Shown here: positions 1 to 64,000 of the stretch, in pieces
Numbering within the stretch: the first letter of the stretch is position 1
Layout: each line of letters starts with the position of its first letter
Source: Trueperaceae bacterium
GTDB taxonomy: Bacteria; Deinococcota; Deinococci; Deinococcales; Trueperaceae
DNA length: 64,000 bases
Direction of reading: 5' to 3'
Assembly (NCBI GenBank): GCA_965213925.1
Contig: OZ243927.1
Coordinates: forward strand, 1,952,001 to 2,016,000
The notes under the pieces: model-generated
What the model was told of the DNA's origin: nothing
Databases searched by the model: none
Seen by the model: the letters and a program-made list of their open reading frames with translations, nothing else
Made by a program: the position numbers and the translations under genes

Positions 1-67
1 GCCGAGATGGTAATACCGTTTTCAGGTCATTCTCGTAGAAATTACCCCGAGCGCAACGAGTAGAAAC

Positions 68-134
68 TACGGACTCCGATGATTGTGGCGTCGACTCTGT
101 AAGCGTTTGCGTAATCATCAACCGGAATCCGTGT
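68..134. repeat. REP-like imperfect palindrome (TACGGA(C/T)TCCG family)
   Basis: tacggactccgatgat at 68-83 and atcatcaaccggaatccgtgt at 114-134 form an imperfect inverted repeat; the same core recurs at 16829-16863 and 40537-40553. Confidence 0.5.
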
Positions 135-224
135 AAGAACAAGCTCGGAGGAAAACACGGGAGGCGCAGTGACGCGACCCCGTCCTCTCACCGCTGACGC
201 GCTCACCGCATATAAAGGACATTT

Positions 225-1103
225 ATGCACCTAGACATAACGCACATCACCCAATATCACTACGGCGAGCCCGCTTGGGATTCGTTTAACGAACTCTGGC
301 TGCGCCCCGCCGACGACTACCGCCAGACCCTCCTAGCCTTCGAACTCACCATCAGCCCGAAAGCGCCTGTGCGCAGCCGCAAGGACTACTACGACAACCT
401 CATCCATCACTTCCATTTGCCGAGCGACCACACCGAGTTGCGCATCGAGGCGCGCTCACAGGTGCTGACCTACCCAACGCCTGCGCCCTTAGCGGTCTCG
501 GCGCAGACCCTCCCCGAGTTGCGACACCGCTTCTTCGAATATTTAGCGCCTACAAAGCGCGTCCCGATGAACCGCAACTGGCCTAGTGTCTTCGGCGCGC
601 TACCTCTCAAAGAGGACGACAATATGGTCACCTATCTGAACAACTTGAACATCTACCTCAACAACCACTTCATCTATAAGCCCAACGCCACCCGCGTTGA
701 CACCCCGCTCGTCGAGTTCGCTGAGAACAGCACAGGTGTCTGCCAGGACTTCGCCCACGCCATGCTCGCTCTGTGCCGCACCGCAAACATTCCCGCCCGC
801 TACGTTTCAGGCTATATTCACAGCAACCCGAACATACCTGATGAGGAGCTGATCGGCGCGGCAGCGTCGCACGCTTGGGTCGAGGCGTTCGTCCCCGGCA
901 GCGGCTGGGTCGGTTTCGACCCCACCAACGGCTGCCAAGTCACCGAAGCGCACATCAAAATCGGCGTCGGGCGCGACTACGACGACTTACCACCCGTGCG
1001 CGGCTTGCGGCGCGGCGGCAGAGACTCCTCACTCGATGTCGAGGTGCGGGTGCGCAAGTCTAAAGAGACGCACGTGAAGGCGGAGGGGTTCTCGAGGCTC
1101 TAA
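225..1103 (+). CDS. Transglutaminase-like family protein (bacterial N-terminal domain plus transglutaminase core)
   Basis: GVCQDFAH, SHAWVE and GFDPTN motifs (Cys-His-Asp triad); N-terminal ITHITQYHY; AAAGGA upstream. Confidence 0.9.
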   Translation: MHLDITHITQYHYGEPAWDSFNELWLRPADDYRQTLLAFELTISPKAPVRSRKDYYDNLIHHFHLPSDHTELRIEARSQVLTYPTPAPLAVSAQTLPELRHRFFEYLAPTKRVPMNRNWPSVFGALPLKEDDNMVTYLNNLNIYLNNHFIYKPNATRVDTPLVEFAENSTGVCQDFAHAMLALCRTANIPARYVSGYIHSNPNIPDEELIGAAASHAWVEAFVPGSGWVGFDPTNGCQVTEAHIKIGVGRDYDDLPPVRGLRRGGRDSSLDVEVRVRKSKETHVKAEGFSRL

Positions 1104-1106
1104 TCT

Positions 1107-1619
1107 TCACCCGAGCGTCTCAAAGTAGCGCTCATACGCCCGCTTCACTTTGGGGTCGAAGCAGACTAAATAGATTTCAGATGGACATGTGTCGTGAGAT
1201 TCGCAAAACTCGAGCACGCTATCAATGGCGACTTTCGCTGCTTGGTGGACCGGAAAACGGTACGCGCCGCAACTGATGGCGGGAAAGGCGATGCTATTGA
1301 CCTCATGCTCGTTGGCAAGCTCTAAAGACCTCTTATAACAGCTCGCCAATAGCTCGTGCTCGTTACTGTCGCCACTCTGCCACACCGGACCTACCGCGTG
1401 AATCACATACTTTGCAGGCAAATTGAAGCCATTCGTAATGACTGCCTCGCCCGCTGAGATAGGACCCAACTTGCGGCTCGCTTTGACGAGTTCTGGACCT
1501 GCCGCGCGGTTGATCGCACCGTCCACACCACCCCCACCACTAAGGGCAGAATTCGCCGCATTGACAACCGCGTCTACCTCAAACTTGGTGATATCGCCGT
1601 CTGTAATCTCGAGCGTCAT
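1107..1619 (-). CDS. ymdB: Macro domain protein, O-acetyl-ADP-ribose deacetylase (YmdB-like)
   Basis: GDIT, AVVNAAN, GGGGVDGAI, VIHAVGP and AFPAISCGAY motifs. Confidence 0.9.
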   Translation of the reverse strand: MTLEITDGDITKFEVDAVVNAANSALSGGGGVDGAINRAAGPELVKASRKLGPISAGEAVITNGFNLPAKYVIHAVGPVWQSGDSNEHELLASCYKRSLELANEHEVNSIAFPAISCGAYRFPVHQAAKVAIDSVLEFCESHDTCPSEIYLVCFDPKVKRAYERYFETLG

Positions 1620-1628
1620 AACGTTAGT

Positions 1629-2753
1629 CTACCGGTTTCTTTCCTCATAACGTGCCTCGACAAACCTCTTTAAGTTCTCCTTGAAACGCTCCTGACTAAA
1701 GGTGAGCGCGTGCGAGCGAATCTCGGCAGGTTTGAACCTCTCGCCGCTTTCTTCAAACCGCTCGAGCGCGTCAACCAGTGAAGAGACCTCTTGCGAGTCG
1801 TAGAAAACACCCGTCGGACTGTCCGCATCCAACCCTTTGACGGTCTCCAACACGCCACCTTTCGCAAAGGCAATGACGGGCGTGCCGCACGCTTGCGCCT
1901 CAACTGGGACGATGCCGAAATCCTCTTCGGCGGCGAACACAAACGCTTTAGCCCGCCGCATATGGTCTTTAAGTACCTCGAAGGGTTGAAAGCCCATCAG
2001 GGTGATGTTCGGCTCCGCGAAGGCGCGAACTTTGGTGAGGTCCGGTCCCTCGCCGATCACGACGAGCTTTTTGTCCGGCATTCGCGCGAACGCCTCCACG
2101 ATGAGGTCGATTTTTTTGTAAGGCACTAGCCTCGAGGCGGTAACATAAAAGTCCTCTTTCGCCTTTTGCAGTTCGAACGACGAGGTGTCCACCGGGGGAT
2201 AGATCACCTCCGCCTCGCGCCGATAGACCTTCCACACGCGCCGCGCGATGAAGTGCGAATTAGCGATAAAGTGATCCACCCCGTTGGCGGTTCCCAAATC
2301 CCAGCGCCGCATCCGGTGGAGCATGTAGCGCGCCGCCCAGCCCTTGAGACCTGTATCTAAATTCGCCTCCTTGAGATACTGATGCTGCAAATCCCAGGCG
2401 TAGCGAATCGGGGAGTGGACGTACGAGATGTGAAGCTGGTCGGGTCCGGTGATGACCCCTTTGGCGACGGCGTGAGAACTCGAGAGCACGAGGTCGTAGC
2501 GTGACAGGTCAAACTGCTCCACCGCGAGTGGCATGAGCGGCAGAAACTGCCGGTAACGCTTCTCGGCAAAGGGCAGACGCTGGATGAGGGAGGTCTGGAC
2601 GGACTTGTTGCGGATGAAGTCGCGCTCCCCCGTCCGCAAGAAATCGATGGTGCTGAAGAGGTCGGCGTCCGGGTAGAGGTCCAGCATCTGTTCTAATACA
2701 CGCTCGGCTCCGGCGTACGTGACGAGCCAGTCGTGGACGATGGCGACTTTCAT
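1629..2753 (-). CDS. GT4 glycosyltransferase (WbaZ-like mannosyltransferase)
   Basis: VHDWLVTYAGAERV, SSSHAVAKG and EDFGIVPVEAQACG motifs. Confidence 0.9.
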   Translation of the reverse strand: MKVAIVHDWLVTYAGAERVLEQMLDLYPDADLFSTIDFLRTGERDFIRNKSVQTSLIQRLPFAEKRYRQFLPLMPLAVEQFDLSRYDLVLSSSHAVAKGVITGPDQLHISYVHSPIRYAWDLQHQYLKEANLDTGLKGWAARYMLHRMRRWDLGTANGVDHFIANSHFIARRVWKVYRREAEVIYPPVDTSSFELQKAKEDFYVTASRLVPYKKIDLIVEAFARMPDKKLVVIGEGPDLTKVRAFAEPNITLMGFQPFEVLKDHMRRAKAFVFAAEEDFGIVPVEAQACGTPVIAFAKGGVLETVKGLDADSPTGVFYDSQEVSSLVDALERFEESGERFKPAEIRSHALTFSQERFKENLKRFVEARYEERNR

Positions 2754-2833
2754 TCAAGTGCCTTGTTGCTCTGTTCATTTTGTAGATTAAAGGTCATAGC
2801 GTCCATGAAACAGAACGTATCACTTTTATAGCT

Positions 2834-3184
2834 TCAGTGTGCTCGAGGCTCTTCACCTAATACCTGCGCTGCTATCGCAATCTCTTCCGGCGGCAACTCC
2901 TCACTACTCACCGTGATGGTCACCTTTTGCTGTAGCCTGCTGAGGAAGTGCATCAGCCGTTCGGCGGAGTAATGTTCTAGGCGCTGTCCTCAGCTCAGCG
3001 CGAACACGTCCGGCTGCTTGATGCCTAGCACCTCGGCGGTCTGCTGCTGCGTCCAGCCCCGTTGCTTCACAATGCGGTCGATGAGGTGGGTTAGCTTCGC
3101 TTTCAGTTGTAACTCTTCGGGGTTCTCGAGCCCCAGATCAGCGAAGACGTTGCCGCTGCTCAGGGTGTAATCTTGCTCGCTCAT
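2834..3184 (-). pseudogene. XRE/HigA-type HTH antitoxin with premature in-frame TGA
   Basis: SSGNVFADLG...TQQQTAEVLGIKQPDV, then TGA at 2990-2992; the frame continues as GQRLEHYSAERLMHFLSRLQQKVTITV to TGA at 2834-2836, completing the usual domain. Confidence 0.8.
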
Positions 3185-3324
3185 CCTTCTAGCTCCTTCA
3201 CTATCTCTTGCGCCCGCAACGTTTCAAGGTGGTACGTCACCGCTTCCCCTTTATCGGAGAAGTGTCCGGTTTCTACCCTCGACCTCGCAAAGGTTTGCAC
3301 CTGCTCAGAGAGTTCTAAATTCAT
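3181..3324 (-). pseudogene. Short ParD-like ribbon-helix-helix antitoxin fragment (47 aa)
   Basis: MNLELSEQVQTFARSRVETGHFSDKGEAV resembles the ParD-type N-terminus; stop overlaps the HTH gene start; no toxin gene adjacent. Confidence 0.5.
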
Positions 3325-3404
3325 CCTTCGGTTGTAGTCCTGTTTCACGTTGTGGTCAATGAGCGAGGATAAAGCTGCTCCATCAATCAGGTTAGTGCGA
3401 CGCT

Positions 3405-4499
3405 CTATGCGTCTAGCGTTTTCTCCAAAACCTCCAACGTCTTCTCGGCACAAGCTTCCCACGTGAACCGCCTTGCACGCTCTAACCCTTTTTGTCTAAG
3501 CGATGTTCGCAACGTTTTATCCTCCGTGAGCAAGACGAGCTTCTCCGCAATGTCCTCCGGGCTATGTGGATCGCAGTAGAGCGCAGCGTCGCCGCAAGCT
3601 TCGGGCAGCGAGGCGGCGTTCGAAACCAGAGCGGGGCAGCCGCACGCCATCGCCTCCAAAGGGGGCAGACCGAAGCCTTCGTAAAAGGAGGGCAGCGCGA
3701 GCGCGTCCGCGTGCTTGACGAACTGTTTTAAGTGCTCGTCCTGAACGAAACCCGTAAAGTGAACCCGCTCGCCTAGTGACTGCGCCAGTGCCGCAACCTC
3801 TTCGTCTGCTGTGAGGAGCCCTTCGCGCCGTCCGACGATGACGAGGTCGTGTGGGATTTTATGTTGCGCGAGCGCCAATGCCCGGACGAGCCCTCCTACG
3901 TTCTTGTGCGGCTTGACGCTGCCGACAAAGAGGATATACGGCTTTCCGTAAGGACGCGGTCTGTCGGGAACGTCGAACCACGCCTCATCCACGCCTATAT
4001 GAATCGGCGTCACCTCTTGCTTGCCCTGCCCTGTCAAACGTATAAGCTCATCTTTGCTGAATTCGGATACCGTCACGATGGCGTCGGCTTTCTGCCTGAC
4101 TGCGCGAAACATCCCTTTGGCGTAGAGTTTTTTCGGCACGCTCATATCCGGCTGGGCGAGGTGAAAAACGTCGTGGACGGTAACGAGGAGCTTGCCGCTG
4201 TAAAGAATAGGGACGTTGTAGTGCGGCGACCAGAAGAGGTCGGTTTCTGAGGGCGTTTTCTGGCGAAGCTCGAGCTGCTCCCTGACCGAATAAAGAGGTG
4301 AGCCGCAGTCCGTCACCGTAACGTTAGGGGCATCCGTCCAAGTGAATTTAGAGAGGTCAGCCGTAGACCCTAAGAGGTGAAACCTCAGCTTGGGCTTCGC
4401 CGCGACAAGCCTCGGCAAGAGGTTTTGAATATAGGTGCCGATGCCCGAGTTGTGCAAGGCGCGAACGTCAATAGTTAATATCTTAGGGGTGAGTGTCAA
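3405..4499 (-). CDS. GT4 glycosyltransferase (MtfB-like)
   Basis: SGIGTY, TVHD, KPHKN and EGFGLPPLEAMACG motifs. Confidence 0.9.
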   Translation of the reverse strand: MTLTPKILTIDVRALHNSGIGTYIQNLLPRLVAAKPKLRFHLLGSTADLSKFTWTDAPNVTVTDCGSPLYSVREQLELRQKTPSETDLFWSPHYNVPILYSGKLLVTVHDVFHLAQPDMSVPKKLYAKGMFRAVRQKADAIVTVSEFSKDELIRLTGQGKQEVTPIHIGVDEAWFDVPDRPRPYGKPYILFVGSVKPHKNVGGLVRALALAQHKIPHDLVIVGRREGLLTADEEVAALAQSLGERVHFTGFVQDEHLKQFVKHADALALPSFYEGFGLPPLEAMACGCPALVSNAASLPEACGDAALYCDPHSPEDIAEKLVLLTEDKTLRTSLRQKGLERARRFTWEACAEKTLEVLEKTLDA

Positions 4500-5805
4500 G
4501 TCTTGTATCCATATTCAAAGAAGAGGTGTAGCGCATTAAATACGTCGCTAGAGCGAGCACCGGAAAGAGCCAAAACTGGTAGAAAAGCACGTTGTTGAAC
4601 TGGCTCGTGAAGACGACAATCACCAAGAGGTAGAGTAGAAAGTAACGGAGGCAGCGGAAAGCGAAAGCGTGTTCGGGAGAAAGCCGCCGCCACAAGGTCA
4701 CGCCCCACGCCAAAACGAGCGCGGCGATAAAGAGCGTCCCCACTGCGCCAAAATTGACCAGAATCACCTGCAAAGACGAATCCAACGAGGTGAGCCCTCT
4801 CGCCCTTTGCGCGTAAATCAAGAGGTAATTGTAGCCTACACCGAAAAAGGGCTGCTCAGCGAAGAGCGAAAAGCCTAGCTCGAAAGAACTGAAGCGAGCT
4901 TGCGCCGAAGCGTCCGTGCTCACCGCCGCGATGCGCGACCAGGTGCGCGTGAGGGCGCTTAGATAAACCGGGCTGGCAAGCGCAAAGAGAAACAGCGCTG
5001 CAGGAATAACGGCGAGCAGTGAGCGCTTAACGCGCCGCTTCGTCACGAGGTGCAGCGCGCCCGACAGAGCGAACACGCCGACCACGGCAGCGAGGGTGGC
5101 GATACCGCTCCTCGAGCCCGTCAAGACCACCGACACCGCGAAGAGCCCCGCGAGCAGGAGATAGCGCGTTTTCCAAGCATGCTGATAGGCTAAAACGCTC
5201 AAAGTAAAAGGAAACACCGCGATCGCCCCGTAGTAGTTCGGGTCGAAGTAGGGCGAGACGAGTCGCCTTTGGTGCGGGTCGCCGAAAAACTCGACGCCGA
5301 AACCTCGCAAGAACGCCCAGAGGTCGCGAGAGTCTGGAAACATCACGTAGATGACGAAGGCAAGTAGCGCGGTGCAGAGGTACGTGACGAGAAAATACTC
5401 GAGTACTTTTAAGAGGTCGCGCCGAAAGAGGCTAAAGAGATAGTAGCCAGCCGTGAGCCCCGCCGCGACGAGAAGAACCAAGCGCACGCTGTAAAAGAGC
5501 GCCGACATGCTAAACCCATTGAGCATCGCTCCATAGACTGACGACAGAGCGAGAAAGAGCGTGAAGGGCAACAAGCTCCTCAGCAAGAAGAGGAGCAGCT
5601 TGCGGTGAAACATAAGACAGCCTACGGTAAGCGCGTAGAGCCCGAACTCGCTCAGGGGTAAGTTGTCCGTGCCCGGCGACGTCGGCACAAGCCGCGTGCT
5701 GTTGCCCAAGACAAGATAGAGAAACGAAAACGCCAAAAAAGCGTGCGGCAAGCGTAGCGCGTAGCCCGCCTCCGACTTGCGTAGCCCACGCACGTAAAGC
5801 GTCAC
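4483..5805 (-). CDS. O-antigen polymerase/ligase (Wzy/WaaL-like) family membrane protein
   Basis: About 11-12 hydrophobic segments; DPNYYG, TGSRSG and PFFGVGY motifs; lies within the GT cluster. Confidence 0.8.
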   Translation of the reverse strand: MTLYVRGLRKSEAGYALRLPHAFLAFSFLYLVLGNSTRLVPTSPGTDNLPLSEFGLYALTVGCLMFHRKLLLFLLRSLLPFTLFLALSSVYGAMLNGFSMSALFYSVRLVLLVAAGLTAGYYLFSLFRRDLLKVLEYFLVTYLCTALLAFVIYVMFPDSRDLWAFLRGFGVEFFGDPHQRRLVSPYFDPNYYGAIAVFPFTLSVLAYQHAWKTRYLLLAGLFAVSVVLTGSRSGIATLAAVVGVFALSGALHLVTKRRVKRSLLAVIPAALFLFALASPVYLSALTRTWSRIAAVSTDASAQARFSSFELGFSLFAEQPFFGVGYNYLLIYAQRARGLTSLDSSLQVILVNFGAVGTLFIAALVLAWGVTLWRRLSPEHAFAFRCLRYFLLYLLVIVVFTSQFNNVLFYQFWLFPVLALATYLMRYTSSLNMDTRLDTHP

Positions 5806-6722
5806 GTTCTCGCCTGCTTAGGTCTAAAGGATTCAAACACAAGCCCCAGAATCATCGGAATGCGTTCCCACTGCCTGCGCTGGACACGTTTAGCAAGCGT
5901 GACGAGCAGCCCGAGGTAGACGCTCGGCAGGGCTTCGGGCGCGTGTTTGCGCGTGTAGAGGAGGCGGTTGCGGACGCCGTAGTAGTCGGCTAAGCGGCTC
6001 TTCTTCGCGCCGTCGCTGGACGAACCTATAGACCCACCCTCTTTATGATAGACGACGCTCTTAGGCGCAAATGCGAGCGTGTAACGTCCCCTCGCCCGCG
6101 CTGCCCAGTCCACCTCTTCGTAGTAGAGAAAGTAGTCCTCCGACATGAGCCCGACCTCTTCTAAGAAGGGTCTCGAGACCAAACACGACGCGCCCACAAG
6201 GTAATCCAGTTGCGACTCGACCTCTTCGGTGTTGACCTCTTGACCTTTTGGCGCGTCCTGCCCGATGTGGCGCGAGGTGGAGAGCCACTTGTTATAGGTC
6301 GCGCCACCGTACGCCTGAACCCTGCTCCTGTCGTGATGATAGACGAGCGTGGAGCCGCAGAGCCCCGCATCCGATTTTTCTTGCATCCTCTTCACAAGCT
6401 CTGTAAGCGCGTCCGGCTCGACGAGCGTGTCGTTATTCAAAAGCCAAGCGTAGTCCGCGCCATGCTCAAGCGCATACCGCAAACCGACGTTCGTCCCTCC
6501 GGCGAAGCCCAAATTTGCTCCGCTCTGAATAATGATGTGCTGCGGATAGCGCCCTTTCAAGACCTCTTCTGAGTCGTCCGAGGAGTCGTTATCCACCACG
6601 ATAACTTCGAAGTTGGGATACTCGAGCCCCGCTAGCGACTCGAGGCAGTCCAACGTGTCCGCCAGCCCATTCCAGTTGAGGATGACGATAAAGACTTTGG
6701 GCGCAGCTTGAGATTCAGCCAC
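5802..6722 (-). CDS. GT2 glycosyltransferase
   Basis: ILNWNG, VVDNDS, NLGFAGG, LLNND and YFLYYEEVDW motifs. Confidence 0.9.
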   Translation of the reverse strand: MAESQAAPKVFIVILNWNGLADTLDCLESLAGLEYPNFEVIVVDNDSSDDSEEVLKGRYPQHIIIQSGANLGFAGGTNVGLRYALEHGADYAWLLNNDTLVEPDALTELVKRMQEKSDAGLCGSTLVYHHDRSRVQAYGGATYNKWLSTSRHIGQDAPKGQEVNTEEVESQLDYLVGASCLVSRPFLEEVGLMSEDYFLYYEEVDWAARARGRYTLAFAPKSVVYHKEGGSIGSSSDGAKKSRLADYYGVRNRLLYTRKHAPEALPSVYLGLLVTLAKRVQRRQWERIPMILGLVFESFRPKQART

Positions 6723-7599
6723 GTTTGCCCATCTTTCCCGTTAGAGCGTGCCAAAGTCCTTCACCTACTGCGGAGAGCTTCTCCCTTTTGCTCTCTTCGA
6801 TCAAAATAATCTTGCTGACCTCTTTGAAAAATCCGAGCATGTCCCGCAGCACCCAGCGCGTTTCTGATAGAAGATAACGGCGGTAAACCACAAGACGGTT
6901 GCGTGCGTTGTAGTAGCGGCGCAGCGGACTATGGTTTGTGGCGTGGAAGGTCAAGCCAAACCGCTCGTACTTCTCCGTCTCGCCTAAGTTGTGGTTCAGG
7001 ATAGCGGTGCGGGACTCGAGCACCCTAAACCCCTCACGTCGAGCACGTAAGCAGAACTCGTGGTCTACGTAGTCGATAAAGAGGTCTTCCTCGAAAAGTC
7101 CTATTTTAGCGAGTGCGTCCACTTTAACCAGATTTCCCGAAGTCATCGTTGAGATAATCTCTTGAAACGGTTCACCATCTTGTTCACCGTGTTGAAAGAC
7201 TGTCCCTGTCGCCTCGTCGCGGTAGACGGGGGAGAGAATAGCGATGTGCTCTCTATCGGGATAGAGATTGTACGTCTCCAACAACCTCTTCACAAATTCA
7301 GGCGGCGGCTTGCTGTCTTGGTCAAACGTAGCAATCCAGGTGTAGCCCCGTTCTAAAGCGTAGTTCGTGCCGATATTCAAGGCAGCGGCGACGCCTAAGT
7401 TCTCTTGGTTATAGAAAACTTTGACGCCACATTGTTCTATCTGTTGGATGGGTCCCAGGTCCGTAGAGGCATTATCCACCACCACGACCTCTTGCACTTG
7501 AGGGCGTAGGGCGGTGATGTTCTCGAGTAACCTCTCACCCGGATTGAAGGTCACGACAACAGCGCAGATACTACGGTTAGAATTCGTAGAGGAAGTCAC
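6715..7599 (-). CDS. GT2 glycosyltransferase (RfbF-like rhamnosyltransferase)
   Basis: VVTFNP, NLGVAAALN, FDQDS, LFIDYVDHE and RRYYNARN motifs. Confidence 0.85.
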   Translation of the reverse strand: MTSSTNSNRSICAVVVTFNPGERLLENITALRPQVQEVVVVDNASTDLGPIQQIEQCGVKVFYNQENLGVAAALNIGTNYALERGYTWIATFDQDSKPPPEFVKRLLETYNLYPDREHIAILSPVYRDEATGTVFQHGEQDGEPFQEIISTMTSGNLVKVDALAKIGLFEEDLFIDYVDHEFCLRARREGFRVLESRTAILNHNLGETEKYERFGLTFHATNHSPLRRYYNARNRLVVYRRYLLSETRWVLRDMLGFFKEVSKIILIEESKREKLSAVGEGLWHALTGKMGKRG

Positions 7600-7622
7600 G
7601 TTTACTTAGGTATAACGAGAAG

Positions 7623-8537
7623 TCAGGGCGTAACTCTGCGCCCACTTCTCCCTAGCAGTGCGTCTATACCCGCTTTAGAAATCATCGCCGCCTTCTCCTG
7701 ATGCTTTTCCTTGCCGAATATCTTCAAGAGTGCGCCCAAAACGATGACCTTCACCGCCTTGAACTTCGCGCCTATATACCCTTCGTGTTCGGCGCGTCGG
7801 AAGACGAGGTTGCGGTAGTCGTAGTAGAGCTTCCAACTCGGCTGCTCGGGCACGCTGACCTTGCGCCCTAAGATGTTCACGTCTTCGCGGGGGACTTTTT
7901 TCATGTCGGCGTGATAGATAGGTCCGTACGGAAGGCGCAGGATTTTCGCGCCCGCTTTGTGGATGCGGAAGGAATACTCCAAGTCGTCGTGGTAGATGAA
8001 GTAGTGCGCGTGCGGGTAGCCGATTTTTTCCACCAGCGTACGCGGCAGCGCCATGCCGACGAAGATGCCGAACTCTTCCTCGACGGGTTCAGTCGCCGCA
8101 AGTTCGCCTTTTTTCTCGTAAGGAAGCGACGGGTTGACAAGCGCATTTTTGCCGTCGTAAAAGTCGGCGAGCGCCTTGCACGCGCCCTCGGAGGGCAGCG
8201 CGTCGTCGTCCATCACCCAAATGAGGTCGCAGTCGATTTCGGCGGCACGTTTGAAGCCCGCGTGAAAGCCGCCCGCGCCGCCGGTGTTTTCAGACAGGAC
8301 GAGAAGCTCGAGCCCTGAATACTCCTGCGCCAACATCTCCGGTGTCCCGTCCGTACTCGCATTGTCCACAATCAGAATGTGACTCACCGGATAGGACTGA
8401 TTTAGAATGCCGTCCAAGCAGCGTTTTAAGAGTTCTTTGCGGTTATAGGTCACGACGACAGCGCAGATTTTCACCGTTTTCTTCGGCGCTTCCCTTTCGG
8501 GCACAACGCCCGTATCTCTCAGAGTAGAAGAGGTCAT
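7623..8537 (-). CDS. GT2 glycosyltransferase, probable galactofuranosyltransferase
   Basis: VVTYNRK, NTGGAGGF, WVMDDD and FIYHDDLEY motifs; overlaps the stop of glf. Confidence 0.8.
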   Translation of the reverse strand: MTSSTLRDTGVVPEREAPKKTVKICAVVVTYNRKELLKRCLDGILNQSYPVSHILIVDNASTDGTPEMLAQEYSGLELLVLSENTGGAGGFHAGFKRAAEIDCDLIWVMDDDALPSEGACKALADFYDGKNALVNPSLPYEKKGELAATEPVEEEFGIFVGMALPRTLVEKIGYPHAHYFIYHDDLEYSFRIHKAGAKILRLPYGPIYHADMKKVPREDVNILGRKVSVPEQPSWKLYYDYRNLVFRRAEHEGYIGAKFKAVKVIVLGALLKIFGKEKHQEKAAMISKAGIDALLGRSGRRVTP

Positions 8538-9649
8538 TTCACCATCCTTTCAAAGAGGCTCAGCGCCCGCCCCGTCGCTTGGTCCATGTTGTAGTATTTG
8601 TAGTCGCCTAAGCGGCCCGCGAAGATGACGTTGTCCTGCTCCTTCGCCTCTTCCAAATACTTCTCGTACACCTCGCGGTTTTCGTCGCGTGGAATCGGAT
8701 AGTACGGCTCGTTTTCGCCCAACACGTAGCGCTGTGGATACTCCGTGACGAGCGTGGTTTTGGGCAACTTCTGCCCCGTCAGATGCTTTTGCTCCGTCGT
8801 GCGGGTGAACTCGTACTCGTTCGGGTAGTTGACCGTGCCGACCTCTTGATGTTGCGCTTCGTCGAGCGTCGTCAATCCGAAGCGCACGCTCCGGTACGGC
8901 AGTGCGCCATGTTTATAACCAAAGTAGGCGTCGATCTGTCCGGTGTAGACCATCTGCTTGTACGTAACCTCTTCGGCAATATCCTGATAAGGCGTGTTGA
9001 GCAGCACACGGATGTTCGGATGCTTGAGCATCCGCTTGAAGAGCTGCGTGTAGCCGTATTTCGGAATCGCCTGGTAGGTGTCCTGAAAGTAGCGGTCATC
9101 GCGGCTGATGTGAACGGGCACGCGCCCCGTCACGGACGGGCTAAGCTCCTCGGGCGTCAGCTCCCACTGCTTGGTGGTGTAGCCGTAGAAGACCTTTTGA
9201 TAGATGTAGTCGGCGAGTTCTTGCAGCGGCTTGCTGTCACTCTCCCTCATCTTGAGAATCGGCACCTTGACGCCGAAGCCGTAGTGCTCTAGGAGGAGGC
9301 ACTCGAGCCGCTTCGCATAGTCCGGCGGAAAGAGCATATAGAGCGCGTTGAGGTTGAAAGGCAACGGCACTTTTCGCCCGTCCACCACGCCCAATACGTG
9401 GTGATAGTAAGGTCGCCACTCGGTGAAGTTGGATAGGTAGTCCCAGACCTTCTGCGAGTTCGTGTGGAAGATGTGCGGTCCGTACTTGTGGACGAGCACG
9501 CCGTATTCGTCGTGCTCGTCGTAGGCGTTGCCGCCGATGTGGTCGCGGCGGTCCACGAGGAGCACCTTTTGATCCAGTTGCGTGGCGATGCGCTCCGCCA
9601 ACGTCGCGCCTGTAAAGCCCGCGCCGACGATTATCCAATCTACATTCAT
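8534..9649 (-). CDS. glf: UDP-galactopyranose mutase
   Basis: GAGFTG, HIGGN, HKYGPHIFHT, LPYRS, EPYYP and GRLGDYKYYNMD motifs. Confidence 0.97.
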   Translation of the reverse strand: MNVDWIIVGAGFTGATLAERIATQLDQKVLLVDRRDHIGGNAYDEHDEYGVLVHKYGPHIFHTNSQKVWDYLSNFTEWRPYYHHVLGVVDGRKVPLPFNLNALYMLFPPDYAKRLECLLLEHYGFGVKVPILKMRESDSKPLQELADYIYQKVFYGYTTKQWELTPEELSPSVTGRVPVHISRDDRYFQDTYQAIPKYGYTQLFKRMLKHPNIRVLLNTPYQDIAEEVTYKQMVYTGQIDAYFGYKHGALPYRSVRFGLTTLDEAQHQEVGTVNYPNEYEFTRTTEQKHLTGQKLPKTTLVTEYPQRYVLGENEPYYPIPRDENREVYEKYLEEAKEQDNVIFAGRLGDYKYYNMDQATGRALSLFERMVK

Positions 9650-9700
9650 AGAGGTCTACTTTCTTTTGAAGTCGTTGTGAAATAGTTCATAGTCGCTCTA

Positions 9701-10672
9701 TCAGTCTACGTTCTGTGGCGTCTTCAGCCACGCTGATAGGTCACGGTCAATCAAGGTTTGCAGCTCGAGGATGTCCTCGCGGTAAAGCTCGGTGAGTTCC
9801 GCCTTGACCTTCGGGTCCAAGGGCGGCTTGGCGAGGTTGTTCTGCCGCACGTTGGTGATGAGCTTGTGGCGCATGGCGTCAGGGATGAGGTGCTTAAACG
9901 TGGACTTGAACCAGTTGGGTTTCGCTAAGAAGCTGTGAAGCGCCTGATTTTTGGGCACACCCGAGACGTTGAGCTTCAAAGAGGTGTCGGGCTTGAAGTT
10001 GGGGTCTACGCCCAAGAATTCGAAGAGGTCGCGGAAGAGGGCGTCGGAATCACTCTTGAGGTCTTCTTGCAGATAGACCTTGATGTTCTCAGCCGGGAAG
10101 TGCGCGTAGTAGCGGCTCAGTTGCTCGTAGTAAAACCCCAAGCGGCGGTAGTGCCAAATGTGCTCATAGCCTGCGGCGACGCGGGCGTCCTCTTCGCGCA
10201 AGGCTTGTTCGAAGTCGCGGAGCGGCTCGCGGTCGTCGCGGATGAGGTGGAGAAAGCTTGCGTAAGCGCGCTCGGCAGGGTTGCGCAGCATCACGATGAT
10301 TTTGGTGTCAGGGACGTAGTGAGCGATGCGCTTTACAGCGCGTTCGCTGTAGAGGTAGAGAGGTGAGGCTTCGCCTAGCGCGATTTCATCCGTGACGCCG
10401 TCATACTGCGCGTGATACGCCTCTAAAGAGGTCACGGAAAAGTCGTTGACGGCTTCGTCATCGCCGGGTCCGGTGAAGTTTAAGGGTTGGTCCTCTAAGG
10501 CAAAAAAGTTCGTCTCTTTGGTGTGCGAGACGTACACCCGCGGATGCTGCTTGAGGTAGGCGTGCAGCGCCGTCGTGCCTGCTTTCGCCGCGCCGATGAT
10601 CAGAAAGTTGGGCATCTGGCGGGAAACGAGTTTACTTGCTGCCTTCGTAGGTGAGGTGGTTGATTCCGTCAT
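9701..10672 (-). CDS. PAPS-dependent sulfotransferase
   Basis: PNFLIIGAAKAGTTAL (5'-PSB loop), GEASPLYL and LRNPAERAYA (3'-PB). Confidence 0.9.
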   Translation of the reverse strand: MTESTTSPTKAASKLVSRQMPNFLIIGAAKAGTTALHAYLKQHPRVYVSHTKETNFFALEDQPLNFTGPGDDEAVNDFSVTSLEAYHAQYDGVTDEIALGEASPLYLYSERAVKRIAHYVPDTKIIVMLRNPAERAYASFLHLIRDDREPLRDFEQALREEDARVAAGYEHIWHYRRLGFYYEQLSRYYAHFPAENIKVYLQEDLKSDSDALFRDLFEFLGVDPNFKPDTSLKLNVSGVPKNQALHSFLAKPNWFKSTFKHLIPDAMRHKLITNVRQNNLAKPPLDPKVKAELTELYREDILELQTLIDRDLSAWLKTPQNVD

Positions 10673-12081
10673 AAACTTTCCTTCTCATTTTTACGCACGT
10701 CGATGAGCCCCAGAATAGAGTAGAAGCCGAAGCGTTTATAAACGAACGCGGCTAAGAGCGTGTTGTAGACCGCCATGCTGGTCGCGGTGGCGGTGGCTGC
10801 GCCGACCATCCCCAAGCGCGGAATGAGCAAGAGGTTCAAAGCGACGTTTAGGACGGCGCTCGCGCCGATTGCTTTGGCGGAGTCGCGCTCGTGCCCGGTC
10901 ATGTTGAGCATCTGCCCGACTGAGCCAGCGGCGGCGTCTATGAGAAAGCCGACGCTCAGCACAGTTAAAGCGGCGTGACCAGCGGGGAACTCGGGTCCGA
11001 AGATGCGCAAGAAGGGTCCTCCGAAAACGATAAGCCCCAAAGCAAGCGGGAGCGAGCAGAGAAAGATGATGCGGGTGGTGCGGCGGATGGTCGCCTCGAG
11101 CCTCTCCCGCTCTCCCTGCGCGTAGAGCTTCGCGATTACGGGTGAGAGCGCCGCGTTCACTGCTGCTAACACGAACGCGATGAGCGCCGCGCCTTGCGCC
11201 ACGATTCTATAGATACCCACCTCGGTCTGCGTGCCCAAAAAGCCCAACATGATGATGTCGGTGCGGGCGTTAATGATCAGCACGCCGCCGATGAGCAGAA
11301 AGGGCAGGGCGCTGCGAAGCCAGGTTCCCATCTGATATTGAGGAATAGCTTGGACGACCTCTCGAGCCAACGCCCGCCGCAAGAGCCACGCGCCGACTAG
11401 AAACGATACGCCCGTCGCTGCAACGGACATGCCAACCGCCCACGCCGCGTTGAACTCCGCGTTGAACTCCGAGCCGGAGAGGTAAGCCCCAACCACGAAC
11501 ACGATGAGCAAAACCGGGCGCACCAGCATCTCGGGAACTTGCCCCGCAACCACGCGGTTGAGACCTCTTAGTGCCGCTTGCCTCACAAGTGTTAGCGCAG
11601 CTAAGGGCAATGAACTGAACGCGATGATGAGCGCTAAAGAAGAGGTCGAGAGTCCTCGAGCGTTCCAGACGACGAGCGTTGCGGTGAGCGCAATCAGGAG
11701 CGAGGCGAGGAGTGCCGCGCCGTTCGCCCACCTCAAGATACCTTTGAGGTGTCCCCAAGCGTTTTTGGTTTTATAAACGGACACCTCTCGCACCAAAAGT
11801 TCACCCAAGCCGAGTACCGCCGGAATGGTGAGCAAATTAACCCAAGCAAAAGCGAGCGCGTACGCGCCAAACGAGGTCGCGCCTAAGAGGTTGGTCAGTA
11901 GGATGCTCGAGGCGAACCCCAGCCCCGTCCCGCCTACCTTGAGCGCAAACGTGCCGAGTGCGCCTCTAGCGGTTTTCCCTTTGACAGCGTCGTAAAGTCT
12001 GGATGGTAGCGTAGCCGTTCCTATATTTTTCAGCGTATTCAAGTCGCGTGTCCCTGCGAGGTCGAGAGGTTGATGGTGCAT
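10669..12081 (-). CDS. wzx: Wzx-type oligosaccharide flippase
   Basis: About 12-14 TM segments; DIIMLG, VGIY and LNLLLIPRLGMVGAATAT; start uncertain (ATG at 12081 chosen over the longer ORF-track start). Confidence 0.85.
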   Translation of the reverse strand: MHHQPLDLAGTRDLNTLKNIGTATLPSRLYDAVKGKTARGALGTFALKVGGTGLGFASSILLTNLLGATSFGAYALAFAWVNLLTIPAVLGLGELLVREVSVYKTKNAWGHLKGILRWANGAALLASLLIALTATLVVWNARGLSTSSLALIIAFSSLPLAALTLVRQAALRGLNRVVAGQVPEMLVRPVLLIVFVVGAYLSGSEFNAEFNAAWAVGMSVAATGVSFLVGAWLLRRALAREVVQAIPQYQMGTWLRSALPFLLIGGVLIINARTDIIMLGFLGTQTEVGIYRIVAQGAALIAFVLAAVNAALSPVIAKLYAQGERERLEATIRRTTRIIFLCSLPLALGLIVFGGPFLRIFGPEFPAGHAALTVLSVGFLIDAAAGSVGQMLNMTGHERDSAKAIGASAVLNVALNLLLIPRLGMVGAATATATSMAVYNTLLAAFVYKRFGFYSILGLIDVRKNEKESL

Positions 12082-12313
12082 GAGAGTGCGCCGAAGCAGG
12101 GCTCCTCGTTCTAGGATACCAGGATGACAAGCGTTGGTGAGGATTGATGAAGGTGCGGCGTGGCGAGCGTTCCTCATCCACCACGAGCGCTGCCAAATCA
12201 TGAACGCCTTGAAGTTATGCGTTCAGGCTCGTGTCGCCTATTTGACGGGGTCAAGCACTTGACGGCAAACTCGAGCGCAAAGGTGCTCCAATAGGGTCCG
12301 AAAGGGGTTCAAA

Positions 12314-12820
12314 ATGAATAGAGTCACCGTTATACTTATCATGGTCACGCTGAGTTTAGGTTTCGCTCAGGACACGGGAGGGACGAGCGACATGGCGGCG
12401 TCTGCCGAACTGTCCGCGACGACGGACAGTGGGACGCCCGAAGCCTACACCGAGGAACGCTGGCAAGAGGCGAGCGGAACGGCCTCTGTTGCGTCGCAGT
12501 CCGAGGGTGAATATACAGTGCGCCTCGAGGCGAGCGGCTTGGTCCCGGACGGGCTCTACACCACCTGGTACGTCATCCCTGGCATCGCAGGTACCTCCGC
12601 TGGACAAGAGGTCGGACCTGCAGGAGGCGTGCCCAACGAATTCCGCGCGGACGCCCAAGGAAACGCCACCTTTGAGTTCGCGGTGCCCGCCGAGAACGAC
12701 TACCGAGACCTCGTCGTCGCCTACCACGCGGACGATATGACGCACGGCGAGATGCCGGGCGCGATGGGCGAGGTGACCTTCGCGCACCTGATGACGGCTT
12801 TCCCTACGCCGAGCAACTAG
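12314..12820 (+). CDS. Secreted hypothetical protein
   Basis: Signal peptide MNRVTVILIMVTLSLGFA; AAGGGG upstream; followed by a strong hairpin. Confidence 0.75.
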   Translation: MNRVTVILIMVTLSLGFAQDTGGTSDMAASAELSATTDSGTPEAYTEERWQEASGTASVASQSEGEYTVRLEASGLVPDGLYTTWYVIPGIAGTSAGQEVGPAGGVPNEFRADAQGNATFEFAVPAENDYRDLVVAYHADDMTHGEMPGAMGEVTFAHLMTAFPTPSN

Positions 12821-12831
12821 ATTTCAGTATG

Positions 12832-12872
12832 GCGAGATCTGAGCGAGGTACACCACCTCGCTCAGGTCTCGC
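12832..12872. terminator. 18-bp stem-loop between convergent genes
   Basis: gcgagatctgagcgaggt-acacc-acctcgctcaggtctcgc, with one G-U pair. Confidence 0.7.
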
Positions 12873-13013
12873 GTCAAGCTTACCTTCGACCTCAACCAAA
12901 GACGAAGTCGAGGAGGATTTCGAGGCGGCGTCAGCGCGGGTTTAGGCTAGTAAAATGATACCGACTTGGCTTCATGCGAGACAGAGGCGTAGCCGAACGC
13001 GCGCTCAAACGCG

Positions 13014-13799
13014 CTAAGCTGTTCGTCTCACTCGGTTGCGCCCCGCTGTTTTGGCTGCGTAGAGGGCGTCGTCTGCCTCCTTAATGAGATTCTCGAGGCT
13101 CACCGTCGCCGCGTGGTCGTGATGCGAGGCGATACCTAGGCTAACGGTAACCTTGAGCTGGCGATCTTCAACTTTTATAGCCGTAGCTGCTAAAGTCGAG
13201 CGCAAGTGTTCTCCAGCGCGGACAGCCGCACATTCATCGGTGTTGGGAAGCACGATGAGAAACTCTTCACCGCCTAAGCGTCCAACTATGTCCGTGTGGC
13301 GCATCTGCGTACGACACACGCTTGCAAGCGTCTGCAAGACCTTGTCGCCCGCGGCATGACCGTGGGTATCGTTGACTCGCTTGAAATGATCCACATCCAG
13401 CACAATGAGCGAAAACGAGCCGCCGTAGCGCTCTACACGCGCCCACTCATGTTCGGCGAGCGTGAGAATATGCCGCCGGTTATAAACACCTGTTAAGTCA
13501 TCCTCGCTTGCCAAGCGGCGGAGGTGCGTTTCAGCTCGGTCGAGCCGGTGGACGAGGGCGACGAAGCTGTAGAGCGCGAGCGGTGAGACGATGAGCGGAA
13601 CTGTTCCGCCAATAACCAGGCTAGTAGGCGGAACATGTCCTCTGAAATATACGCTGAAGAGTACGGTAAATAGGAGCGAAAAACCGACTGAGAACGTGGT
13701 CGCAACCCCTACGATGCTGAAAGTTCCATGATGGCGTGTGAGCCTCTGTAAAAGCTTTAAGATATAGTTCTGCGCGGTGGCATTGTGCTCATCTAACAT
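13014..13799 (-). CDS. Membrane-anchored GGDEF diguanylate cyclase
   Basis: Two N-terminal TM segments; DDLTG, DVDHFKRVND, RHTD I-site and GGEEF active site. Confidence 0.92.
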   Translation of the reverse strand: MLDEHNATAQNYILKLLQRLTRHHGTFSIVGVATTFSVGFSLLFTVLFSVYFRGHVPPTSLVIGGTVPLIVSPLALYSFVALVHRLDRAETHLRRLASEDDLTGVYNRRHILTLAEHEWARVERYGGSFSLIVLDVDHFKRVNDTHGHAAGDKVLQTLASVCRTQMRHTDIVGRLGGEEFLIVLPNTDECAAVRAGEHLRSTLAATAIKVEDRQLKVTVSLGIASHHDHAATVSLENLIKEADDALYAAKTAGRNRVRRTA

Positions 13800-13878
13800 G
13801 CTCGTCTCTCCTTGAAAGAATAATAAGGCGAGCGTTCTGACAAAATTCTGAAGCGCAGTCTATAGGAAGTCTACCTTC

Positions 13879-14337
13879 TCAAGCTAGACGCAACCACTCC
13901 AACGACACCCTAGCCTCCCCGCCGCTTACATCCGGCGTGATGATCAGCTCGAGCGCCGCCACATCCTCAAGCTCAACCTTATAATCCTCGTCCTCTCGCG
14001 TCGCCCCGCCCGCGCTGAAGTTGTACTGCTGCCGCACGACGTCGCGGGTGTCGCCCGACGCCGACGTCGTGCGCAGCACGAACTCCTGTGTGCGCGTCTC
14101 TTGAACGTGGAACGCGAGGGCGATTCGCCTTAAGCGTTGGGGCTCGTCAAAGAGGAGGCGAAGGCGCTGCTCGCCCGGCTCCGACGCCCGCCAGCCCGAA
14201 CCGTGACCGGGCAATAACGCCGCTTCAATAGGGTTCGCCGTCTCCTCGGAGGTCACTTCGACCTGGGCTAAACGTTCTAAATCCAGCCAGTCGCCATCCG
14301 GCGCGTCGGCGGACCTCTTGATCACTCTTTTACGCAT
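13879..14337 (-). CDS. Conserved hypothetical protein, probable galactose-binding/discoidin-like fold
   Basis: AGGAGG RBS before MRKRVI; WLDLE, VEVTSE, GWRASEPG and RTQEFVLR pattern. Confidence 0.6.
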   Translation of the reverse strand: MRKRVIKRSADAPDGDWLDLERLAQVEVTSEETANPIEAALLPGHGSGWRASEPGEQRLRLLFDEPQRLRRIALAFHVQETRTQEFVLRTTSASGDTRDVVRQQYNFSAGGATREDEDYKVELEDVAALELIITPDVSGGEARVSLEWLRLA

Positions 14338-14502
14338 CTTGACGCCTCCTTGTTCAGGTGCTAGCGGTATGCCGGCTACAGAGCCGCATATCACGCATCG
14401 TGAAACCACGTCGCGAGTTTAACGCATAGGGTCGCTCTACTGCTCCTATATCGCCCGGTACACGGTCCGCCTTTTGCGCAGAGTGACGCGGTATGATGAG
14501 GT

Positions 14503-16821
14503 GTGCCCGGCACCTCATCCAGCACCTCACCGAACCTGTCGCTGCGCGTCCTCTTGCCCCTGCCGCTGCCGCCTTTTACCTTTTTGCCGCCGCACGGCGA
14601 AGCGGCGCCGCAGGCGGGGTGCCGCGTGGTCGTGCCCTGGCAGAGCGGCGTGAGGACCGGGCTGGTCGTCGGGGCGGAGCCCTTGCGCGGGGCAGCGGCG
14701 CTCGAGCTGCGCGAGGTTATCACCGCTTTAGACGCGCAACCCTTTTTGTCGGCTGCCGGGCTCGCCCTGATCGGGCGCGTCGCGCGGCACACCTGTGCGC
14801 CGGAGGGCACCGTGCTCGCCAACCTCTTGCCGACGGGCCTCAGCGAGCCGCTCTTACACGAGGTGCGCGCGTTAGCCGAGGTTGACGCCGTGCCGTCTGA
14901 GCGCTGGACGGACGCCGCCAGGCTGTCGTCCGCCGAGCTTGACCTCTTGCGGCGGCAGGGACTCCTGGCTGAGCGCGTGCGCGTCACTGTAAAGCAGGTG
15001 CAGGTCTTGGAGCCGCGCCGCCGCGCCGACGATGCGCTGAGCGGCAAGCCGCAGGCGAATCAGCGGTGGGCGCTGGAGGTCTTGTGGCGCTTCGAGCACG
15101 CCCAGAGCGCCGCCGCGCTGAGCCGCGAGGCGGACGTTCCCGAGAGCGCGGTGAGGGCGCTCGTCAAGAAGGGGTACGCGGGCTACGCGCAGCGAGACGC
15201 GCCGCCGCCCGCGCTGCCGAGCTACTTAGGTGACGACGTGATCGCGGACGAGTCACATCAACAAGTCGCGCTGCCCGAGGGTCACTTCAGCCTCTCGGGT
15301 GGGCTGCGCCGCGACCGCGTTCGTGCGCTCTTGCCCCTCCTGCGCGAAGACCTGCGGCGCGGCGAGAGTGTGCTGGTCCTCGTGCCGGAGGGCGCGTACC
15401 TGGAGGAAACGGCTGCAATTTTAGCCGCCCACGTGCGCGTTCAGGTCCTCTCCGGCGAGCTGTCCGACGCGCAGCGCAGCCGCTTGTGGTCGGAGCTTCG
15501 CGCGGGCGAGCCTGTCGTTTTGGTCGGGAGTTATCTGGCGCTGCTTGCGCCCCTAGAACCGCTGGCGCGGGTGGTGGTGCTCGAGGAGGGCTCCAGCTCC
15601 TACAAGCTCGCGCAGGGCTGCCGCGTCTTCGTGCCGACCGCCGCGCGGCTCCTCGCCGAAGCCGCCGGAGCCAAACTGGTCCTCGCGGACGCGCTCGCCA
15701 CGCCCGAGGCGCACCGCTTTTTAAGCCAGTGTGACTCTCGAGATGGGCGAATACGGGACGGTCAAGCTGGACGTAAGGACGAGCGTAGTGCGGTCGTCAC
15801 CCTGCCCACGCCCCCCGCCAGGGTCCACACCGTCGACCTCACCCAGGGGCAGAGCTGGCCCCTCAGCACCGATCTCATCAAGGTGCTCAAACAGGTCGAG
15901 GCGCGGGAGCGTCAGGCGGTCCTGCTCGCGCCGCGCCGCGGCTTCTCCGCCGCGCTGCGCTGCGCCGAGTGCGACTGGCTCGCGGGCTGCCCCAACTGCG
16001 ACCTGCCGCTACGCTACCACCGCGAACGCTACGTGTTGCGCTGCCACCAATGCGGTCACGCCGAAAAAGCGCCCGCGCTCTGCCCGTCGTGTGACTCCCC
16101 CGACATGAGCCCGTCACGCGCGGCGGGCACGCAGTGGGTCGTCTCGGCGGTCCAGAAGCTGCTCCCGCACGTCCCCGTGTTGCGCTTCGACAGCGATAAG
16201 CGCGAGGACCTGACGGGGCTTTATGACGGTCAGCCCGGCGTGCTGGTGACGACCTCCGCGATTCTACGCCGTGCGCCGCTGCCCAACCTGTCACTCGTCG
16301 CCGTGACGCTCCTCGACACGCTCCTCAACCTGAGCGACTTTCGCGCCGAGGAGGGGGCGTACCGCTCGCTCCTCAACCTAGCCGAACTCGCGCCCGGCAA
16401 GCGCCCGCTGACGCTCGTGCAGACCTTTCAGCCCGAGCACGTGGTCGTGCGTTCCTACGCCGAAGGTCACGCGGAGCGGTTTTTAGAGGCGCTTTTAGAG
16501 CGCCGCGAGCGCTTCGGCTACCCGCCCTACAAAACGCTCGCCAAGGTCCAACTGAGCGCGAAACAGAAGAGCGAAGCCGAGCGCGCCGCGACCTGGCTGG
16601 CGGGCGCGGTGCGCACCGCCGGGGCGACCGAAGAGGAACTTTTAGGACCCACACCTGCCCCCGTCGCCCGCGTCAGGAACCAGTACAGCTACCAACTTTT
16701 CGTGCGCACCGCCTCGAGCCAGTCCCTGCGCGAACGCCTGCAGCCCGCCCTGAACTACCGGGGCAGCGCGCGGCTCAGGATCGACGTGGACCCGCGCGAG
16801 ATGGCGGGGTTCTTAGAGTGA
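14503..16821 (+). CDS. priA: Primosomal protein N' (PriA) with degenerate helicase motifs
   Basis: N-terminal GCRVVVPW; RRGFS; four CxxC pairs (CAEC, CPNC, CHQC, CPSC); DFRAEE, QTFQPEH, YPPY, GPTPAP and IDVDP. Confidence 0.93.
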   Translation: MPGTSSSTSPNLSLRVLLPLPLPPFTFLPPHGEAAPQAGCRVVVPWQSGVRTGLVVGAEPLRGAAALELREVITALDAQPFLSAAGLALIGRVARHTCAPEGTVLANLLPTGLSEPLLHEVRALAEVDAVPSERWTDAARLSSAELDLLRRQGLLAERVRVTVKQVQVLEPRRRADDALSGKPQANQRWALEVLWRFEHAQSAAALSREADVPESAVRALVKKGYAGYAQRDAPPPALPSYLGDDVIADESHQQVALPEGHFSLSGGLRRDRVRALLPLLREDLRRGESVLVLVPEGAYLEETAAILAAHVRVQVLSGELSDAQRSRLWSELRAGEPVVLVGSYLALLAPLEPLARVVVLEEGSSSYKLAQGCRVFVPTAARLLAEAAGAKLVLADALATPEAHRFLSQCDSRDGRIRDGQAGRKDERSAVVTLPTPPARVHTVDLTQGQSWPLSTDLIKVLKQVEARERQAVLLAPRRGFSAALRCAECDWLAGCPNCDLPLRYHRERYVLRCHQCGHAEKAPALCPSCDSPDMSPSRAAGTQWVVSAVQKLLPHVPVLRFDSDKREDLTGLYDGQPGVLVTTSAILRRAPLPNLSLVAVTLLDTLLNLSDFRAEEGAYRSLLNLAELAPGKRPLTLVQTFQPEHVVVRSYAEGHAERFLEALLERRERFGYPPYKTLAKVQLSAKQKSEAERAATWLAGAVRTAGATEEELLGPTPAPVARVRNQYSYQLFVRTASSQSLRERLQPALNYRGSARLRIDVDPREMAGFLE

Positions 16822-16828
16822 TACAAAA

Positions 16829-16863
16829 ATACGGATTCCGCCTCATACGCGCGGAATCCGTAT
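16829..16863. terminator. 13-bp perfect stem between convergent genes, built from the REP-like motif
   Basis: atacggattccgc-ctcatacgc-gcggaatccgtat. Confidence 0.7.
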
Positions 16864-16886
16864 AACGACCTACCTCGAAGATAAGA

Positions 16887-17522
16887 TTACTCGCCAGTCA
16901 CTTCCAAGAAAAGCGCCTCTAGCGACTGCGCAAAGGCTTCCTCCGAGCCGAGCTTCGCGCTCTCCAAGGTTTGCGCGCTCAGGTTCTCTTTCACGCTGTG
17001 AATCACGACCGGCGACGCCGTCGAGGTGATGTAGGGCGCGCTCGCGAGTTTGACCATGCCGAAGCTCACCGTCTCTTTGTCTCCTGTCGTCTCGTACCAG
17101 ATGCCGCCGCCCAAGAAGGTCGGTTGTCCCTCGGTCTCGGTGCCGATGGTGTTGTCGTTGTCAATCGCGATGAGTTTAACGTCGTTATTTGTGTTGGCGA
17201 ACGAGGTCGTCAAGCGCCACGCGCCGTCAGCGTATATGTTGCTGATCAGCCCGGCTCCGTCGACGCCTGGGCAGTTGTCGACGTCGCCGCCCTCACACCA
17301 GCGCCACGCGCCGCCCTGCGCGTCTTTGACGTCGTCGTATTCCGTCAGTTCTGCCGATACGCTCAAATAGCCGCTATATTCGGTGCCGTCGTCTAGCTGC
17401 GCCAACCAGAGCCACTCGCCGGTGTCGTCGCTGCTAGCGGGCGGATTAGGCCGGTCGGAACTCGAGCAGGCGCTCAGCGCCAGGATAAGAAGTAACACTA
17501 AAGGTGCGTAAATTTTTTGCAT
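16887..17522 (-). CDS. Lipoprotein, hypothetical
   Basis: MQKIYAPLVLLLILALSAC lipobox; GGAGG RBS upstream of the ATG at 17522. Confidence 0.8.
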   Translation of the reverse strand: MQKIYAPLVLLLILALSACSSSDRPNPPASSDDTGEWLWLAQLDDGTEYSGYLSVSAELTEYDDVKDAQGGAWRWCEGGDVDNCPGVDGAGLISNIYADGAWRLTTSFANTNNDVKLIAIDNDNTIGTETEGQPTFLGGGIWYETTGDKETVSFGMVKLASAPYITSTASPVVIHSVKENLSAQTLESAKLGSEEAFAQSLEALFLEVTGE

Positions 17523-17765
17523 AGACCATCCCTCCAAGCACGAAGCTAGCATGCGCTTCGCCCCCCCCAAAGAGAAAATTTCCACACCTCGGCTTCGTCT
17601 TTCTCGCGGCAGCCGAACGCACCCTCTTCTGTGAAAAATTCAACACGGAGACTGTTAAATTTCGAACACCGCGCGCTATGAGAAAGTGACACGTTAGGTT
17701 TTAACAGACGTCTGTTTGAGCAGCCCACGCTCGCAGAGTTTAGAGGGGAGAGGGGTGCGCTTCTG

Positions 17766-18752
17766 ATGAAAGCAGCCAGCCACACCGGAGACAACCGCGC
17801 AAAGACTAAAGAAGAGGGGCGAGCACCCGTCATCGTCGCCGTGATCCCGGCCTACAATGAGGAGCGCTTTATCGCCAGCGTGGTCTTCAAGGCGCGCAGA
17901 TACGCGACGCATGTGATCGCGGTGAGCGACGGCTCGAGCGACAGCACCGCCGAACTCGCCGAAGAAGCGGGCGCGGAGGTCGTGCGCCAGCCCACCAACA
18001 TGGGCAAAGCCGAAGCGCTCAACGCCGGTTTCGAATACGCCATGCGCTACGACCCCAGCGTCGTCGTATGTTTAGACGCCGACGCGCAGCACGACGCCAA
18101 AGAGATTCCCACGGTTATCGCGCCGATTCTCAGCGGCGAAGCCGACATCGTGATCGGCTCGCGCTTTTTGGAGACGAAGAGCCGCATCCCCGGCTGGCGA
18201 CAAGCGGGTCAGCACTCGCTCACCGCCGTTACCAACACCCTCAGCGGGACGCGGGTGACGGATTCTCAGAGCGGCTTTAGAGCGTTCTCGCCCACGGCGG
18301 CGCGCGCGCTGCGCTTCTCCTCCGAGGGCTTATCCGTCGAGTCGGAGATGCAGTTTCTCTTTGAGCCCGCCGGTCTTCGCGTTGCCGAAGCGCCCATCAG
18401 CGTGCAGTACATGGACGGCAACAAGCGCAACCCGGTGGTACACGGCTTACAGGTACTCGATGCGATGGTGACGCTTGTGGCGCGGCGGCGTCCGCTGCTG
18501 TTTTTGGCCGTGCCGGGCATCTTTCTCGCCCTGGTCGGTCTCCTCCTTGGCGTGCAAGTGACCTACACGATGCAGGAGACGGGCAGCCTCATGACCGGCA
18601 CCGCGATTCTCACGGCGCTGCTCATCATGGGCGGCATGATCCTTGGCATGTCGGGGGTGATGCTCCACAGCCTCAGGCATTTTAGTAAACGGATCAGCGA
18701 AGAGCTGAAAAACACCGTCGCTTCGCAGTTCAAAACGCCTCTGCAAGATTAG
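17766..18752 (+). CDS. GT2 glycosyltransferase, DPM1-like (polyprenol-phosphate glycosyltransferase family) with two C-terminal TM helices
   Basis: IPAYNEE, SDGSSD, NMGKAEAL, LDADAQH, GSRF and TDSQSGFRAF motifs. Confidence 0.88.
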   Translation: MKAASHTGDNRAKTKEEGRAPVIVAVIPAYNEERFIASVVFKARRYATHVIAVSDGSSDSTAELAEEAGAEVVRQPTNMGKAEALNAGFEYAMRYDPSVVVCLDADAQHDAKEIPTVIAPILSGEADIVIGSRFLETKSRIPGWRQAGQHSLTAVTNTLSGTRVTDSQSGFRAFSPTAARALRFSSEGLSVESEMQFLFEPAGLRVAEAPISVQYMDGNKRNPVVHGLQVLDAMVTLVARRRPLLFLAVPGIFLALVGLLLGVQVTYTMQETGSLMTGTAILTALLIMGGMILGMSGVMLHSLRHFSKRISEELKNTVASQFKTPLQD

Positions 18753-18825
18753 CGCTAGGCGTATTAAGCGACGAGCGTTTGTCGTAACACCCACGAAAAC
18801 TTGTAATCGGAAGAGGATTTTATTT

Positions 18826-19806
18826 ATGAAAAAAGCATTGGTATGTGGCGCGGGCGGGTTTATCGGCAGTCATCTTGTGAAGCAGCTCAAGGCTGAAGGC
18901 TACTGGGTGCGAGGGGTCGACCTCAAGTACCCGGAATTCAGCCCGACCGCCGCCGACGATTTCGTCATCGGCGACTTGAGAGACGCCTCTATCTGCAACC
19001 GAGTGTGCGACGGGCCGTTCGACGAGCTTTACCAGTTGGCGGCGGACATGGGCGGCGCGGGCTTTATCTTCACGGGCGACAACGACGCCGCGGTGATGCA
19101 CAACTCCGCTACGATCAACCTCAACATGTTGGAGGCCGCTAAAGGGGTCGGCGTCAAGAAGATATTCTACTCGTCGTCCGCCTGTATCTATCCTGAACGC
19201 AACCAGCTAGACCCCGAGCGCCCGGTGACCGCCGAAGACTCCGCCTACCCCGCCGCCCCGGACAGCGAGTACGGCTGGGAAAAGCTCTTCAGCGAGCGGC
19301 TCTACTTCGCCTACGCTAGAAACTACGGGATGGAGGTCCGCGTCGCCCGCTTCCACAACATCTTCGGGGAAGAAGGCACCTGGACCGGCGGCCGCGAGAA
19401 AGCGCCAGCGGCGATCTGCCGTAAAGTCGCTCAGGCGCCCGATGGCGGCGAGATCGAGATGTGGGGCGACGGCGAGCAGACGCGCTCCTTCCTCTACATT
19501 GACGAGTGCACCGAAGCCGTTCGCAGGATGATGAAGTCTGAGTTTGTCGGTCCCTTGAACATCGGCTCGGAGGAGATGGTCTCGATCAACCACTTAGCCG
19601 CCCTCGCGATGCGCGTCGCCGGGAAAAACCTGTCAATCAACCATATCCCCGGTCCGCTAGGTGTTAGAGGCAGAAACTCGGACAACACGCTTATCCGCGA
19701 GACGCTCGAGTGGGCCCCCTCGCAGTCCCTCACGGTTGGGCTCGAGCGCACCTACAAGTGGATCGAAGAGCAAGTCGAAGCCAGCTACAGCGTGGCGGCG
19801 GACTGA
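18826..19806 (+). CDS. GDP-mannose 3,5-epimerase-like NAD-dependent epimerase
   Basis: GAGGFIG, AADMGGAGFI, SSACIYP, YGWEK, RFHNIFG and GREKAPAAICRK motifs. Confidence 0.88.
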   Translation: MKKALVCGAGGFIGSHLVKQLKAEGYWVRGVDLKYPEFSPTAADDFVIGDLRDASICNRVCDGPFDELYQLAADMGGAGFIFTGDNDAAVMHNSATINLNMLEAAKGVGVKKIFYSSSACIYPERNQLDPERPVTAEDSAYPAAPDSEYGWEKLFSERLYFAYARNYGMEVRVARFHNIFGEEGTWTGGREKAPAAICRKVAQAPDGGEIEMWGDGEQTRSFLYIDECTEAVRRMMKSEFVGPLNIGSEEMVSINHLAALAMRVAGKNLSINHIPGPLGVRGRNSDNTLIRETLEWAPSQSLTVGLERTYKWIEEQVEASYSVAAD

Positions 19807-20603
19807 TGGACCGCGCCGCGCTGCCCAAAATTTCGGTCGTCACCCCGTCTTACAACCAGGGCGACTACATCGAAGACACCATCAAATCGGTCCTTGGCCA
19901 AAACTACCCTAACCTCGAGTACATCGTGATGGACGGCGGCTCGACCGATCAAACGTTCGACGTCTTGCGAAAGTACGAAGACCGCCTGACCTGGATCAGC
20001 GAGCCCGACAACGGTCAGTCCGACGCCCTCAACAAAGGGCTCCGCATGGTGACAGGTGACGTGGTCGCCTTTATCAACACGGACGACGTCTACGAGCCGG
20101 GGGCTCTGCTGACGGTAGGACAGTTCTTCGCGCAGAACGCCCAAGCCGACTGGGTGACGGGGAAGTGCCGGAACGTCGGCACTGACGGTCAGGAGATTCG
20201 CAAAGCCATCACGCACTACAAGAACTTTTGGCTCCGCCTGGGGGTCCAGCGGCTCCTGTTTGTGCTCAACTACGTGTCGCAGCCCGCGACCTTCTGGCGC
20301 AAGGAGGCGTTGGAGAAGGTCGGCTTGTTCGACGAGAGCCTCCACTACGCGATGGATTACGACTACTGGTTACGCATGTTAGGGACGTACCGGCTGCACT
20401 TCATCGACCAGTACCTAGCCCGCTTCCGAATCCACCCGACCTCCAAGGCTGGCTCCTCAGCGCACGCCCAGTTCGACGCGGGCTTAGACATCGCACGAAA
20501 CTACACCCGGTCGCGCCTCGTGCTCGCGCTTCACCGCCTGCACCTGTTTGTGACGGTGGGTGTTTACCGGCAACTGCTCAAACAGACACCGCAGGCGCAG
20601 TAA
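19806..20603 (+). CDS. GT2 glycosyltransferase (WcaE/WfgS-like)
   Basis: ATG overlaps the upstream TGA; SVVTPSYNQG, DGGSTD, GQSDALNKG and AMDYDYWLR. Confidence 0.9.
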   Translation: MDRAALPKISVVTPSYNQGDYIEDTIKSVLGQNYPNLEYIVMDGGSTDQTFDVLRKYEDRLTWISEPDNGQSDALNKGLRMVTGDVVAFINTDDVYEPGALLTVGQFFAQNAQADWVTGKCRNVGTDGQEIRKAITHYKNFWLRLGVQRLLFVLNYVSQPATFWRKEALEKVGLFDESLHYAMDYDYWLRMLGTYRLHFIDQYLARFRIHPTSKAGSSAHAQFDAGLDIARNYTRSRLVLALHRLHLFVTVGVYRQLLKQTPQAQ

Positions 20604-20706
20604 GACCCGTTAAGACGGATTGCAGGTCGTGAGTGTTATGGCCCTAGAGGTCGTTCCTGTTTAACCGCAGCTAGCTTCGCCCACGACAGAGTCCAAGAGG
20701 TTATTC

Positions 20707-21903
20707 ATGAAAGTGCTAAGAGTAAGTCAAGAATTCGCGCCGGTGCATACCGGACCTATCAAGCAAGCCCTCAACATCATGGCGGGGCTTGCTAAGCATG
20801 GTCATAAGAACATCGTGCTCGCGTCAACGCAGGGGCTAGACGACAACGCCTACAAGGTCGAAGCGTACCCACACAACACCACGCTCTACCGTTATCCTGT
20901 CCTCTTTAAGGTCATGCGCTATTTCTTCGTCCGAGGGGTGGCGCGCGACCTCCCGTCGTTCGCTGACGTAGACCTCGTTCACGTCCACTCGTGGCGGAGC
21001 CACCTCGCCGACGCGACGATTCGTTTTGCCAAAAAGCGCGGCGTCCCTAGCGTGCTTCACGCCCACGCGAGCGCTTACGCTGAACACTTGGTGTCTAATC
21101 CGCTGCTGCGTTTTCCCTACAAGGTTTACGACCTGCTCTTCAAGCAAAGTGTGGCCCAGAGCGCCGACGCGGTCGTCGTCTCCACCGAACAAGAGAAGCA
21201 CGAATGCGTCCGCTATGGCATCGACGAGCGCCGCATCCATGTCATCCCCTCCGGCGTCAACGCCTCCGACTTCGCCGATGTCCAGCGCACCAGGCCGACT
21301 CACCCCGACGTTCCTACCGTGCTGCTCGTCGGGCGGCTCGCTCGAGACCGCAACGTCGAGCTGCTCCTCCGGGCGCTCGCGCCCCTCAAAGCGCAAGGTG
21401 TACCCTTTCAGGCGCGCATCGTCGGTCCTGAGGAGAACCGCACGAAGATGAGTCGCGGCGGCTACCTGAACGAACTCAAGAGCCTTACACAGCAACTCGG
21501 TCTCGCTGAGGACGTTACGTTCGTAGGACCTCTAAAGGGTCAGGCGCTACGCCAAGCGTACGTAGACGCCGATATCTTCGTCTATCCGTCCCTATATGAA
21601 AACTTTGGTAACACGGTGCTCGAGGCTGCCGCCGCCGGGTTGCCGATTCTCGCCACGTCTACGGGCGTTGCGGCGGACCTCGTTCAAGATGGCAAAACTG
21701 GCTATTTGGTCGATATGACCGACCCCGCCGATCTCAGCCACCGCCTCGGCGACCTCTTGCGCGACGGAGAGAAGTGCCAACGTTTGGGGCAGGAGGCGAA
21801 GCGTTTGGCGCTGCGCGACTATAACTGGGATGCGATTATAGAGCGGTATATTGATCTGTACAATCATCTACTTAACCGTGTGCCGCTGGCGAAGGCTGCG
21901 TGA
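20707..21903 (+). CDS. GT4 glycosyltransferase
   Basis: DLVHVH, LLVGRL and YENFGNTVLEAAAAGLP motifs. Confidence 0.9.
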   Translation: MKVLRVSQEFAPVHTGPIKQALNIMAGLAKHGHKNIVLASTQGLDDNAYKVEAYPHNTTLYRYPVLFKVMRYFFVRGVARDLPSFADVDLVHVHSWRSHLADATIRFAKKRGVPSVLHAHASAYAEHLVSNPLLRFPYKVYDLLFKQSVAQSADAVVVSTEQEKHECVRYGIDERRIHVIPSGVNASDFADVQRTRPTHPDVPTVLLVGRLARDRNVELLLRALAPLKAQGVPFQARIVGPEENRTKMSRGGYLNELKSLTQQLGLAEDVTFVGPLKGQALRQAYVDADIFVYPSLYENFGNTVLEAAAAGLPILATSTGVAADLVQDGKTGYLVDMTDPADLSHRLGDLLRDGEKCQRLGQEAKRLALRDYNWDAIIERYIDLYNHLLNRVPLAKAA

Positions 21904-21907
21904 AAGT

Positions 21908-23047
21908 ATGCGCTTAGTTTTTCTGTCACACGTCTACCCGCACCCCGCCTCCGGTTTTAATCCAGGAATTGAGCGTGTCATCGGTGAGCTTGCGCCTGCC
22001 CTAGCCTGTCTAGGACACGACGTACACGTTCTTACCTCTTACCGCAACGGACAAGCTCCTAAGACGGAGAAGCACCGAGGCGTCACCCTCCACCGGGTAG
22101 ATGACTGGCGTAGCCGCTATGGCCGTATGGCTAGTGTCGGCTCGCTTGACTTTCGTTCGTTAGCGCGCACGCTCGTTCGCGATCATGCCGAGCTTATCCG
22201 CACAGCAGACGCCGCCCACACCTTTACGCAGCTCCCTAATTGGCCCTTCCAAACCCCTCTATTCGCACACTACCACCATCACGACAAGCCCAAGCGCTTC
22301 ATCGAGCACCTTTTCATGCATACCGCTGACGCTCTATGGCAGAAGACGTATCAACTAAGCCATAAAGTTATTGCTATTTCCAAATTTTCAGAAGCTGAAT
22401 TTCGAACTGTTTACAAACGGGTCAATACGCCTATTGAAGTTGTCTACAACGGGATTAATCCTTCACAGTTCGCCGCGCCAAAGCGTTCTGTCCCCTTCGG
22501 AGGACGCGCTCCCACTATTTTGTATGTAGGACCATTTTACAAGCGCAAAGGACTAGATTATCTTTTTCAGGCTTTGCCGGGCTTACTCGAGACCTACCCT
22601 GATCTAACGCTTAGGCTTGTAGGTAAAGGTCCCGAAGAGGCAGCTTTGAAGCAGTTAGCAGAAACGCTCGGTATTTCGAGCGCACTAGAATTCTTAGGGT
22701 TTGTATCAGAGGAAAAACTGCGCGAACTCTATGCTAGAGCAACACTCTTTGTATTGCCATCTCTACATGAAGGTTTCGGGATCGTGCTCGCCGAGGCGAT
22801 GGCCGCGGGTTTGCCTGTAATTAGCACGACGAGTAGCGCGATACCGGAAGTTGTGGGGGATGACGGCATTTTGGTTCCCCCGAAAGATGTCCGAGCTTTG
22901 GCTGAAGCCATTACGCAAATGCTATCTGACTCGGATAAGCGATGTGAACTCGCCAAGCGAGGACAAGCAAGGGCACTTAAACACTTTACTTGGCACCAGT
23001 CGGCGCAGGAATTGGAAACACTTTATGGTCAGACAAGCAATATCTAA
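21908..23047 (+). CDS. GT4 glycosyltransferase
   Basis: GIERV, VVYNGI, RKGL and HEGFGIVLAEAMAAGLP; start at ATG 21908 (MRLVFLS). Confidence 0.9.
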   Translation: MRLVFLSHVYPHPASGFNPGIERVIGELAPALACLGHDVHVLTSYRNGQAPKTEKHRGVTLHRVDDWRSRYGRMASVGSLDFRSLARTLVRDHAELIRTADAAHTFTQLPNWPFQTPLFAHYHHHDKPKRFIEHLFMHTADALWQKTYQLSHKVIAISKFSEAEFRTVYKRVNTPIEVVYNGINPSQFAAPKRSVPFGGRAPTILYVGPFYKRKGLDYLFQALPGLLETYPDLTLRLVGKGPEEAALKQLAETLGISSALEFLGFVSEEKLRELYARATLFVLPSLHEGFGIVLAEAMAAGLPVISTTSSAIPEVVGDDGILVPPKDVRALAEAITQMLSDSDKRCELAKRGQARALKHFTWHQSAQELETLYGQTSNI

Positions 23048-24629
23048 AATTTCAGTATCACGGGAAGTCAGCGTATTTGAGAGACAATTATTGATCGCTA
23101 CGCTCTTTTGGTTTGGAATTGCTGGAGGACTAGCTGTGCGCATCTTGCCGTGGCTACGTGGCTTACTGCCTTTCAATCCGGGCGATCCTGCTAGGTACTA
23201 CATGGCGACCTTGAACGTCTTTGACAGTGGTAGCATTGAGGCAACTCCGTTCTACGAATCTGTCTACAATCAAGTTTCTATGTTGTTGAATTGGCCGGGA
23301 TTTCATATTTTGCAAAGCGTTGTAGCTCAGTTCAGTAATATTGATCTGCATACAAATCTCACCCTGTTTTTCGTTGGTAACGGATTAATCGGTGGAACCC
23401 TTTTAGCGGCTGCAGGTTATCTTTTAGGTGAAAGCTTGTTTAGTCGACGTATTGGATATGTTTCTGCCGTAGCTGTTTTATATGTCGACCAAGGTATTTA
23501 CTACCAATCCGAATATCACGCTCAAGGTTTGGGACTTAGTCTCGTCGTCTTTGCGGTCGCTACGTATATTAAGTCGTATCGTAGTCATTCCTCAAGTATG
23601 GGCTATCGTGTCATTGCTATTATTGCATTTGCTGCTGCGACTATCTCTCATCACTTCTCGTCGTATATGTTAATTCCTTTCAGCGTTGCTTTCCTATGCG
23701 CACTGGTTCTGCCACGCTTTTACAAACAATATAAAGGAACTCATGCGCTTATTGTCTTTGTGCTAATAGCGGCGTACAGCACCTATTTCGCGAACGACTT
23801 TATTATGATTGTTGCTAGCAAACTCGATAACTTCTCACCTTCTAATTTAGGTACAATTGTTCAAGCAGATGAAACTCGTCCTATTCAAGCGCAACTAAAG
23901 TTCTTTTCGCGTCTTCCCTTTGGTATGCTGCTCCTTTTTTCGCTTTTACCTATAATTAAAGCGCGAAATGTACCCGTGTTTAGACTTGTGCTACTTATCT
24001 TCGTTACTCTTCTCGCTGCTGCAGGAATTTTTATGAGCTTTGCTCTCGGTGCGCCCCTCAACCGCGTTTTCGTCTTTATCGAGATTCTTTTGGTCCCTTT
24101 CATTGTGCATGGTGCATTTGTTGCTGCGGACCATATAAAGCTTCAATATACATTTCCATTCACTCTACTCACGTTTGTACTAATCCTTAATTTAGCAAGT
24201 GTGTTTCCTGCCCAGTACTGGGGTTTTGAAGGACAACAAAATTCCTACTATTGGTATTCTGGAAGAGCTATTCCGTGGGAACATGCTAACAACGTTACAT
24301 CATTTATTACAAATAGCTCGACGACACTAAACGGAGAAATTGCTGCAAGAGAAGCAGACCCCTTCTACAATGCTCTTTTCATAGAACTGAAACCTAAACA
24401 TAAGCAATTGGTTCGTTCAAACTCTAAGAGATCAATACTCGATGCGATGCAAAGGTCAAATGCTCAGCTTGCTATTCTCGATATTCAAGACGATGAGTAT
24501 GAAGAAGAAAATTTGAAAGCGTCGAATATATGGTCGGTGGTTTATACGGACGGTCTAGCGGGTCTATTAAGTAATCCTAAAATCTTACCTCCGGAGGGTC
24601 AAAGTGCCTCAACTAAATCGAATCATTAG
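23025..24629 (+). CDS. Polytopic membrane protein, putative GT-C/polymerase (DUF2206-like)
   Basis: About 11-12 TM segments; loop after TM1 GDPARYY...WPGFH; ISHHFSS; soluble C-terminal domain; family call is inference. Confidence 0.6.
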   Translation: MVRQAISKISVSREVSVFERQLLIATLFWFGIAGGLAVRILPWLRGLLPFNPGDPARYYMATLNVFDSGSIEATPFYESVYNQVSMLLNWPGFHILQSVVAQFSNIDLHTNLTLFFVGNGLIGGTLLAAAGYLLGESLFSRRIGYVSAVAVLYVDQGIYYQSEYHAQGLGLSLVVFAVATYIKSYRSHSSSMGYRVIAIIAFAAATISHHFSSYMLIPFSVAFLCALVLPRFYKQYKGTHALIVFVLIAAYSTYFANDFIMIVASKLDNFSPSNLGTIVQADETRPIQAQLKFFSRLPFGMLLLFSLLPIIKARNVPVFRLVLLIFVTLLAAAGIFMSFALGAPLNRVFVFIEILLVPFIVHGAFVAADHIKLQYTFPFTLLTFVLILNLASVFPAQYWGFEGQQNSYYWYSGRAIPWEHANNVTSFITNSSTTLNGEIAAREADPFYNALFIELKPKHKQLVRSNSKRSILDAMQRSNAQLAILDIQDDEYEEENLKASNIWSVVYTDGLAGLLSNPKILPPEGQSASTKSNH

Positions 24630-25440
24630 AACGCTAAGAGTAGCAGAGGCAAATTTCTCAGTTCGCCGCCACGTATTTTTATCCTCAGCGGAAGCTGCAA
24701 ACTGGGCAGAGAAGAAAAATATGTTCTTTGTTTTGTCGCACGGTCGTTCTGGTACAAACTTTCTGGCAGACCTTTTGAATCATGCTGAACGTACCTTGGT
24801 TGTACATGAACCACACCAGGTAGACGATTGTGCGATTGAGCTAGCAACTTATAACCCCACTGCTACAACTACTTACATAAATGACTTTCGGCAGAAAGAT
24901 ATCTATCTGCGAGCGAGAGATGCCAACATTGATACTTACGGCGAAGTCAACAGCTTGCTTAGACGACATGTGCAAGAATTACAAGAGACTTTTCCACACG
25001 CGCATTACATCCATCTTATTAGAGACGGGCGGGACGTGGTTCGCTCAATGCTTACGCGAGATACTCTAACTTTACGAGACTCAAAAACTGCTCATCTGAT
25101 TCCGCCTTCAGATGACCCTTATCTCGAACAGTGGTCAATTATGAGCCGATTCGAGCAGCTTTGCTGGTATTGGCAGCACGAGAACAAACTGCTAATGAAG
25201 CATTTAGACAAGTACGTAAAATTCGAGTTTGTCACCACGGACTACAACTATTTTCAAGAAGAGCTTTTGGATAGTATTGGTGTCAGACTATCGAAAGCCA
25301 CTTGGGAAGAAGAAGTGAATATACCTAAGAATCATACACGAGGTCAGAAAGCACCCCATTGGCGTGAATGGACGAGAGAAGAGACAGAGGCGTTCTGGCG
25401 TATATGCGGTGATGTAATGGAGGCGTTTGATTACGTCTAA
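24604..25440 (+). CDS. PAPS-dependent sulfotransferase
   Basis: LSHGRSGTNFLADLL, VHEP and IRDGRDVVRS motifs. Confidence 0.85.
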   Translation: MPQLNRIIRTLRVAEANFSVRRHVFLSSAEAANWAEKKNMFFVLSHGRSGTNFLADLLNHAERTLVVHEPHQVDDCAIELATYNPTATTTYINDFRQKDIYLRARDANIDTYGEVNSLLRRHVQELQETFPHAHYIHLIRDGRDVVRSMLTRDTLTLRDSKTAHLIPPSDDPYLEQWSIMSRFEQLCWYWQHENKLLMKHLDKYVKFEFVTTDYNYFQEELLDSIGVRLSKATWEEEVNIPKNHTRGQKAPHWREWTREETEAFWRICGDVMEAFDYV

Positions 25441-25523
25441 ACTAATGCCAAGTCGGTTAAGGGATGTTACGAGCTAAGAGCTTTCGGGGGTAGTAGTCTG
25501 ATCGGATATAGTACATAGTTGTA

Positions 25524-26705
25524 CTACCTTCTGAACCAGTCTCGGTTCACTTTTCTGACCGCAGTAAGACCTAATCCCCAGCAGTATCCGTTAATGTAGT
25601 GAAAAATCATGGAAAATTTTTGTAGCCATGTCATACGTTTGGTCTTAACGTTTAGCAATTGAGCAATGCTACCTTTTGCAGTAGGAACTTCGTATTTCTG
25701 ATACTGAATAGCTTTGCGCATATAAGCTACACAGGCCTCTATATCAATTTCATCTACAGACCAACTCGGTATGCTAAGAAGTTTTGCAGCACTCGATACC
25801 TTGGGTGCGTACGAAAGAACAAGTAAAGGCTTGTAAGCAGCAGCGGCTAGAATAACTGCGTGTAGTTTTGAAGCTATTATGAACTGGCTCATCTTCATGA
25901 TTGCTAGCACTTCAGCGGGGGAGTACAGACGTTCTATAGAATCAAATTCAACCGTAAGCTGATTCTGTATGTCCTTGATAATGGATGTTTTCCAATCTCC
26001 GTGTTTGAGGGGAATGAAGACAGGTCTCAAGTCTAGCTCACGACTTGCTGCATCGATAAGGTGGGCTAAGCCGCGTACGTCCTGCTGCTGAATTGATGTT
26101 GTTATCGATACGAGGAGAATATTATCGTTTGTTATTTCTTCTTTGTCAAAGATAGTTCGTCCATCTGGAATAGATATTTCGCTCCCGAAACTCCAAACAG
26201 GGTCTGGAATTGTATCTATCGTATCAGGGACACCAAAGCTCTCTAGCAACTCTTTAGACTCCTGGTCTCGTACCGTTATATAGTCAAAATTGTGAGACAG
26301 GCTTCGCAACATGTACTTACCTAGCGAATGTCTAACCGGACCAACTCCAATCGCATAGGTCACAACAGGTTTATCAAGAAGTTTGGCTAAAACTAACGTC
26401 TTGAAATATCTAGGTATAGAAAGGGGAATATGTAGGTCTTGAAGCAATCCGCCCCCACCAATAATAATTAGGTCCGAACTACGAACAGCGCTCCACAATT
26501 TCCACAAATAAGTTGGTGAGTCAATATCCCTGCGAGGAATAGCGGTAACATCATAAGTAAGTTGCGTACTATTTGCATCAAAAGATAGGACTGAAATATT
26601 CGAAACATCTTGAGCGCGCAATCTAGCTAGAATGACTCGAAGGATCGCTTCATCGCCTAGATTATGAGCACCATAGTAACCGTCAACTAAAATAGACATA
26701 TTCAT
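25524..26705 (-). CDS. Polysaccharide pyruvyltransferase (CsaB/WcaK-like)
   Basis: GYYGAHNLGDEAIL, GGGGLLQD, GVGP, TVRDQES and KLHAVI motifs. Confidence 0.9.
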   Translation of the reverse strand: MNMSILVDGYYGAHNLGDEAILRVILARLRAQDVSNISVLSFDANSTQLTYDVTAIPRRDIDSPTYLWKLWSAVRSSDLIIIGGGGLLQDLHIPLSIPRYFKTLVLAKLLDKPVVTYAIGVGPVRHSLGKYMLRSLSHNFDYITVRDQESKELLESFGVPDTIDTIPDPVWSFGSEISIPDGRTIFDKEEITNDNILLVSITTSIQQQDVRGLAHLIDAASRELDLRPVFIPLKHGDWKTSIIKDIQNQLTVEFDSIERLYSPAEVLAIMKMSQFIIASKLHAVILAAAAYKPLLVLSYAPKVSSAAKLLSIPSWSVDEIDIEACVAYMRKAIQYQKYEVPTAKGSIAQLLNVKTKRMTWLQKFSMIFHYINGYCWGLGLTAVRKVNRDWFRR

Positions 26706-26776
26706 TGGGAATTCTTTCTAGCTCTCTTCTGTCGTGTGAGCTGGGCAAAGGCATTGAGGTCTTAATTTCACGGCTC

Positions 26777-28078
26777 TCACTTTCCCTTCTTGATAAAGAT
26801 GCTCCAGCTAGCGAAAACTAACGGCGCGATATGAGCTTGAGCAAAAGCGTACGCTACACCTGTCAGGCTGGTAGCTTGACTAATAAAAAACAACGCACTT
26901 AAAAGAAACAGTAAGCCAAAAATATTCATATTGAGTACTTGATCTCTAACTCGGCAGTAGGCAATGTAGAATCTGGTCAACGCGCTTAGTGGAGCCACCA
27001 AAATTAGAATTCTTAGAACTTGTGTAGCATCTACATAAGTTTCACCAAAAATTGTTAAAATAACAGGTGCCGCAAGGTAAAGAACCAACACAATAACAAT
27101 CAAGGATATTAAAGAAAATTTAGTTGCTCTCTTGATGTGGGTTACTTCCAGGTTTGTTGAGCTTTCTACAAGGGCGGAAGTCGAGATTGAGTTGAATAAG
27201 GCATAAAGTATCGAGGCAATCGTAAATGCAATATAGTAGAGTGCTGCCTCTGCAGCACCTATCGCATTAACAATAAATAAAGGAAAGATAAATTTTGGCG
27301 CATTGACTAAATAACTTCCAATGTGGCTTCCAAGTGCGTAAGTTACAACTTCTTTCCTTTTGATTAATTCTGAAATTTGCAGCCGAAATTTATAAGAAGT
27401 TCGGAAGTGAGTCGAAAGTAACCATAAGGCAAATACTGAATAGATGAGAAAAGCGAAGGTAAAGGAACTATAAATTGCAACAGTTCCTCCGAAAACAATC
27501 AAAAGGAAGGGAGATACTAACTTTATTACGTGCATTGTCAAGTTCGCCTTGAAAACAGCCTTACCCGCGCGATGTGCTAGTAGAATTTGCTCGAGAACAG
27601 CTTTTAGTGTAGTAAATGCAACGCCTGCTGGAAACAGGAACCAAAAGGGCAAAAAATACTGAAGAGACGACAGTTCCGGTGACCAAATATGAGACCCAGC
27701 GAAATAAGCGACACCGAGGAGAAAACTCAAGACAAAGCTAACCGAAAGACATGAATTAATTAGTGAATGTCCGACGTTTTGTGGAAGGTGGTGAATATAG
27801 CGAATTACACTCATACCTAGACCAAGATTACCTAAACCCGATAGAAGCGCAGCAGCTGAAATTAGTGCCGTTCCAATACCAATAGTTTCAGGTGAGAAAA
27901 GCCGCGCTATAATAAGCCAGTAGATAAAACCTAAAGGAGCGCCAATAAGCGTAGATAAGAACAAATACATGCTGTTGAGGTACAGCGGATCATTACGAAG
28001 TTGGTGGAGCGATAATGTAGGGAGTCGCGCGGGTAGACTTCTAAGTATTTTATCTATTTTAGCGATTGGGAGTTGCAA
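26777..28078 (-). CDS. Oligosaccharide flippase (Wzx/MOP family)
   Basis: DPLYLNSMYL...GFIYWLIIARLF, LGLGMSVIRY and ILTIFGETY; about 12 TM; TTG start uncertain. Confidence 0.85.
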   Translation of the reverse strand: MQLPIAKIDKILRSLPARLPTLSLHQLRNDPLYLNSMYLFLSTLIGAPLGFIYWLIIARLFSPETIGIGTALISAAALLSGLGNLGLGMSVIRYIHHLPQNVGHSLINSCLSVSFVLSFLLGVAYFAGSHIWSPELSSLQYFLPFWFLFPAGVAFTTLKAVLEQILLAHRAGKAVFKANLTMHVIKLVSPFLLIVFGGTVAIYSSFTFAFLIYSVFALWLLSTHFRTSYKFRLQISELIKRKEVVTYALGSHIGSYLVNAPKFIFPLFIVNAIGAAEAALYYIAFTIASILYALFNSISTSALVESSTNLEVTHIKRATKFSLISLIVIVLVLYLAAPVILTIFGETYVDATQVLRILILVAPLSALTRFYIAYCRVRDQVLNMNIFGLLFLLSALFFISQATSLTGVAYAFAQAHIAPLVFASWSIFIKKGK

Positions 28079-28301
28079 GTTTCATTCCTTTATTTTCCGT
28101 AACATATCTGTGATAGTCGCATATCCCGGTAGAAATGCGATTATTGATCGAAGAAAACGACGCAATGTAGCTAGAGTCAACCCGACGTGAAATTAGTAGT
28201 AAGACTTCACGATATATTATTGGGTAAAGTCTACGAACCTCATTGTAATATTTTTGCGAAAAATTACACACAGTTTCTCGATTTAGTCCGCCACAGATTG
28301 G

Positions 28302-29630
28302 TCACTTTACATTCACTCTGTATCTAATGTTGGCAGTGTCTGTATCTGATATTGGCAGTGAATATAGGGCACCTGCGAAGGTAAATACAAGAAGTACGTT
28401 AGCCGGAATCACGGTCATGTTCCCATCTGATATCCCGTGCAGCATAAGCGCAACGATAGCAGCAGTAAGTCCATACCGTAAGCCAGTGCGTCTATGTTTA
28501 TCCGAAGCTGTAAAAAGGACAAGAAACCAGAAGCTCAAAAAGGCAACAAGCGCCACCAACCCCGTTTCACTCGCCACTTGCGTATAGTCGTTGTGCGAGT
28601 AGTTGACAAACTTATGCAGCGTCTGGCTCACGTCATCGGTCGCTTGCGGCGCTCGGTGCTCGGTAAAGGCGTAGATGAAGTTTCCGGGACCAACACCGAT
28701 CATGGGGTTCTCTCGGATGATCTTGAAGGCTGCCTCACCGATCTTCACACGCTGCATAAAACTCCGCGTCACCCACACGTCGAAAAACTCGGTGGTGCGC
28801 GTCGTCAGCGACTCGTCGGAGAGCTGCGGCGTAAAGCTCAGCAGCGCACCTAAACCGGCGAGTCCTAAGAGGGACGCGGCAGCAGTCGCCAGCACAAAGC
28901 GCCAGACTTTGCCTGATTGAACCGCCCAAAACGTGAGCAGACCGAAAACCGTGAGGCTCACCGCAAGGAGTCCCCACGAAAAGGTCAGCGCGAGGTTAAA
29001 GAGCAGCAGGGCGGTGAGAAGGGCGTAGAGGAGCTTTAGAGCGATGTGCTTTGTATAGATAAGGAGGGCGACGCTGAACGGTACGAGCAGCGCCAGGTAG
29101 CCGCTGTAGTGGTTGCTGTTGTAGTAGAAGCTCGAGACCCGGCGCGGCGTGAGCATCGGCGTCCACTGATACCCGAAAAACTGCAGCGCTCCGTAAACCC
29201 CCATGACGAACGCCGTAGCAACCACCACCCCGACGAACACACGCCGCCGCTTCTGCGACCCGAGAAGCCCGCAGCTAAGCAGAAACGCGGCGGCGTAGAC
29301 GAAGATATTGAGGGTCGTTTGAAGGCTGCCGAAGGTATAGGCGCTGAGCAGCGTGCTGAGCGTAACAATGGTTAGATAAGCGAGTAGCGCAAAGAGGATA
29401 GGGCGCGGCGGCAGCGCGAGCGCACCCTGCAAGCAAGCCGAGAGAAGCCAGAGCGTCGCGCCGACGATGACGAGCAGGCGGATGCCCAGAAGCGACCAGG
29501 GGTCGACGCCGCCGACGGCGATAGGCGCGAAGGCTGTGACGAGCAGCAGCAGGGCGAACGCGGCGCGGTTGAAAAATAGACTGAGCGGTTGCGAAATAGA
29601 TTGGCGTGGGTAGGCGGTAGATAGTTGCAT
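28302..29630 (-). CDS. O-antigen ligase / O-oligosaccharyltransferase-like (Wzy_C) protein
   Basis: NSNHYSGYL, PMIGVGPGNF, HNDYTQ...ETGLV and LHG motifs; many TM segments. Confidence 0.88.
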   Translation of the reverse strand: MQLSTAYPRQSISQPLSLFFNRAAFALLLLVTAFAPIAVGGVDPWSLLGIRLLVIVGATLWLLSACLQGALALPPRPILFALLAYLTIVTLSTLLSAYTFGSLQTTLNIFVYAAAFLLSCGLLGSQKRRRVFVGVVVATAFVMGVYGALQFFGYQWTPMLTPRRVSSFYYNSNHYSGYLALLVPFSVALLIYTKHIALKLLYALLTALLLFNLALTFSWGLLAVSLTVFGLLTFWAVQSGKVWRFVLATAAASLLGLAGLGALLSFTPQLSDESLTTRTTEFFDVWVTRSFMQRVKIGEAAFKIIRENPMIGVGPGNFIYAFTEHRAPQATDDVSQTLHKFVNYSHNDYTQVASETGLVALVAFLSFWFLVLFTASDKHRRTGLRYGLTAAIVALMLHGISDGNMTVIPANVLLVFTFAGALYSLPISDTDTANIRYRVNVK

Positions 29631-29639
29631 AGATCGTTC

Positions 29640-30206
29640 TTATTCTTCGGCGAGCGCGTCGAGCCTCGCCTCGACGCGGGGATCGTGTTTAATGGCTACA
29701 GCTTTCGTGTAGAGGTCTCGAGCGCCTGCGAGGTCGCCCTGGCGCTCCCTGAGCTTGCCGAGGGAGTAGAGGTAGTAGATATTGTGCGGGTCGCGCGCTA
29801 GCGCCGCCTCGAACGCCGTTTCAGCGTCGGCGGTGCGGTCGGTGAGCATGTAGGACCAGCCGAGGTTGTTGAAGGTCGCGCCGTCGAGGGGATTGAGGCG
29901 CGTGGCGTCCCGGAAGGACGCGAAGGCGCGTTCGGCGTACACGTCGTCTTTGCGAAAGGCGTGGAGCAGGTAGTTGACTTTGCCCTGCTCGAGGGCGAGG
30001 TCGGCGTCGCCGGGGGTCAGCGCACGGGCGCGTGAAAGTGCCGCTAGAGCGGCGTCGTAGCGTCCTAGCGGCAGGCTGTCTTGGGCTTCTTTGAGGTGGG
30101 CGTTCGCTCGAAAGGTGGCGAGGCTCCAGTAGCCCGCTAGGAGCGCGAGCGCCACTGTGAGCACCGCGAGCGTGACCCGCAGGGGCAAGGTCAAGCGAAC
30201 GCCCAC
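29640..30206 (-). CDS. Membrane-anchored TPR protein
   Basis: N-terminal TM; repeated TPR patterns (ARALTP, ATRLNP, NNLGWSY, ALARDP, YSLGKL). Confidence 0.85.
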   Translation of the reverse strand: MGVRLTLPLRVTLAVLTVALALLAGYWSLATFRANAHLKEAQDSLPLGRYDAALAALSRARALTPGDADLALEQGKVNYLLHAFRKDDVYAERAFASFRDATRLNPLDGATFNNLGWSYMLTDRTADAETAFEAALARDPHNIYYLYSLGKLRERQGDLAGARDLYTKAVAIKHDPRVEARLDALAEE

Positions 30207-30212
30207 CTGGGT

Positions 30213-30680
30213 TTAGTTACCCGTCGCGTTGATGGGCGAGGCGGGCGCGTCGTAGGCGTCGCCGATGGCGTTGGCGAAGTCGGGATTGGTGAAGATGCTG
30301 TCGATGACGCTAGTATCGACGTTGGGCTCATTTGCGGCTACGGTGACGCCCAAGTCGGCTAAGAAGGCCGACGCTTGCTGCGCGCTCAGCGCGGGCGCTT
30401 GACCGTTGAGGACGTCCGCCAAAAAGATGTTCAAGGTGTCGCTCGAGAGTTCGCCCGAGGTGAGCGCCGCTCGCATACTCGCGCTCGTGCTGCTCTCGAT
30501 AACGCCTTGTCCTTCGAGCGCCTGCAGGTGCCCGAGCAGGTCGCCTTCGGGCAGCTCGACGCCTAGCGCGCTGCTCGCCCGGACGAGAACTTGCGCCGCG
30601 GACGAGTCCACGTCGACGTTGCTTTGCGCCGCGCTGAGCGCGAGGAGCGAGAGGGTGAGGCTGATAAGAATAGTTTTCAT
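30213..30680 (-). CDS. Secreted acidic hypothetical protein
   Basis: GGAGG RBS; signal peptide MKTILISLTLSLLALSAA; C-terminus DAPASPINATGN. Confidence 0.8.
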   Translation of the reverse strand: MKTILISLTLSLLALSAAQSNVDVDSSAAQVLVRASSALGVELPEGDLLGHLQALEGQGVIESSTSASMRAALTSGELSSDTLNIFLADVLNGQAPALSAQQASAFLADLGVTVAANEPNVDTSVIDSIFTNPDFANAIGDAYDAPASPINATGN

Positions 30681-30771
30681 GGTCGTACTTCCTCCAAAGG
30701 GTGGGGTAGGTTCTACGTGTTTACGATAGGTTGAGTTGAAAGGTCGTGGTGTGGAAAATTACACGTTACGT

Positions 30772-31590
30772 TCATAAGTGCGGCAAGATGACGAAGAGCA
30801 TGATGTTGGCGACGCCGTGCGCCAAGGTCACGCCGAAGATGGAGCGGGTTTTGTAGACGAGCCAACCGAAGTACACGCCGACGAGCGTTACGTAGGCGAC
30901 GTCTAACCAGGAGTTCCAGCCGAAGTGGAACGCGCCGAAGATGAGCGCCGAGAAGAGAATGCCCCGCGCCGCGCCGACGTAGCGCACCACCGCCGTGAGG
31001 AAGAGCCCCCGAAAGAGCAGCTCCTCGCTGAGACCCGTGAAGAGCATCAGGCTGAGCATCGGCCAGAGTATCTGCGAGAAGTCCAGGCTGGGCGAGAGCG
31101 CGGCGGGCTGGATGATGAGGCGCTCCAAGAAGCCGATCAAAAAGCCGCTCGAGGCGATGAGGAGCTGCACCCACAGGTTGCGCCCCAAGTTGAGCCGCAA
31201 CTCCTTGCGCCCGTACCCCAAGGTCCGCGCGGCGATGACCGTCGTTACGATGAGCGGCAGGTTGATGAGTAAAAACCAGTTCGTCGACGAGACGAGCCAC
31301 ACGGGGATGCTGAGCGACAGGATGCGGATGAGCGGCAGCACGCTCAGGGCGAGGTAGAAGTTGCCCAGCTTGCTGTCGGTGAGCACGTAGCGCGCGAAGA
31401 GGTAGAGCAGCGTCGCGGCGTGGAGGCTGAGCCCCAGCGTGAGGTGGACCCCCGCCGAGAGGAACTCGGCCGTCACCATCACCACGAGGTAGCCCCACAG
31501 GAGGCTGGCGTCGGGTCGGTGAGTGGACCCCTCCTTGGCCCACTCGGTCGCGGCGTTAGCAGGCTTAGTGGTGTGCGAAAAGTCGGTCAT
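30772..31590 (-). CDS. CPBP (CAAX/Abi) family intramembrane glutamic endopeptidase
   Basis: SEELLFRG (EExxxR), FGAFH and HGVAN motifs; extra N-terminal TM region including LPLIRILSLSIP. Confidence 0.92.
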   Translation of the reverse strand: MTDFSHTTKPANAATEWAKEGSTHRPDASLLWGYLVVMVTAEFLSAGVHLTLGLSLHAATLLYLFARYVLTDSKLGNFYLALSVLPLIRILSLSIPVWLVSSTNWFLLINLPLIVTTVIAARTLGYGRKELRLNLGRNLWVQLLIASSGFLIGFLERLIIQPAALSPSLDFSQILWPMLSLMLFTGLSEELLFRGLFLTAVVRYVGAARGILFSALIFGAFHFGWNSWLDVAYVTLVGVYFGWLVYKTRSIFGVTLAHGVANIMLFVILPHL

Positions 31591-31594
31591 GGGC

Positions 31595-32449
31595 TTACGG
31601 TCTACTTTCTGAGGGCGCTAAGAAGGGAAGCTCGTGCACCGTCGGCGGCTCGTCCAGGGCGACGGTGAGGTGCAGCGAGCGGTAGGGTTGGCGGGCGTCC
31701 CCGCGCAGGAGGTCGAACTGGAGTTTCGTGCTATCCGCGCCTTCGGGGACCCTGACCGCCAGAGTCTGCTCCCACTGCTCGCCCGCCTCCAGCGGGGGCA
31801 AACTCACGGTCTTGTCGGGAGTGCGCAGGCGGTAGATGACGGTTTCGCCTTCGTGGTTGCGGACGCCTAAGGTGAGCGCGACCGTGTCGCCCTGCGTCAG
31901 CCTGGTAGGGAGACCGTCTAGCTTGCCTCCCGGTCCCAACATGTAGAACTCGGTGAAGGTCTCCGCGGGGCGCAGGTGCTGCGCGGCGATGACGACGCCC
32001 ATCAGCGCGAAGCCCGCCGCGAACGCGCCCCACAGCGCGGCCCTGGTTTGGGGGTGGCGCGCCGAGAGCCGGAAGCGCTCCTCCGGCGAGACCCTACGGC
32101 GGCGCAAGAGGGTCAGACCCGCCATGAGCCCGACGAAGAGCGACAGGGTGAGGGTGACGCTCGCGAGGCGTATGCCCCAAGGCGTGTAGTTGAGCAGCAG
32201 CCCTAACAGGGGGACGACGGCGACCGACAGCCCTAGGCAGAGCGCGAGCCGCTCGGCGGCGGCGAGGTCGTCTTTTTTAGGAAATAGAGCGGCGGTGAGC
32301 GCGTACCCTGGCGCGACCAAAACGAAGGCGAGCCCGAGGACGACGCGAACGGGCGAGTGCCACGTCGGGACGAGCAGCGTAACCCCTAGAACGAGCAGGG
32401 TGAGCACGGTGAGGCCGACCAGATCGGTGTGGGGTTGGGCGCGTTTCAT
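31595..32449 (-). CDS. DUF1616 domain membrane protein
   Basis: PGYALTAALFP, ERLALCLGLSVAVVPLLGLLLNYTPWGI, FTEFYMLG, GVRNHEG and PYRSLHL. Confidence 0.85.
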   Translation of the reverse strand: MKRAQPHTDLVGLTVLTLLVLGVTLLVPTWHSPVRVVLGLAFVLVAPGYALTAALFPKKDDLAAAERLALCLGLSVAVVPLLGLLLNYTPWGIRLASVTLTLSLFVGLMAGLTLLRRRRVSPEERFRLSARHPQTRAALWGAFAAGFALMGVVIAAQHLRPAETFTEFYMLGPGGKLDGLPTRLTQGDTVALTLGVRNHEGETVIYRLRTPDKTVSLPPLEAGEQWEQTLAVRVPEGADSTKLQFDLLRGDARQPYRSLHLTVALDEPPTVHELPFLAPSESRP

Positions 32450-32514
32450 CTCGAGAGTTAGCCTACCTCTAGGCGCGCCGACGCGACTTTGAAATTTTTC
32501 ACACTGGGCTGCTG

Positions 32515-32677
32515 ATAGCAGGTATACCCACTGACGCCGGGCTTACGTAGTTTTGACTTCCGTCAAACAGGTCATCTGGTCAGAAACACGCTCACTTGAA
32601 AAAGCATTGACCAGCACGTACATTCGGGAATGATACTTGCGTTATTCCAGTTCAGTACTTCTGTAAATTGCTGTATA
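32515..32677 (+). repeat. Dispersed MITE-like repeat, copy A (long form)
   Basis: atagcaggtat...ctggtcagaaacacgctcacttgaaaaagcattgaccagcacgtacattc...atgatacttgc...aattgctgtata; matches copies at 42951, 43918 and 49642. Confidence 0.8.
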
Positions 32678-32707
32678 ACGTCGGCGGGGCGTCTAGCCCT
32701 TATATAC

Positions 32708-32743
32708 AAGAAGCCCGGCCGCTTCTAATCAGCCGAGCTTCTT
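32708..32743 (-). terminator. Intrinsic terminator downstream of the small Thr/Ala-rich gene
   Basis: aagaagcccggc-N12-gccgagcttctt inverted repeat 16 nt after the stop at 32760. Confidence 0.65.
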
Positions 32744-32759
32744 ATCCAGGGTCGGTCCT

Positions 32760-33011
32760 CTAGGCGAGGACCGACACGACTTTGGCAACGGTCGTTGCGG
32801 CGAATGAGAAAAGCAGCGGCACCGTGCCTACGTTGAGGGCGCGGCTGAGGCGCTGCGCGCGCGGGCTGTCCGAAGCGCTCGCGACTTCTTTGGCGACAAG
32901 TAGCGTGACAAGTAGGACCACCGCTATCACGCCCAACGTCACGGTGACGGGGTCGGCCGTGGTCGTCGCGGTCGCCGTTGCTGCTGCGGTCGCTGTTGTG
33001 GTTGTAACCAT
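32760..33011 (-). CDS. Small two-TM protein with Thr/Ala-rich N-terminal tail (83 aa)
   Basis: Strong RBS AGAGGAG; MVTTTTATAAATATATTTA tail, TM1, KE...RAQRLSR loop, TM2; has its own terminator. Confidence 0.8.
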   Translation of the reverse strand: MVTTTTATAAATATATTTADPVTVTLGVIAVVLLVTLLVAKEVASASDSPRAQRLSRALNVGTVPLLFSFAATTVAKVVSVLA

Positions 33012-33186
33012 CTGTACTCCTCTCTATGGTAACGCGACTCTGTTGGGATGCTAGGAGCGTACCTAAGCAAGAGTGAGCCGTCGTAGAAATCATAAGTCGG
33101 GTGCGGTATGTGGCGAAGTGAAAAACGTCATAGCCTGTAAAGAGACGAACGCTGTAGAAGGGAGCGCGCAGCTCGCCGACATCACG

Positions 33187-34677
33187 TCAGCGGCACGTCT
33201 CCGGCTGAACGAGGCTCACCTTAGCCGCGTCCGGTCCGCTAGCGCGATTGTTCCTCGTCTCGGCGTCCGGCGTCGTGAGGATGACGCCGAGGTAATAGTT
33301 GCCTTCTGAGCAAGCGGGTAGCTCGAGCGCGGGAACCTCCACACGCACAGAACTTATAGGGTTGAACGTCCACTCGAAGGTGTGGGAGGAGAGCGCGAGG
33401 TCGGCCGTGCTGATCGTGTCGTTCGCCGAAAGGTAAACCGTGCCTATGACCGGACCGCTCACCGAAGACGCGCCGTAGTTGTGAACGAGATAGGAGAGGC
33501 TGCGAGTGCCAGCTTGCGCACCCTCAGCGACGCGCACATCGAGCGCGTGCAGGTCGGCGGCGTCCGGGGTGGCGCGGGTGATGGTCTCGTCTGTCCAGGT
33601 GACCATGGACCGGGTGAGGCGCGCGTCCCACGTCCGACCGAACTTGCCGTTAGAGAGAACCGCCCAAACGACGCCCGACTCGGTCGCGCCGGCCCCGCTT
33701 TCGCCTCCGTAAGAAGACCGCTCGGACCACACCTCGTTGCCGTACCACGTGCCGTCGGGGTTACTCTCGCAGCCGCCGAACGTGCTCACGTCCTCGACCA
33801 TGTTCTCGCCGTTAAAGGGCGACGCGGGCGCGGCGGGGTAGCTGAGGTAGCCGAACGCACCCTCCGTAAAGAAGGCGCAGCGGTCGCTCGCGCCGTACCC
33901 GCGCCAACCCGTGAGAGCCCCGATGGGCCGCTCGAGCCTGATCCAGCCCACGTCCCAGTCGAAGTCGCGCGCTTCGCGCCAGCCTCCCCAAACGTAGAGC
34001 TGCGCCGCCACCGCGCCGCCCCAGGGTGCTGTCCCTTCCCCGTAGCCCGGCACGACGGTGGTTTCCACGTTATAACCGCTGTCATGGTCGTACAGACAGT
34101 GCCCTGCGGTGAGCACCCACCGCGGGTCGATCAGCGTGCCCGAGCAGGCCCAGTAGGTGATGTCGCCGCCGCGCTCCTGGCGCGTCAAGAAGACCTTGAC
34201 GTGCTTCGCGTTGGGGGATTGGGTCGGGTCGGCGACTAAAGAGGGTGAGGACTGGGCGCGAGCGAGTTCGCTCAGGGCTGAGCGAAGGTCGTCGCTATCT
34301 CCAGATGACGTCTCGGCATGGTACGCGACTTCGCCCGGTGCAGTCTCGACACGCTCGGTTCTCGTCTGGACGTCGAAGCGCACAACGTCGCCACGTCGCG
34401 AGGGAGGTGAAGCCGCCCCGGTTCGCCGCGGCAGGGGGAGCGGCAGGTACGTCTCGTACGCTTCGCTCTCTAGCCCTTTGGTCTGCAGGTCATTTCGGTC
34501 CGCCGCCGCCTCGTCTTCACCGAACACCGGAACCGAAACGGCGTCTAAGGTCTCCGCTGTCACTCCGTGCCGCGCGCCGCTACGTTCCTCATAGAACACG
34601 TTGTCTAAAGGGATGCTGCTGCTTTGGTTGCAGGCAGTTACGGTAAGTAGTAGTAGTAATGCAACGATGAGCGGCAC
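33187..34677 (-). CDS. Trypsin-like (S1) serine protease lipoprotein with C-terminal CARDB/Ig-like domain
   Basis: LTVTAC lipobox; CSGTLI...LTAGHC (His), WDVGWI (Asp), GGESGAG (Ser); C-terminal YLSANDTISTAD...GNYYLG...ETRNN. Confidence 0.85.
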   Translation of the reverse strand: MPLIVALLLLLTVTACNQSSSIPLDNVFYEERSGARHGVTAETLDAVSVPVFGEDEAAADRNDLQTKGLESEAYETYLPLPLPRRTGAASPPSRRGDVVRFDVQTRTERVETAPGEVAYHAETSSGDSDDLRSALSELARAQSSPSLVADPTQSPNAKHVKVFLTRQERGGDITYWACSGTLIDPRWVLTAGHCLYDHDSGYNVETTVVPGYGEGTAPWGGAVAAQLYVWGGWREARDFDWDVGWIRLERPIGALTGWRGYGASDRCAFFTEGAFGYLSYPAAPASPFNGENMVEDVSTFGGCESNPDGTWYGNEVWSERSSYGGESGAGATESGVVWAVLSNGKFGRTWDARLTRSMVTWTDETITRATPDAADLHALDVRVAEGAQAGTRSLSYLVHNYGASSVSGPVIGTVYLSANDTISTADLALSSHTFEWTFNPISSVRVEVPALELPACSEGNYYLGVILTTPDAETRNNRASGPDAAKVSLVQPETCR

Positions 34678-34868
34678 GCGGTCTCCTAGTTCTGAATACG
34701 GTGTGCAGACACGCTTTGTCTGGCTTATTCAGAGCTTAAAAAGGAGGGCGTTACGCGGGCGTTCCCGAAGCGGCGAGTCGTGCGGTGAATGGCGGCTCGA
34801 GCCAGCAGCCATCCACCGACCGTTCGCTCAGCGAACAGTCGTACATCTGGGTAAAGAAGGGTCTGAGT

Positions 34869-34905
34869 TTTAGAAAGTCCAGGGTTTAGAAAGTCCAGGG
34901 TTTAG
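34869..34905. repeat. 16-bp tandem duplication
   Basis: tttagaaagtccaggg twice, followed by tttag. Confidence 0.9.
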
Positions 34906-34950
34906 GACATACTAGTGCGCTGTCCGCTCACCGCATTCAGTGAGCGTTCG

Positions 34951-36381
34951 TCACACCCCATTTGGTGGGTGAAAGAGCCGCCTATAAAGCTCCTGGAACT
35001 GCTTATAGGCTTGCGCCAGCTCGGAGTTTTCATTCGGACGGACGAGCGAACCTTGTGCAAGGGCGAGCGGTACGTCTTCCCCCTGTGACACCGCCGCTAA
35101 GCGCGCCGCGCCGCGCGCGGAGGCGTCGGGGAGGGTAACGGGCTCGAGGTCGACGTTGAGCACATCCGCCAAGAGCTGCTGCCACCTCTCGTCTTTGGTC
35201 CCGCCACCCGCCAAGCGCAACTTGTCTACCGTCTCCTCGGTTGCTTGGAGCGCCGCGAAGCCGTCCGCGATAGAGAACGCCACGCCTTCTAAAGCGGCGC
35301 GGGCGAAGTGCGCTTCTGTGTGACGCCGCGACGCTAGGAGCCAGCCGCCGCGCGCGTCCGGGTTGAGGTGCGGCGTCCGCTCTCCCGTGAGGTATGGCAA
35401 GAAGGTGAGGCCGTCAGCGCCGGGGGCGACACCCTCGAAGCCCTCATACATCTCGTCCCACGTCAAATCCAGAAGTTCACGCGCCCATTCGAGTGCCAAG
35501 CCCGCGTTTTGCAGCGCCGCTAGTTTATAAAACTGACCGCCGGAAGTCGCCCGGAAGAGGTGCAACCCCCTTTCTGGCGCGCCGTCTGGCGTCTCGGTCA
35601 GGAGGACAATCTGCGCGCCGCTACCCACCGTGAGCTGCGCCTCGCCGACGGCGAGCCCGCTGCCGTAAATCGCTGCCGCCGTATCTCCTGCGCCCGTCGT
35701 GACGGGGAGGTCCGCCCTCAGCCCTAACGCCTCCGCCGCTTCGGGCTGGAGCGACCCCGCCACCTCAGCCGACGCTCTGAGCGGGGCGAGCAAGTTCGGG
35801 CGAAGCCCCAAGCGTTCCGTGGTCTGCCCCGCCCAGCGGTCCTCCGCTACATCGTAGAGCAGCGTGCCCGAGGCGTCCGAGGGGTCGCTGTACGCTTCGC
35901 CCGTCAGCCGCAGCCGGAGCCAGTCCTTGGGTTGCAGCGCCCAGCGCGCCCCCTTATAGACCTCCGGCTCGTGCTCGCGTAGCCAGAGCAGCGTCGGCCC
36001 CGCCATGCCTACTACGAGCGGATTGGCGAGGGCGTTGCGCTGTTCTTCGGGGAGGTCGCGGTAGACCGCTAACTGTTCGGCGCTGCGGCCGTCCGACCAG
36101 AGGACCGCGGGGCGCAGCGGGCTGCCGTTATCATCGCAGAGGACGACGCCGTGCATCTGCCCCGAGAAGCCGATCCCGCGGACCTCTTTGCCGCGCTCGC
36201 CTACAGCGTCACGGACGGCCGTCACGGCGGCGTCCCACCACGCTTCGGGGTCGCTCTCCGACCAGCCCGGTCGGGGGGCGTCGACCTCGTAAGTCGCGCG
36301 ACCCTCGCCGACTACGTCGCCGTCCTCGCCGAAGAGCTGCGCCTTGAGTGAAAGCGTTCCCAAGTCGATTCCGAGCCACAT
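34951..36381 (-). CDS. xylB: Xylulokinase (FGGY family)
   Basis: LGIDLGT, SGQMHG, PKDWLR, DASGTL, GAGD and PYLTGERTP motifs. Confidence 0.88.
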   Translation of the reverse strand: MWLGIDLGTLSLKAQLFGEDGDVVGEGRATYEVDAPRPGWSESDPEAWWDAAVTAVRDAVGERGKEVRGIGFSGQMHGVVLCDDNGSPLRPAVLWSDGRSAEQLAVYRDLPEEQRNALANPLVVGMAGPTLLWLREHEPEVYKGARWALQPKDWLRLRLTGEAYSDPSDASGTLLYDVAEDRWAGQTTERLGLRPNLLAPLRASAEVAGSLQPEAAEALGLRADLPVTTGAGDTAAAIYGSGLAVGEAQLTVGSGAQIVLLTETPDGAPERGLHLFRATSGGQFYKLAALQNAGLALEWARELLDLTWDEMYEGFEGVAPGADGLTFLPYLTGERTPHLNPDARGGWLLASRRHTEAHFARAALEGVAFSIADGFAALQATEETVDKLRLAGGGTKDERWQQLLADVLNVDLEPVTLPDASARGAARLAAVSQGEDVPLALAQGSLVRPNENSELAQAYKQFQELYRRLFHPPNGV

Positions 36382-36457
36382 AATCTAGGTCACCATAGCT
36401 CAAATCGTCCCGCTTAGAGGTCCGCTTACGAGCCGCATTTCCGCCTCAGCACTCACC

Positions 36458-37870
36458 CTACGCCGCCTCCCCCGCGCGCTTTATGCCGAGCTTGCGGCGC
36501 ATCGCCTCCAAGGGTATCCCTTTCGTCTCCGGCATGACGAACAGCACCCAGAGGAGCTGCAGCACCATGAAGCAGAAGAAGATGGCGAACGTCCCCGCCG
36601 TCGACCAGCCGACCAGAGCCGGGAAAAAGAGCGAGACGACGAAGTTCATCGCCCAGTGCGTGAACACCCCCAGCGACTGACCGCGCGCGCGCACCTCGTT
36701 CGGGAAAATCTCGCTGATAAAGACCCAGATGACTGCGCCTTGACCGAAGGCGTGCGCGGCGACGAACAGCATGAGGCTCACGAGCACGAGCGTATCGGCG
36801 TTGCCGATGGCGGCGGCGGCTTGCGCCGAGCCTCCCTGCGCCTGCTGAAAAAGCTCCCCGAACCGAAAGAACGCATACGTGACCGTTCCTAAACTCAGCA
36901 GATAACCCACCGAGCAGACCAGCATCAACTTGCGCCGCCCAAAGGAGTCGATGATCGCCAGCGCCGCCGCCGTCGCGACGAAGTTCGCCCCGCCGATGAG
37001 CACGGTGTTGAGAAGCGCTGCATTTTCGCCCGCGCCCGCCAGCGTAAAGATGCGCGGCGCGTAGTAGAGCACCGCGTTGATGCCCGAGAGCTGGTTAAAG
37101 AGCCCGATGGCGATGGCTAAGAGAATCGGCGTCCGGTACTTAGCCTGGAACAGGGGGACGCGCCCGCCGCCCGTCTCTTCGTTCAGCTCACGCTGAATCT
37201 TGTCGATCTCCTCGTCGGGGGTGCCCTCATCGGTGCCGGTGCGCTCCATAATCGCGCGCGCTTCGTCCTCGCGGTCATTGGCGATGAGCCAGCGCGGGCT
37301 GTCGGGCACGGTGAAGAGAAAGCCTAGAAAGAGAACCGCGGGCACCGCCTCGACGCCGAACATCCAGCGCCAATCGGAGGGACCCAGCCCCAGCGAGCCG
37401 ATGATGTAGTTTGAAAGCTGCGCGATCAAGATGCCGACGACGATATTGAACTGAAAGGTCGCGGTCATGCGCCCGCGGTACTGGGCTGGGGAGAGTTCGG
37501 AGACGTACATGGGCGCGATAACGGCAGCGCCGCCGACGCCGATACCCCCGATGAAGCGGAACACGATAAAGACCCACCAGTTCCAAGCTAAGGCGCTGCC
37601 GAGCGCGCTCACGAGAAAGAGAAGCGCTAAAACGTAGAGCATCGCGCGCCGCCCGAAGCGGTCCGCCGGGTCGCCCGCGGTGAGCGCGCCGAGGATGGTG
37701 CCTACGAGCGCACTCGAGACCGTAAACCCGAGCCAGAAGTTGGACAGCTCGAAGACGCGCTGCAAGTCGTCGTTGGTGCCGGAAATCACCGCGGTGTCGA
37801 AGCCGAAGAGCAGACCGCCCAGCCCGGCGACGAGCGCGCAGGTGAGTACGTAGCGCTGCTGCGCGCTCAT
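36458..37870 (-). CDS. Sugar porter family MFS transporter (XylE/GalP-like)
   Basis: GGLLFGFDTAVISG, DRFGRR, PDSPRWL, QLSGINAVLYYAP and PETKG. Confidence 0.93.
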   Translation of the reverse strand: MSAQQRYVLTCALVAGLGGLLFGFDTAVISGTNDDLQRVFELSNFWLGFTVSSALVGTILGALTAGDPADRFGRRAMLYVLALLFLVSALGSALAWNWWVFIVFRFIGGIGVGGAAVIAPMYVSELSPAQYRGRMTATFQFNIVVGILIAQLSNYIIGSLGLGPSDWRWMFGVEAVPAVLFLGFLFTVPDSPRWLIANDREDEARAIMERTGTDEGTPDEEIDKIQRELNEETGGGRVPLFQAKYRTPILLAIAIGLFNQLSGINAVLYYAPRIFTLAGAGENAALLNTVLIGGANFVATAAALAIIDSFGRRKLMLVCSVGYLLSLGTVTYAFFRFGELFQQAQGGSAQAAAAIGNADTLVLVSLMLFVAAHAFGQGAVIWVFISEIFPNEVRARGQSLGVFTHWAMNFVVSLFFPALVGWSTAGTFAIFFCFMVLQLLWVLFVMPETKGIPLEAMRRKLGIKRAGEAA

Positions 37871-38099
37871 GAGGCGGCACCCTGTGATCGAGCGGGTAAC
37901 AGTAGCGAAATAACGACCGTTCGTGTCATGACCTCCCCCATCCTTTCGGTCAACCCTATGCTTACCTTCACGAGCGTAGATTTCGGTTTTCAGGCATGTT
38001 CTGAGGCACTATAAGCTGTACTTGGCGATAGATGCAACTGCTTTGTACTCGAGGTCGTACAAGATGTCGGTCAAATGGAGCAATGCGCCGAGTAGAGCG

Positions 38100-38882
38100 T
38101 TAGCTAAGCTGTCCGACGATCTTTTTCAGCGACCGGAAACCCTGCACGAGCCCCGGTCCTGGTCTGCCTAAGTCCGCTTCGGGAACGCAGTAAATCTGTC
38201 CGCGCTTAACCGCCTCGACGCCCTGCCAAGCGGGGTTACGGCGGACGACGTCGGGGCGCACCTTTTCCGGCGCGACGCCGCACCAGCTTAGAATGATGGC
38301 GTCCGGGTTGATCCAGGCGACCTCTTCGTCGGTGAGGGGTCGGCTTTTGACCGCTTCGTTGCCTAGCGGGTTCTGCCCGCCTGCTCTCCCGATAAGGTCG
38401 TCCACCCAACTGAGCTGCCCCGGCGCGATGACGGGTTTGGGCCACCACTGGACGAGGAGTTTGGGGGCGGAAGGGACCAGGCTCGAGACCCCATCCAAAC
38501 GTTCGCGCATTTCCTCCGCCAACCGCTCTCCCCGTTCCGGCACGCCTAAATGTTGGGCTATCTCGAGCACATCCCCGAACACGTCCTCTAAACTCACAGG
38601 CTCCGGCGCGTAGTAGGGGAGACCTGCGCGCTGCAAACCCGCGATGACCTCTTCATGCCCCGGCACCGTGAGTGAGGCGAGCACGAGGTCGGGCTCGAGC
38701 GCCGCCACCGCCGCGATGTCGATGTGTAGGTCGGGTCCGAGCTTTGGTAAGCGCGAGACGACCTCGCGCGGTCTATCCGAGTGAGCATCCACCCCGACGA
38801 GCCGGTCCGCGCACCCTAACGCGCAGACAATTTCGGTGTTCGAGCAAGCGAGTGAGACGACGCGCACGGTTGACCTCTTCAA
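38100..38882 (-). CDS. Cobalamin/Fe-siderophore-binding protein (BtuF-like)
   Basis: RVVSLACSNTEIVCALG, LVGVD, LEPDLVL and RPGPGL; no clear signal peptide; adjacent to adenosyltransferase. Confidence 0.8.
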   Translation of the reverse strand: MKRSTVRVVSLACSNTEIVCALGCADRLVGVDAHSDRPREVVSRLPKLGPDLHIDIAAVAALEPDLVLASLTVPGHEEVIAGLQRAGLPYYAPEPVSLEDVFGDVLEIAQHLGVPERGERLAEEMRERLDGVSSLVPSAPKLLVQWWPKPVIAPGQLSWVDDLIGRAGGQNPLGNEAVKSRPLTDEEVAWINPDAIILSWCGVAPEKVRPDVVRRNPAWQGVEAVKRGQIYCVPEADLGRPGPGLVQGFRSLKKIVGQLS

Positions 38883-39003
38883 TCTTCTATCCTCAATTTT
38901 TGGCGGCGTACCACGTTGCGCCTATCGAACTGCGCGAAGCTCGTGAGAGAGGTGATACAGTGTCCGCGCACGAATAAAAAAGGGCACCTTTAATCTCTTA
39001 TCT

Positions 39004-39582
39004 TCAGTCTTCGACCGCTTCGGGGCGCTCGCGTCCTTTGACGTGCCACTCGGTTTCGGACACGCCTGCGCGTGCGTTCACCACCCGCGACATCACGAAG
39101 AGAAGGTCCGAGAGCCTGTTGAGGTACACGCCGACGTGTTCATTGACCTCCGCCTCGTGCATCAGCTCCACGACTTTGCGCTCCGCGCGGCGCGTGACGC
39201 CTCTCGCGACGTGCAGGGCTGCCGCCGCCGGATGGCCGCCCGGCAAGATGAAGTTTTGTAAGGGCGAAAGCTCCTCTTCTAACGTATCGATGAGCTTCTC
39301 AACGTGCGCCACGTCCTCTTCGTCTATCGGCACGATGTTCTCGCGGTAGCGTGAGCCGTGCGGCGAGGCTAAGTCCGCGCCTAAGTCAAAGAGGGCGTTT
39401 TGTAGCTTGGCGAGTTCGCTACCTAAGGCTTCGTCCGCTAGGTGCGCCCGCGCCGCGCCTAGCGCCGCGTTCGCCTCGTCCACCGTGCCGTACGCGCTTA
39501 CCCGCCGCGCATCTTTGGAGACGCGCTCGCCGCCGTAGAGGGCGGTGGTGCCCTTATCGCCTGTTTTGGTGTAGATTTTCAT
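39004..39582 (-). CDS. PduO-type ATP:cob(I)alamin adenosyltransferase
   Basis: MKIYTKTGDKGTT, YGTVDEAN, FILPGG, RRAER and YLNRLSDLLF. Confidence 0.93.
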   Translation of the reverse strand: MKIYTKTGDKGTTALYGGERVSKDARRVSAYGTVDEANAALGAARAHLADEALGSELAKLQNALFDLGADLASPHGSRYRENIVPIDEEDVAHVEKLIDTLEEELSPLQNFILPGGHPAAAALHVARGVTRRAERKVVELMHEAEVNEHVGVYLNRLSDLLFVMSRVVNARAGVSETEWHVKGRERPEAVED

Positions 39583-39704
39583 CCTTTCAGCATAGCGTAT
39601 GTGAGAGGCTGACAGCACCAGGCTAGGTGTTGGCTTCCGTACATACGCCTTTAATGAGCGAACCACTTCACGGAGCGCCTGTCGTTCCACCCGTACAATA
39701 ACTC

Positions 39705-40121
39705 ATGACTCACTCACCTACGCCTACGGCTCCACTCTTGGAGCACGCTCAGCTAACGGACTACCTCCGTGAGTTGCAAGCCCAATACGACCTAGGGGAT
39801 TGGCAGCTCGAGGTCAAGTTCGTGCCTGAGGCGAGCCTAGGCGCTGGGCGCGCAGCAGAACTCTACTTAGAGGAGCCCTACCGCTACGCCCGCGTTGACC
39901 TAGCGGACAGTCTGCGGGGTGCGCCCTTCAGCGTGGTCGCGCATATTTTAGAGCATGAGGTGCAGCACGTCGCCCTGTGGCCCCTCGACGCGCTCCGGGC
40001 GCTCGTTTTGGAGTGCGTCCCCGACACGCTCTACGGACCGCTAAGAGGTGAGTTCAACCGCGTGAACGAGCGGCTTAGAGCGACCTTAGAGCGCGTGCAA
40101 AAGAAAAGCGCTCCTTTGTGA
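39705..40121 (+). CDS. Hypothetical protein with HExxH motif
   Basis: HILEHEVQH; TACAAT -10 box 5 nt before ATG. Confidence 0.6.
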   Translation: MTHSPTPTAPLLEHAQLTDYLRELQAQYDLGDWQLEVKFVPEASLGAGRAAELYLEEPYRYARVDLADSLRGAPFSVVAHILEHEVQHVALWPLDALRALVLECVPDTLYGPLRGEFNRVNERLRATLERVQKKSAPL

Positions 40122-40166
40122 AGAGCGCCTAGCAAAGATTGAAGTGTAGGTGACCTACTGGGTTCG

Positions 40167-40385
40167 TCAAACCTGGCTGTTCTGCGTATCTTGCTCCTGC
40201 GCAAAGTTGTCTAGCTCCTCTTTTGCTTGAGCCTGGGAGTAGCCGTAGCGTTCGGAGATACGCTCGGCTAACTTATCCTGTGAATTCTCGCCCTGGGCGA
40301 CGTCCTCAGGGGTGAGCTTGTCGAAACGCTGCTGCAACGAATCCTTGTGTTGGGGGTAGTTACGCTGAATCTCGTCCCACGTCAT
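40167..40385 (-). CDS. CsbD/YjbJ family stress protein
   Basis: MTWDEIQ...KLTPED...ISERYGYSQAQAKEEL; AAGGAG RBS. Confidence 0.8.
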   Translation of the reverse strand: MTWDEIQRNYPQHKDSLQQRFDKLTPEDVAQGENSQDKLAERISERYGYSQAQAKEELDNFAQEQDTQNSQV

Positions 40386-40673
40386 ATGAAGCTCCTTTGC
40401 ACTATTGGTTTGTGGTTTCGGGCTGACCCCCATAGATTAGAGCAAGCGAAGGGGTCTAAGATATAAAAAATTTCATAGTATGTGAGTTTGGTGATATCGA
40501 CGGTTCGGCAGGATTTTCAGCTTTCTTGACCCCCTCATACGGATTCCGATGATAACGGAATGAACGACGAAGGAGGCTCACTCTTGCAGCCTCGGCAACC
40601 ACGCTAGCCGATATCAGAGCCTAAGGGCTATACACAAGGTGCCCTCGTGATTTAATGGTTCCAGAGGTCAACT

Positions 40674-41618
40674 ATGAAAAAAGAGCATCAAGAGGGGCGT
40701 AGAGGTACGCACGAGGCGGTCACGGACGCCCGCAATGAGGACGTACAGGTCTATATCAATGGCGCGTTTTATCCGAGGGACAAAGCGAAAATTTCCGTTT
40801 TCGATAGCGGCTATTTAGTCGGTGACGGGGTGTGGGAAGGTATTCGGCTAAATAACGGGTCCTTCGCTTTTTTGGATCGCCACTTGGACAGACTGTTCCA
40901 AGGGGCAAAAGCCATCGACTTGGATATCGGCAAGACGCGCGAAGAACTCGCCGAAGCCTTGCGCGAGACCGCGCGACGAAACGCGATGACCACGGACGTG
41001 CACATGCGCCTCATGGTCACGCGCGGAGACAAGAAGACGCCCGCGCAAGACCCGCGCTTGACAGTGTCTCCGCCGAATATCGTCATCATCGCAGAGCACA
41101 AAGTCGCCGACCCCGACGTGAAGCGCCAGGGGATTCGGCTTTTCACCTCTTCGGTGCGCAGACCTCCGCCGCAGACGCTCGACGCGAAGCTCAACTGCCA
41201 CAGCAAACTGCACGAGGTCATCGCGCTCATTCAAGCCTTGAAAGCGGGCGCGGACGAGGCGCTCATGCTGGACGTACATGGCAACGTGGCGACGTGTAAC
41301 GCGACGAACTTCTTTATCGTCACGAGAGGTCAAGCTGGAAAAGAAAAAGAGGTCTGGACCTCTTCGGGGCAGCACTGCTTGAACGGCGTCACGCGGCGGC
41401 TCGTCTTAGAGCTTTGCGCGGCGGACGGCGTCCCCGCGCACGAGCGCGACTTCTCTTTAACGGATGTCTACAGCGCCGACGAAGCCTTCGTGACGGGAAC
41501 CTTCGGCAGCCTCACGCCCGTGGTGGCGGTGGACGGGCGCGTGATTGGAACGGGTGAACCGGGCGAGATGACGGCGCGACTTTCAAACCTCTATAAAGAG
41601 GCGGTAGAACGTGCCTGA
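40674..41618 (+). CDS. Class IV PLP-dependent aminotransferase (BCAT/D-amino acid aminotransferase-like)
   Basis: SVFDSGYLVGDGVWEG, HLDRL, KLNCHSKL, DEALML, LNGVTR and DEAFVTGT. Confidence 0.9.
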   Translation: MKKEHQEGRRGTHEAVTDARNEDVQVYINGAFYPRDKAKISVFDSGYLVGDGVWEGIRLNNGSFAFLDRHLDRLFQGAKAIDLDIGKTREELAEALRETARRNAMTTDVHMRLMVTRGDKKTPAQDPRLTVSPPNIVIIAEHKVADPDVKRQGIRLFTSSVRRPPPQTLDAKLNCHSKLHEVIALIQALKAGADEALMLDVHGNVATCNATNFFIVTRGQAGKEKEVWTSSGQHCLNGVTRRLVLELCAADGVPAHERDFSLTDVYSADEAFVTGTFGSLTPVVAVDGRVIGTGEPGEMTARLSNLYKEAVERA

Positions 41619-42363
41619 TAGTATTAAGGAAGACTGCGTACGCCTCTCCATGTGGTCGGGACCGCGCAACATTTCCACCGCGCTCATGTACAGCTTTCGC
41701 CAGCGTAGCGACACGCAGGTCTTCGACGAACCTCTTTACGGTCACTACCTGAATGTCACGGACGCGCAGCATCCCGGTGAAGAAGAGGTCTTGAGGACGA
41801 TGGACACGGACGGTGAGCGCGTCGTGCGAGAGGTTCTTTTGGGCCCGTGCGACGCGCCCGTGCGCTTTTTCAAGAACATGGCGCATCATCTGACGAACCT
41901 AAACCGCGACTTTCTGGATGACGTGACGAACCTCTTGCTGACGAGAGACCCCAAGGAGATGCTCTTATCGCTCATCAGCCAGATTCCGCAGCCGACGCTG
42001 CGCGACACCGGGTTGGAGGAGCAAACGGAACTTCTTGACCTCATCCTCGAGCAGGGCAAAGCGCCCGTCGTGCTGGACGCGAAAGAGGTCTTGCTCGACC
42101 CGAGAGGCGTTCTAAAAGAGGCGTGTCGGCGGCTCGAGCTACCCTTTGAAAGCGCGATGCTCTCATGGCCCGCTGGTCCCAAGCCCGAGGACGGCGTGTG
42201 GGCGAAGTACTGGTACGACAGCGTGCACGCCTCGACCTCTTTCGCGCCGTATCGCCCTAAAAACGCGCCCTTCCCGGAGAGGTTGGAGCCTCTTTTGGAG
42301 GCGTGCCAACCCCTCTACGAACGCCTCTTTGCTCACGCCATCCGCGCCGACTCGTGGACGTGA
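41611..42363 (+). CDS. Sulfotransferase-like P-loop protein
   Basis: MWSGPRNISTALMYSF, DEPLY, KNMAHH, MLSWPAGP and DGVWAKYWY. Confidence 0.85.
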   Translation: MPDSIKEDCVRLSMWSGPRNISTALMYSFRQRSDTQVFDEPLYGHYLNVTDAQHPGEEEVLRTMDTDGERVVREVLLGPCDAPVRFFKNMAHHLTNLNRDFLDDVTNLLLTRDPKEMLLSLISQIPQPTLRDTGLEEQTELLDLILEQGKAPVVLDAKEVLLDPRGVLKEACRRLELPFESAMLSWPAGPKPEDGVWAKYWYDSVHASTSFAPYRPKNAPFPERLEPLLEACQPLYERLFAHAIRADSWT

Positions 42364-42944
42364 GCAAGCAGCACCTCTTAAGCCGCCGCCAGGGACACGT
42401 CGAGCGGTGGGCGCAGTTGCGGGCTGATACCTTTTTGGACGGGGCGGAACGCTTCGGCGTGTTCGTGCAGCATATCCTCGAGACCCTCTACCTCGAGGCG
42501 GCTTGGTCCCGACCCGTTGAGCAAGACCTCAGACGCGCCTTTTTAGACGACCTCGTCGACCTCTTCGTGCCGCCGCGCTTCGCCCTTTTTAAGCGCTTAG
42601 TGATGACCTCTCCCGCTGTACTAAGCGAGACGATCACGGATACCAAAGAAGACCGCGAGGGCTTTCATCCCGTTTTGAAACCGGGCGGCGGGCGCTTCCG
42701 CCACTTCGCGATGAACGCCGCCGCTGCCGAGCGCTACCCGCCGCTGCTCGTCGACTTGAGCGCTAGGGCCGTCGGCTACGACGTGCCGTGGCGGAACGAC
42801 CCGAGCGGCGACACGCGAGCCGACCTCGCCGCCAACCGCATCGGGCGCGACTTCTCGCGTTATCTTAGGGAGAACGGCGTAGGTGAACTCGCCGCAGACG
42901 CCGCCGTGCGGGACTGGGTCACGGCGCGGTTTCGTGCTGGATAA
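42360..42944 (+). CDS. Hypothetical protein
   Basis: GTG overlaps the previous stop (GTGA); high-GC codon pattern. Confidence 0.6.
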   Translation: MSKQHLLSRRQGHVERWAQLRADTFLDGAERFGVFVQHILETLYLEAAWSRPVEQDLRRAFLDDLVDLFVPPRFALFKRLVMTSPAVLSETITDTKEDREGFHPVLKPGGGRFRHFAMNAAAAERYPPLLVDLSARAVGYDVPWRNDPSGDTRADLAANRIGRDFSRYLRENGVGELAADAAVRDWVTARFRAG

Positions 42945-42950
42945 GATACA

Positions 42951-43064
42951 TATAGCAGGTATCATCTGGTCTGAGACACTCTCCCTGTACGAAGCGTCGC
43001 CTAGCACGCACGTTCGGTGATGATACCTGCGGCATTTTATCTCAGTATATTTTAGAACTGCTGA
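42951..43064 (+). repeat. Dispersed MITE-like repeat, copy B (short form)
   Basis: tatagcaggtatcatctggt...ctagcacgcacgttc...gatgatacctgcggca...aactgctg; perfect 12-bp internal inverted repeat gcaggtatcatc/gatgatacctgc. Confidence 0.8.
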
Positions 43065-43072
43065 CAAAAGAG

Positions 43073-43366
43073 GTGAGCAAGAGGTTGAGCGAGAAGGCAC
43101 AGGATACTCAGTGGTACATCTACATCGTGCGCTGCCGCAACGAGGCGCTCTATACGGGCGTCACCACCGACCTCGCGCGGCGCGTTGCGGAGCATAACCG
43201 GGGCAAGGGCGCGCGCTACACCCGCGCGAACGGTCCCGTCGAACTCGTCTACAGCGAACGCGCAGAGGGTCACGCGCAGGCGCTCCGGCGCGAGCGTGCG
43301 ATCAAGCGCACCACGCGGCGCAGGAAGCTCGAGCTTGTTCGCGGCGGGGAAAAGGTTAAAGCGTGA
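43073..43366 (+). CDS. GIY-YIG nuclease family protein (YazA/YhbQ-like)
   Basis: YIYIVRC, LYTGVTTDL, RVAEHN, GARYTR and ALRRERAIK. Confidence 0.9.
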   Translation: MSKRLSEKAQDTQWYIYIVRCRNEALYTGVTTDLARRVAEHNRGKGARYTRANGPVELVYSERAEGHAQALRRERAIKRTTRRRKLELVRGGEKVKA

Positions 43367-43411
43367 GCGGAACTTTGCAGTGGGCAAAGTTCCGCTCTGT
43401 TCAGGATTGCG

Positions 43412-43693
43412 CTAGTCGATCTTTAAGGGACCGAACTGCGTCAAGCCTGACTTCGTGCGCAGCACGACCCAGTAGAAGCCCGGTCGCGGCTGCGGCACGC
43501 TGAACTGGCCATCTTTGACCGCCGCTTCGACGGTGGGCGCGTGCGGCGCGTGGAGGATGATGTAGCCTTGGGCGTCGGCGTAGACGCCGGTGAATTGACC
43601 TTGTAAGCGGTCTTGGTGGGGGGTTAGCTCGAGGGGCGAGGTCATCATGAAGGGGCTAAGCGCGGCTGAGGTGTGGGTGGCAAACGCTGACAT
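43412..43693 (-). CDS. Hypothetical protein (start uncertain)
   Basis: Plausible beta-rich ORF; the 5' end lacks a convincing RBS. Confidence 0.4.
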   Translation of the reverse strand: MSAFATHTSAALSPFMMTSPLELTPHQDRLQGQFTGVYADAQGYIILHAPHAPTVEAAVKDGQFSVPQPRPGFYWVVLRTKSGLTQFGPLKID

Positions 43694-43917
43694 AAAGAGA
43701 GTGTAGCAGAGCGTGCCTGACGCGATTCTTACTCGTGGTCTCGCTCGGGGTCTTGCTTGGCGTCTCGCTCGTGGTTTTGCCCTCGGATAGGGTGTGCATC
43801 GTCGTGATGCCGGCTAAAGCGGCGACGTTTTTCGGGGTCCATACATGCATAGCTCGTAGCCTACCCTCTCGCACCTCAGTATGGTGTGGCGCTGCGTCAG
43901 ATTCAACTTCACATTTG

Positions 43918-44075
43918 TAGCAGGTATTAAAGTCCGTCTCTCAAGGCTACGCCCGACTTCGTGAAGACGTTCGGAGCTGGTTTGAAACACGCTCACTTGA
44001 AAGAACATGCTCTAGCACGCACGTTGAAAGATGATGCCTGCGGCACTTCGTCTCAGTAGGCTGCGGAATTGCTGT
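43918..44075 (+). repeat. Dispersed MITE-like repeat, copy C (long form)
   Basis: tagcaggtat...ctggtttgaaacacgctcacttgaaagaacatgctctagcacgcacgtt...gatgatgcctgcggcac...aattgctgt. Confidence 0.8.
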
Positions 44076-44095
44076 TGTACGCGCGCCGCCCGGAG

Positions 44096-47000
44096 TCACG
44101 GCTGCACTAGCGCGTCCTCCTCGCACATCTCCACGAAGACGGGCACGAGCGCCGGGTCGAATTGGGTGCCCGCATTTCTCCTGATCTCGGCGATAGCCTT
44201 CGCCACGGGCCACGCCTCCTTGTAAGGGCGCTTGCTCGTGAGCGCGTCGAACACGTCGATGAGGCTGAACATACGCGCCATGAGGGGGATGGCTTCGCCC
44301 GCGAGCCCGTCGGGGTAGCCATGGCCGTCCCAGCGTTCGTGGTGGCTGCGCACGACCTCGCGCGTCTTTTGGGGCAGAAAGGGGATATCGCGGCAGGTCG
44401 CGTGACCGATGACGGTGTGCTCCTTGATCGCTTCGAATTCATGGTCTTCTAGCTTGCCCGGTTTGAGCAGGATGTTGTCGGCGATAGCGACCTTGCCGAT
44501 GTCGTGCAGGTACGCGCCCCAGCGCAACTCCTGCAACTCGCCCTTGCTGAAGCCCAGGTGTTTGCCTAGGCGCAGTGACAAGCTCATCACGCGGTCGGTG
44601 TGCCCCTTCGTTTCGAAGTCGCGGTATTCCAGCACGAGCCCGAGCGAGCGTAAGGTCGCCTCGCGAGTCGCCTCGACCTCGCGCAGGTTGTCGGCGCGCT
44701 CCAAGGCGTTCTCCAAGCGCTTGACGAAGTTGCGCGCCACGGTGAGCTGCTCCTCGCTGATCTTGACCGAGCGGAAAAAGCAGCAGAGGGCGATGACCTT
44801 GACGACCTCGCCGCGCTGCTTGACGGGGATGACCAGGAGCGTCGTGACGCCTAGCGCCGCGTACGCGGGCAGCGCGTGGTCCCACGCGCGGTAGTCCGAG
44901 ACGAAGGCGACCTCGCCCGTTCTGGCGACGCGCCCCGCTAAACCTTCGCCTACCGGGATAGGCGCGCGCACGTACTCGAGCCGCTCCGGGTACGAGCCGT
45001 AGAGGTTGACGGGGTGGCACACGTCGTCTCTGATGTCATAGTAGGTCGCCATGTCCATGCCGATCTGCTCGCTCAAACTGGTGAGCCCGAGTTCCATAAG
45101 CGCGCCGACGTCGTTGATCTCCTCGATCGCCTCGCCGAAATTCGCGAGCGCCCGGTACGCCCGCGCCTCGCGCTTCGTCTTGCCGACCAAGCCGAGGCGC
45201 ACGAGCGCGCCCGTACAGCTCTGCGCGACAGCCTCGGCAAACGCCACGTCGCTGGGCGAGAAGGTCGCGTCGCCCCAGACCGAGAGCACGCCGATGACCT
45301 CGCCGTTGGAGTCCAGGAGCGGGCAGCCGATGTAGTGCCTCAGTTTGCTGGGTCGATCATCAGGCTCGGCGCTATAAGCCAGAGAGGGGCGCGTGGGCGA
45401 CTCGAGCTGGGCGGGTTGTGCTGGCGGCTGCGAACGGTCATCAGCGCAAAAATCGTCGTCCGCGAGGACGTTCTCTAAAGAGAGCGGTTTGCCGCCCATC
45501 AGCACGTGCCAACTCACGCCGCGGCCGCGCGGCAGTTCCTGACCCACCGCGCATTCACCGCGGCGGCTCCAGTTCGCGACGACGGTCAGCACGTCGCGGT
45601 CCGCGTCGAAGCGGAGGATGCTGCTCGACGATGCTGAGGTGCGCGAGACGATCATCTGAGTGGTGCTCTCGTAGACTTCGGCGAAACTCGCCGCGCCGCG
45701 CAGGGCTTCGTTGGCTGCGACGAGCGCGTTCATCCGCTCGAGCTGCCGCTGCACCTGTTCGCGCTCGGCTTCTTTGGCGAGGGCGAGTTCGACGCTGCTC
45801 GCCACCTGCGAGACGAACGTCTGGATAAGCGGGTCAAAGGCGTGGGGCCTGCGCGCCGACACCTCCAACATGCCCCACAAGGTGTTGCGCCTTTTGAGCG
45901 GATAGAGCAAGCACGCGCGCGCTTGCGTCCCGGTCTCTCTCCAGGTCGCCTCGCCGTGCAAGTCGGGGCTATAGACGGGCTGCGCCCGGAGCGCGGCGTG
46001 GGCGGCGAACCCTTTAGGCGCGCGCAGATTGAGCATGTCGCCCTGCGTCAAGGTGCGGTGTACCTGCGCGCGCGCGTCTTGGGTTAGCCCGTAGAGATCG
46101 ACCTCCAGATGTTCGGACGAGGTGAGGCGGTAGACGCAGACGTGGTCGACGCCGATGGGCGCGTCCAGCAGGAGCTTGGCGAGCAGCGGGAAAAAGTCCT
46201 CCAGTGCGCCAAACGCCAAGAGGAGGCGCTCGAGCTGACCCAAAAGCGTCCCCACCGCGCTCCGGCGCTCCGCCTCACGCTGAAGCTGCAGGCGGCGCAG
46301 CACCACGCCGACCTGCTTGGCGAGCACCTCGGCGAACTGCACCGTCTCCTCGGAGAAGGCGTGCTGGGAGCTAAAGCTCTCCAGGTTGATGAGCGCTTCT
46401 AAGCGTCCGCCCAGCACGACCGGGGCAGCCAGCGTCACCTCGATCTCGTTTAGGCGGCCCGAGTCGCGAAGCTGCGCGCGTTTTTGCGGGGCGTGCTCGC
46501 CGCTACGGTAGTGGACGAGTCGCGGCCGGCTCACACCCTCGCCTTCCACGTGCCACTCGCGCAGCTCACGCTCCATGTAGCGCACCTCTCGGAGGGACGC
46601 TAAGTCGTAGCCCCTAACTGCCACATAGCGAAACTCGCCCTCCGCCGCTCCGCCCCCTTCCGCGCCACTGTCTTGCATCAAACTGTCCTGTACTAGACTG
46701 TCCCGCACCAGCACGCTGCCCCCTTCAGCCCCCGGAATCGCCTCGACCGCGCGGTCGATGAAGTGCTGATAAAAGCTCTCGTCGAGCGTGTCCGCCAGGA
46801 CGGTGCTCGAGACCTCCATGAGGTGCTGCTGGACGTGCGCCCACGTCTCGGCGCGCCGCTGCACCTCCAAGCGCTGCAACACGACGCCTAGTTGCGCGCC
46901 GAAAATCTGGGCGGTCTTCAAGGCCTCCTGGTCGAAGGCGTCCGGGCTGCAGAAGTTATCGAAGAAGAGCACCGCCCGCATCGTTGGTCCGACCATGACC

Positions 47001-47404
47001 GGCACCGAGAGCGCGACCTTGATCGCCTCCGCCTTGCCGACCTCGTTGAGGGTGCGCCGCGCGCCCTCGCGCACCACCTCGCGGTTGACCTGCGCGTAGT
47101 TGCGCGCCAAGTAGGGTCTATAGGTCTGCACGTCGATGGTCGGCGCAAGCTCGTCTAAGGTGAGCGAGACCTCCTGCAAGCTCGCCAAGTCGTACCCTAC
47201 CGCCGCGCAAATCCGGTAGTCGCCCGAAGGCTCGAGGAGGAAGATGCTGCCCGCTTGGGCGTTGGGGATAACGGGCACGGCGCGCTCTAAAAGCCGCCTG
47301 TAAAACGCGCCGTCCTCGCCGTGCGTGAGCGCGTCGCTGATCACGTCTAAGAGGGCTTCGCGAAAGCTGTCTAAGCTGTTCGCCCCAAACTTAACCCCGG
47401 ACAT
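44096..47404 (-). CDS. Multi-GAF HD-GYP cyclic dinucleotide phosphodiesterase
   Basis: About five GAF-like repeats; ETKGHTDRV, LHDIGK, HHERWDGHGYP and DVFDALTSKRPYK. Confidence 0.92.
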   Translation of the reverse strand: MSGVKFGANSLDSFREALLDVISDALTHGEDGAFYRRLLERAVPVIPNAQAGSIFLLEPSGDYRICAAVGYDLASLQEVSLTLDELAPTIDVQTYRPYLARNYAQVNREVVREGARRTLNEVGKAEAIKVALSVPVMVGPTMRAVLFFDNFCSPDAFDQEALKTAQIFGAQLGVVLQRLEVQRRAETWAHVQQHLMEVSSTVLADTLDESFYQHFIDRAVEAIPGAEGGSVLVRDSLVQDSLMQDSGAEGGGAAEGEFRYVAVRGYDLASLREVRYMERELREWHVEGEGVSRPRLVHYRSGEHAPQKRAQLRDSGRLNEIEVTLAAPVVLGGRLEALINLESFSSQHAFSEETVQFAEVLAKQVGVVLRRLQLQREAERRSAVGTLLGQLERLLLAFGALEDFFPLLAKLLLDAPIGVDHVCVYRLTSSEHLEVDLYGLTQDARAQVHRTLTQGDMLNLRAPKGFAAHAALRAQPVYSPDLHGEATWRETGTQARACLLYPLKRRNTLWGMLEVSARRPHAFDPLIQTFVSQVASSVELALAKEAEREQVQRQLERMNALVAANEALRGAASFAEVYESTTQMIVSRTSASSSSILRFDADRDVLTVVANWSRRGECAVGQELPRGRGVSWHVLMGGKPLSLENVLADDDFCADDRSQPPAQPAQLESPTRPSLAYSAEPDDRPSKLRHYIGCPLLDSNGEVIGVLSVWGDATFSPSDVAFAEAVAQSCTGALVRLGLVGKTKREARAYRALANFGEAIEEINDVGALMELGLTSLSEQIGMDMATYYDIRDDVCHPVNLYGSYPERLEYVRAPIPVGEGLAGRVARTGEVAFVSDYRAWDHALPAYAALGVTTLLVIPVKQRGEVVKVIALCCFFRSVKISEEQLTVARNFVKRLENALERADNLREVEATREATLRSLGLVLEYRDFETKGHTDRVMSLSLRLGKHLGFSKGELQELRWGAYLHDIGKVAIADNILLKPGKLEDHEFEAIKEHTVIGHATCRDIPFLPQKTREVVRSHHERWDGHGYPDGLAGEAIPLMARMFSLIDVFDALTSKRPYKEAWPVAKAIAEIRRNAGTQFDPALVPVFVEMCEEDALVQP

Positions 47405-47854
47405 TCACCACATCCGAGAGCCGAGCGGTAGAAGCTCGCGCAGTAGAAGCCCGCAACGTAAGGGCCCACACCGCAAGAGAGACGTACCACCGACGAATCA
47501 TAGCTATAAGGTGTCACGCACGCGGACGCGCGTGCGTGAAGTATTCGTCTCGTGCGTAAAAATGTGAAGTATATGTGGGAAAATAGGGGTGCAGCTGTAA
47601 CGTGCGACTTTAAGCACTCGTAATCTATTGCTCTACTATCCTAGAAAAGTCATAATCATCTTTCTTAGTGAGGGAGTGCGCGGCGTAGGGGTGATTCATA
47701 TGGTCATAAACTATGTACCCCTACGAAGCAGCGCGACTTGCGCAGAGCTTTGGAGTCGTTAAAACTAATTCTGTAGGGGTACTTATAAGCTCGAGCACTA
47801 CGAGCGAGGGGTCGCATTCCTACGACACGCGCGTCATCCTAGATAGAGTCACCC

Positions 47855-48457
47855 CTAAAGCCAGCCCTTCTCCCGCGCGAACCGCGCCGCTTGAATCCGG
47901 TTAGGTGCGCCGAGCTTGTGAATCGCTTCGGAGAGGTAGTTCCTGACGGTGCCGTCCGAAAGCCCGAGTTCGCGGGCGATGTCGGCGCTCGTGAGACCTT
48001 GACCTGCTAAACGCAAGCAGCGGCGCTCGCGGTCCGTCAAGGGGTCGCGCTCGCCCCACGCTTCGGCGGCGAGTTCGGGATGAACCGCGCGGCCGCCCGT
48101 GTGGACGCGCCGTACGGCGTCAGCGAGGTCGCTCGCGGGCGAGTCTTTGAGCAGATAGCCCGCCGCGCCCGCCTCCAGCGCGCGGCGCAAATAGCCGCCT
48201 CTAGCGAAGGTCGTGACGATGATAACCCGCGTCGCGAGGCCTCTGTCCCGGAGCGCCCCGGCTAGCTCGAGCCCCGTGAGGTGCGGCATCTCGATGTCGG
48301 TTAAGAGCACGTCCGGGCGATGCTCCAAAACGAGGTCTAGCGCGGCGCGTCCGTCTCGCGCTTGAGCGACGATGGCGAGGTCGGGCTCGAGGTCTAAAAG
48401 CGCCGCCAGCGCCCCCAACACGAGCCCCTGGTCTTCGGCGATAACGACGCGAATCAC
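47855..48457 (-). CDS. NarL/DesR-family response regulator
   Basis: AEDQ, DIEMP, TTF, YLLKD and C-terminal LuxR HTH (GTVRNYLS). Confidence 0.95.
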   Translation of the reverse strand: MIRVVIAEDQGLVLGALAALLDLEPDLAIVAQARDGRAALDLVLEHRPDVLLTDIEMPHLTGLELAGALRDRGLATRVIIVTTFARGGYLRRALEAGAAGYLLKDSPASDLADAVRRVHTGGRAVHPELAAEAWGERDPLTDRERRCLRLAGQGLTSADIARELGLSDGTVRNYLSEAIHKLGAPNRIQAARFAREKGWL

Positions 48458-49620
48458 GCGAGTTCCGGCTCGGCGACGCGCTCGGTTTTGGGTTTGGTTT
48501 GCCGCGGAAGATAGACGCGCAAGCAGGTTCCGTTTTGCGTACCATGCTCGAGGCGTCCCCCCATTGCCCCGAGTCGCTCGCGCATTCCGCTCAGACCGGA
48601 GCCCTCGTGTTGATATCCAAATGCGTTACCGACGCCGTCGTCGCGAACCTCCAAGCAGACCTCTCGAGCTGTCCCTTCGTCTACCGCAAAGAGCCGCACG
48701 TCGCAGCGCGCAGCGCCCGAGTGCCGCACCACGTTGGTTACGGCCTCGAGCAGCGCGAAGGCGAGCACCGACTCCTCGGCGGCGCTGAGCGTGACAGAAG
48801 CGGTCTCCTCACAGAAGGTCATATCTGCCGCCTCCGCCATGAGCTTCGCGCTCGCGAACGCTGTAGCCAAGTCCTGCCTGTAGCCCCGCACAGCGCTGCG
48901 CACCTCGCTCAGCGCGTCCCTAGAAATGCGCTCCACGTCGCGGATTTCCGCCGCTGCCCTGTCCGCGTCGCGCCCGATGAGCTTCGCCGCCAACTCCGAC
49001 TTCAAGGTGATGACCGACAAGGTGTGACCCAAGAGGTCGTGCAAGTCCCGCGCGATGCGCTCGCGCTCTGCGACTTTGGCGAGCCGCTCGACCTCCGCTT
49101 GGGCGAGCCGCAGTTTGGCGTTTTGCTGCGCCTGAGCCGCGTAGAAGAGGTTGACCGCGCCGATGACCGGCACAAAAATGAGGGGCGGCAAGTAGACGTA
49201 GAGCAGGCTCTCGAGGTTCCAGCCCAGCACCGCAAACGAGAAGAGCGCGTGTAAGAGCGTCGCGACGAAAACACCCGCGACGACCATCACCCCGTGCTTC
49301 GTGCGGGCAAAGCCGCCCGCCGCCCCCGCTGCGTAGATGAAAAAGACGTTCGCGCCGGGGCTTAGCGGGACGGCGACGAAAGCGAGCGCCACGGTCGCCG
49401 CGACCACCGCGAGTAGACGCCGCCCCGCAGCCCAAAAGCTGAGAAAGTAGAGCGGCAAAAACGCGGCGACGAAGACGCCGACCCACACCCAATCGCGCGC
49501 CGCCGTATCCGACGTAAAAATGAGGACGAGCGGCAGATTGAGGAGGTAGATGAGCCAGACGTAGGCGACCCAACCCTCGCCCTCGGGGAGCAGTCGCCAA
49601 GATTTATGCATGTGTGCCAC
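48454..49620 (-). CDS. DesK/YvfT-like sensor histidine kinase (HisKA_3)
   Basis: Five to six TM segments; ERERIARDLHDLLGHTLS, EAVTNVVRHS, DDGVG and GSGLSGMRER. Confidence 0.95.
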   Translation of the reverse strand: MAHMHKSWRLLPEGEGWVAYVWLIYLLNLPLVLIFTSDTAARDWVWVGVFVAAFLPLYFLSFWAAGRRLLAVVAATVALAFVAVPLSPGANVFFIYAAGAAGGFARTKHGVMVVAGVFVATLLHALFSFAVLGWNLESLLYVYLPPLIFVPVIGAVNLFYAAQAQQNAKLRLAQAEVERLAKVAERERIARDLHDLLGHTLSVITLKSELAAKLIGRDADRAAAEIRDVERISRDALSEVRSAVRGYRQDLATAFASAKLMAEAADMTFCEETASVTLSAAEESVLAFALLEAVTNVVRHSGAARCDVRLFAVDEGTAREVCLEVRDDGVGNAFGYQHEGSGLSGMRERLGAMGGRLEHGTQNGTCLRVYLPRQTKPKTERVAEPELA

Positions 49621-49641
49621 AGCTCCCCCATTCTACTCGCT

Positions 49642-49718
49642 TATAGCAGGTATCAGCTGGTTTGCTACACTCCCACTCGAAAGAGCATTGACTAGCACGC
49701 ACGTTCGGGGATGATGCC
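49642..49718 (+). repeat. Dispersed MITE-like repeat, copy D (3'-truncated)
   Basis: tatagcaggtatcagctggtttgctacactcccactcgaaagagcattgactagcacgcacgttcggggatgatgcc. Confidence 0.75.
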
Positions 49719-49802
49719 CTTCGCGAGGCGAAAACTTGCGTAAGCGGAGAAGTGTTGCAACGTCGCGTGGAACTGCTACGAGTAAGACGCGCAGCCGCTA
49801 CG

Positions 49803-50606
49803 CTAGCCATACGTCTTTCCCTCGTCGCGCCGATACGCCCACGCCGCGACGAGCAAGAAGAAGGTCGTAAAGCCCAACAAGGCCGCGACGTGCGTCCACG
49901 CCTCACCGCGCGCGACGCCGAGCGTGCTGAGCGCTAATTCTGCGAGGTGATAGGGCGGCAAGTAGGGCGCGGCGCTTTGCAAAAAGGCGGGCAGTTGCGC
50001 GACCGGGACCCACAACCCCGAGGCGAAGACCATCGGCAAGTAGATGAGGTTGACCACGGCGGGCGCGGCGTTCGGTCCGACCAGGTAGCCGATAGCTAAA
50101 CCCATCGCGCAGAAGGGCAATACGCCGACTAAGAGCACGCCGAAGAGGGACAGCCAGGTCGAGAGCGGCAGCCGCACCTCGCCGACGAAAAAGCCGAGCG
50201 TAAAGAGGCCTAGCACGACGAGGCAGCCGAACAGGAGCGCCATGATGACCTTCGCGCTGAAAAACGCTGCTAAGGGCATCGGCGAGGCGCGTTTCAGGCG
50301 CATCCAGCCCTGCCCGCGCTCCGTCGCCACGCCCACCCCGAAGCCGAAGAGCGCCACGCCGATCACGCCGAACGCGCCGTAGGTCGCGAGCATGTAGGTG
50401 CTAACGTCTATAGGACCCGCCGACTGGTTTCCAAAAGTCAGCCCGAAGATAACGTAGAACATGAGCGGAAAGGCGAGGGTAGGCACGGCGTAGGCGGGCA
50501 TCCGCCAGAGCTTTAAGAACTCGTACTTGGCTTCCAGGACGTAGACCCGCCGCAGGTCGCGCTTCGTTGCCGTTTTCTCGAGTGAGGTTGCGGGGCGCGT
50601 CGTCAC
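49803..50606 (-). CDS. ABC-2 type exporter permease (YvfS-like)
   Basis: Six TM segments; ERGQGW...SP and SGLWVP motifs. Confidence 0.9.
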   Translation of the reverse strand: MTTRPATSLEKTATKRDLRRVYVLEAKYEFLKLWRMPAYAVPTLAFPLMFYVIFGLTFGNQSAGPIDVSTYMLATYGAFGVIGVALFGFGVGVATERGQGWMRLKRASPMPLAAFFSAKVIMALLFGCLVVLGLFTLGFFVGEVRLPLSTWLSLFGVLLVGVLPFCAMGLAIGYLVGPNAAPAVVNLIYLPMVFASGLWVPVAQLPAFLQSAAPYLPPYHLAELALSTLGVARGEAWTHVAALLGFTTFFLLVAAWAYRRDEGKTYG

Positions 50607-51577
50607 GCGGCTGCCCTCGCTGCCTGTTCGTTTCCAGTTTCTCGCCTCTCGGTGAGGGCGAAAAAGGCTTCTTCTAAACCTGCGCCCGTCACCTCTAAAC
50701 CTCGCAAGTCCGGGTCGCGCTGCAACAGCGCCCGGACGACGGGCTCCGCCTCCGTCACGAGCAGCGTCAACGCTGCGCCGTCCCGCGCCGCCGAGACGAC
50801 GCCAGGCAGCGCAGACACGTCTTGCTTACAGAGCCGCGTCACGCAGCGAATACGCCGCCCCGCCGCTCTGGACTTAATTTCGGCGGGCGACCCCTCAGCG
50901 ATGATTTCGCCGTCACGCATCACGGTGATGCGGTCCGCCAGCGCGTCCGCCTCCTCCAAATAGTGCGTGGTCAGCACGACCGTCTTGCCGCGCCCGGTAA
51001 ACCTACGTATCTGCTGCCAAAAGGCGCGCCTCGAGCCCGCGTCTAAGCCCACCGTCGGCTCGTCCAAAAAGAGCAGGTCGGGGTCGCCGCAGAGCGCTAA
51101 AGCAAAATGTAAACGCTGCTTTTGACCGCCGGAGAGCCTTCCGTAAGCGCGGTTTTCCAAGCCTTCCAGTCCCGCGATGTGCAGGGTCTCTCGTAGAGCC
51201 AAAGGTCGCGGATAGTAGCTGCTGAACAGCTCGAGGTGTTCGCGCACCTTCAAGGTCTCCGGCACGCCCGAAATCTGCAACATCGCGCCCGTACGCATCC
51301 GGCTCTCTGCGCTCCGCGGGTCGCCGCCAAAAAGTCTCGCCGCCCCCCTGGTCGGCTGCAAAAGTCCGAGCATGAGGTTGACGGTGGTGGTCTTGCCCGC
51401 GCCGTTGGGTCCTAGTATCGCGACGACCTCGCCGGGGCGGACCTCTAAACTGACCTCCCTAAGCGCCCATACCTCGCCGTAGCGTTTGCTCACTCGCTCC
51501 AGTGAGGCGACCTCGCATTTGGTTTTAGATGCTGTCAAGGTCGTTTCAGCCGCTTCGTAGGTTTGCGCCGTATCCAT
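50603..51577 (-). CDS. ABC exporter ATP-binding protein (YvfR-like)
   Basis: GPNGAGKT, LSGGQ, LFLDEP and TTHYLEEA. Confidence 0.95.
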   Translation of the reverse strand: MDTAQTYEAAETTLTASKTKCEVASLERVSKRYGEVWALREVSLEVRPGEVVAILGPNGAGKTTTVNLMLGLLQPTRGAARLFGGDPRSAESRMRTGAMLQISGVPETLKVREHLELFSSYYPRPLALRETLHIAGLEGLENRAYGRLSGGQKQRLHFALALCGDPDLLFLDEPTVGLDAGSRRAFWQQIRRFTGRGKTVVLTTHYLEEADALADRITVMRDGEIIAEGSPAEIKSRAAGRRIRCVTRLCKQDVSALPGVVSAARDGAALTLLVTEAEPVVRALLQRDPDLRGLEVTGAGLEEAFFALTERRETGNEQAARAAA

Positions 51578-51625
51578 AGAGACCTCCTGAACGTCACTAT
51601 GAAGGTGCTCGCCGAGCGGCGCTAG

Positions 51626-51660
51626 TCGAACCTGTCAGGAACCGCTGGTGACAGATGTCA
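51626..51660 (-). promoter_or_regulatory. Candidate response-regulator operator (TGACA-N2-TGTCA plus a degenerate second copy)
   Basis: Minus strand TGACATCTGTCA-N11-TGACAGGTTCGA, 49-83 nt upstream of the ABC/TCS operon start. Confidence 0.55.
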
Positions 51661-51671
51661 TGTGGACGGGG

Positions 51672-52097
51672 CTAAGCGCCCCACCAGACGCTGAGATCGG
51701 GCACTCCGGTAAAGACTTCGTCACTCGAGACCAGCGCGAGTTGCTCGCTCACCGCTTGCGCAGCTAAGGCGCGGTCAAAGGGGTCTTTGTGTAAATACTC
51801 TAACCCCCCTTCTGCAAGCGCATGAACGCTCGTAAAAGGGAGTTCGCTAAAGCCGTATTGAGCCAGGCGGAGATGAAAGTTTTCGTAGAGCGTCTTCGCT
51901 TGAGGTAGCTTGCCAAGGCGAACCTTAATCGAGATTTCCCACGCGCTGATAGAAGAGACAAAGATGCGCTGCTCGGTATCGCGCAGGCGCTCTAGTACGC
52001 TCTCTGGCAACCTTTCTGGGTTGACGCTGTACCAGATGAGCGCGTGCGTGTCGAGTAAGAGCGTCTTTTCTTTGGGCGACGTTTCACCTCTACTCAC
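51672..52097 (-). CDS. vapC: VapC/PIN domain toxin
   Basis: LLLDTHALIW, SISAWEI and HKDPFDRALAAQA; start overlaps the antitoxin stop. Confidence 0.9.
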   Translation of the reverse strand: MSRGETSPKEKTLLLDTHALIWYSVNPERLPESVLERLRDTEQRIFVSSISAWEISIKVRLGKLPQAKTLYENFHLRLAQYGFSELPFTSVHALAEGGLEYLHKDPFDRALAAQAVSEQLALVSSDEVFTGVPDLSVWWGA

Positions 52098-52393
52098 TCG
52101 TTACTGCGTATCTTAGGATTATGCCACAGCGCCAACTCCTCTTCGCTCAGGGGAGCCATTGAACGCTCTACAAAGTCCTCGCCGACCTCTTGGCGGTCTA
52201 GTCCGAAGGGGCGCAGCGCTTTGGGCTTTGCAACGGGCTCGAGCCTCACCAGCGGCGTCCCGTTTCGAGCAATCACGACCTCTTCACCCCGCAAAGCTTT
52301 TTCAACCAACTTCGAAAAGTTCGTCTTCGCCTCGTGCATGTTGACCTGGGTTTTATTTTTCTCCTCATCTTTAGACTTCGCCAGTTTGGACAT
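52094..52393 (-). CDS. Phd/YefM family antitoxin
   Basis: VNMHEAKTNFSKLV...GEEVVIARNGTPLVRL; AAGGA RBS before ATG 52393. Confidence 0.88.
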   Translation of the reverse strand: MSKLAKSKDEEKNKTQVNMHEAKTNFSKLVEKALRGEEVVIARNGTPLVRLEPVAKPKALRPFGLDRQEVGEDFVERSMAPLSEEELALWHNPKIRSNE

Positions 52394-52507
52394 CGCAACT
52401 TCCTTAGCCCAGTTTAGCATAGTCGGACTAAGAAGCGACACGAGATCGGCAGGCTCATGTGTAGACCAACGAACGAGCACGGGAGCTTCGGCGCTCCTAC
52501 GAAGCGC

Positions 52508-53101
52508 TCAATCTGGCTCGGTGATTTCAACGACGCGACCCTCTTTGGAATGCGTCCAGCCAGGTTTGCCCCACCCCTGCGCGTTGCGCAACCGAATCCC
52601 GCTCGCGTGCAAAGAGGTGCGCCAGACCTCTTTCAGCGGGACGAGACTGTCAACCACGCGAAGTTCAACGTCGTGAGCTTCTAACTCGTCCACTAAATTG
52701 CTCAGCACGTCCATCCGCAAGGGTTCCATGACCTCTTTAGAGACCCACATGCCCGCGTCGTAAAGGTTCTCGAAGGGTTTGGTGGGTAATTCATAGCGGT
52801 AGATTGTGGTGGTTTGAAGGGGCTCGAGCCACGCCTCTTCGACATAGGCAAGTTTTCCGTAAGAACTTCCGCGCCACCAACGTTCGATGTCCTTAGAGGT
52901 TGACTCCGGCGTCGCCCAAAGCAAGATGCGGGGGCAGTCGCGGGGGAAGAGGTACATGGCTTGATGAAATTCGCCGATTGCCCAAACAAGAGGTCCGTTG
53001 AGCCAGTCGAAACCTGCGGGACGCTCTACCAGAACGCGAACGGGACGCGGGACGAAGGTCTGGATGCTGGGGTCTTCGCTGAAGTGGTAGAGGCGCGTCA
53101 T
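52508..53101 (-). CDS. Conserved hypothetical protein (DUF6886-like)
   Basis: LYHFSEDPSI...FVPR, LVWAI, YLFPRDCPRI and SGIRLRNA. Confidence 0.7.
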   Translation of the reverse strand: MTRLYHFSEDPSIQTFVPRPVRVLVERPAGFDWLNGPLVWAIGEFHQAMYLFPRDCPRILLWATPESTSKDIERWWRGSSYGKLAYVEEAWLEPLQTTTIYRYELPTKPFENLYDAGMWVSKEVMEPLRMDVLSNLVDELEAHDVELRVVDSLVPLKEVWRTSLHASGIRLRNAQGWGKPGWTHSKEGRVVEITEPD

Positions 53102-53184
53102 TCTGAAGAAGTGAGGATGAGGAAGCAAGAAGTGAGAATAGAGAAGCCTATATCCTTCTTGCTTCTTGCTCCTTACTTCTACCT

Positions 53185-53889
53185 TCACCCCTTCGCTGGA
53201 CGCACCGAGAGGTCCGTTACCTCAGCCGTCGGTGGAAGAGAAAGAACACTTGCTACTTGCTGCGCCACATCCTCTGGCTGCACGAACTTTTCGGGGTCAT
53301 AGTCCTTCCCTTCCATCTCGTGAACGTAGCGTTGCATCGGGCTCGCCACGCGCCCAGGGTAAATGCTCACCACGCGCACCCCGTCCGGCTTGACCTCCGC
53401 GCGGAGTGAGTCGGCGAGGGCTTTTAAGCCGTGCTTAGAAACCGCGTAGCTGCTCCAGTTGGCTTTCGCGTTGAGACCCGCGCCCGAGTTGATGAAGACG
53501 ATTTGCCCTTTGGCTTGTTTGAGCGAGGGGAGAAGTTTTTGTGTCAAGAGGTAGGGCGCGCGCAGGTTGACGCGGTACTGTTTGTCCAAATCTTCAGCGG
53601 AGGTCTCCGCAACCGGAGCAAGCGACACTGCGCCTGCGCTGTGGACGAGAACGTCGATCCCGCCGAGTTCGCTGAGCGCCGCCGCGACCTCTTCCAACTG
53701 GTCATCCTCGGCTAAGTCGACCTGGTGGATGACCGCCTCGCCGCCTGCGTCTTCAACCGCTTGGGCGACCTCTTGTAGGCGGTCTTCGCTCCGCCCCAAA
53801 AGGTGCAAAGAGGTTTCAGAATGAGCGAGTGAGTGCGCAACGGCTTTGCCGATGCCGCTACTCGCGCCTGTGATAACGACCTGCTTCAC
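53185..53889 (-). CDS. SDR family oxidoreductase
   Basis: TGASSGIG, HSAG and YAVSK motifs. Confidence 0.93.
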   Translation of the reverse strand: MKQVVITGASSGIGKAVAHSLAHSETSLHLLGRSEDRLQEVAQAVEDAGGEAVIHQVDLAEDDQLEEVAAALSELGGIDVLVHSAGAVSLAPVAETSAEDLDKQYRVNLRAPYLLTQKLLPSLKQAKGQIVFINSGAGLNAKANWSSYAVSKHGLKALADSLRAEVKPDGVRVVSIYPGRVASPMQRYVHEMEGKDYDPEKFVQPEDVAQQVASVLSLPPTAEVTDLSVRPAKG

Positions 53890-54713
53890 GCCTCACCGCG
53901 AAGGTGCCGAATCGCGCCTTCTAAGTCGCCGCTGCCTGCGACGCTGCTGCCGACTAGAACGGCGTCAGCCACGCCGCGCAAGTCACGAAGTTGCTCCGGC
54001 GTGCTGTAGCCTGACTCGGCGACGAGCAGACCGTCAAAGCTCTCGCCTCTAGCTTTTTGAATCAATTTAGGTGCGTTGTTTAGGTCGATCTCGAGCGTCC
54101 GCAAATCCCGATTATTCACCCCGATGATCTTGGCGTCGGCGGAGAGCGCAAGGTCTAATTCTGCCTCGTCGTGGACTTCGACAAGCGCGTCTAACTCTAA
54201 GCGCTCCGCTAGGTCTAAGTACGCTTTTAAGTGCTCTCCCAAGACAGCGACGATGAGGAGTACGGCGCTTGCACCGGCTCGTTTTGCTTCTAAAAGCTGT
54301 GCGGGATGCACGGTGAAGTCTTTACGCAGAAGAGGGGGCGGGGCGACGCTAGCGACCTCTTCTAGATGCTCTAGCGAGCCCCCGAAGTGACGCGGCTCGG
54401 TGAGGATGCTTAAAGCCGCCGCGCCGCCGCGCCAGTACGCGCAGGCTGCTTGGGCGGGGTTCAAGTCGGCAATCGTCCCGAGAGAAGGGGAAGCGCGTTT
54501 AACCTCCGCGATAATGCTAACCTCTTCGCCCTGTAACGCTCTATAAAAGCTCGGTCTCTGCGGAAGGTTCAAGTCGAGAGGTTCAATCTGGGCGTTGTTA
54601 TAGTCCAGCAGGCGCTCCAAGGAAATCTGCCCTAAGACGCCGGGCACGGTGGTGACTCGCTCGAGCGTCAGGGGTAAAACATCACCGAGATCAGTACGTG
54701 TGGAAGCCTTCAA
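53886..54713 (-). CDS. trpC: Indole-3-glycerol phosphate synthase
   Basis: IIAEVKRASPS, LSILTE, LLRKDF, IIGVNNRDL and VAESG; start (TTG 54713) uncertain. Confidence 0.93.
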   Translation of the reverse strand: MKASTRTDLGDVLPLTLERVTTVPGVLGQISLERLLDYNNAQIEPLDLNLPQRPSFYRALQGEEVSIIAEVKRASPSLGTIADLNPAQAACAYWRGGAAALSILTEPRHFGGSLEHLEEVASVAPPPLLRKDFTVHPAQLLEAKRAGASAVLLIVAVLGEHLKAYLDLAERLELDALVEVHDEAELDLALSADAKIIGVNNRDLRTLEIDLNNAPKLIQKARGESFDGLLVAESGYSTPEQLRDLRGVADAVLVGSSVAGSGDLEGAIRHLRGEA

Positions 54714-54984
54714 GGTTGCCCCCCTCTCCCCAGGACACATCGACGTCTTCGACTTCGGCGTGAGCGGGTCCGCGCTTAAGTTGGTGCAAAAGTGCTTCTA
54801 GGTCGTTACGCTCGCCCTCCGCGACGATCTCGACGCGCCCGTCGTCTAAGTTTTCGGCGTAGCCGCTCAGGTCCATGTCGAGCGCGTGGCGGCGGGTAAA
54901 GGCGCGAAAGCCCACCCCCTGCACGTCGCCCGCAATCAGCACGGTCATGCGCGTATGTCCAGTATGTTCATCTTTACTTGTCAT
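54691..54984 (-). CDS. acyP: Acylphosphatase
   Basis: GDVQGVGFR, GYAENLDDGRVE and GPAHAEV. Confidence 0.95.
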   Translation of the reverse strand: MTSKDEHTGHTRMTVLIAGDVQGVGFRAFTRRHALDMDLSGYAENLDDGRVEIVAEGERNDLEALLHQLKRGPAHAEVEDVDVSWGEGGNLEGFHTY

Positions 54985-55240
54985 CTCGCCTCCAGCGCGT
55001 CCGCGAAGGAGCGCCCTTATCTATCCGGCTTCGTTAATGAAAGGAATTGACACTTTACTTTAGGTAACTTGGTTGCTACCCCTTTACAGTCTAAAACATC
55101 CGCGGCGCTTGAGGGCGAAAGAGAGGATGCGGAACGAGATTTTCCGTGCTCCTCCCTTTTTCGAGCTTCATCAAACCTTGAGAAAAAATGCACTGCGCAC
55201 GGCGGGGTGTGCGCTCCTGGTTCACAGTAGTGTTATCCTA

Positions 55241-58200
55241 ATGAGCAATTCACGCTTGTACGTGAAGCTATCTCTTATGTCCCAACCGAGTCGCGAACGT
55301 TCCAACGGAGTTTTGAGTGCCCTAAGAGGCGCGCGCGTTAAAAAGCGCGTGCTCGTTCCTGTGGCGCTATGTGCGCTCGTGCTGGCGCTCTACTTCGTCC
55401 CGCAACTACCCCCGGTAAGAGGGTGGGTGCTCTCGAGGGTGCAAAACGTCGTCTCTAATCTAGGCTATGACCTCTCGTACGCGCGGAGCGCGGGCAACTT
55501 GTGGCACGGCGCGACGTTGCGCGGCGCGGAGGTCACGGGACCAGGGGTGGATACGCGCTTAGAGCGGCTCTCGCTGGACTACAACCTGCTCGGGCTCTTC
55601 GCCGGGCGCTTCCCCTTTTCGGTCTCGGCGGCGGACGTGTCGGGCGACATCAACCCGCAAGAGGTCGAAGTGCCCCGTGGTGGTGGCGGCGTGCCGATTC
55701 GCCCGGTGCTGCGCGACGTGGACGTAAGCGGCGTCAATCTTAATATCAACGACGTGCCCTACACGCTTCCTGATCTGAGCGTCGCCGACCTCAACGTGAA
55801 CGATACCGAAAACGGCTTGAACGCCGCCGCGACGCTCGCGACGCCGCAAGGCGAGGCGCAAGTGGACGCGGACGTGGCGTTTTCGCCTCTACAAGTTGAC
55901 GCCCGCTTGCCCCGTGTCGATCTGGCGATGGCGAAACACTACTTTGGAGGCGTCGAGGGCGGGCAAGCGTCGGGCACCGTGACCTACGCGGACGGCGCAA
56001 CGCGGGCGGACTTAGACGTGACCGAGGGCGCGGTCACGGTCGTCGGCACGACGATTACGGGGCTGTCCGGACCTGTGAACTATGAAGGACAGGAGATAAC
56101 CGCCGACCTCACCGGACGCGCCCTCGGCGGCGACGTGCAGGGCGACGCGGTAGTCGATATCTCTGCGCAGCAGTGGCGAGCCGATGTAACGGGTAACGCG
56201 CAACTCAGCGAGGCGGCGGCGTGGTTGGCGCAAGGCAACCTGCCCGAAGACGTCGTCACGGGCGACGCCGACGTGTCGCTCTCGCTCGCGGGCTGGCAGC
56301 AGATCGACCTCACAGGTCAGGCACAGGGGCGGGGTGAGGTGTTCGGCAAACCTCTGAATGACCTCAATGTTGACTTTGGCTTCGAGACGGAAACGGGCAC
56401 GAATGTCCAGGCGAACGGCACGCTTATGGGCGGACCTTTTACGGCGAACTTGACCCCTTTGGAGGGGGGCGGTTTCGGTATTCAGGCGCAAGCTGACGGG
56501 GTAGGCGTGACCGAGCAGTTCAGGGCGAACGTGCGGGCGGACCTGCGGCAGTCGGAGGGGCTGACGGGGGACGCGCTCCTGGAGCTGTCCGGCACCGCCG
56601 CAGGTCGCGAACTGTCCCTCAACGCGGACGCGGTAGCCTTGGAGGGCGGCGGCTGGAACATAGACCTCTCGGGCGGTGACGACTTAGGCGCGACGCTGAG
56701 CGGAGAGGTCGCGCTGCGCGGTGAAGAGGTCACGGGCGACCTGAGGGCGCAAAGGGTGAGCTTAGAAGGCACCCCTGTCCAAGCTGAACCCCTCAACGCG
56801 GTGCTGAGCGCGGACGGCACGCTGAGCGAGCTTCCCGTGACGCTCCGCTTAGGAACGCAGAACGCCCTCACGCCGAGCGTAGCGGGGGTTGAACTGGCGA
56901 GCGACCTCTCGGGGGAGGCGCGCGCCGTTTTAGACGGTACGAACCTGCGCGACCTCTCCGCGCGGTTCGGACCGCTCGTCGCAGAGGGCGCGTTCGACTT
57001 GGCGCAGCAGACGGGGCGGCTCGAGTACGCCCTCGATGACCTCAGTTTAGACGGGCGGGTGCAGGGCAGTCTCAGTTTGCAAGGGGGGGTGCTCGAGCGA
57101 AACGAAGACGCGCTCACGAGTCAAGTCACCGTCGACGCCACAGACCTCGTCGCGTTCGGCGTTTCACCTTTTGACCTGAATGCTGATGTGTCCCTAGAAG
57201 GCGCGTCCCTGGAAAACGCGCAAGACCTCACGGGCACCGTAGACGGCGTGCTCGCCTTTACCGAGGACGCAACGCTAGACCTCTCGGGCACCTTCCGCGA
57301 CCTCTCGGTGACGGGCACGCTGCCTGCCGACCTCCTGGTCGCCTCGGACGCGGTTACCTTAAATGGTGACGTGCGGCTGGACGCGCAGGCGAACCTCTTG
57401 GAGCCGAGTTATGGCTTAGAAACCGTGTGGGGAACAGCCGAGCAGTCTTTTGAACTCAAGGCTCAGGGCCGGGGAGGGCAAGCTGAAGGAACATTCAGCG
57501 CCGAGGGATTAGACGGAACGTTCTCGACGCAGGGAGGTCCGCAAGCTCGGCTCGAGGCGGACGGTTTCACCCTCTCACCTTTCCTGGCGCAGCCCAACGT
57601 CAACGCCACTTTAGACGGCTCGCTCAGCTATACGGGCGGCTGGGACGGCGCGCTCACCGCGCAAGTGGACGCGCCCTTAGACGCCACGGCGCGGCTTGTC
57701 GGCGCAGGCGACGCGCTGAGGCTGGAGGCGCAAACCGCTCAAGGTGCTTTAGATGCCTCCGTGAACGCTTCCGTGTCGGGGCAGGTTTTGCCCGCGCTCG
57801 AGCTGGATGTGAATGCGAGCGCAGCACAGAGGGCACAGCTTAGAGGCACGCTGAATAGAACTTCGTTTGACGGCACCTTGCAGACGCAAGCGGTAGAGAC
57901 GCCGCAGGCGAGCGTGGACGCGCAGAGTGCGCAGGTGCAGGCGTCGCTGTCGGACGGATTATCCGCGCAGCTTAGCGGCGAGAATATCGACCTCAACCTG
58001 AATGGTGGAACGTGGACGGGGAACGTCGATCTGCCGTTCACCTTGCGCGGCGAAGCCCACACCCTCCAAGCTTCGGTCTCGGGGCAGACGGCGACGCCGC
58101 AAGTTGACGGAAACGTGCAGGGTCCGCTCGTGCAGGGTCCGGTCAGCGCGAGTCGGCAGGGCGGGCAAGCCTCCCTGAACGTGGACGCCGCGCCCTTTCT

Positions 58201-61200
58201 CCCTACGGAGGACGCGCAGCTTAGCGCCGACCTCTCGTTCTCGCAGGATTTGTCGTGGAACGCCGAGGTCACGGGCGACGGGACGTATCGGGGCGCGCCC
58301 GCCGGCGTACAGGCGACGGTTTCGGGTGAGGGTCAGAATTACAGAGGTGAGGGCGCGTTGCGCGTGCGTGACGGCAGGGTCCCGTTTCAGGTGAGCGGGT
58401 CGGGCGGGGACGTGGAGGCGAGCACGCAGCTTGACACCTTCGACCTCGCCAACGTGCAGGGGCTCGTGCCGGGCTCGCCGACGGGGACCGCCTCGGGCAC
58501 GGCGCGCTTCAGCCGCACGGGTGACGGGCTCAGCTACGGCGCCGACTTGACCGCTTCGGGCACGGCGCAAGGAAGACCGCTCGACGTGCGCGTCCGCGCG
58601 GACGACGAAACGGGTGTGGACATCACGGGCGAGGTCGCGGGGACGAGGGTCGCACTGGGCAACGCGGCGAGCGGCGAGGCGAACACCTATGACCTGTCCT
58701 TAGACGAAGGTCCGCTGACACTCCAAGCGCAAGTGAGGGCGGGGGAGAGGTTGAGCGTAACCGGGGACGGCACCTTCCAAGGTGAGCCGCTGAGCGTGGC
58801 GGGGTCGCTCGAGCCCGCCACCTTCACAGGCGACCTCAGCGCGACTTTGGGCGACGCGACGCTCGATGTGGACGCCACAGCTCAACAGATACAGGGCGAC
58901 CTCAGCGCGCCTAACGGCGTGTTGAACGTCGCGCAACCCTTCAGCGCCGACTTTCGCGCGTCGCGCGAGAACGGGCAGTTCGCGCTGACCTCTCTGAGCG
59001 CCGCGTTACCGCAGAGCGACCTCGCGTTATCGCTCGCGGGTCCTGCTTGGCCCAGAGCGAACCTCGCGGGCAGCTTGCGAACGGGCGTGCTGAATGAGCC
59101 TATTGAGGTCGGCTTTAGGCAAGAGGACGGGTATCTCCTGCTTTTAGAGCCGGGCGACTTGGTGCTGCTCGCGGACCTCTCGCCGAGCTTCGCTCTGGAA
59201 TCGCTCCTGGCGGAGGGGTCGCTCGAGGTCGCCAACACGAACCTCGTCAGTGACCTCGCGTGGCGCTCTGAAACGGGCTTCTCCGGCGAGGCGCAAGCGG
59301 TGTTCGCGCAGGGCGAGGCGAACGCCGCTTTGACGCTCGCGGGTCAGGGTGATCTCGAGGTGTCGGGTCTGGTCGGCTACAGCGGCGAAGAGGTCGCGAC
59401 GCTTCAAGCCGCGCTGAGCCGCGCGCCCTGGCGTGATGGGAGCGTCGCGGGCAGCGTGAACGTGGCTGCGCCCGTAAACGACCTCAGCGCGGCGTATCCC
59501 GGCGAGCCGCTCGCGCTGAGGAGCGACCTGACGCTCGGCGGCACGCTGAGTCAGCCTAACCTCGCGGGTCCGGTGACGCTTGAAGGTGCGCTAGAAGCGG
59601 TGGGCGCGTTACGGGCGTCGCGTGAGGGCGCGACCTTCAATTTGGAAGGGGAGGACTTAGTGGCAGCGGCGCAAGCCGCGCCGCAGGGCTGGACGTTCTC
59701 CCTAGACGCTGACGCGCTGGGCGTACAAGACCTCTTGCCGCCTTTGGACGCGCCACGCTTGTCGGCGCAACTTCGGGGCGAGGGCACGTGGGGCGGCTCG
59801 CCGAACGTGCGGGCGGAGACGCTCCTCCTGGAAACCGTGCGCAGCCGCGTGGCGGGCGAACTCCTCTATGACGGCGCGCTCTTCGCGCCCTTAGACCTCA
59901 GGGTGAACTTGGCGGAACTAGGTGACCTGCGCGGCGAGGTGGCGGGCTCTCTCCTCATCGGCAGCGCGACCTCTTTGGAAGGGACGCCGCTCTCGGGCGC
60001 TCTGGTCGTGCGAGACGCGGGTCTCGCCGAGGCTCCCTGGAGCTTGGCGGGCGCGCTGGACCTAGGCGGCACGCTCGCCGCGCCGACCTTGGAAACGCGC
60101 TTGGAGGGAACGGGCAGCGCGACAGGCGACCTCACGGCGCGCCTGGAGCCGGGGCGCTACGCCGCGCTGACGAGCACGTTGGCGCTCGGGGCGTTCGGGA
60201 GCGACTTGCGCTTGCGCTTGCGCTTGGGCGAGTTGGCGGCGGGGGGACAGCTCGCCTTCGCCGACTACGCCCTCGCGCTGAGCACCCCCGACGCGCTGCC
60301 CGAGAACACGGTCCTGCTCTCCGGCAACGAGAAGTTGGCGGGCTGGCGCGGCGTGGTGAGCACCGAAGCGGCGCAGCTCACGGGCGAGCTGGGAAGTTTG
60401 TCGCCGCAACTTGGAGGCGCGGTGAGCCTCGAGGCGGCTTGGGGGTCTGAAACGCGCGTGGCGGGCTCGTTCACCGACTTACGGGTAGGGTCCTTTGCGC
60501 TGGGCGACCTCATCCTCGACTCGGAGCGTGCGGCGGGAAGTTTAGAGAGGCTCACCTTACAAGGCGACGTTCTCAGCGCGGCGCTCGACTTGATGGGTAC
60601 TCCGGCGTGGCAGCTCTCGCGCCTCGAGCTGCCCCTTCCCAGCGACAGCACGCTCGTCGCGGAAGGGTCGGGGACCTTTAACGAGGGGTCGCTAGACGCG
60701 GCCCTTTCGGGTACCCTCTCCGGCGAAACGCTTCAGGTGCCGCTCGCGGTGCGCTACGGGGACGAAGGTCTCGCCGTGCGGTCTCAGGCGGACCTCTTGT
60801 CGGGCACGCTGGATTTGGATGCACGTTACAGCATGTTAGAGGGCGCAACGGGCGGCTGGTCGGGTCAGTTGGCGCTGCTAGGCGTCACCTTGCAAAACGC
60901 GACTGCGGACGTGCAGGGTGCGCTTTCGGGCGCGCTCTCTGCGCCGACCTTAGACGGTACGCTCTCCCTGACGCAAGCACAGAACACCTTGGAAGGCACC
61001 TTTTTAGCGCGTCCGGGCGAGGTGCGCCTCGAGCAACGTTTAGCCTCACCCCTTCTCGCGGAGCCGCTCGCGCTGACCGGGAGCTTAGCGCCCCTCGAGC
61101 TAGCGCTAAGCGTCTCGCCGCAAAATCAGCTCGTCGTCTCACGCGAAGAGGGCGTGCTGGCGGCGTCCGGGGCGCTGGCGCTGGGTACGGGGCCGGCGCA

Positions 61201-64000
61201 GGTCCGTTTCACGCCGAGCGAGGTGGCGGGCGGCTGGCTCGACCTCCTCCTTACCTCCGTGCAGACGCCCGGTCTGGCGCTCTCAGGCACGCTGCCGAGC
61301 GGTCCGCCGCAGGTGTGGCTCCCCGAGGTGTTGGATGGTTTTACGCTCTCGGGCGTTCAGGACACGCAGGGCAGTGTGACGGTGCAGGCGCAACCGACGC
61401 CCCGCGCCACGCTCCAGGCGTTACGCTGGAGAACCGACTTAGGCACGCTCGCTTTGGAGGGGACGGCTATGCCCGGCGACGTGGACGTGCAGGGGTCGTG
61501 GCGCGGCGCGGAAGAGGTGCCCCTAACAGAAACGACGTTTCTTCCCTGGCTCGCTGAGGTTAGAGCGCTCCCCTTCGAGCTCGAGGTCGCAGGCAGCCGC
61601 GCCGAGGTCACGGCGGCGGGCGGCGTCGGCACATTAGACGCCAGCGTGGACTGGGCGGCAAATACCGCCGCGCTGAACGCCGACCTCACGCTCGGCGCGG
61701 GCGAAGATGCGGGTGAGTTCGACGCGGCGCTGCGCTACACGCCGGAAACGGGACCGCAGGGAGATATCCGGCTGCTTGAGGTTCCTCTAGCCGATGCGCC
61801 CGACTTGCCGACCCTGACCCTCACCACGCTCCTCACCGCCGACCCGCGCGGGCTGCGCGGCAGCGGCACGCTCGGCGTGGGTGACGGTCAGGCGACGGTA
61901 CAGGGGCAGCTCGGCTGGGCGCAGATGCTCCCTCAAGAGGTCTTAGAAACCTACTTGCCGCAGGGCAACAGCGCCCGCGTCGCGCGGCTCCGTCTGGACG
62001 CCCTCAACGTCTCGGAGTTGCCCGCCGCGTCGCGCCGCCTGCCCAACCTAGACGCGCCGCTGAGCGGGGTCGTGCGGATCAACGGTCGTCAGGTCTTGGG
62101 GCAGCTCGTCAGCCCCGACTTGCGCGTCACCGACACGGCGCTGCCGACCCAAGTCGAGCTGAGCGGCACGGTGCAGGACTTAGAAGCGAGGGCGAGCTTG
62201 GGGCGCAGCCAGCTCCGGGTAGGGTACGACGGCGAGAACGTCACAGGCTTTTTCGACCTCGAGCAGTTCCCCTTGGAAATTTTGGCGGAAGCCGCCACCG
62301 ACGCCAGCACGGTCAGCGCCTCCGCCACGGGCGCGGCCCGCTTCGACGTGCCTTTGGGCGCGCCCGCGCAGAGCTACGTGCAGGTCGCGACCGAGCGCCT
62401 CATCTTAAAGCGTGAGGGCGCGACTAACACTCAGGTCACGCGCGGCGAGGTCGCGCTCCGCTACGACGAAGGCGGGCTCATCGTCGACCGCGCCGAATTC
62501 CGCGGCGGCGGCTTCTGGCGCGCCGAGGGGCGCGTCACCCGTGACGTGCTCGACCTCTCGCTCCAAGCCGAGAGCGCCGACGTCACGCCGCTTCTTAGCC
62601 TCGTGCCGCAACTTGCCGCGCTGGGTGTCGGGGCGCAAGGCTCGCTCAGTTTAGAGGCGACAGGGAGTTTGGGCGAGCCGCAGCTCGAGCTGACGAGCCC
62701 CAACTTGCGCCTCCGCTTGGCGGGCTCGTCGTACCGTCTGACGGGGACGAAGGTCACGCTGGAAAATGAGGACCTAGATATCGTCGCCGCTTTAGAGGGC
62801 GTCGCGCCCATCAGCGGCAACCTCGCGCTCCAGGGGGGCGGTCAGCTCAGCCTCTCGCCCTACAACCTGCAAAACTTCGCTTTAGGTTTCGAGGGCGCGG
62901 CGACCTTGCCTGTACTCGGCGCGGTGCAGGACATTTCGGGCGAGGTCACGACGGACGCGGGCGACTGGTTGCTCGATAGCCAGGCGCGGCTCGGTCGCCC
63001 CGTCACGCTAGCGGGAAGCTTGCTGCCGCTCGACCTCGAGCTGCGCGGCGACAGCCTCGACCTCAACGCCAAAAACTTCTTCGTCGCCTCCTCGTCCACG
63101 GACCTCGCCATCGACATCTCGCGGCGCGGCGAAAATTTCGTCATCTCAGGCGACGCCGTCGTTGACGCGGCGCGGCTGACACCTGCGAGGGAGCAGACCG
63201 CCGACAGTGGGTCGGCGAACGGGTCCGCAAATAGCGCGAACACGAGCGCGGCGCAGCCTGCAGGTCGCGGTACCACCGGCGCGCCGCGACCCGCGGGCGC
63301 ACCGCTCGACGCGACGATCGAGCCGGGCGAGGGCGGCTCGAGCAGCGCAACTGCGATGACCAACACAACTGTGACGACGAGCGCCGTACCGAGCGTCGTC
63401 CCGGATATCGCACCTAACCCGGTATCCAATCTGGACGCTGACGAAGCTGACATCTCTCTGCCCGCGTCCGCCGCGTCGCCCGCCGCCCCGAACCCCGTAC
63501 TGCAGCGCGTCCTCTTCGAAGGCGTCGACATCCTCGCGCAGAGTAGCGTCGTGTTCCGCGCGGGCTTCGGCACGGCTGAACTGACCTTCGACCTCGACTT
63601 GACGGGCTCTGCCGCCGCCCCGGAACTCTCGGGCGTCGCCCGCATTTTACAGGGAACGGTCCGCTTCTCCGGCAAAGACTTCGTCATCGAAGAGGGTACG
63701 GCGACCTTTCAGCCCTCCCAGGGCGCGTTTCCGGCGCTCGACTTAGAGGCGCGGGCAACCTTCGACAAGGGGGATGCGCTGGGCAACTTACGTAACCGCT
63801 ACGAATTCATCGAGCCGCGCGAGGGCGCGACCTTTAGCACGCAGCTCAGCGTCACCGGCACCTTCGAAGAGGTCGACGGACAACCCCGCCCCGTCCTCGA
63901 CCTAGAGCCGAGCTTGAGCAGCGACGCGGTGGTCCAGGAGCAAGGCAGCGGCACGCCGAGGTCCTTGCAGGAGCCCGAGCTGGTCTCGCTCCTCACGTTA
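55241..64000 (+). CDS. tamB: Very large TamB/AsmA-like protein, 3'-truncated by the window edge (at least 2900 aa)
   Basis: Absent from the ORF track because no stop falls in the window; spot-translated in one frame at start (TM anchor RVLVPVALCALVLALYF, GNLWHG), middle and end (ALDLEARATF...LQEPELVSLLTL, DUF490-like); no competing ORF in that frame; alternative ATG at 55277. Confidence 0.85.
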   Translation, partial: MSNSRLYVKLSLMSQPSRERSNGVLSALRGARVKKRVLVPVALCALVLALYFVPQLPPVRGWVLSRVQNVVSNLGYDLSYARSAGNLWHGATLRGAEVTGPGVDTRLERLSLDYNLLGLFAGRFPFSVSAADVSGDINPQEVEVPRGGGGVPIRPVLRDVDVSGVNLNINDVPYTLPDLSVADLNVNDTENGLNAAATLATPQGEAQVDADVAFSPLQVDARLPRVDLAMAKHYFGGVEGGQASGTVTYADGATRADLDVTEGAVTVVGTTITGLSGPVNYEGQEITADLTGRALGGDVQGDAVVDISAQQWRADVTGNAQLSEAAAWLAQGNLPEDVVTGDADVSLSLAGWQQIDLTGQAQGRGEVFGKPLNDLNVDFGFETETGTNVQANGTLMGGPFTANLTPLEGGGFGIQAQADGVGVTEQFRANVRADLRQSEGLTGDALLELSGTAAGRELSLNADAVALEGGGWNIDLSGGDDLGATLSGEVALRGEEVTGDLRAQRVSLEGTPVQAEPLNAVLSADGTLSELPVTLRLGTQNALTPSVAGVELASDLSGEARAVLDGTNLRDLSARFGPLVAEGAFDLAQQTGRLEYALDDLSLDGRVQGSLSLQGGVLERNEDALTSQVTVDATDLVAFGVSPFDLNADVSLEGASLENAQDLTGTVDGVLAFTEDATLDLSGTFRDLSVTGTLPADLLVASDAVTLNGDVRLDAQANLLEPSYGLETVWGTAEQSFELKAQGRGGQAEGTFSAEGLDGTFSTQGGPQARLEADGFTLSPFLAQPNVNATLDGSLSYTGGWDGALTAQVDAPLDATARLVGAGDALRLEAQTAQGALDASVNASVSGQVLPALELDVNASAAQRAQLRGTLNRTSFDGTLQTQAVETPQASVDAQSAQVQASLSDGLSAQLSGENIDLNLNGGTWTGNVDLPFTLRGEAHTLQASVSGQTATPQVDGNVQGPLVQGPVSASRQGGQASLNVDAAPFLPTEDAQLSADLSFSQDLSWNAEVTGDGTYRGAPAGVQATVSGEGQNYRGEGALRVRDGRVPFQVSGSGGDVEASTQLDTFDLANVQGLVPGSPTGTASGTARFSRTGDGLSYGADLTASGTAQGRPLDVRVRADDETGVDITGEVAGTRVALGNAASGEANTYDLSLDEGPLTLQAQVRAGERLSVTGDGTFQGEPLSVAGSLEPATFTGDLSATLGDATLDVDATAQQIQGDLSAPNGVLNVAQPFSADFRASRENGQFALTSLSAALPQSDLALSLAGPAWPRANLAGSLRTGVLNEPIEVGFRQEDGYLLLLEPGDLVLLADLSPSFALESLLAEGSLEVANTNLVSDLAWRSETGFSGEAQAVFAQGEANAALTLAGQGDLEVSGLVGYSGEEVATLQAALSRAPWRDGSVAGSVNVAAPVNDLSAAYPGEPLALRSDLTLGGTLSQPNLAGPVTLEGALEAVGALRASREGATFNLEGEDLVAAAQAAPQGWTFSLDADALGVQDLLPPLDAPRLSAQLRGEGTWGGSPNVRAETLLLETVRSRVAGELLYDGALFAPLDLRVNLAELGDLRGEVAGSLLIGSATSLEGTPLSGALVVRDAGLAEAPWSLAGALDLGGTLAAPTLETRLEGTGSATGDLTARLEPGRYAALTSTLALGAFGSDLRLRLRLGELAAGGQLAFADYALALSTPDALPENTVLLSGNEKLAGWRGVVSTEAAQLTGELGSLSPQLGGAVSLEAAWGSETRVAGSFTDLRVGSFALGDLILDSERAAGSLERLTLQGDVLSAALDLMGTPAWQLSRLELPLPSDSTLVAEGSGTFNEGSLDAALSGTLSGETLQVPLAVRYGDEGLAVRSQADLLSGTLDLDARYSMLEGATGGWSGQLALLGVTLQNATADVQGALSGALSAPTLDGTLSLTQAQNTLEGTFLARPGEVRLEQRLASPLLAEPLALTGSLAPLELALSVSPQNQLVVSREEGVLAASGALALGTGPAQVRFTPSEVAGGWLDLLLTSVQTPGLALSGTLPSGPPQVWLPEVLDGFTLSGVQDTQGSVTVQAQPTPRATLQALRWRTDLGTLALEGTAMPGDVDVQGSWRGAEEVPLTETTFLPWLAEVRALPFELEVAGSRAEVTAAGGVGTLDASVDWAANTAALNADLTLGAGEDAGEFDAALRYTPETGPQGDIRLLEVPLADAPDLPTLTLTTLLTADPRGLRGSGTLGVGDGQATVQGQLGWAQMLPQEVLETYLPQGNSARVARLRLDALNVSELPAASRRLPNLDAPLSGVVRINGRQVLGQLVSPDLRVTDTALPTQVELSGTVQDLEARASLGRSQLRVGYDGENVTGFFDLEQFPLEILAEAATDASTVSASATGAARFDVPLGAPAQSYVQVATERLILKREGATNTQVTRGEVALRYDEGGLIVDRAEFRGGGFWRAEGRVTRDVLDLSLQAESADVTPLLSLVPQLAALGVGAQGSLSLEATGSLGEPQLELTSPNLRLRLAGSSYRLTGTKVTLENEDLDIVAALEGVAPISGNLALQGGGQLSLSPYNLQNFALGFEGAATLPVLGAVQDISGEVTTDAGDWLLDSQARLGRPVTLAGSLLPLDLELRGDSLDLNAKNFFVASSSTDLAIDISRRGENFVISGDAVVDAARLTPAREQTADSGSANGSANSANTSAAQPAGRGTTGAPRPAGAPLDATIEPGEGGSSSATAMTNTTVTTSAVPSVVPDIAPNPVSNLDADEADISLPASAASPAAPNPVLQRVLFEGVDILAQSSVVFRAGFGTAELTFDLDLTGSAAAPELSGVARILQGTVRFSGKDFVIEEGTATFQPSQGAFPALDLEARATFDKGDALGNLRNRYEFIEPREGATFSTQLSVTGTFEEVDGQPRPVLDLEPSLSSDAVVQEQGSGTPRSLQEPELVSLLTL

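Follow-up and report, generated by a model that had tools for sequence, protein, structure and literature searches.

The window analysed here is a stretch of 64,000 nucleotides from a Trueperaceae bacterium (contig OZ243927.1). ORF calling together with Pfam and NCBIfam searches confirmed two convergent gene sets at positions 17766..33011 (Table 1), and the gene map drawn in an earlier, sequence-only reading of this DNA is thus real. We read the region as an accessory glycan island of the cell envelope, and it has two layers. The first is a strain-variable, low-GC, flippase-dependent (Wzx/Wzy-like) cassette composed of a GT2, two GT4 glycosyltransferases, an SDR epimerase, an orphan polytopic protein, a sulfotransferase-like protein, a CsaB-like pyruvyltransferase and a MOP flippase; GC content drops to 41-47% at 22-28 kb. 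The second is a conserved frame, formed on one side by an AglJ/PpgS-like synthase and on the other by a Wzy_C protein, a TPR protein and a trio consisting of a DUF1616 protein, a CPBP protease and a mini-protein.

Table 1. Genes and other features of the island and the adjoining Trypsin-like gene (positions in the window)
Feature	Position	Strand	Basis
GT2, polyprenyl-phosphate sugar synthase-like (AglJ/PpgS/DPM1-like)	17766..18752	+	Pfam Glycos_transf_2 87.6 bits
NAD-dependent sugar epimerase/reductase (SDR; NAD epimerase/dehydratase)	18826..19806	+	Pfam Epimerase 145 bits
GT2 glycosyltransferase	19710..20603	+	Pfam Glycos_transf_2 105 bits
GT4 glycosyltransferase	20707..21903	+	Pfam Glycos_transf_1 129 bits
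GT4 glycosyltransferase	21851..23047	+	Pfam Glycos_transf_1 153 bits
Orphan polytopic membrane protein, 534 aa	23025..24629	+	no Pfam/NCBIfam family
Sulfotransferase-like protein	24604..25440	+	Pfam Sulfotransfer_3 37.9 bits, residues 121-152 only
CsaB-like ketal-pyruvyltransferase	25524..26705	-	PS_pyruv_trans 135 bits
MOP/Wzx-type flippase	26777..28078	-	Pfam Polysacc_synt 43.4 bits
Wzy_C-family membrane protein (ligase- or polymerase-like)	28302..29630	-	Pfam Wzy_C 58.5 bits
Membrane-anchored TPR protein	29640..30206	-	TPR families; hydrophobic N-terminal segment by inspection
155-aa protein, signal-peptide-like N-terminus by inspection	30213..30680	-	no Pfam/NCBIfam family
Rce1-like CPBP intramembrane glutamic protease	30772..31590	-	Pfam Rce1-like 70.4 bits
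DUF1616 (pfam07760, COG4743) protein	31595..32449	-	Pfam 187 bits
Dispersed repeat copy, ~100 nt	32561..32688		spacer between DUF1616 and peptide gene
83-aa mini-protein	32760..33011	-	translation, GAGAGGAG ribosome-binding site, family alignment
Trypsin-like protein, lipoprotein-type N-terminus	33187..34677	-	Pfam Trypsin 34.8 bits

A variable cassette between conserved ends

In the same-genus genome G206, the block running through the Wzy_C, TPR, secreted-protein, CPBP, DUF1616 and peptide genes is 95% identical, its identity beginning at 28392 inside the Wzy_C gene (the first gene of the right frame); the DPM1-like GT2 that forms the left frame is 98% identical in nucleotides, and the glycan cassette between these conserved ends is replaced. 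The Trypsin-like gene closes the block that close relatives share; in G183 and G206 its orthologues adjoin the peptide gene. The 155-aa protein is lineage-specific, with homologues only in G183 and G206 and none in 80 loci of a wider set. A 310-nt spacer between the peptide and DUF1616 genes holds one of four copies in the window of a dispersed repeat, which has dozens of matches in G058 and G206 and corresponds to no Rfam family.

The top NCBIfam models of the left-frame GT2 were AglJ and PpgS (135 bits each, both far under their equivalog cut-offs). The adjacent gene, previously labelled GME-like, is confirmed only as an SDR epimerase; its best named NCBIfam match, to GDP-fucose synthase, reached 95 bits where the cut-off is 500. 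The second GT2 is given as the longest ORF; its Glycos_transf_2 domain begins at residue 42 and its true start is probably later. The first GT4 gene shares 74% nucleotide identity with G206, the second is found in G183 and not in G206, and the sulfotransferase-like protein has a G183 orthologue (E = 2.9e-132).

The orphan polytopic protein is specific to the present cassette: it displayed no BLASTP similarity to its positional analogues in G183 and G206, and among candidates scored from 5.8 billion proteins its sole match was itself. No Pfam or NCBIfam model recognised it, and a threshold as loose as E <= 10 added no family, leaving the GT-C-like label proposed before as a candidate. The ESM Atlas clusters closest to it come from archaea, and PMT_2 occurs in 12% of the members of the first match; further PMT_2 hints are sub-threshold only, at E = 0.011 in a positional analogue and at E = 0.01 in one archaeal neighbour. 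A single-sequence AF2 model reached pLDDT 40 and was unusable. Either a Wzy-type polymerase or a GT-C enzyme is a candidate identity.

Wzz, Bac_transf and Glycos_transf_4 had no match in the window, all genome matches lying elsewhere, and Poly_export had none among the window ORFs scanned (up to 51.6 kb), in agreement with the earlier observation that Wzz/Wza-type export genes are missing. The locus holds the components of a glycan pathway that depends on a flippase and whose product is probably pyruvylated and sulfated, while Wzz and a priming transferase are absent from the window; this much of the earlier claim stood, and the attachment of the glycan to a peptide or surface protein is putative. 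Wzx/Wzy O-antigen and EPS loci use Wzy_C-family ligases such as WaaL and PglL. The island resembles them in its flippase, Wzy_C protein, glycosyltransferases and low-GC, replaceable centre between conserved flanks, and differs in the absence of Wzz and a priming phosphoglycosyltransferase from the window, in the lack of a detectable LpxC and in the trio on its conserved flank.

Pyruvyltransferase, Wzy_C protein and the destination of the glycan

No LpxC was found, which rules out LPS as the acceptor and upholds half of the claim that the glycan goes to neither LPS nor capsule. As to the other half, directed against a free or wall-bound polysaccharide, it is possible, if on the unlikely side, that the island comprises adjacent but separate systems, in which the cassette makes a free or wall-linked pyruvylated, sulfated polysaccharide (EPS or an SLH-binding SCWP), the Wzy_C protein is its polymerase and the trio is unrelated. 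Anchoring of SLH proteins through CsaB is established, as described in PMC6030368, and the locus resembles the CsaB/SLH/pyruvylated secondary cell-wall polymer system (PMC6030368; 10.1101/2021.05.31.446380) in that its CsaB-like protein scored 203 bits against TIGR03609, just below the CsaB cut-off of 213.1, and the genome encodes three SLH-domain proteins. These features favour separate systems, as do an Omp85 encoded in the genome and the splitting of its other CsaB-like gene into two ORFs. So do the Thermus and Deinococcus controls, in which SLH and pyruvyltransferase models found matches but DUF1616 is absent; this sets the locus apart from the CsaB/SLH system. The CsaB-like gene sits, however, in the low-GC, strain-variable cassette and lacks a homologue in those of G183 and G206, which would be odd for an essential SLH anchor.

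The distribution of the Wzy_C gene points both ways. Among 80 DUF1616 loci outside the phylum sample, one has Wzy_C, three a CsaB homologue and seven this flippase, consistent with separate systems; the last count gives only partial support to the earlier statement that this flippase subtype co-occurs with DUF1616 and CPBP. Within a phylum sample of 301 genomes, by contrast, an orthologue of the Wzy_C protein (E <= 1e-40) tracks the trio, occurring in 9/13 trio genomes versus 7/288 others, an association overstated by the non-independence of related genomes, and in G206 the gene has stayed 95% identical along with the trio while the cassette changed; both observations argue against separate systems. 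The orthologue lies away from the trio in four trio genomes (G150, G028, G118 and G274), and the present genome encodes eight Wzy_C proteins. The trio is followed by TPR and Wzy_C genes in five of the 14 phylum loci (L093, L094, L098, L099 and L105), Wzy_C/TPR genes stand beside it in 1/80 loci outside the phylum sample, and Wzy_C was near it in none of 78 non-Deinococcota loci; the Wzy_C/TPR link is confined to Deinococcota, which supports the earlier reading only in part. Wzy_C proteins can also be polymerases, a general point against the explanation preferred below.

The conserved trio

The earlier reading had stated that DUF1616 and this CPBP subtype co-occur, and here it was right; the small peptide co-occurs with them too. 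Of 36 DUF1616 loci flanked by 8 kb or more to either side, CPBP accompanies DUF1616 in 31 and the peptide does so in 28, with all three together in 27, and trio loci span Archaea (including methanogens), Chloroflexota, Bacillota and Deinococcota. The CPBP gene lies downstream on the same strand in 38/50 loci, overlapping or abutting DUF1616 (gap <= 100 nt) in 28/50 and starting 4 nt past its stop codon here. In 34/43 loci no more than 500 nt separate the peptide gene from DUF1616 or CPBP. Thirteen of the 14 peptide carriers in the phylum sample also carry DUF1616, adjacent in 12. Association with glycosyltransferases, also proposed before, is frequent: 23 of the 36 well-flanked loci have at least one. 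In the other 13 none was detected, and the number of GT ORFs per 2.5-kb bin declines little away from DUF1616 (22, 19, 17 and 8, the last bin being incomplete); both points speak against the role proposed below. A DPM1-like GT2 lies near DUF1616 in 29 loci of the wider set of 80, and GT4 genes lie within 10 kb in 13/14 phylum loci. The trio is a real, undescribed conserved module, an ancient unit common to methanogens, Chloroflexota and Bacillota, in an island that is otherwise of ordinary Wzx/Wzy type.

The peptide frame is coding: compared with its G183 orthologue it shows 30 synonymous against 23 non-synonymous codon changes, and third codon positions hold 43 of the 68 differing bases. The mini-protein consists of an uncharged Thr/Ala-rich N-terminal segment, TM1, a basic loop with a KE motif, and TM2 bearing a conserved N..I.PLL..F motif; the Thr/Ala-rich stretch is a head, not the tail described earlier. 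At E <= 1e-3 the family of the mini-protein has 1805 cluster representatives, almost all of them stand-alone and of 76-106 aa, with a nearly invariant Pro in TM2 and a nearly invariant Glu after TM1. The N-terminal segment lacks K/R in 50/58 parsed members and the loop averages 3.4 K+R; by the positive-inside rule these charge counts, the sole basis of the topology, imply an N-terminus predicted to lie outside the cell.

The catalytic set of the CPBP protease is intact, with E189, E190 and R194 invariant in 51 sequences and F218, H222, H258 and N262 conserved in 92-98% of them. The DUF1616 protein was modelled with five TM helices and a C-terminal Ig-like beta-sandwich (AF2, pLDDT 87), of which the sandwich alone (residues 163-269) matched solved folds, generically and at Z of about 10, and structure comparison gave no enzyme-like fold, a point against the role proposed below. 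Some homologues of DUF1616 and of CPBP carry a fused LysM domain. N-glycosylation of the Ig-like domain of a Haloferax DUF1616 protein, as reported in PMC8241124, places this domain outside the cell.

These features bear on a structural reading, in which the three proteins form a membrane complex with the mini-protein as a permanent subunit, for instance with a beta-prone Thr/Val/Ile segment docking on the Ig-like domain, and proteolysis is not the point. The composition of the N-terminal segment (32% Thr, 13% Val, 10% Ile), the sandwich itself and the tight DUF1616/CPBP spacing would suit it. We nevertheless regard such a complex as improbable, since the full catalytic set is conserved and the peptide is often transcribed separately, from either strand and from more than one gene copy.

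Known systems and a proposed role for the mini-protein

arCOG02884/COG4743/pfam07760 proteins were placed in a putative secretion system of archaea by Makarova, Galperin & Koonin (2015, PMC5898192; relisted in PMC6393860), a proposal that also counts against the explanation we prefer. That study ties pfam07760 to arCOG01314 (DUF4350), MoxR ATPases and vWA proteins, and its main text does not mention CAAX, CPBP, Abi or protease. The protein described here belongs to the same Pfam family and shares the predicted membrane anchor and extracellular Ig-like domain, but has five TM helices in its model instead of the two or four predicted for arCOG02884 proteins, and its regular partners are CPBP and an 80-aa peptide; MoxR, vWA and DUF4350 were absent from the 24 annotated recurrent neighbour clusters (each in at least four loci).

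CPBP enzymes can sort surface proteins, as described for the myxosortases in PMC11980579, and the trio shares with the MrtX/Mrt CPBP systems (MYXO-, JDVT- and Synerg-CTERM; PMC11980579; 10.1101/2023.06.07.544157) an intact CPBP, a small membrane-spanning putative substrate and a cell-surface context. A sorting or secretion module could accordingly be envisaged, with a myxosortase-like CPBP acting on C-terminal anchors, or DUF1616 in a secretion/S-layer complex of the kind proposed for arCOG02884, and the mini-protein as a small cognate substrate or regulator. In 22 archaeal loci the trio does have as neighbours secreted proteins, paralogous to one another, whose C-termini carry TM/basic tails, PGF-CTERM signals or amphipathic helices, and in five loci it neighbours SLH proteins. 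We consider this module unlikely, however, because the CPBP scored 24 bits against Mrt_core (cut-off 100) and 34 against MrtJ (cut-off 75), no C-terminal motif shared across phyla was found, and the secretion partners named above are missing from the recurrent neighbours. Unlike Mrt substrates, moreover, the peptide has two TM helices, a Ser/Thr-rich N-terminus, no invariant Cys (any Cys in 21/58 members) and no passenger domain, and the CPBP always has DUF1616 nearby.

A peptide gene beside a CPBP gene is also the pattern of signal or bacteriocin-type pairs, in which the protease would cut the mini-protein precursor to release a pheromone or toxin; MroQ-AgrD and the Abi-immunity systems are analogous pairings. 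Three loci (L025, L034 and L035) even have agr-like genes (AgrB, GHKL kinase, LytTR regulator) between CPBP and peptide gene. Sequence and length of the peptide are nonetheless conserved from archaea to bacteria, unlike those of fast-evolving pheromones and bacteriocins, the conserved part is the membrane part while the number of Ser/Thr-rich repeats varies, and neither a leader motif in the peptide nor an exporter or sensor as a regular neighbour was found, making this function very improbable.

Polyprenyl-phosphate sugars serve the AglJ-initiated N-glycan assembly of Haloferax and the protein O-mannosylation by Ppm1/Pmt in actinobacteria. The trio recalls these pathways, the DPM1/AglJ-like GT2 being the glycosylation gene most often beside it and the peptide offering a Ser/Thr-rich acceptor-like segment; it departs from them in that the window encodes no PMT or STT3 family member. 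The mini-protein looks like a substrate, given its multiple copies (at least two peptide genes in six loci), the number of Ser/Thr-rich repeats differing between copies, its conserved Pro and Glu and CPBP motifs conserved at 92-100%.

We tentatively favour, at less than even confidence, an island whose trio module has the mini-protein as its substrate. The mini-protein would insert with its Ser/Thr-rich N-terminus outside the cell, and this segment may be O-glycosylated, the sugars coming from polyprenyl-phosphate donors that the DPM1-like GT2 supplies or, alternatively in Deinococcota, from the cassette glycan through the neighbouring Wzy_C ligase-type enzyme. The mini-protein has two conserved motifs at the membrane boundary, and CPBP would process it close to one of them, with DUF1616 as a putative outward-facing partner. 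Both the attachment of the glycan and the cleavage of the peptide are steps that we infer. What results would be a surface glycoconjugate anchored by a peptide, in organisms without LPS, and the trio may mark an undescribed route of building or anchoring cell-surface glycoconjugates.

A replaceable glycan cassette in a conserved frame

The two convergent gene sets described by the sequence-only reading were borne out by the ORF listing, Pfam and NCBIfam, and their features are collected in the table. GC content drops to 41-47% at 22-28 kb, compared with 55-69% in the surroundings. Among the components of a Wzx/Wzy system, the locus holds a MOP flippase (the Polysacc_synt protein) and a Wzy-type polytopic protein (the Wzy_C protein), plus an orphan polytopic protein, and neither a priming phosphoglycosyltransferase nor Wzz was found in it. 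The claimed absence of Wzz held, the genome's two Wzz matches lying outside C1:1952001-2016000, as do all four Bac_transf and both Glycos_transf_4 matches. The glycan cassette itself is ordinary. A second, distinct polysaccharide cluster was recognized by Pfam at 1629-12201 on the minus strand, comprising genes for a MOP flippase, a sulfotransferase, a UDP-galactopyranose mutase, three GT2 enzymes, a Wzy_C protein and two GT4 enzymes.

Features of the island, with the number of DUF1616 loci (of 80) in which phmmer found a homologue of each protein
Feature	Position	Strand	Assignment and remarks	Loci
Lipoprotein	16887-17585	-	232 aa, lipoprotein-type N-terminus, no family; between priA and the DPM1-like GT2 gene, inside the segment 98% identical to G206	0
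DPM1-like GT2	17766-18752	+	GT2 family member; best named relatives AglJ (135 bits, equivalog cut-off 325) and PpgS (135 bits, equivalog cut-off 370), both under cut-off	29
SDR epimerase		+		14
Second GT2		+		18
Two GT4		+		21 and 19
Orphan polytopic protein	23025-24629	+	534 aa, no family	0
Sulfotransferase		+	Sulfotransfer_3, weak and partial match	0
Pyruvyltransferase	25524-26705	-	PS_pyruv_trans, Pfam 135 bits; CsaB model (TIGR03609) 203.0 bits, cut-off 213.1	3
Flippase		-	Polysacc_synt, 43.4 bits	7
Wzy_C protein	28302-29630	-	Wzy_C, 58.5 bits	1
TPR protein		-	membrane-anchored	4
155-aa protein		-	signal-like N-terminus	0
CPBP protease	30772-31590	-	Rce1-like; PF02517, 70.4 bits, cut-off 22.4	50
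DUF1616 protein	31595-32449	-	PF07760, 187.4 bits, gathering cut-off 31.6; profile positions 2-306 of 307	
Mini-protein	32760-33011	-	83-aa ORF beyond a 310-nt spacer from the DUF1616 gene; strong GAGAGGAG ribosome-binding site	43
Trypsin-like protein				0
Segment: end of priA, lipoprotein, DPM1-like GT2	16500-18683		98% identity to G206	
Segment: first GT4	20707-21914		74% identity to G206	
Segment: remaining cassette	21914-28392		no similarity to G206	
Segment: Wzy_C to trypsin-like gene	28392-34120		95% identity to G206	
Dispersed intergenic repeat, ~100 nt	32561-32688, 42951-43063, 43962-44074, 49642-49718		64-79% identity	

Comparison with G206, a genome of the same genus, separated kept from exchanged parts of the island. 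The cassettes of G206 and of G183, a related genome with orthologues, carry other flippases and sulfotransferases and no pyruvyltransferase, while G058, one of two other same-genus genomes, lacks the whole 17.7-34.7 kb region and has copies of its flanks far apart. Serotype-type glycan loci are patterned in this way: the repeat-unit-specific genes are swapped and two parts are kept, namely the DPM1-like GT2 gene and the block running from Wzy_C through the TPR, 155-aa, CPBP and DUF1616 genes to the mini-protein gene. In Deinococcota the trio of DUF1616 protein, CPBP protease and mini-protein is part of the conserved frame that encloses a variable glycan island, and the organism carrying it lacks lipid A. 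No LpxC match was found in the window genome (96.9% complete), whereas the E. coli, Caulobacter, Synechococcus and Bacteroides controls all matched; a lipid A-core acceptor for a WaaL role is accordingly missing, in agreement with the earlier proposal of a destination other than LPS.

Where the window has the orphan polytopic protein, G206 has one ~550-aa polytopic ORF and G183 another, without mutual similarity. The orphan gave no Pfam match even at E <= 10, a word-based homologue search returned only the protein itself, and a single-sequence AlphaFold2 model, the check proposed for it, reached pLDDT 40; its sole lead toward GT-C is an ESM Atlas first-hit cluster with PMT_2 in 12% of members. 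The Wzy_C protein, a candidate for a PglL/PilO-type protein O-oligosaccharyltransferase, is assigned by domain membership, and a sequence search against solved chains found no match at E <= 1.

The pyruvyltransferase narrowly misses the CsaB equivalog cut-off, and the window genome has three SLH matches above cut-off, the other half of a CsaB/SLH system, together with one Omp85. On the main rival reading, the cassette would simply make an exopolysaccharide or an SLH-binding pyruvylated wall polymer, the trio being a neighbour with another envelope role. In favour of this alternative, the genome's other CsaB-like gene (L108, G000:C1:1364500-1367800) is split by a frameshift or assembly error into two overlapping ORFs, 1319-1984 (184 bits over model positions 2-199) and 1938-2318 (50 bits over positions 213-293); if the split is real, the window copy is the only intact near-CsaB. 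The pyruvyltransferase, however, sits in the replaceable part of the island, and we consider the alternative unlikely, though by no means negligible.

The ~100-nt repeat, perhaps a MITE/REP-like element or a family of small RNAs, has dozens of BLAST matches in G058 and G206; an Rfam scan of the window, repeat included, returned nothing.

A trio shared by archaea and bacteria

A degenerate-pattern scan with one genome per species yielded 80 DUF1616 loci, which by record title fall to Archaea (44), Chloroflexota (13), Bacillota (16), Deinococcota (2) and other or unclear sources (5). Homologues of 17 window proteins were sought by phmmer among all ORFs of at least 35 aa in these loci (table). 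Many of the contigs are short, and in the subset of 36 loci flanked by 8 kb or more on both sides CPBP was present in 31, the mini-protein in 28, both in 27 and any glycosyltransferase in 23. The CPBP gene lies on the same strand downstream of DUF1616 in 38/50 loci and within 100 nt of it, often overlapping, in 28/50; the mini-protein gene is at most 500 nt from DUF1616 or CPBP in 34/43 loci, six of the loci having two such genes. Co-location of the three genes across Archaea, Chloroflexota, Bacillota and Deinococcota, on which the sequence-only reading had staked its case, was thus found, and the trio constitutes a co-inherited module that spans the two domains. The proposed co-occurrence in glycosylation loci was upheld for CPBP and for glycosyltransferases in general and only partly for the flippase, which recurs in seven of the 80 loci. 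The trio recurs beside glycan genes and, in archaea, beside secreted-protein genes (22 loci).

The secreted paralogues at these 22 loci amount to 47 ORFs (L005, L009, L015, L026, L065, L067, L070, L078, L079 and other Methanosarcinales/Methanotrichaceae) and have three types of end: a TM helix with a basic tail, PGF-CTERM, or a conserved amphipathic C-terminal helix, GF..WL..L.GILG. Three loci from Peptococcaceae, Desulfoscipio and Pelotomaculum (L025, L034, L035) carry an agr-like cassette of GHKL/SpoOB-type kinase, AgrB and LytTR response regulator between the CPBP and mini-protein genes. In two Dehalococcoidia loci (L072 1056-3443, L023 14347-15915) the few kb around DUF1616 encode an oligosaccharyltransferase of STT3/AglB type and a protein with weak likeness to PMT.

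Within Deinococcota, DUF1616 was found in 23 of 301 sampled genomes (11/55 genera) and the mini-protein in 14. The two occur together in 13 genomes, with adjacent genes in 12 of them, and the one genome with the mini-protein only is 82% complete and gave a partial match. Fourteen phylum loci showed CPBP in 11, the mini-protein in nine (one weak) and a GT4 gene within 10 kb in 13; in five, from three families, TPR and then Wzy_C directly follow the trio. Wzy_C orthologues (E <= 1e-40) occur in 16/301 genomes, 9/13 with the trio versus 7/288 others, ratios that overstate the association given the non-independence of related genomes; four of the nine have Wzy_C away from the trio.

The protease, the DUF1616 protein and the mini-protein

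The CPBP protein contains the motifs EExxxR, FxxxH and HxxxN. Across 51 sequences E189, E190 and R194 are invariant and F218, H222, H258 and N262 are 92-98% conserved, with E42, P96 and E156 as additional residues particular to the family; judged by these residues, the protease is predicted to be catalytically competent. A non-proteolytic structural complex is a less likely reading of the trio. When DUF1616, CPBP and mini-protein were predicted as a complex, a control with DUF1616 replaced scored above the complex itself, so that the prediction counts neither for nor against an interaction. CPBP sorting enzymes are already known, as described in PMC11980579. The present protein fell under every cut-off of the named NCBIfam CPBP subfamilies, myxosortases included (Mrt_core 24.2 versus 100, MrtJ 34.1 versus 75, MrtS 29.8 versus 130), and whereas myxosortase substrates bear a C-terminal tripartite signal with an invariant Cys, the mini-protein has no such Cys.

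An AlphaFold2 model of the DUF1616 protein from a 24-row alignment (pLDDT 87) consists of five TM helices and a C-terminal beta-sandwich. By Foldseek and a wide VIA search the sandwich alone matched, to generic Ig/MG/CARDB-like folds at Z ~10, and the same searches found no match for the five-TM part. Invariant Arg, Glu, Tyr and Trp residues cluster in the motifs LNYTPWGIR and E.FTEFY, which lie on the outer face in a hand-drawn topology. In Haloferax, the family member HVO_2173 is reported to be N-glycosylated by AglB, one glycopeptide spanning the conserved family motif GE...V.LGV.N.E (PMC8241124); this glycopeptide falls in the sandwich, which puts the sandwich outside the cell, in one archaeon. 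Many bacterial DUF1616 proteins carry a LysM fusion, as does the Dehalococcoidia CPBP. The 48 longer DUF1616 forms include tandem DUF1616, LysM, one Acyl_transf_3, one Laminin_G_3 and one DnaJ, and none is fused to CPBP or a glycosyltransferase. Methanobacteriaceae loci L011, L014 and L041 encode DUF1616 proteins of 601-1080 aa with two to four tandem DUF1616 stretches and 13-17 hydrophobic segments.

Within the searchable library, full texts on DUF1616, PF07760, IPR011674 or HVO_2173 were limited to the glycoproteomics table of PMC8241124, the preprint of that paper and a list of archaeal 'dark matter', which cites a secretion-system prediction for the family. That prediction, a sorting or secretion role, appears in PMC5898192, where pfam07760 proteins are linked to arCOG01314, MoxR and vWA proteins; the main text of that paper does not contain the terms CAAX, CPBP, Abi or protease. 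We rank such a role as less likely. As a module, the trio is real and widespread, and it is essentially undescribed.

The peptide had been described as Thr/Ala-tailed, a description that has to be reversed: its Thr/Ala-rich stretch is the N-terminal 20 residues, followed by two hydrophobic helices. Neither Lys nor Arg occurs in its first 40 residues. An alignment of 35 members revealed the family plan. The start, M[ILV][ST][ST], leads into a Ser/Thr-rich stretch that carries no charge and varies in length, units such as SSAIS being repeated two to four times; after TM1 come the motif KE[LI][AS][GS]A, whose Glu is nearly invariant, and a short basic loop, and TM2, N..I.PLL..F with a nearly invariant Pro, ends a few residues before the C-terminus. 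When 1.84 billion cluster representatives were searched with a profile, 1805 mini-proteins matched at E <= 1e-3, 419 of them at E <= 1e-10, and among the 150 matches listed almost all are stand-alone proteins of 76-106 aa aligned from the first residue. In the 58 of these 150 that a motif parser could split, the N-terminal segment (median 18 aa; 32% Thr, 17% Ser, 13% Val, 10% Ala, 10% Ile) is free of Lys and Arg in 50, while the loop averages 3.4 Lys+Arg. By the positive-inside rule, this would place the N-terminus outside and the loop inside. The alignment has no invariant Cys, and any Cys at all occurs in 21/58 parsed members. A pheromone or bacteriocin precursor is among the less likely identities of the mini-protein.

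Compared with the G183 orthologue, 43/68 base differences fall at third positions, a bias indicating purifying selection on the frame. A Thr leader-peptide attenuator was ruled out by this bias, by the conservation of two TM segments across phyla and by a terminator scan of the spacer to DUF1616, which found no terminator-like site; upstream of the mini-protein gene there is a single weak promoter-like site. In the G206 orthologue (L094, G206:C3, ~11110-11290) the C-run that separates the Thr/Ala-rich head from TM1 is one C longer, so that the start codon and the head are in a different frame from the membrane part; a homopolymer sequencing error, a pseudogene and a phase switch are all candidate explanations.

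Possible roles in envelope biogenesis

What stands of the earlier interpretation is the co-occurrence of the module and its non-LPS setting; the attachment of a glycan to a processed peptide is retained here tentatively. The mini-protein may be the substrate of the module, its Ser/Thr-rich end being glycosylated outside the cell and CPBP cutting the protein, with the glycan supplied either by the Wzy_C protein or by a polyprenyl-phosphate-sugar route through the DPM1-like GT2. Of the readings considered we favour this one, as possible, well short of probable. A bolder version, which we consider improbable, is that the trio and a DPM1-like synthase form the core of an O-glycosylated, CPBP-processed, peptide-anchored glycoconjugate system of archaea and Terrabacteria, a functional analogue of lipoglycan or LPS, with DUF1616 as an acceptor-presenting partner or even the transferase.

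The carriers are organisms without LPS (Deinococcota, Chloroflexota, clostridial Bacillota and methanogens), and cultured ones among the loci include Calidithermus chliarophilus DSM 9957, C. roseus NBRC 110900, Methanosarcina strains and Pelotomaculum. With 1805 representatives standing for 50%-identity clusters, the mini-protein family is large, and it spans two domains of life. An intact intramembrane protease and a substrate-like mini-protein near surface-glycan and surface-protein genes offer a testable entry into envelope biogenesis. The pathway of O-glycosylation in archaea is described as still elusive in PMC8241124, and the peptide-anchored glycoconjugate reading, if true, would provide a handle on it.
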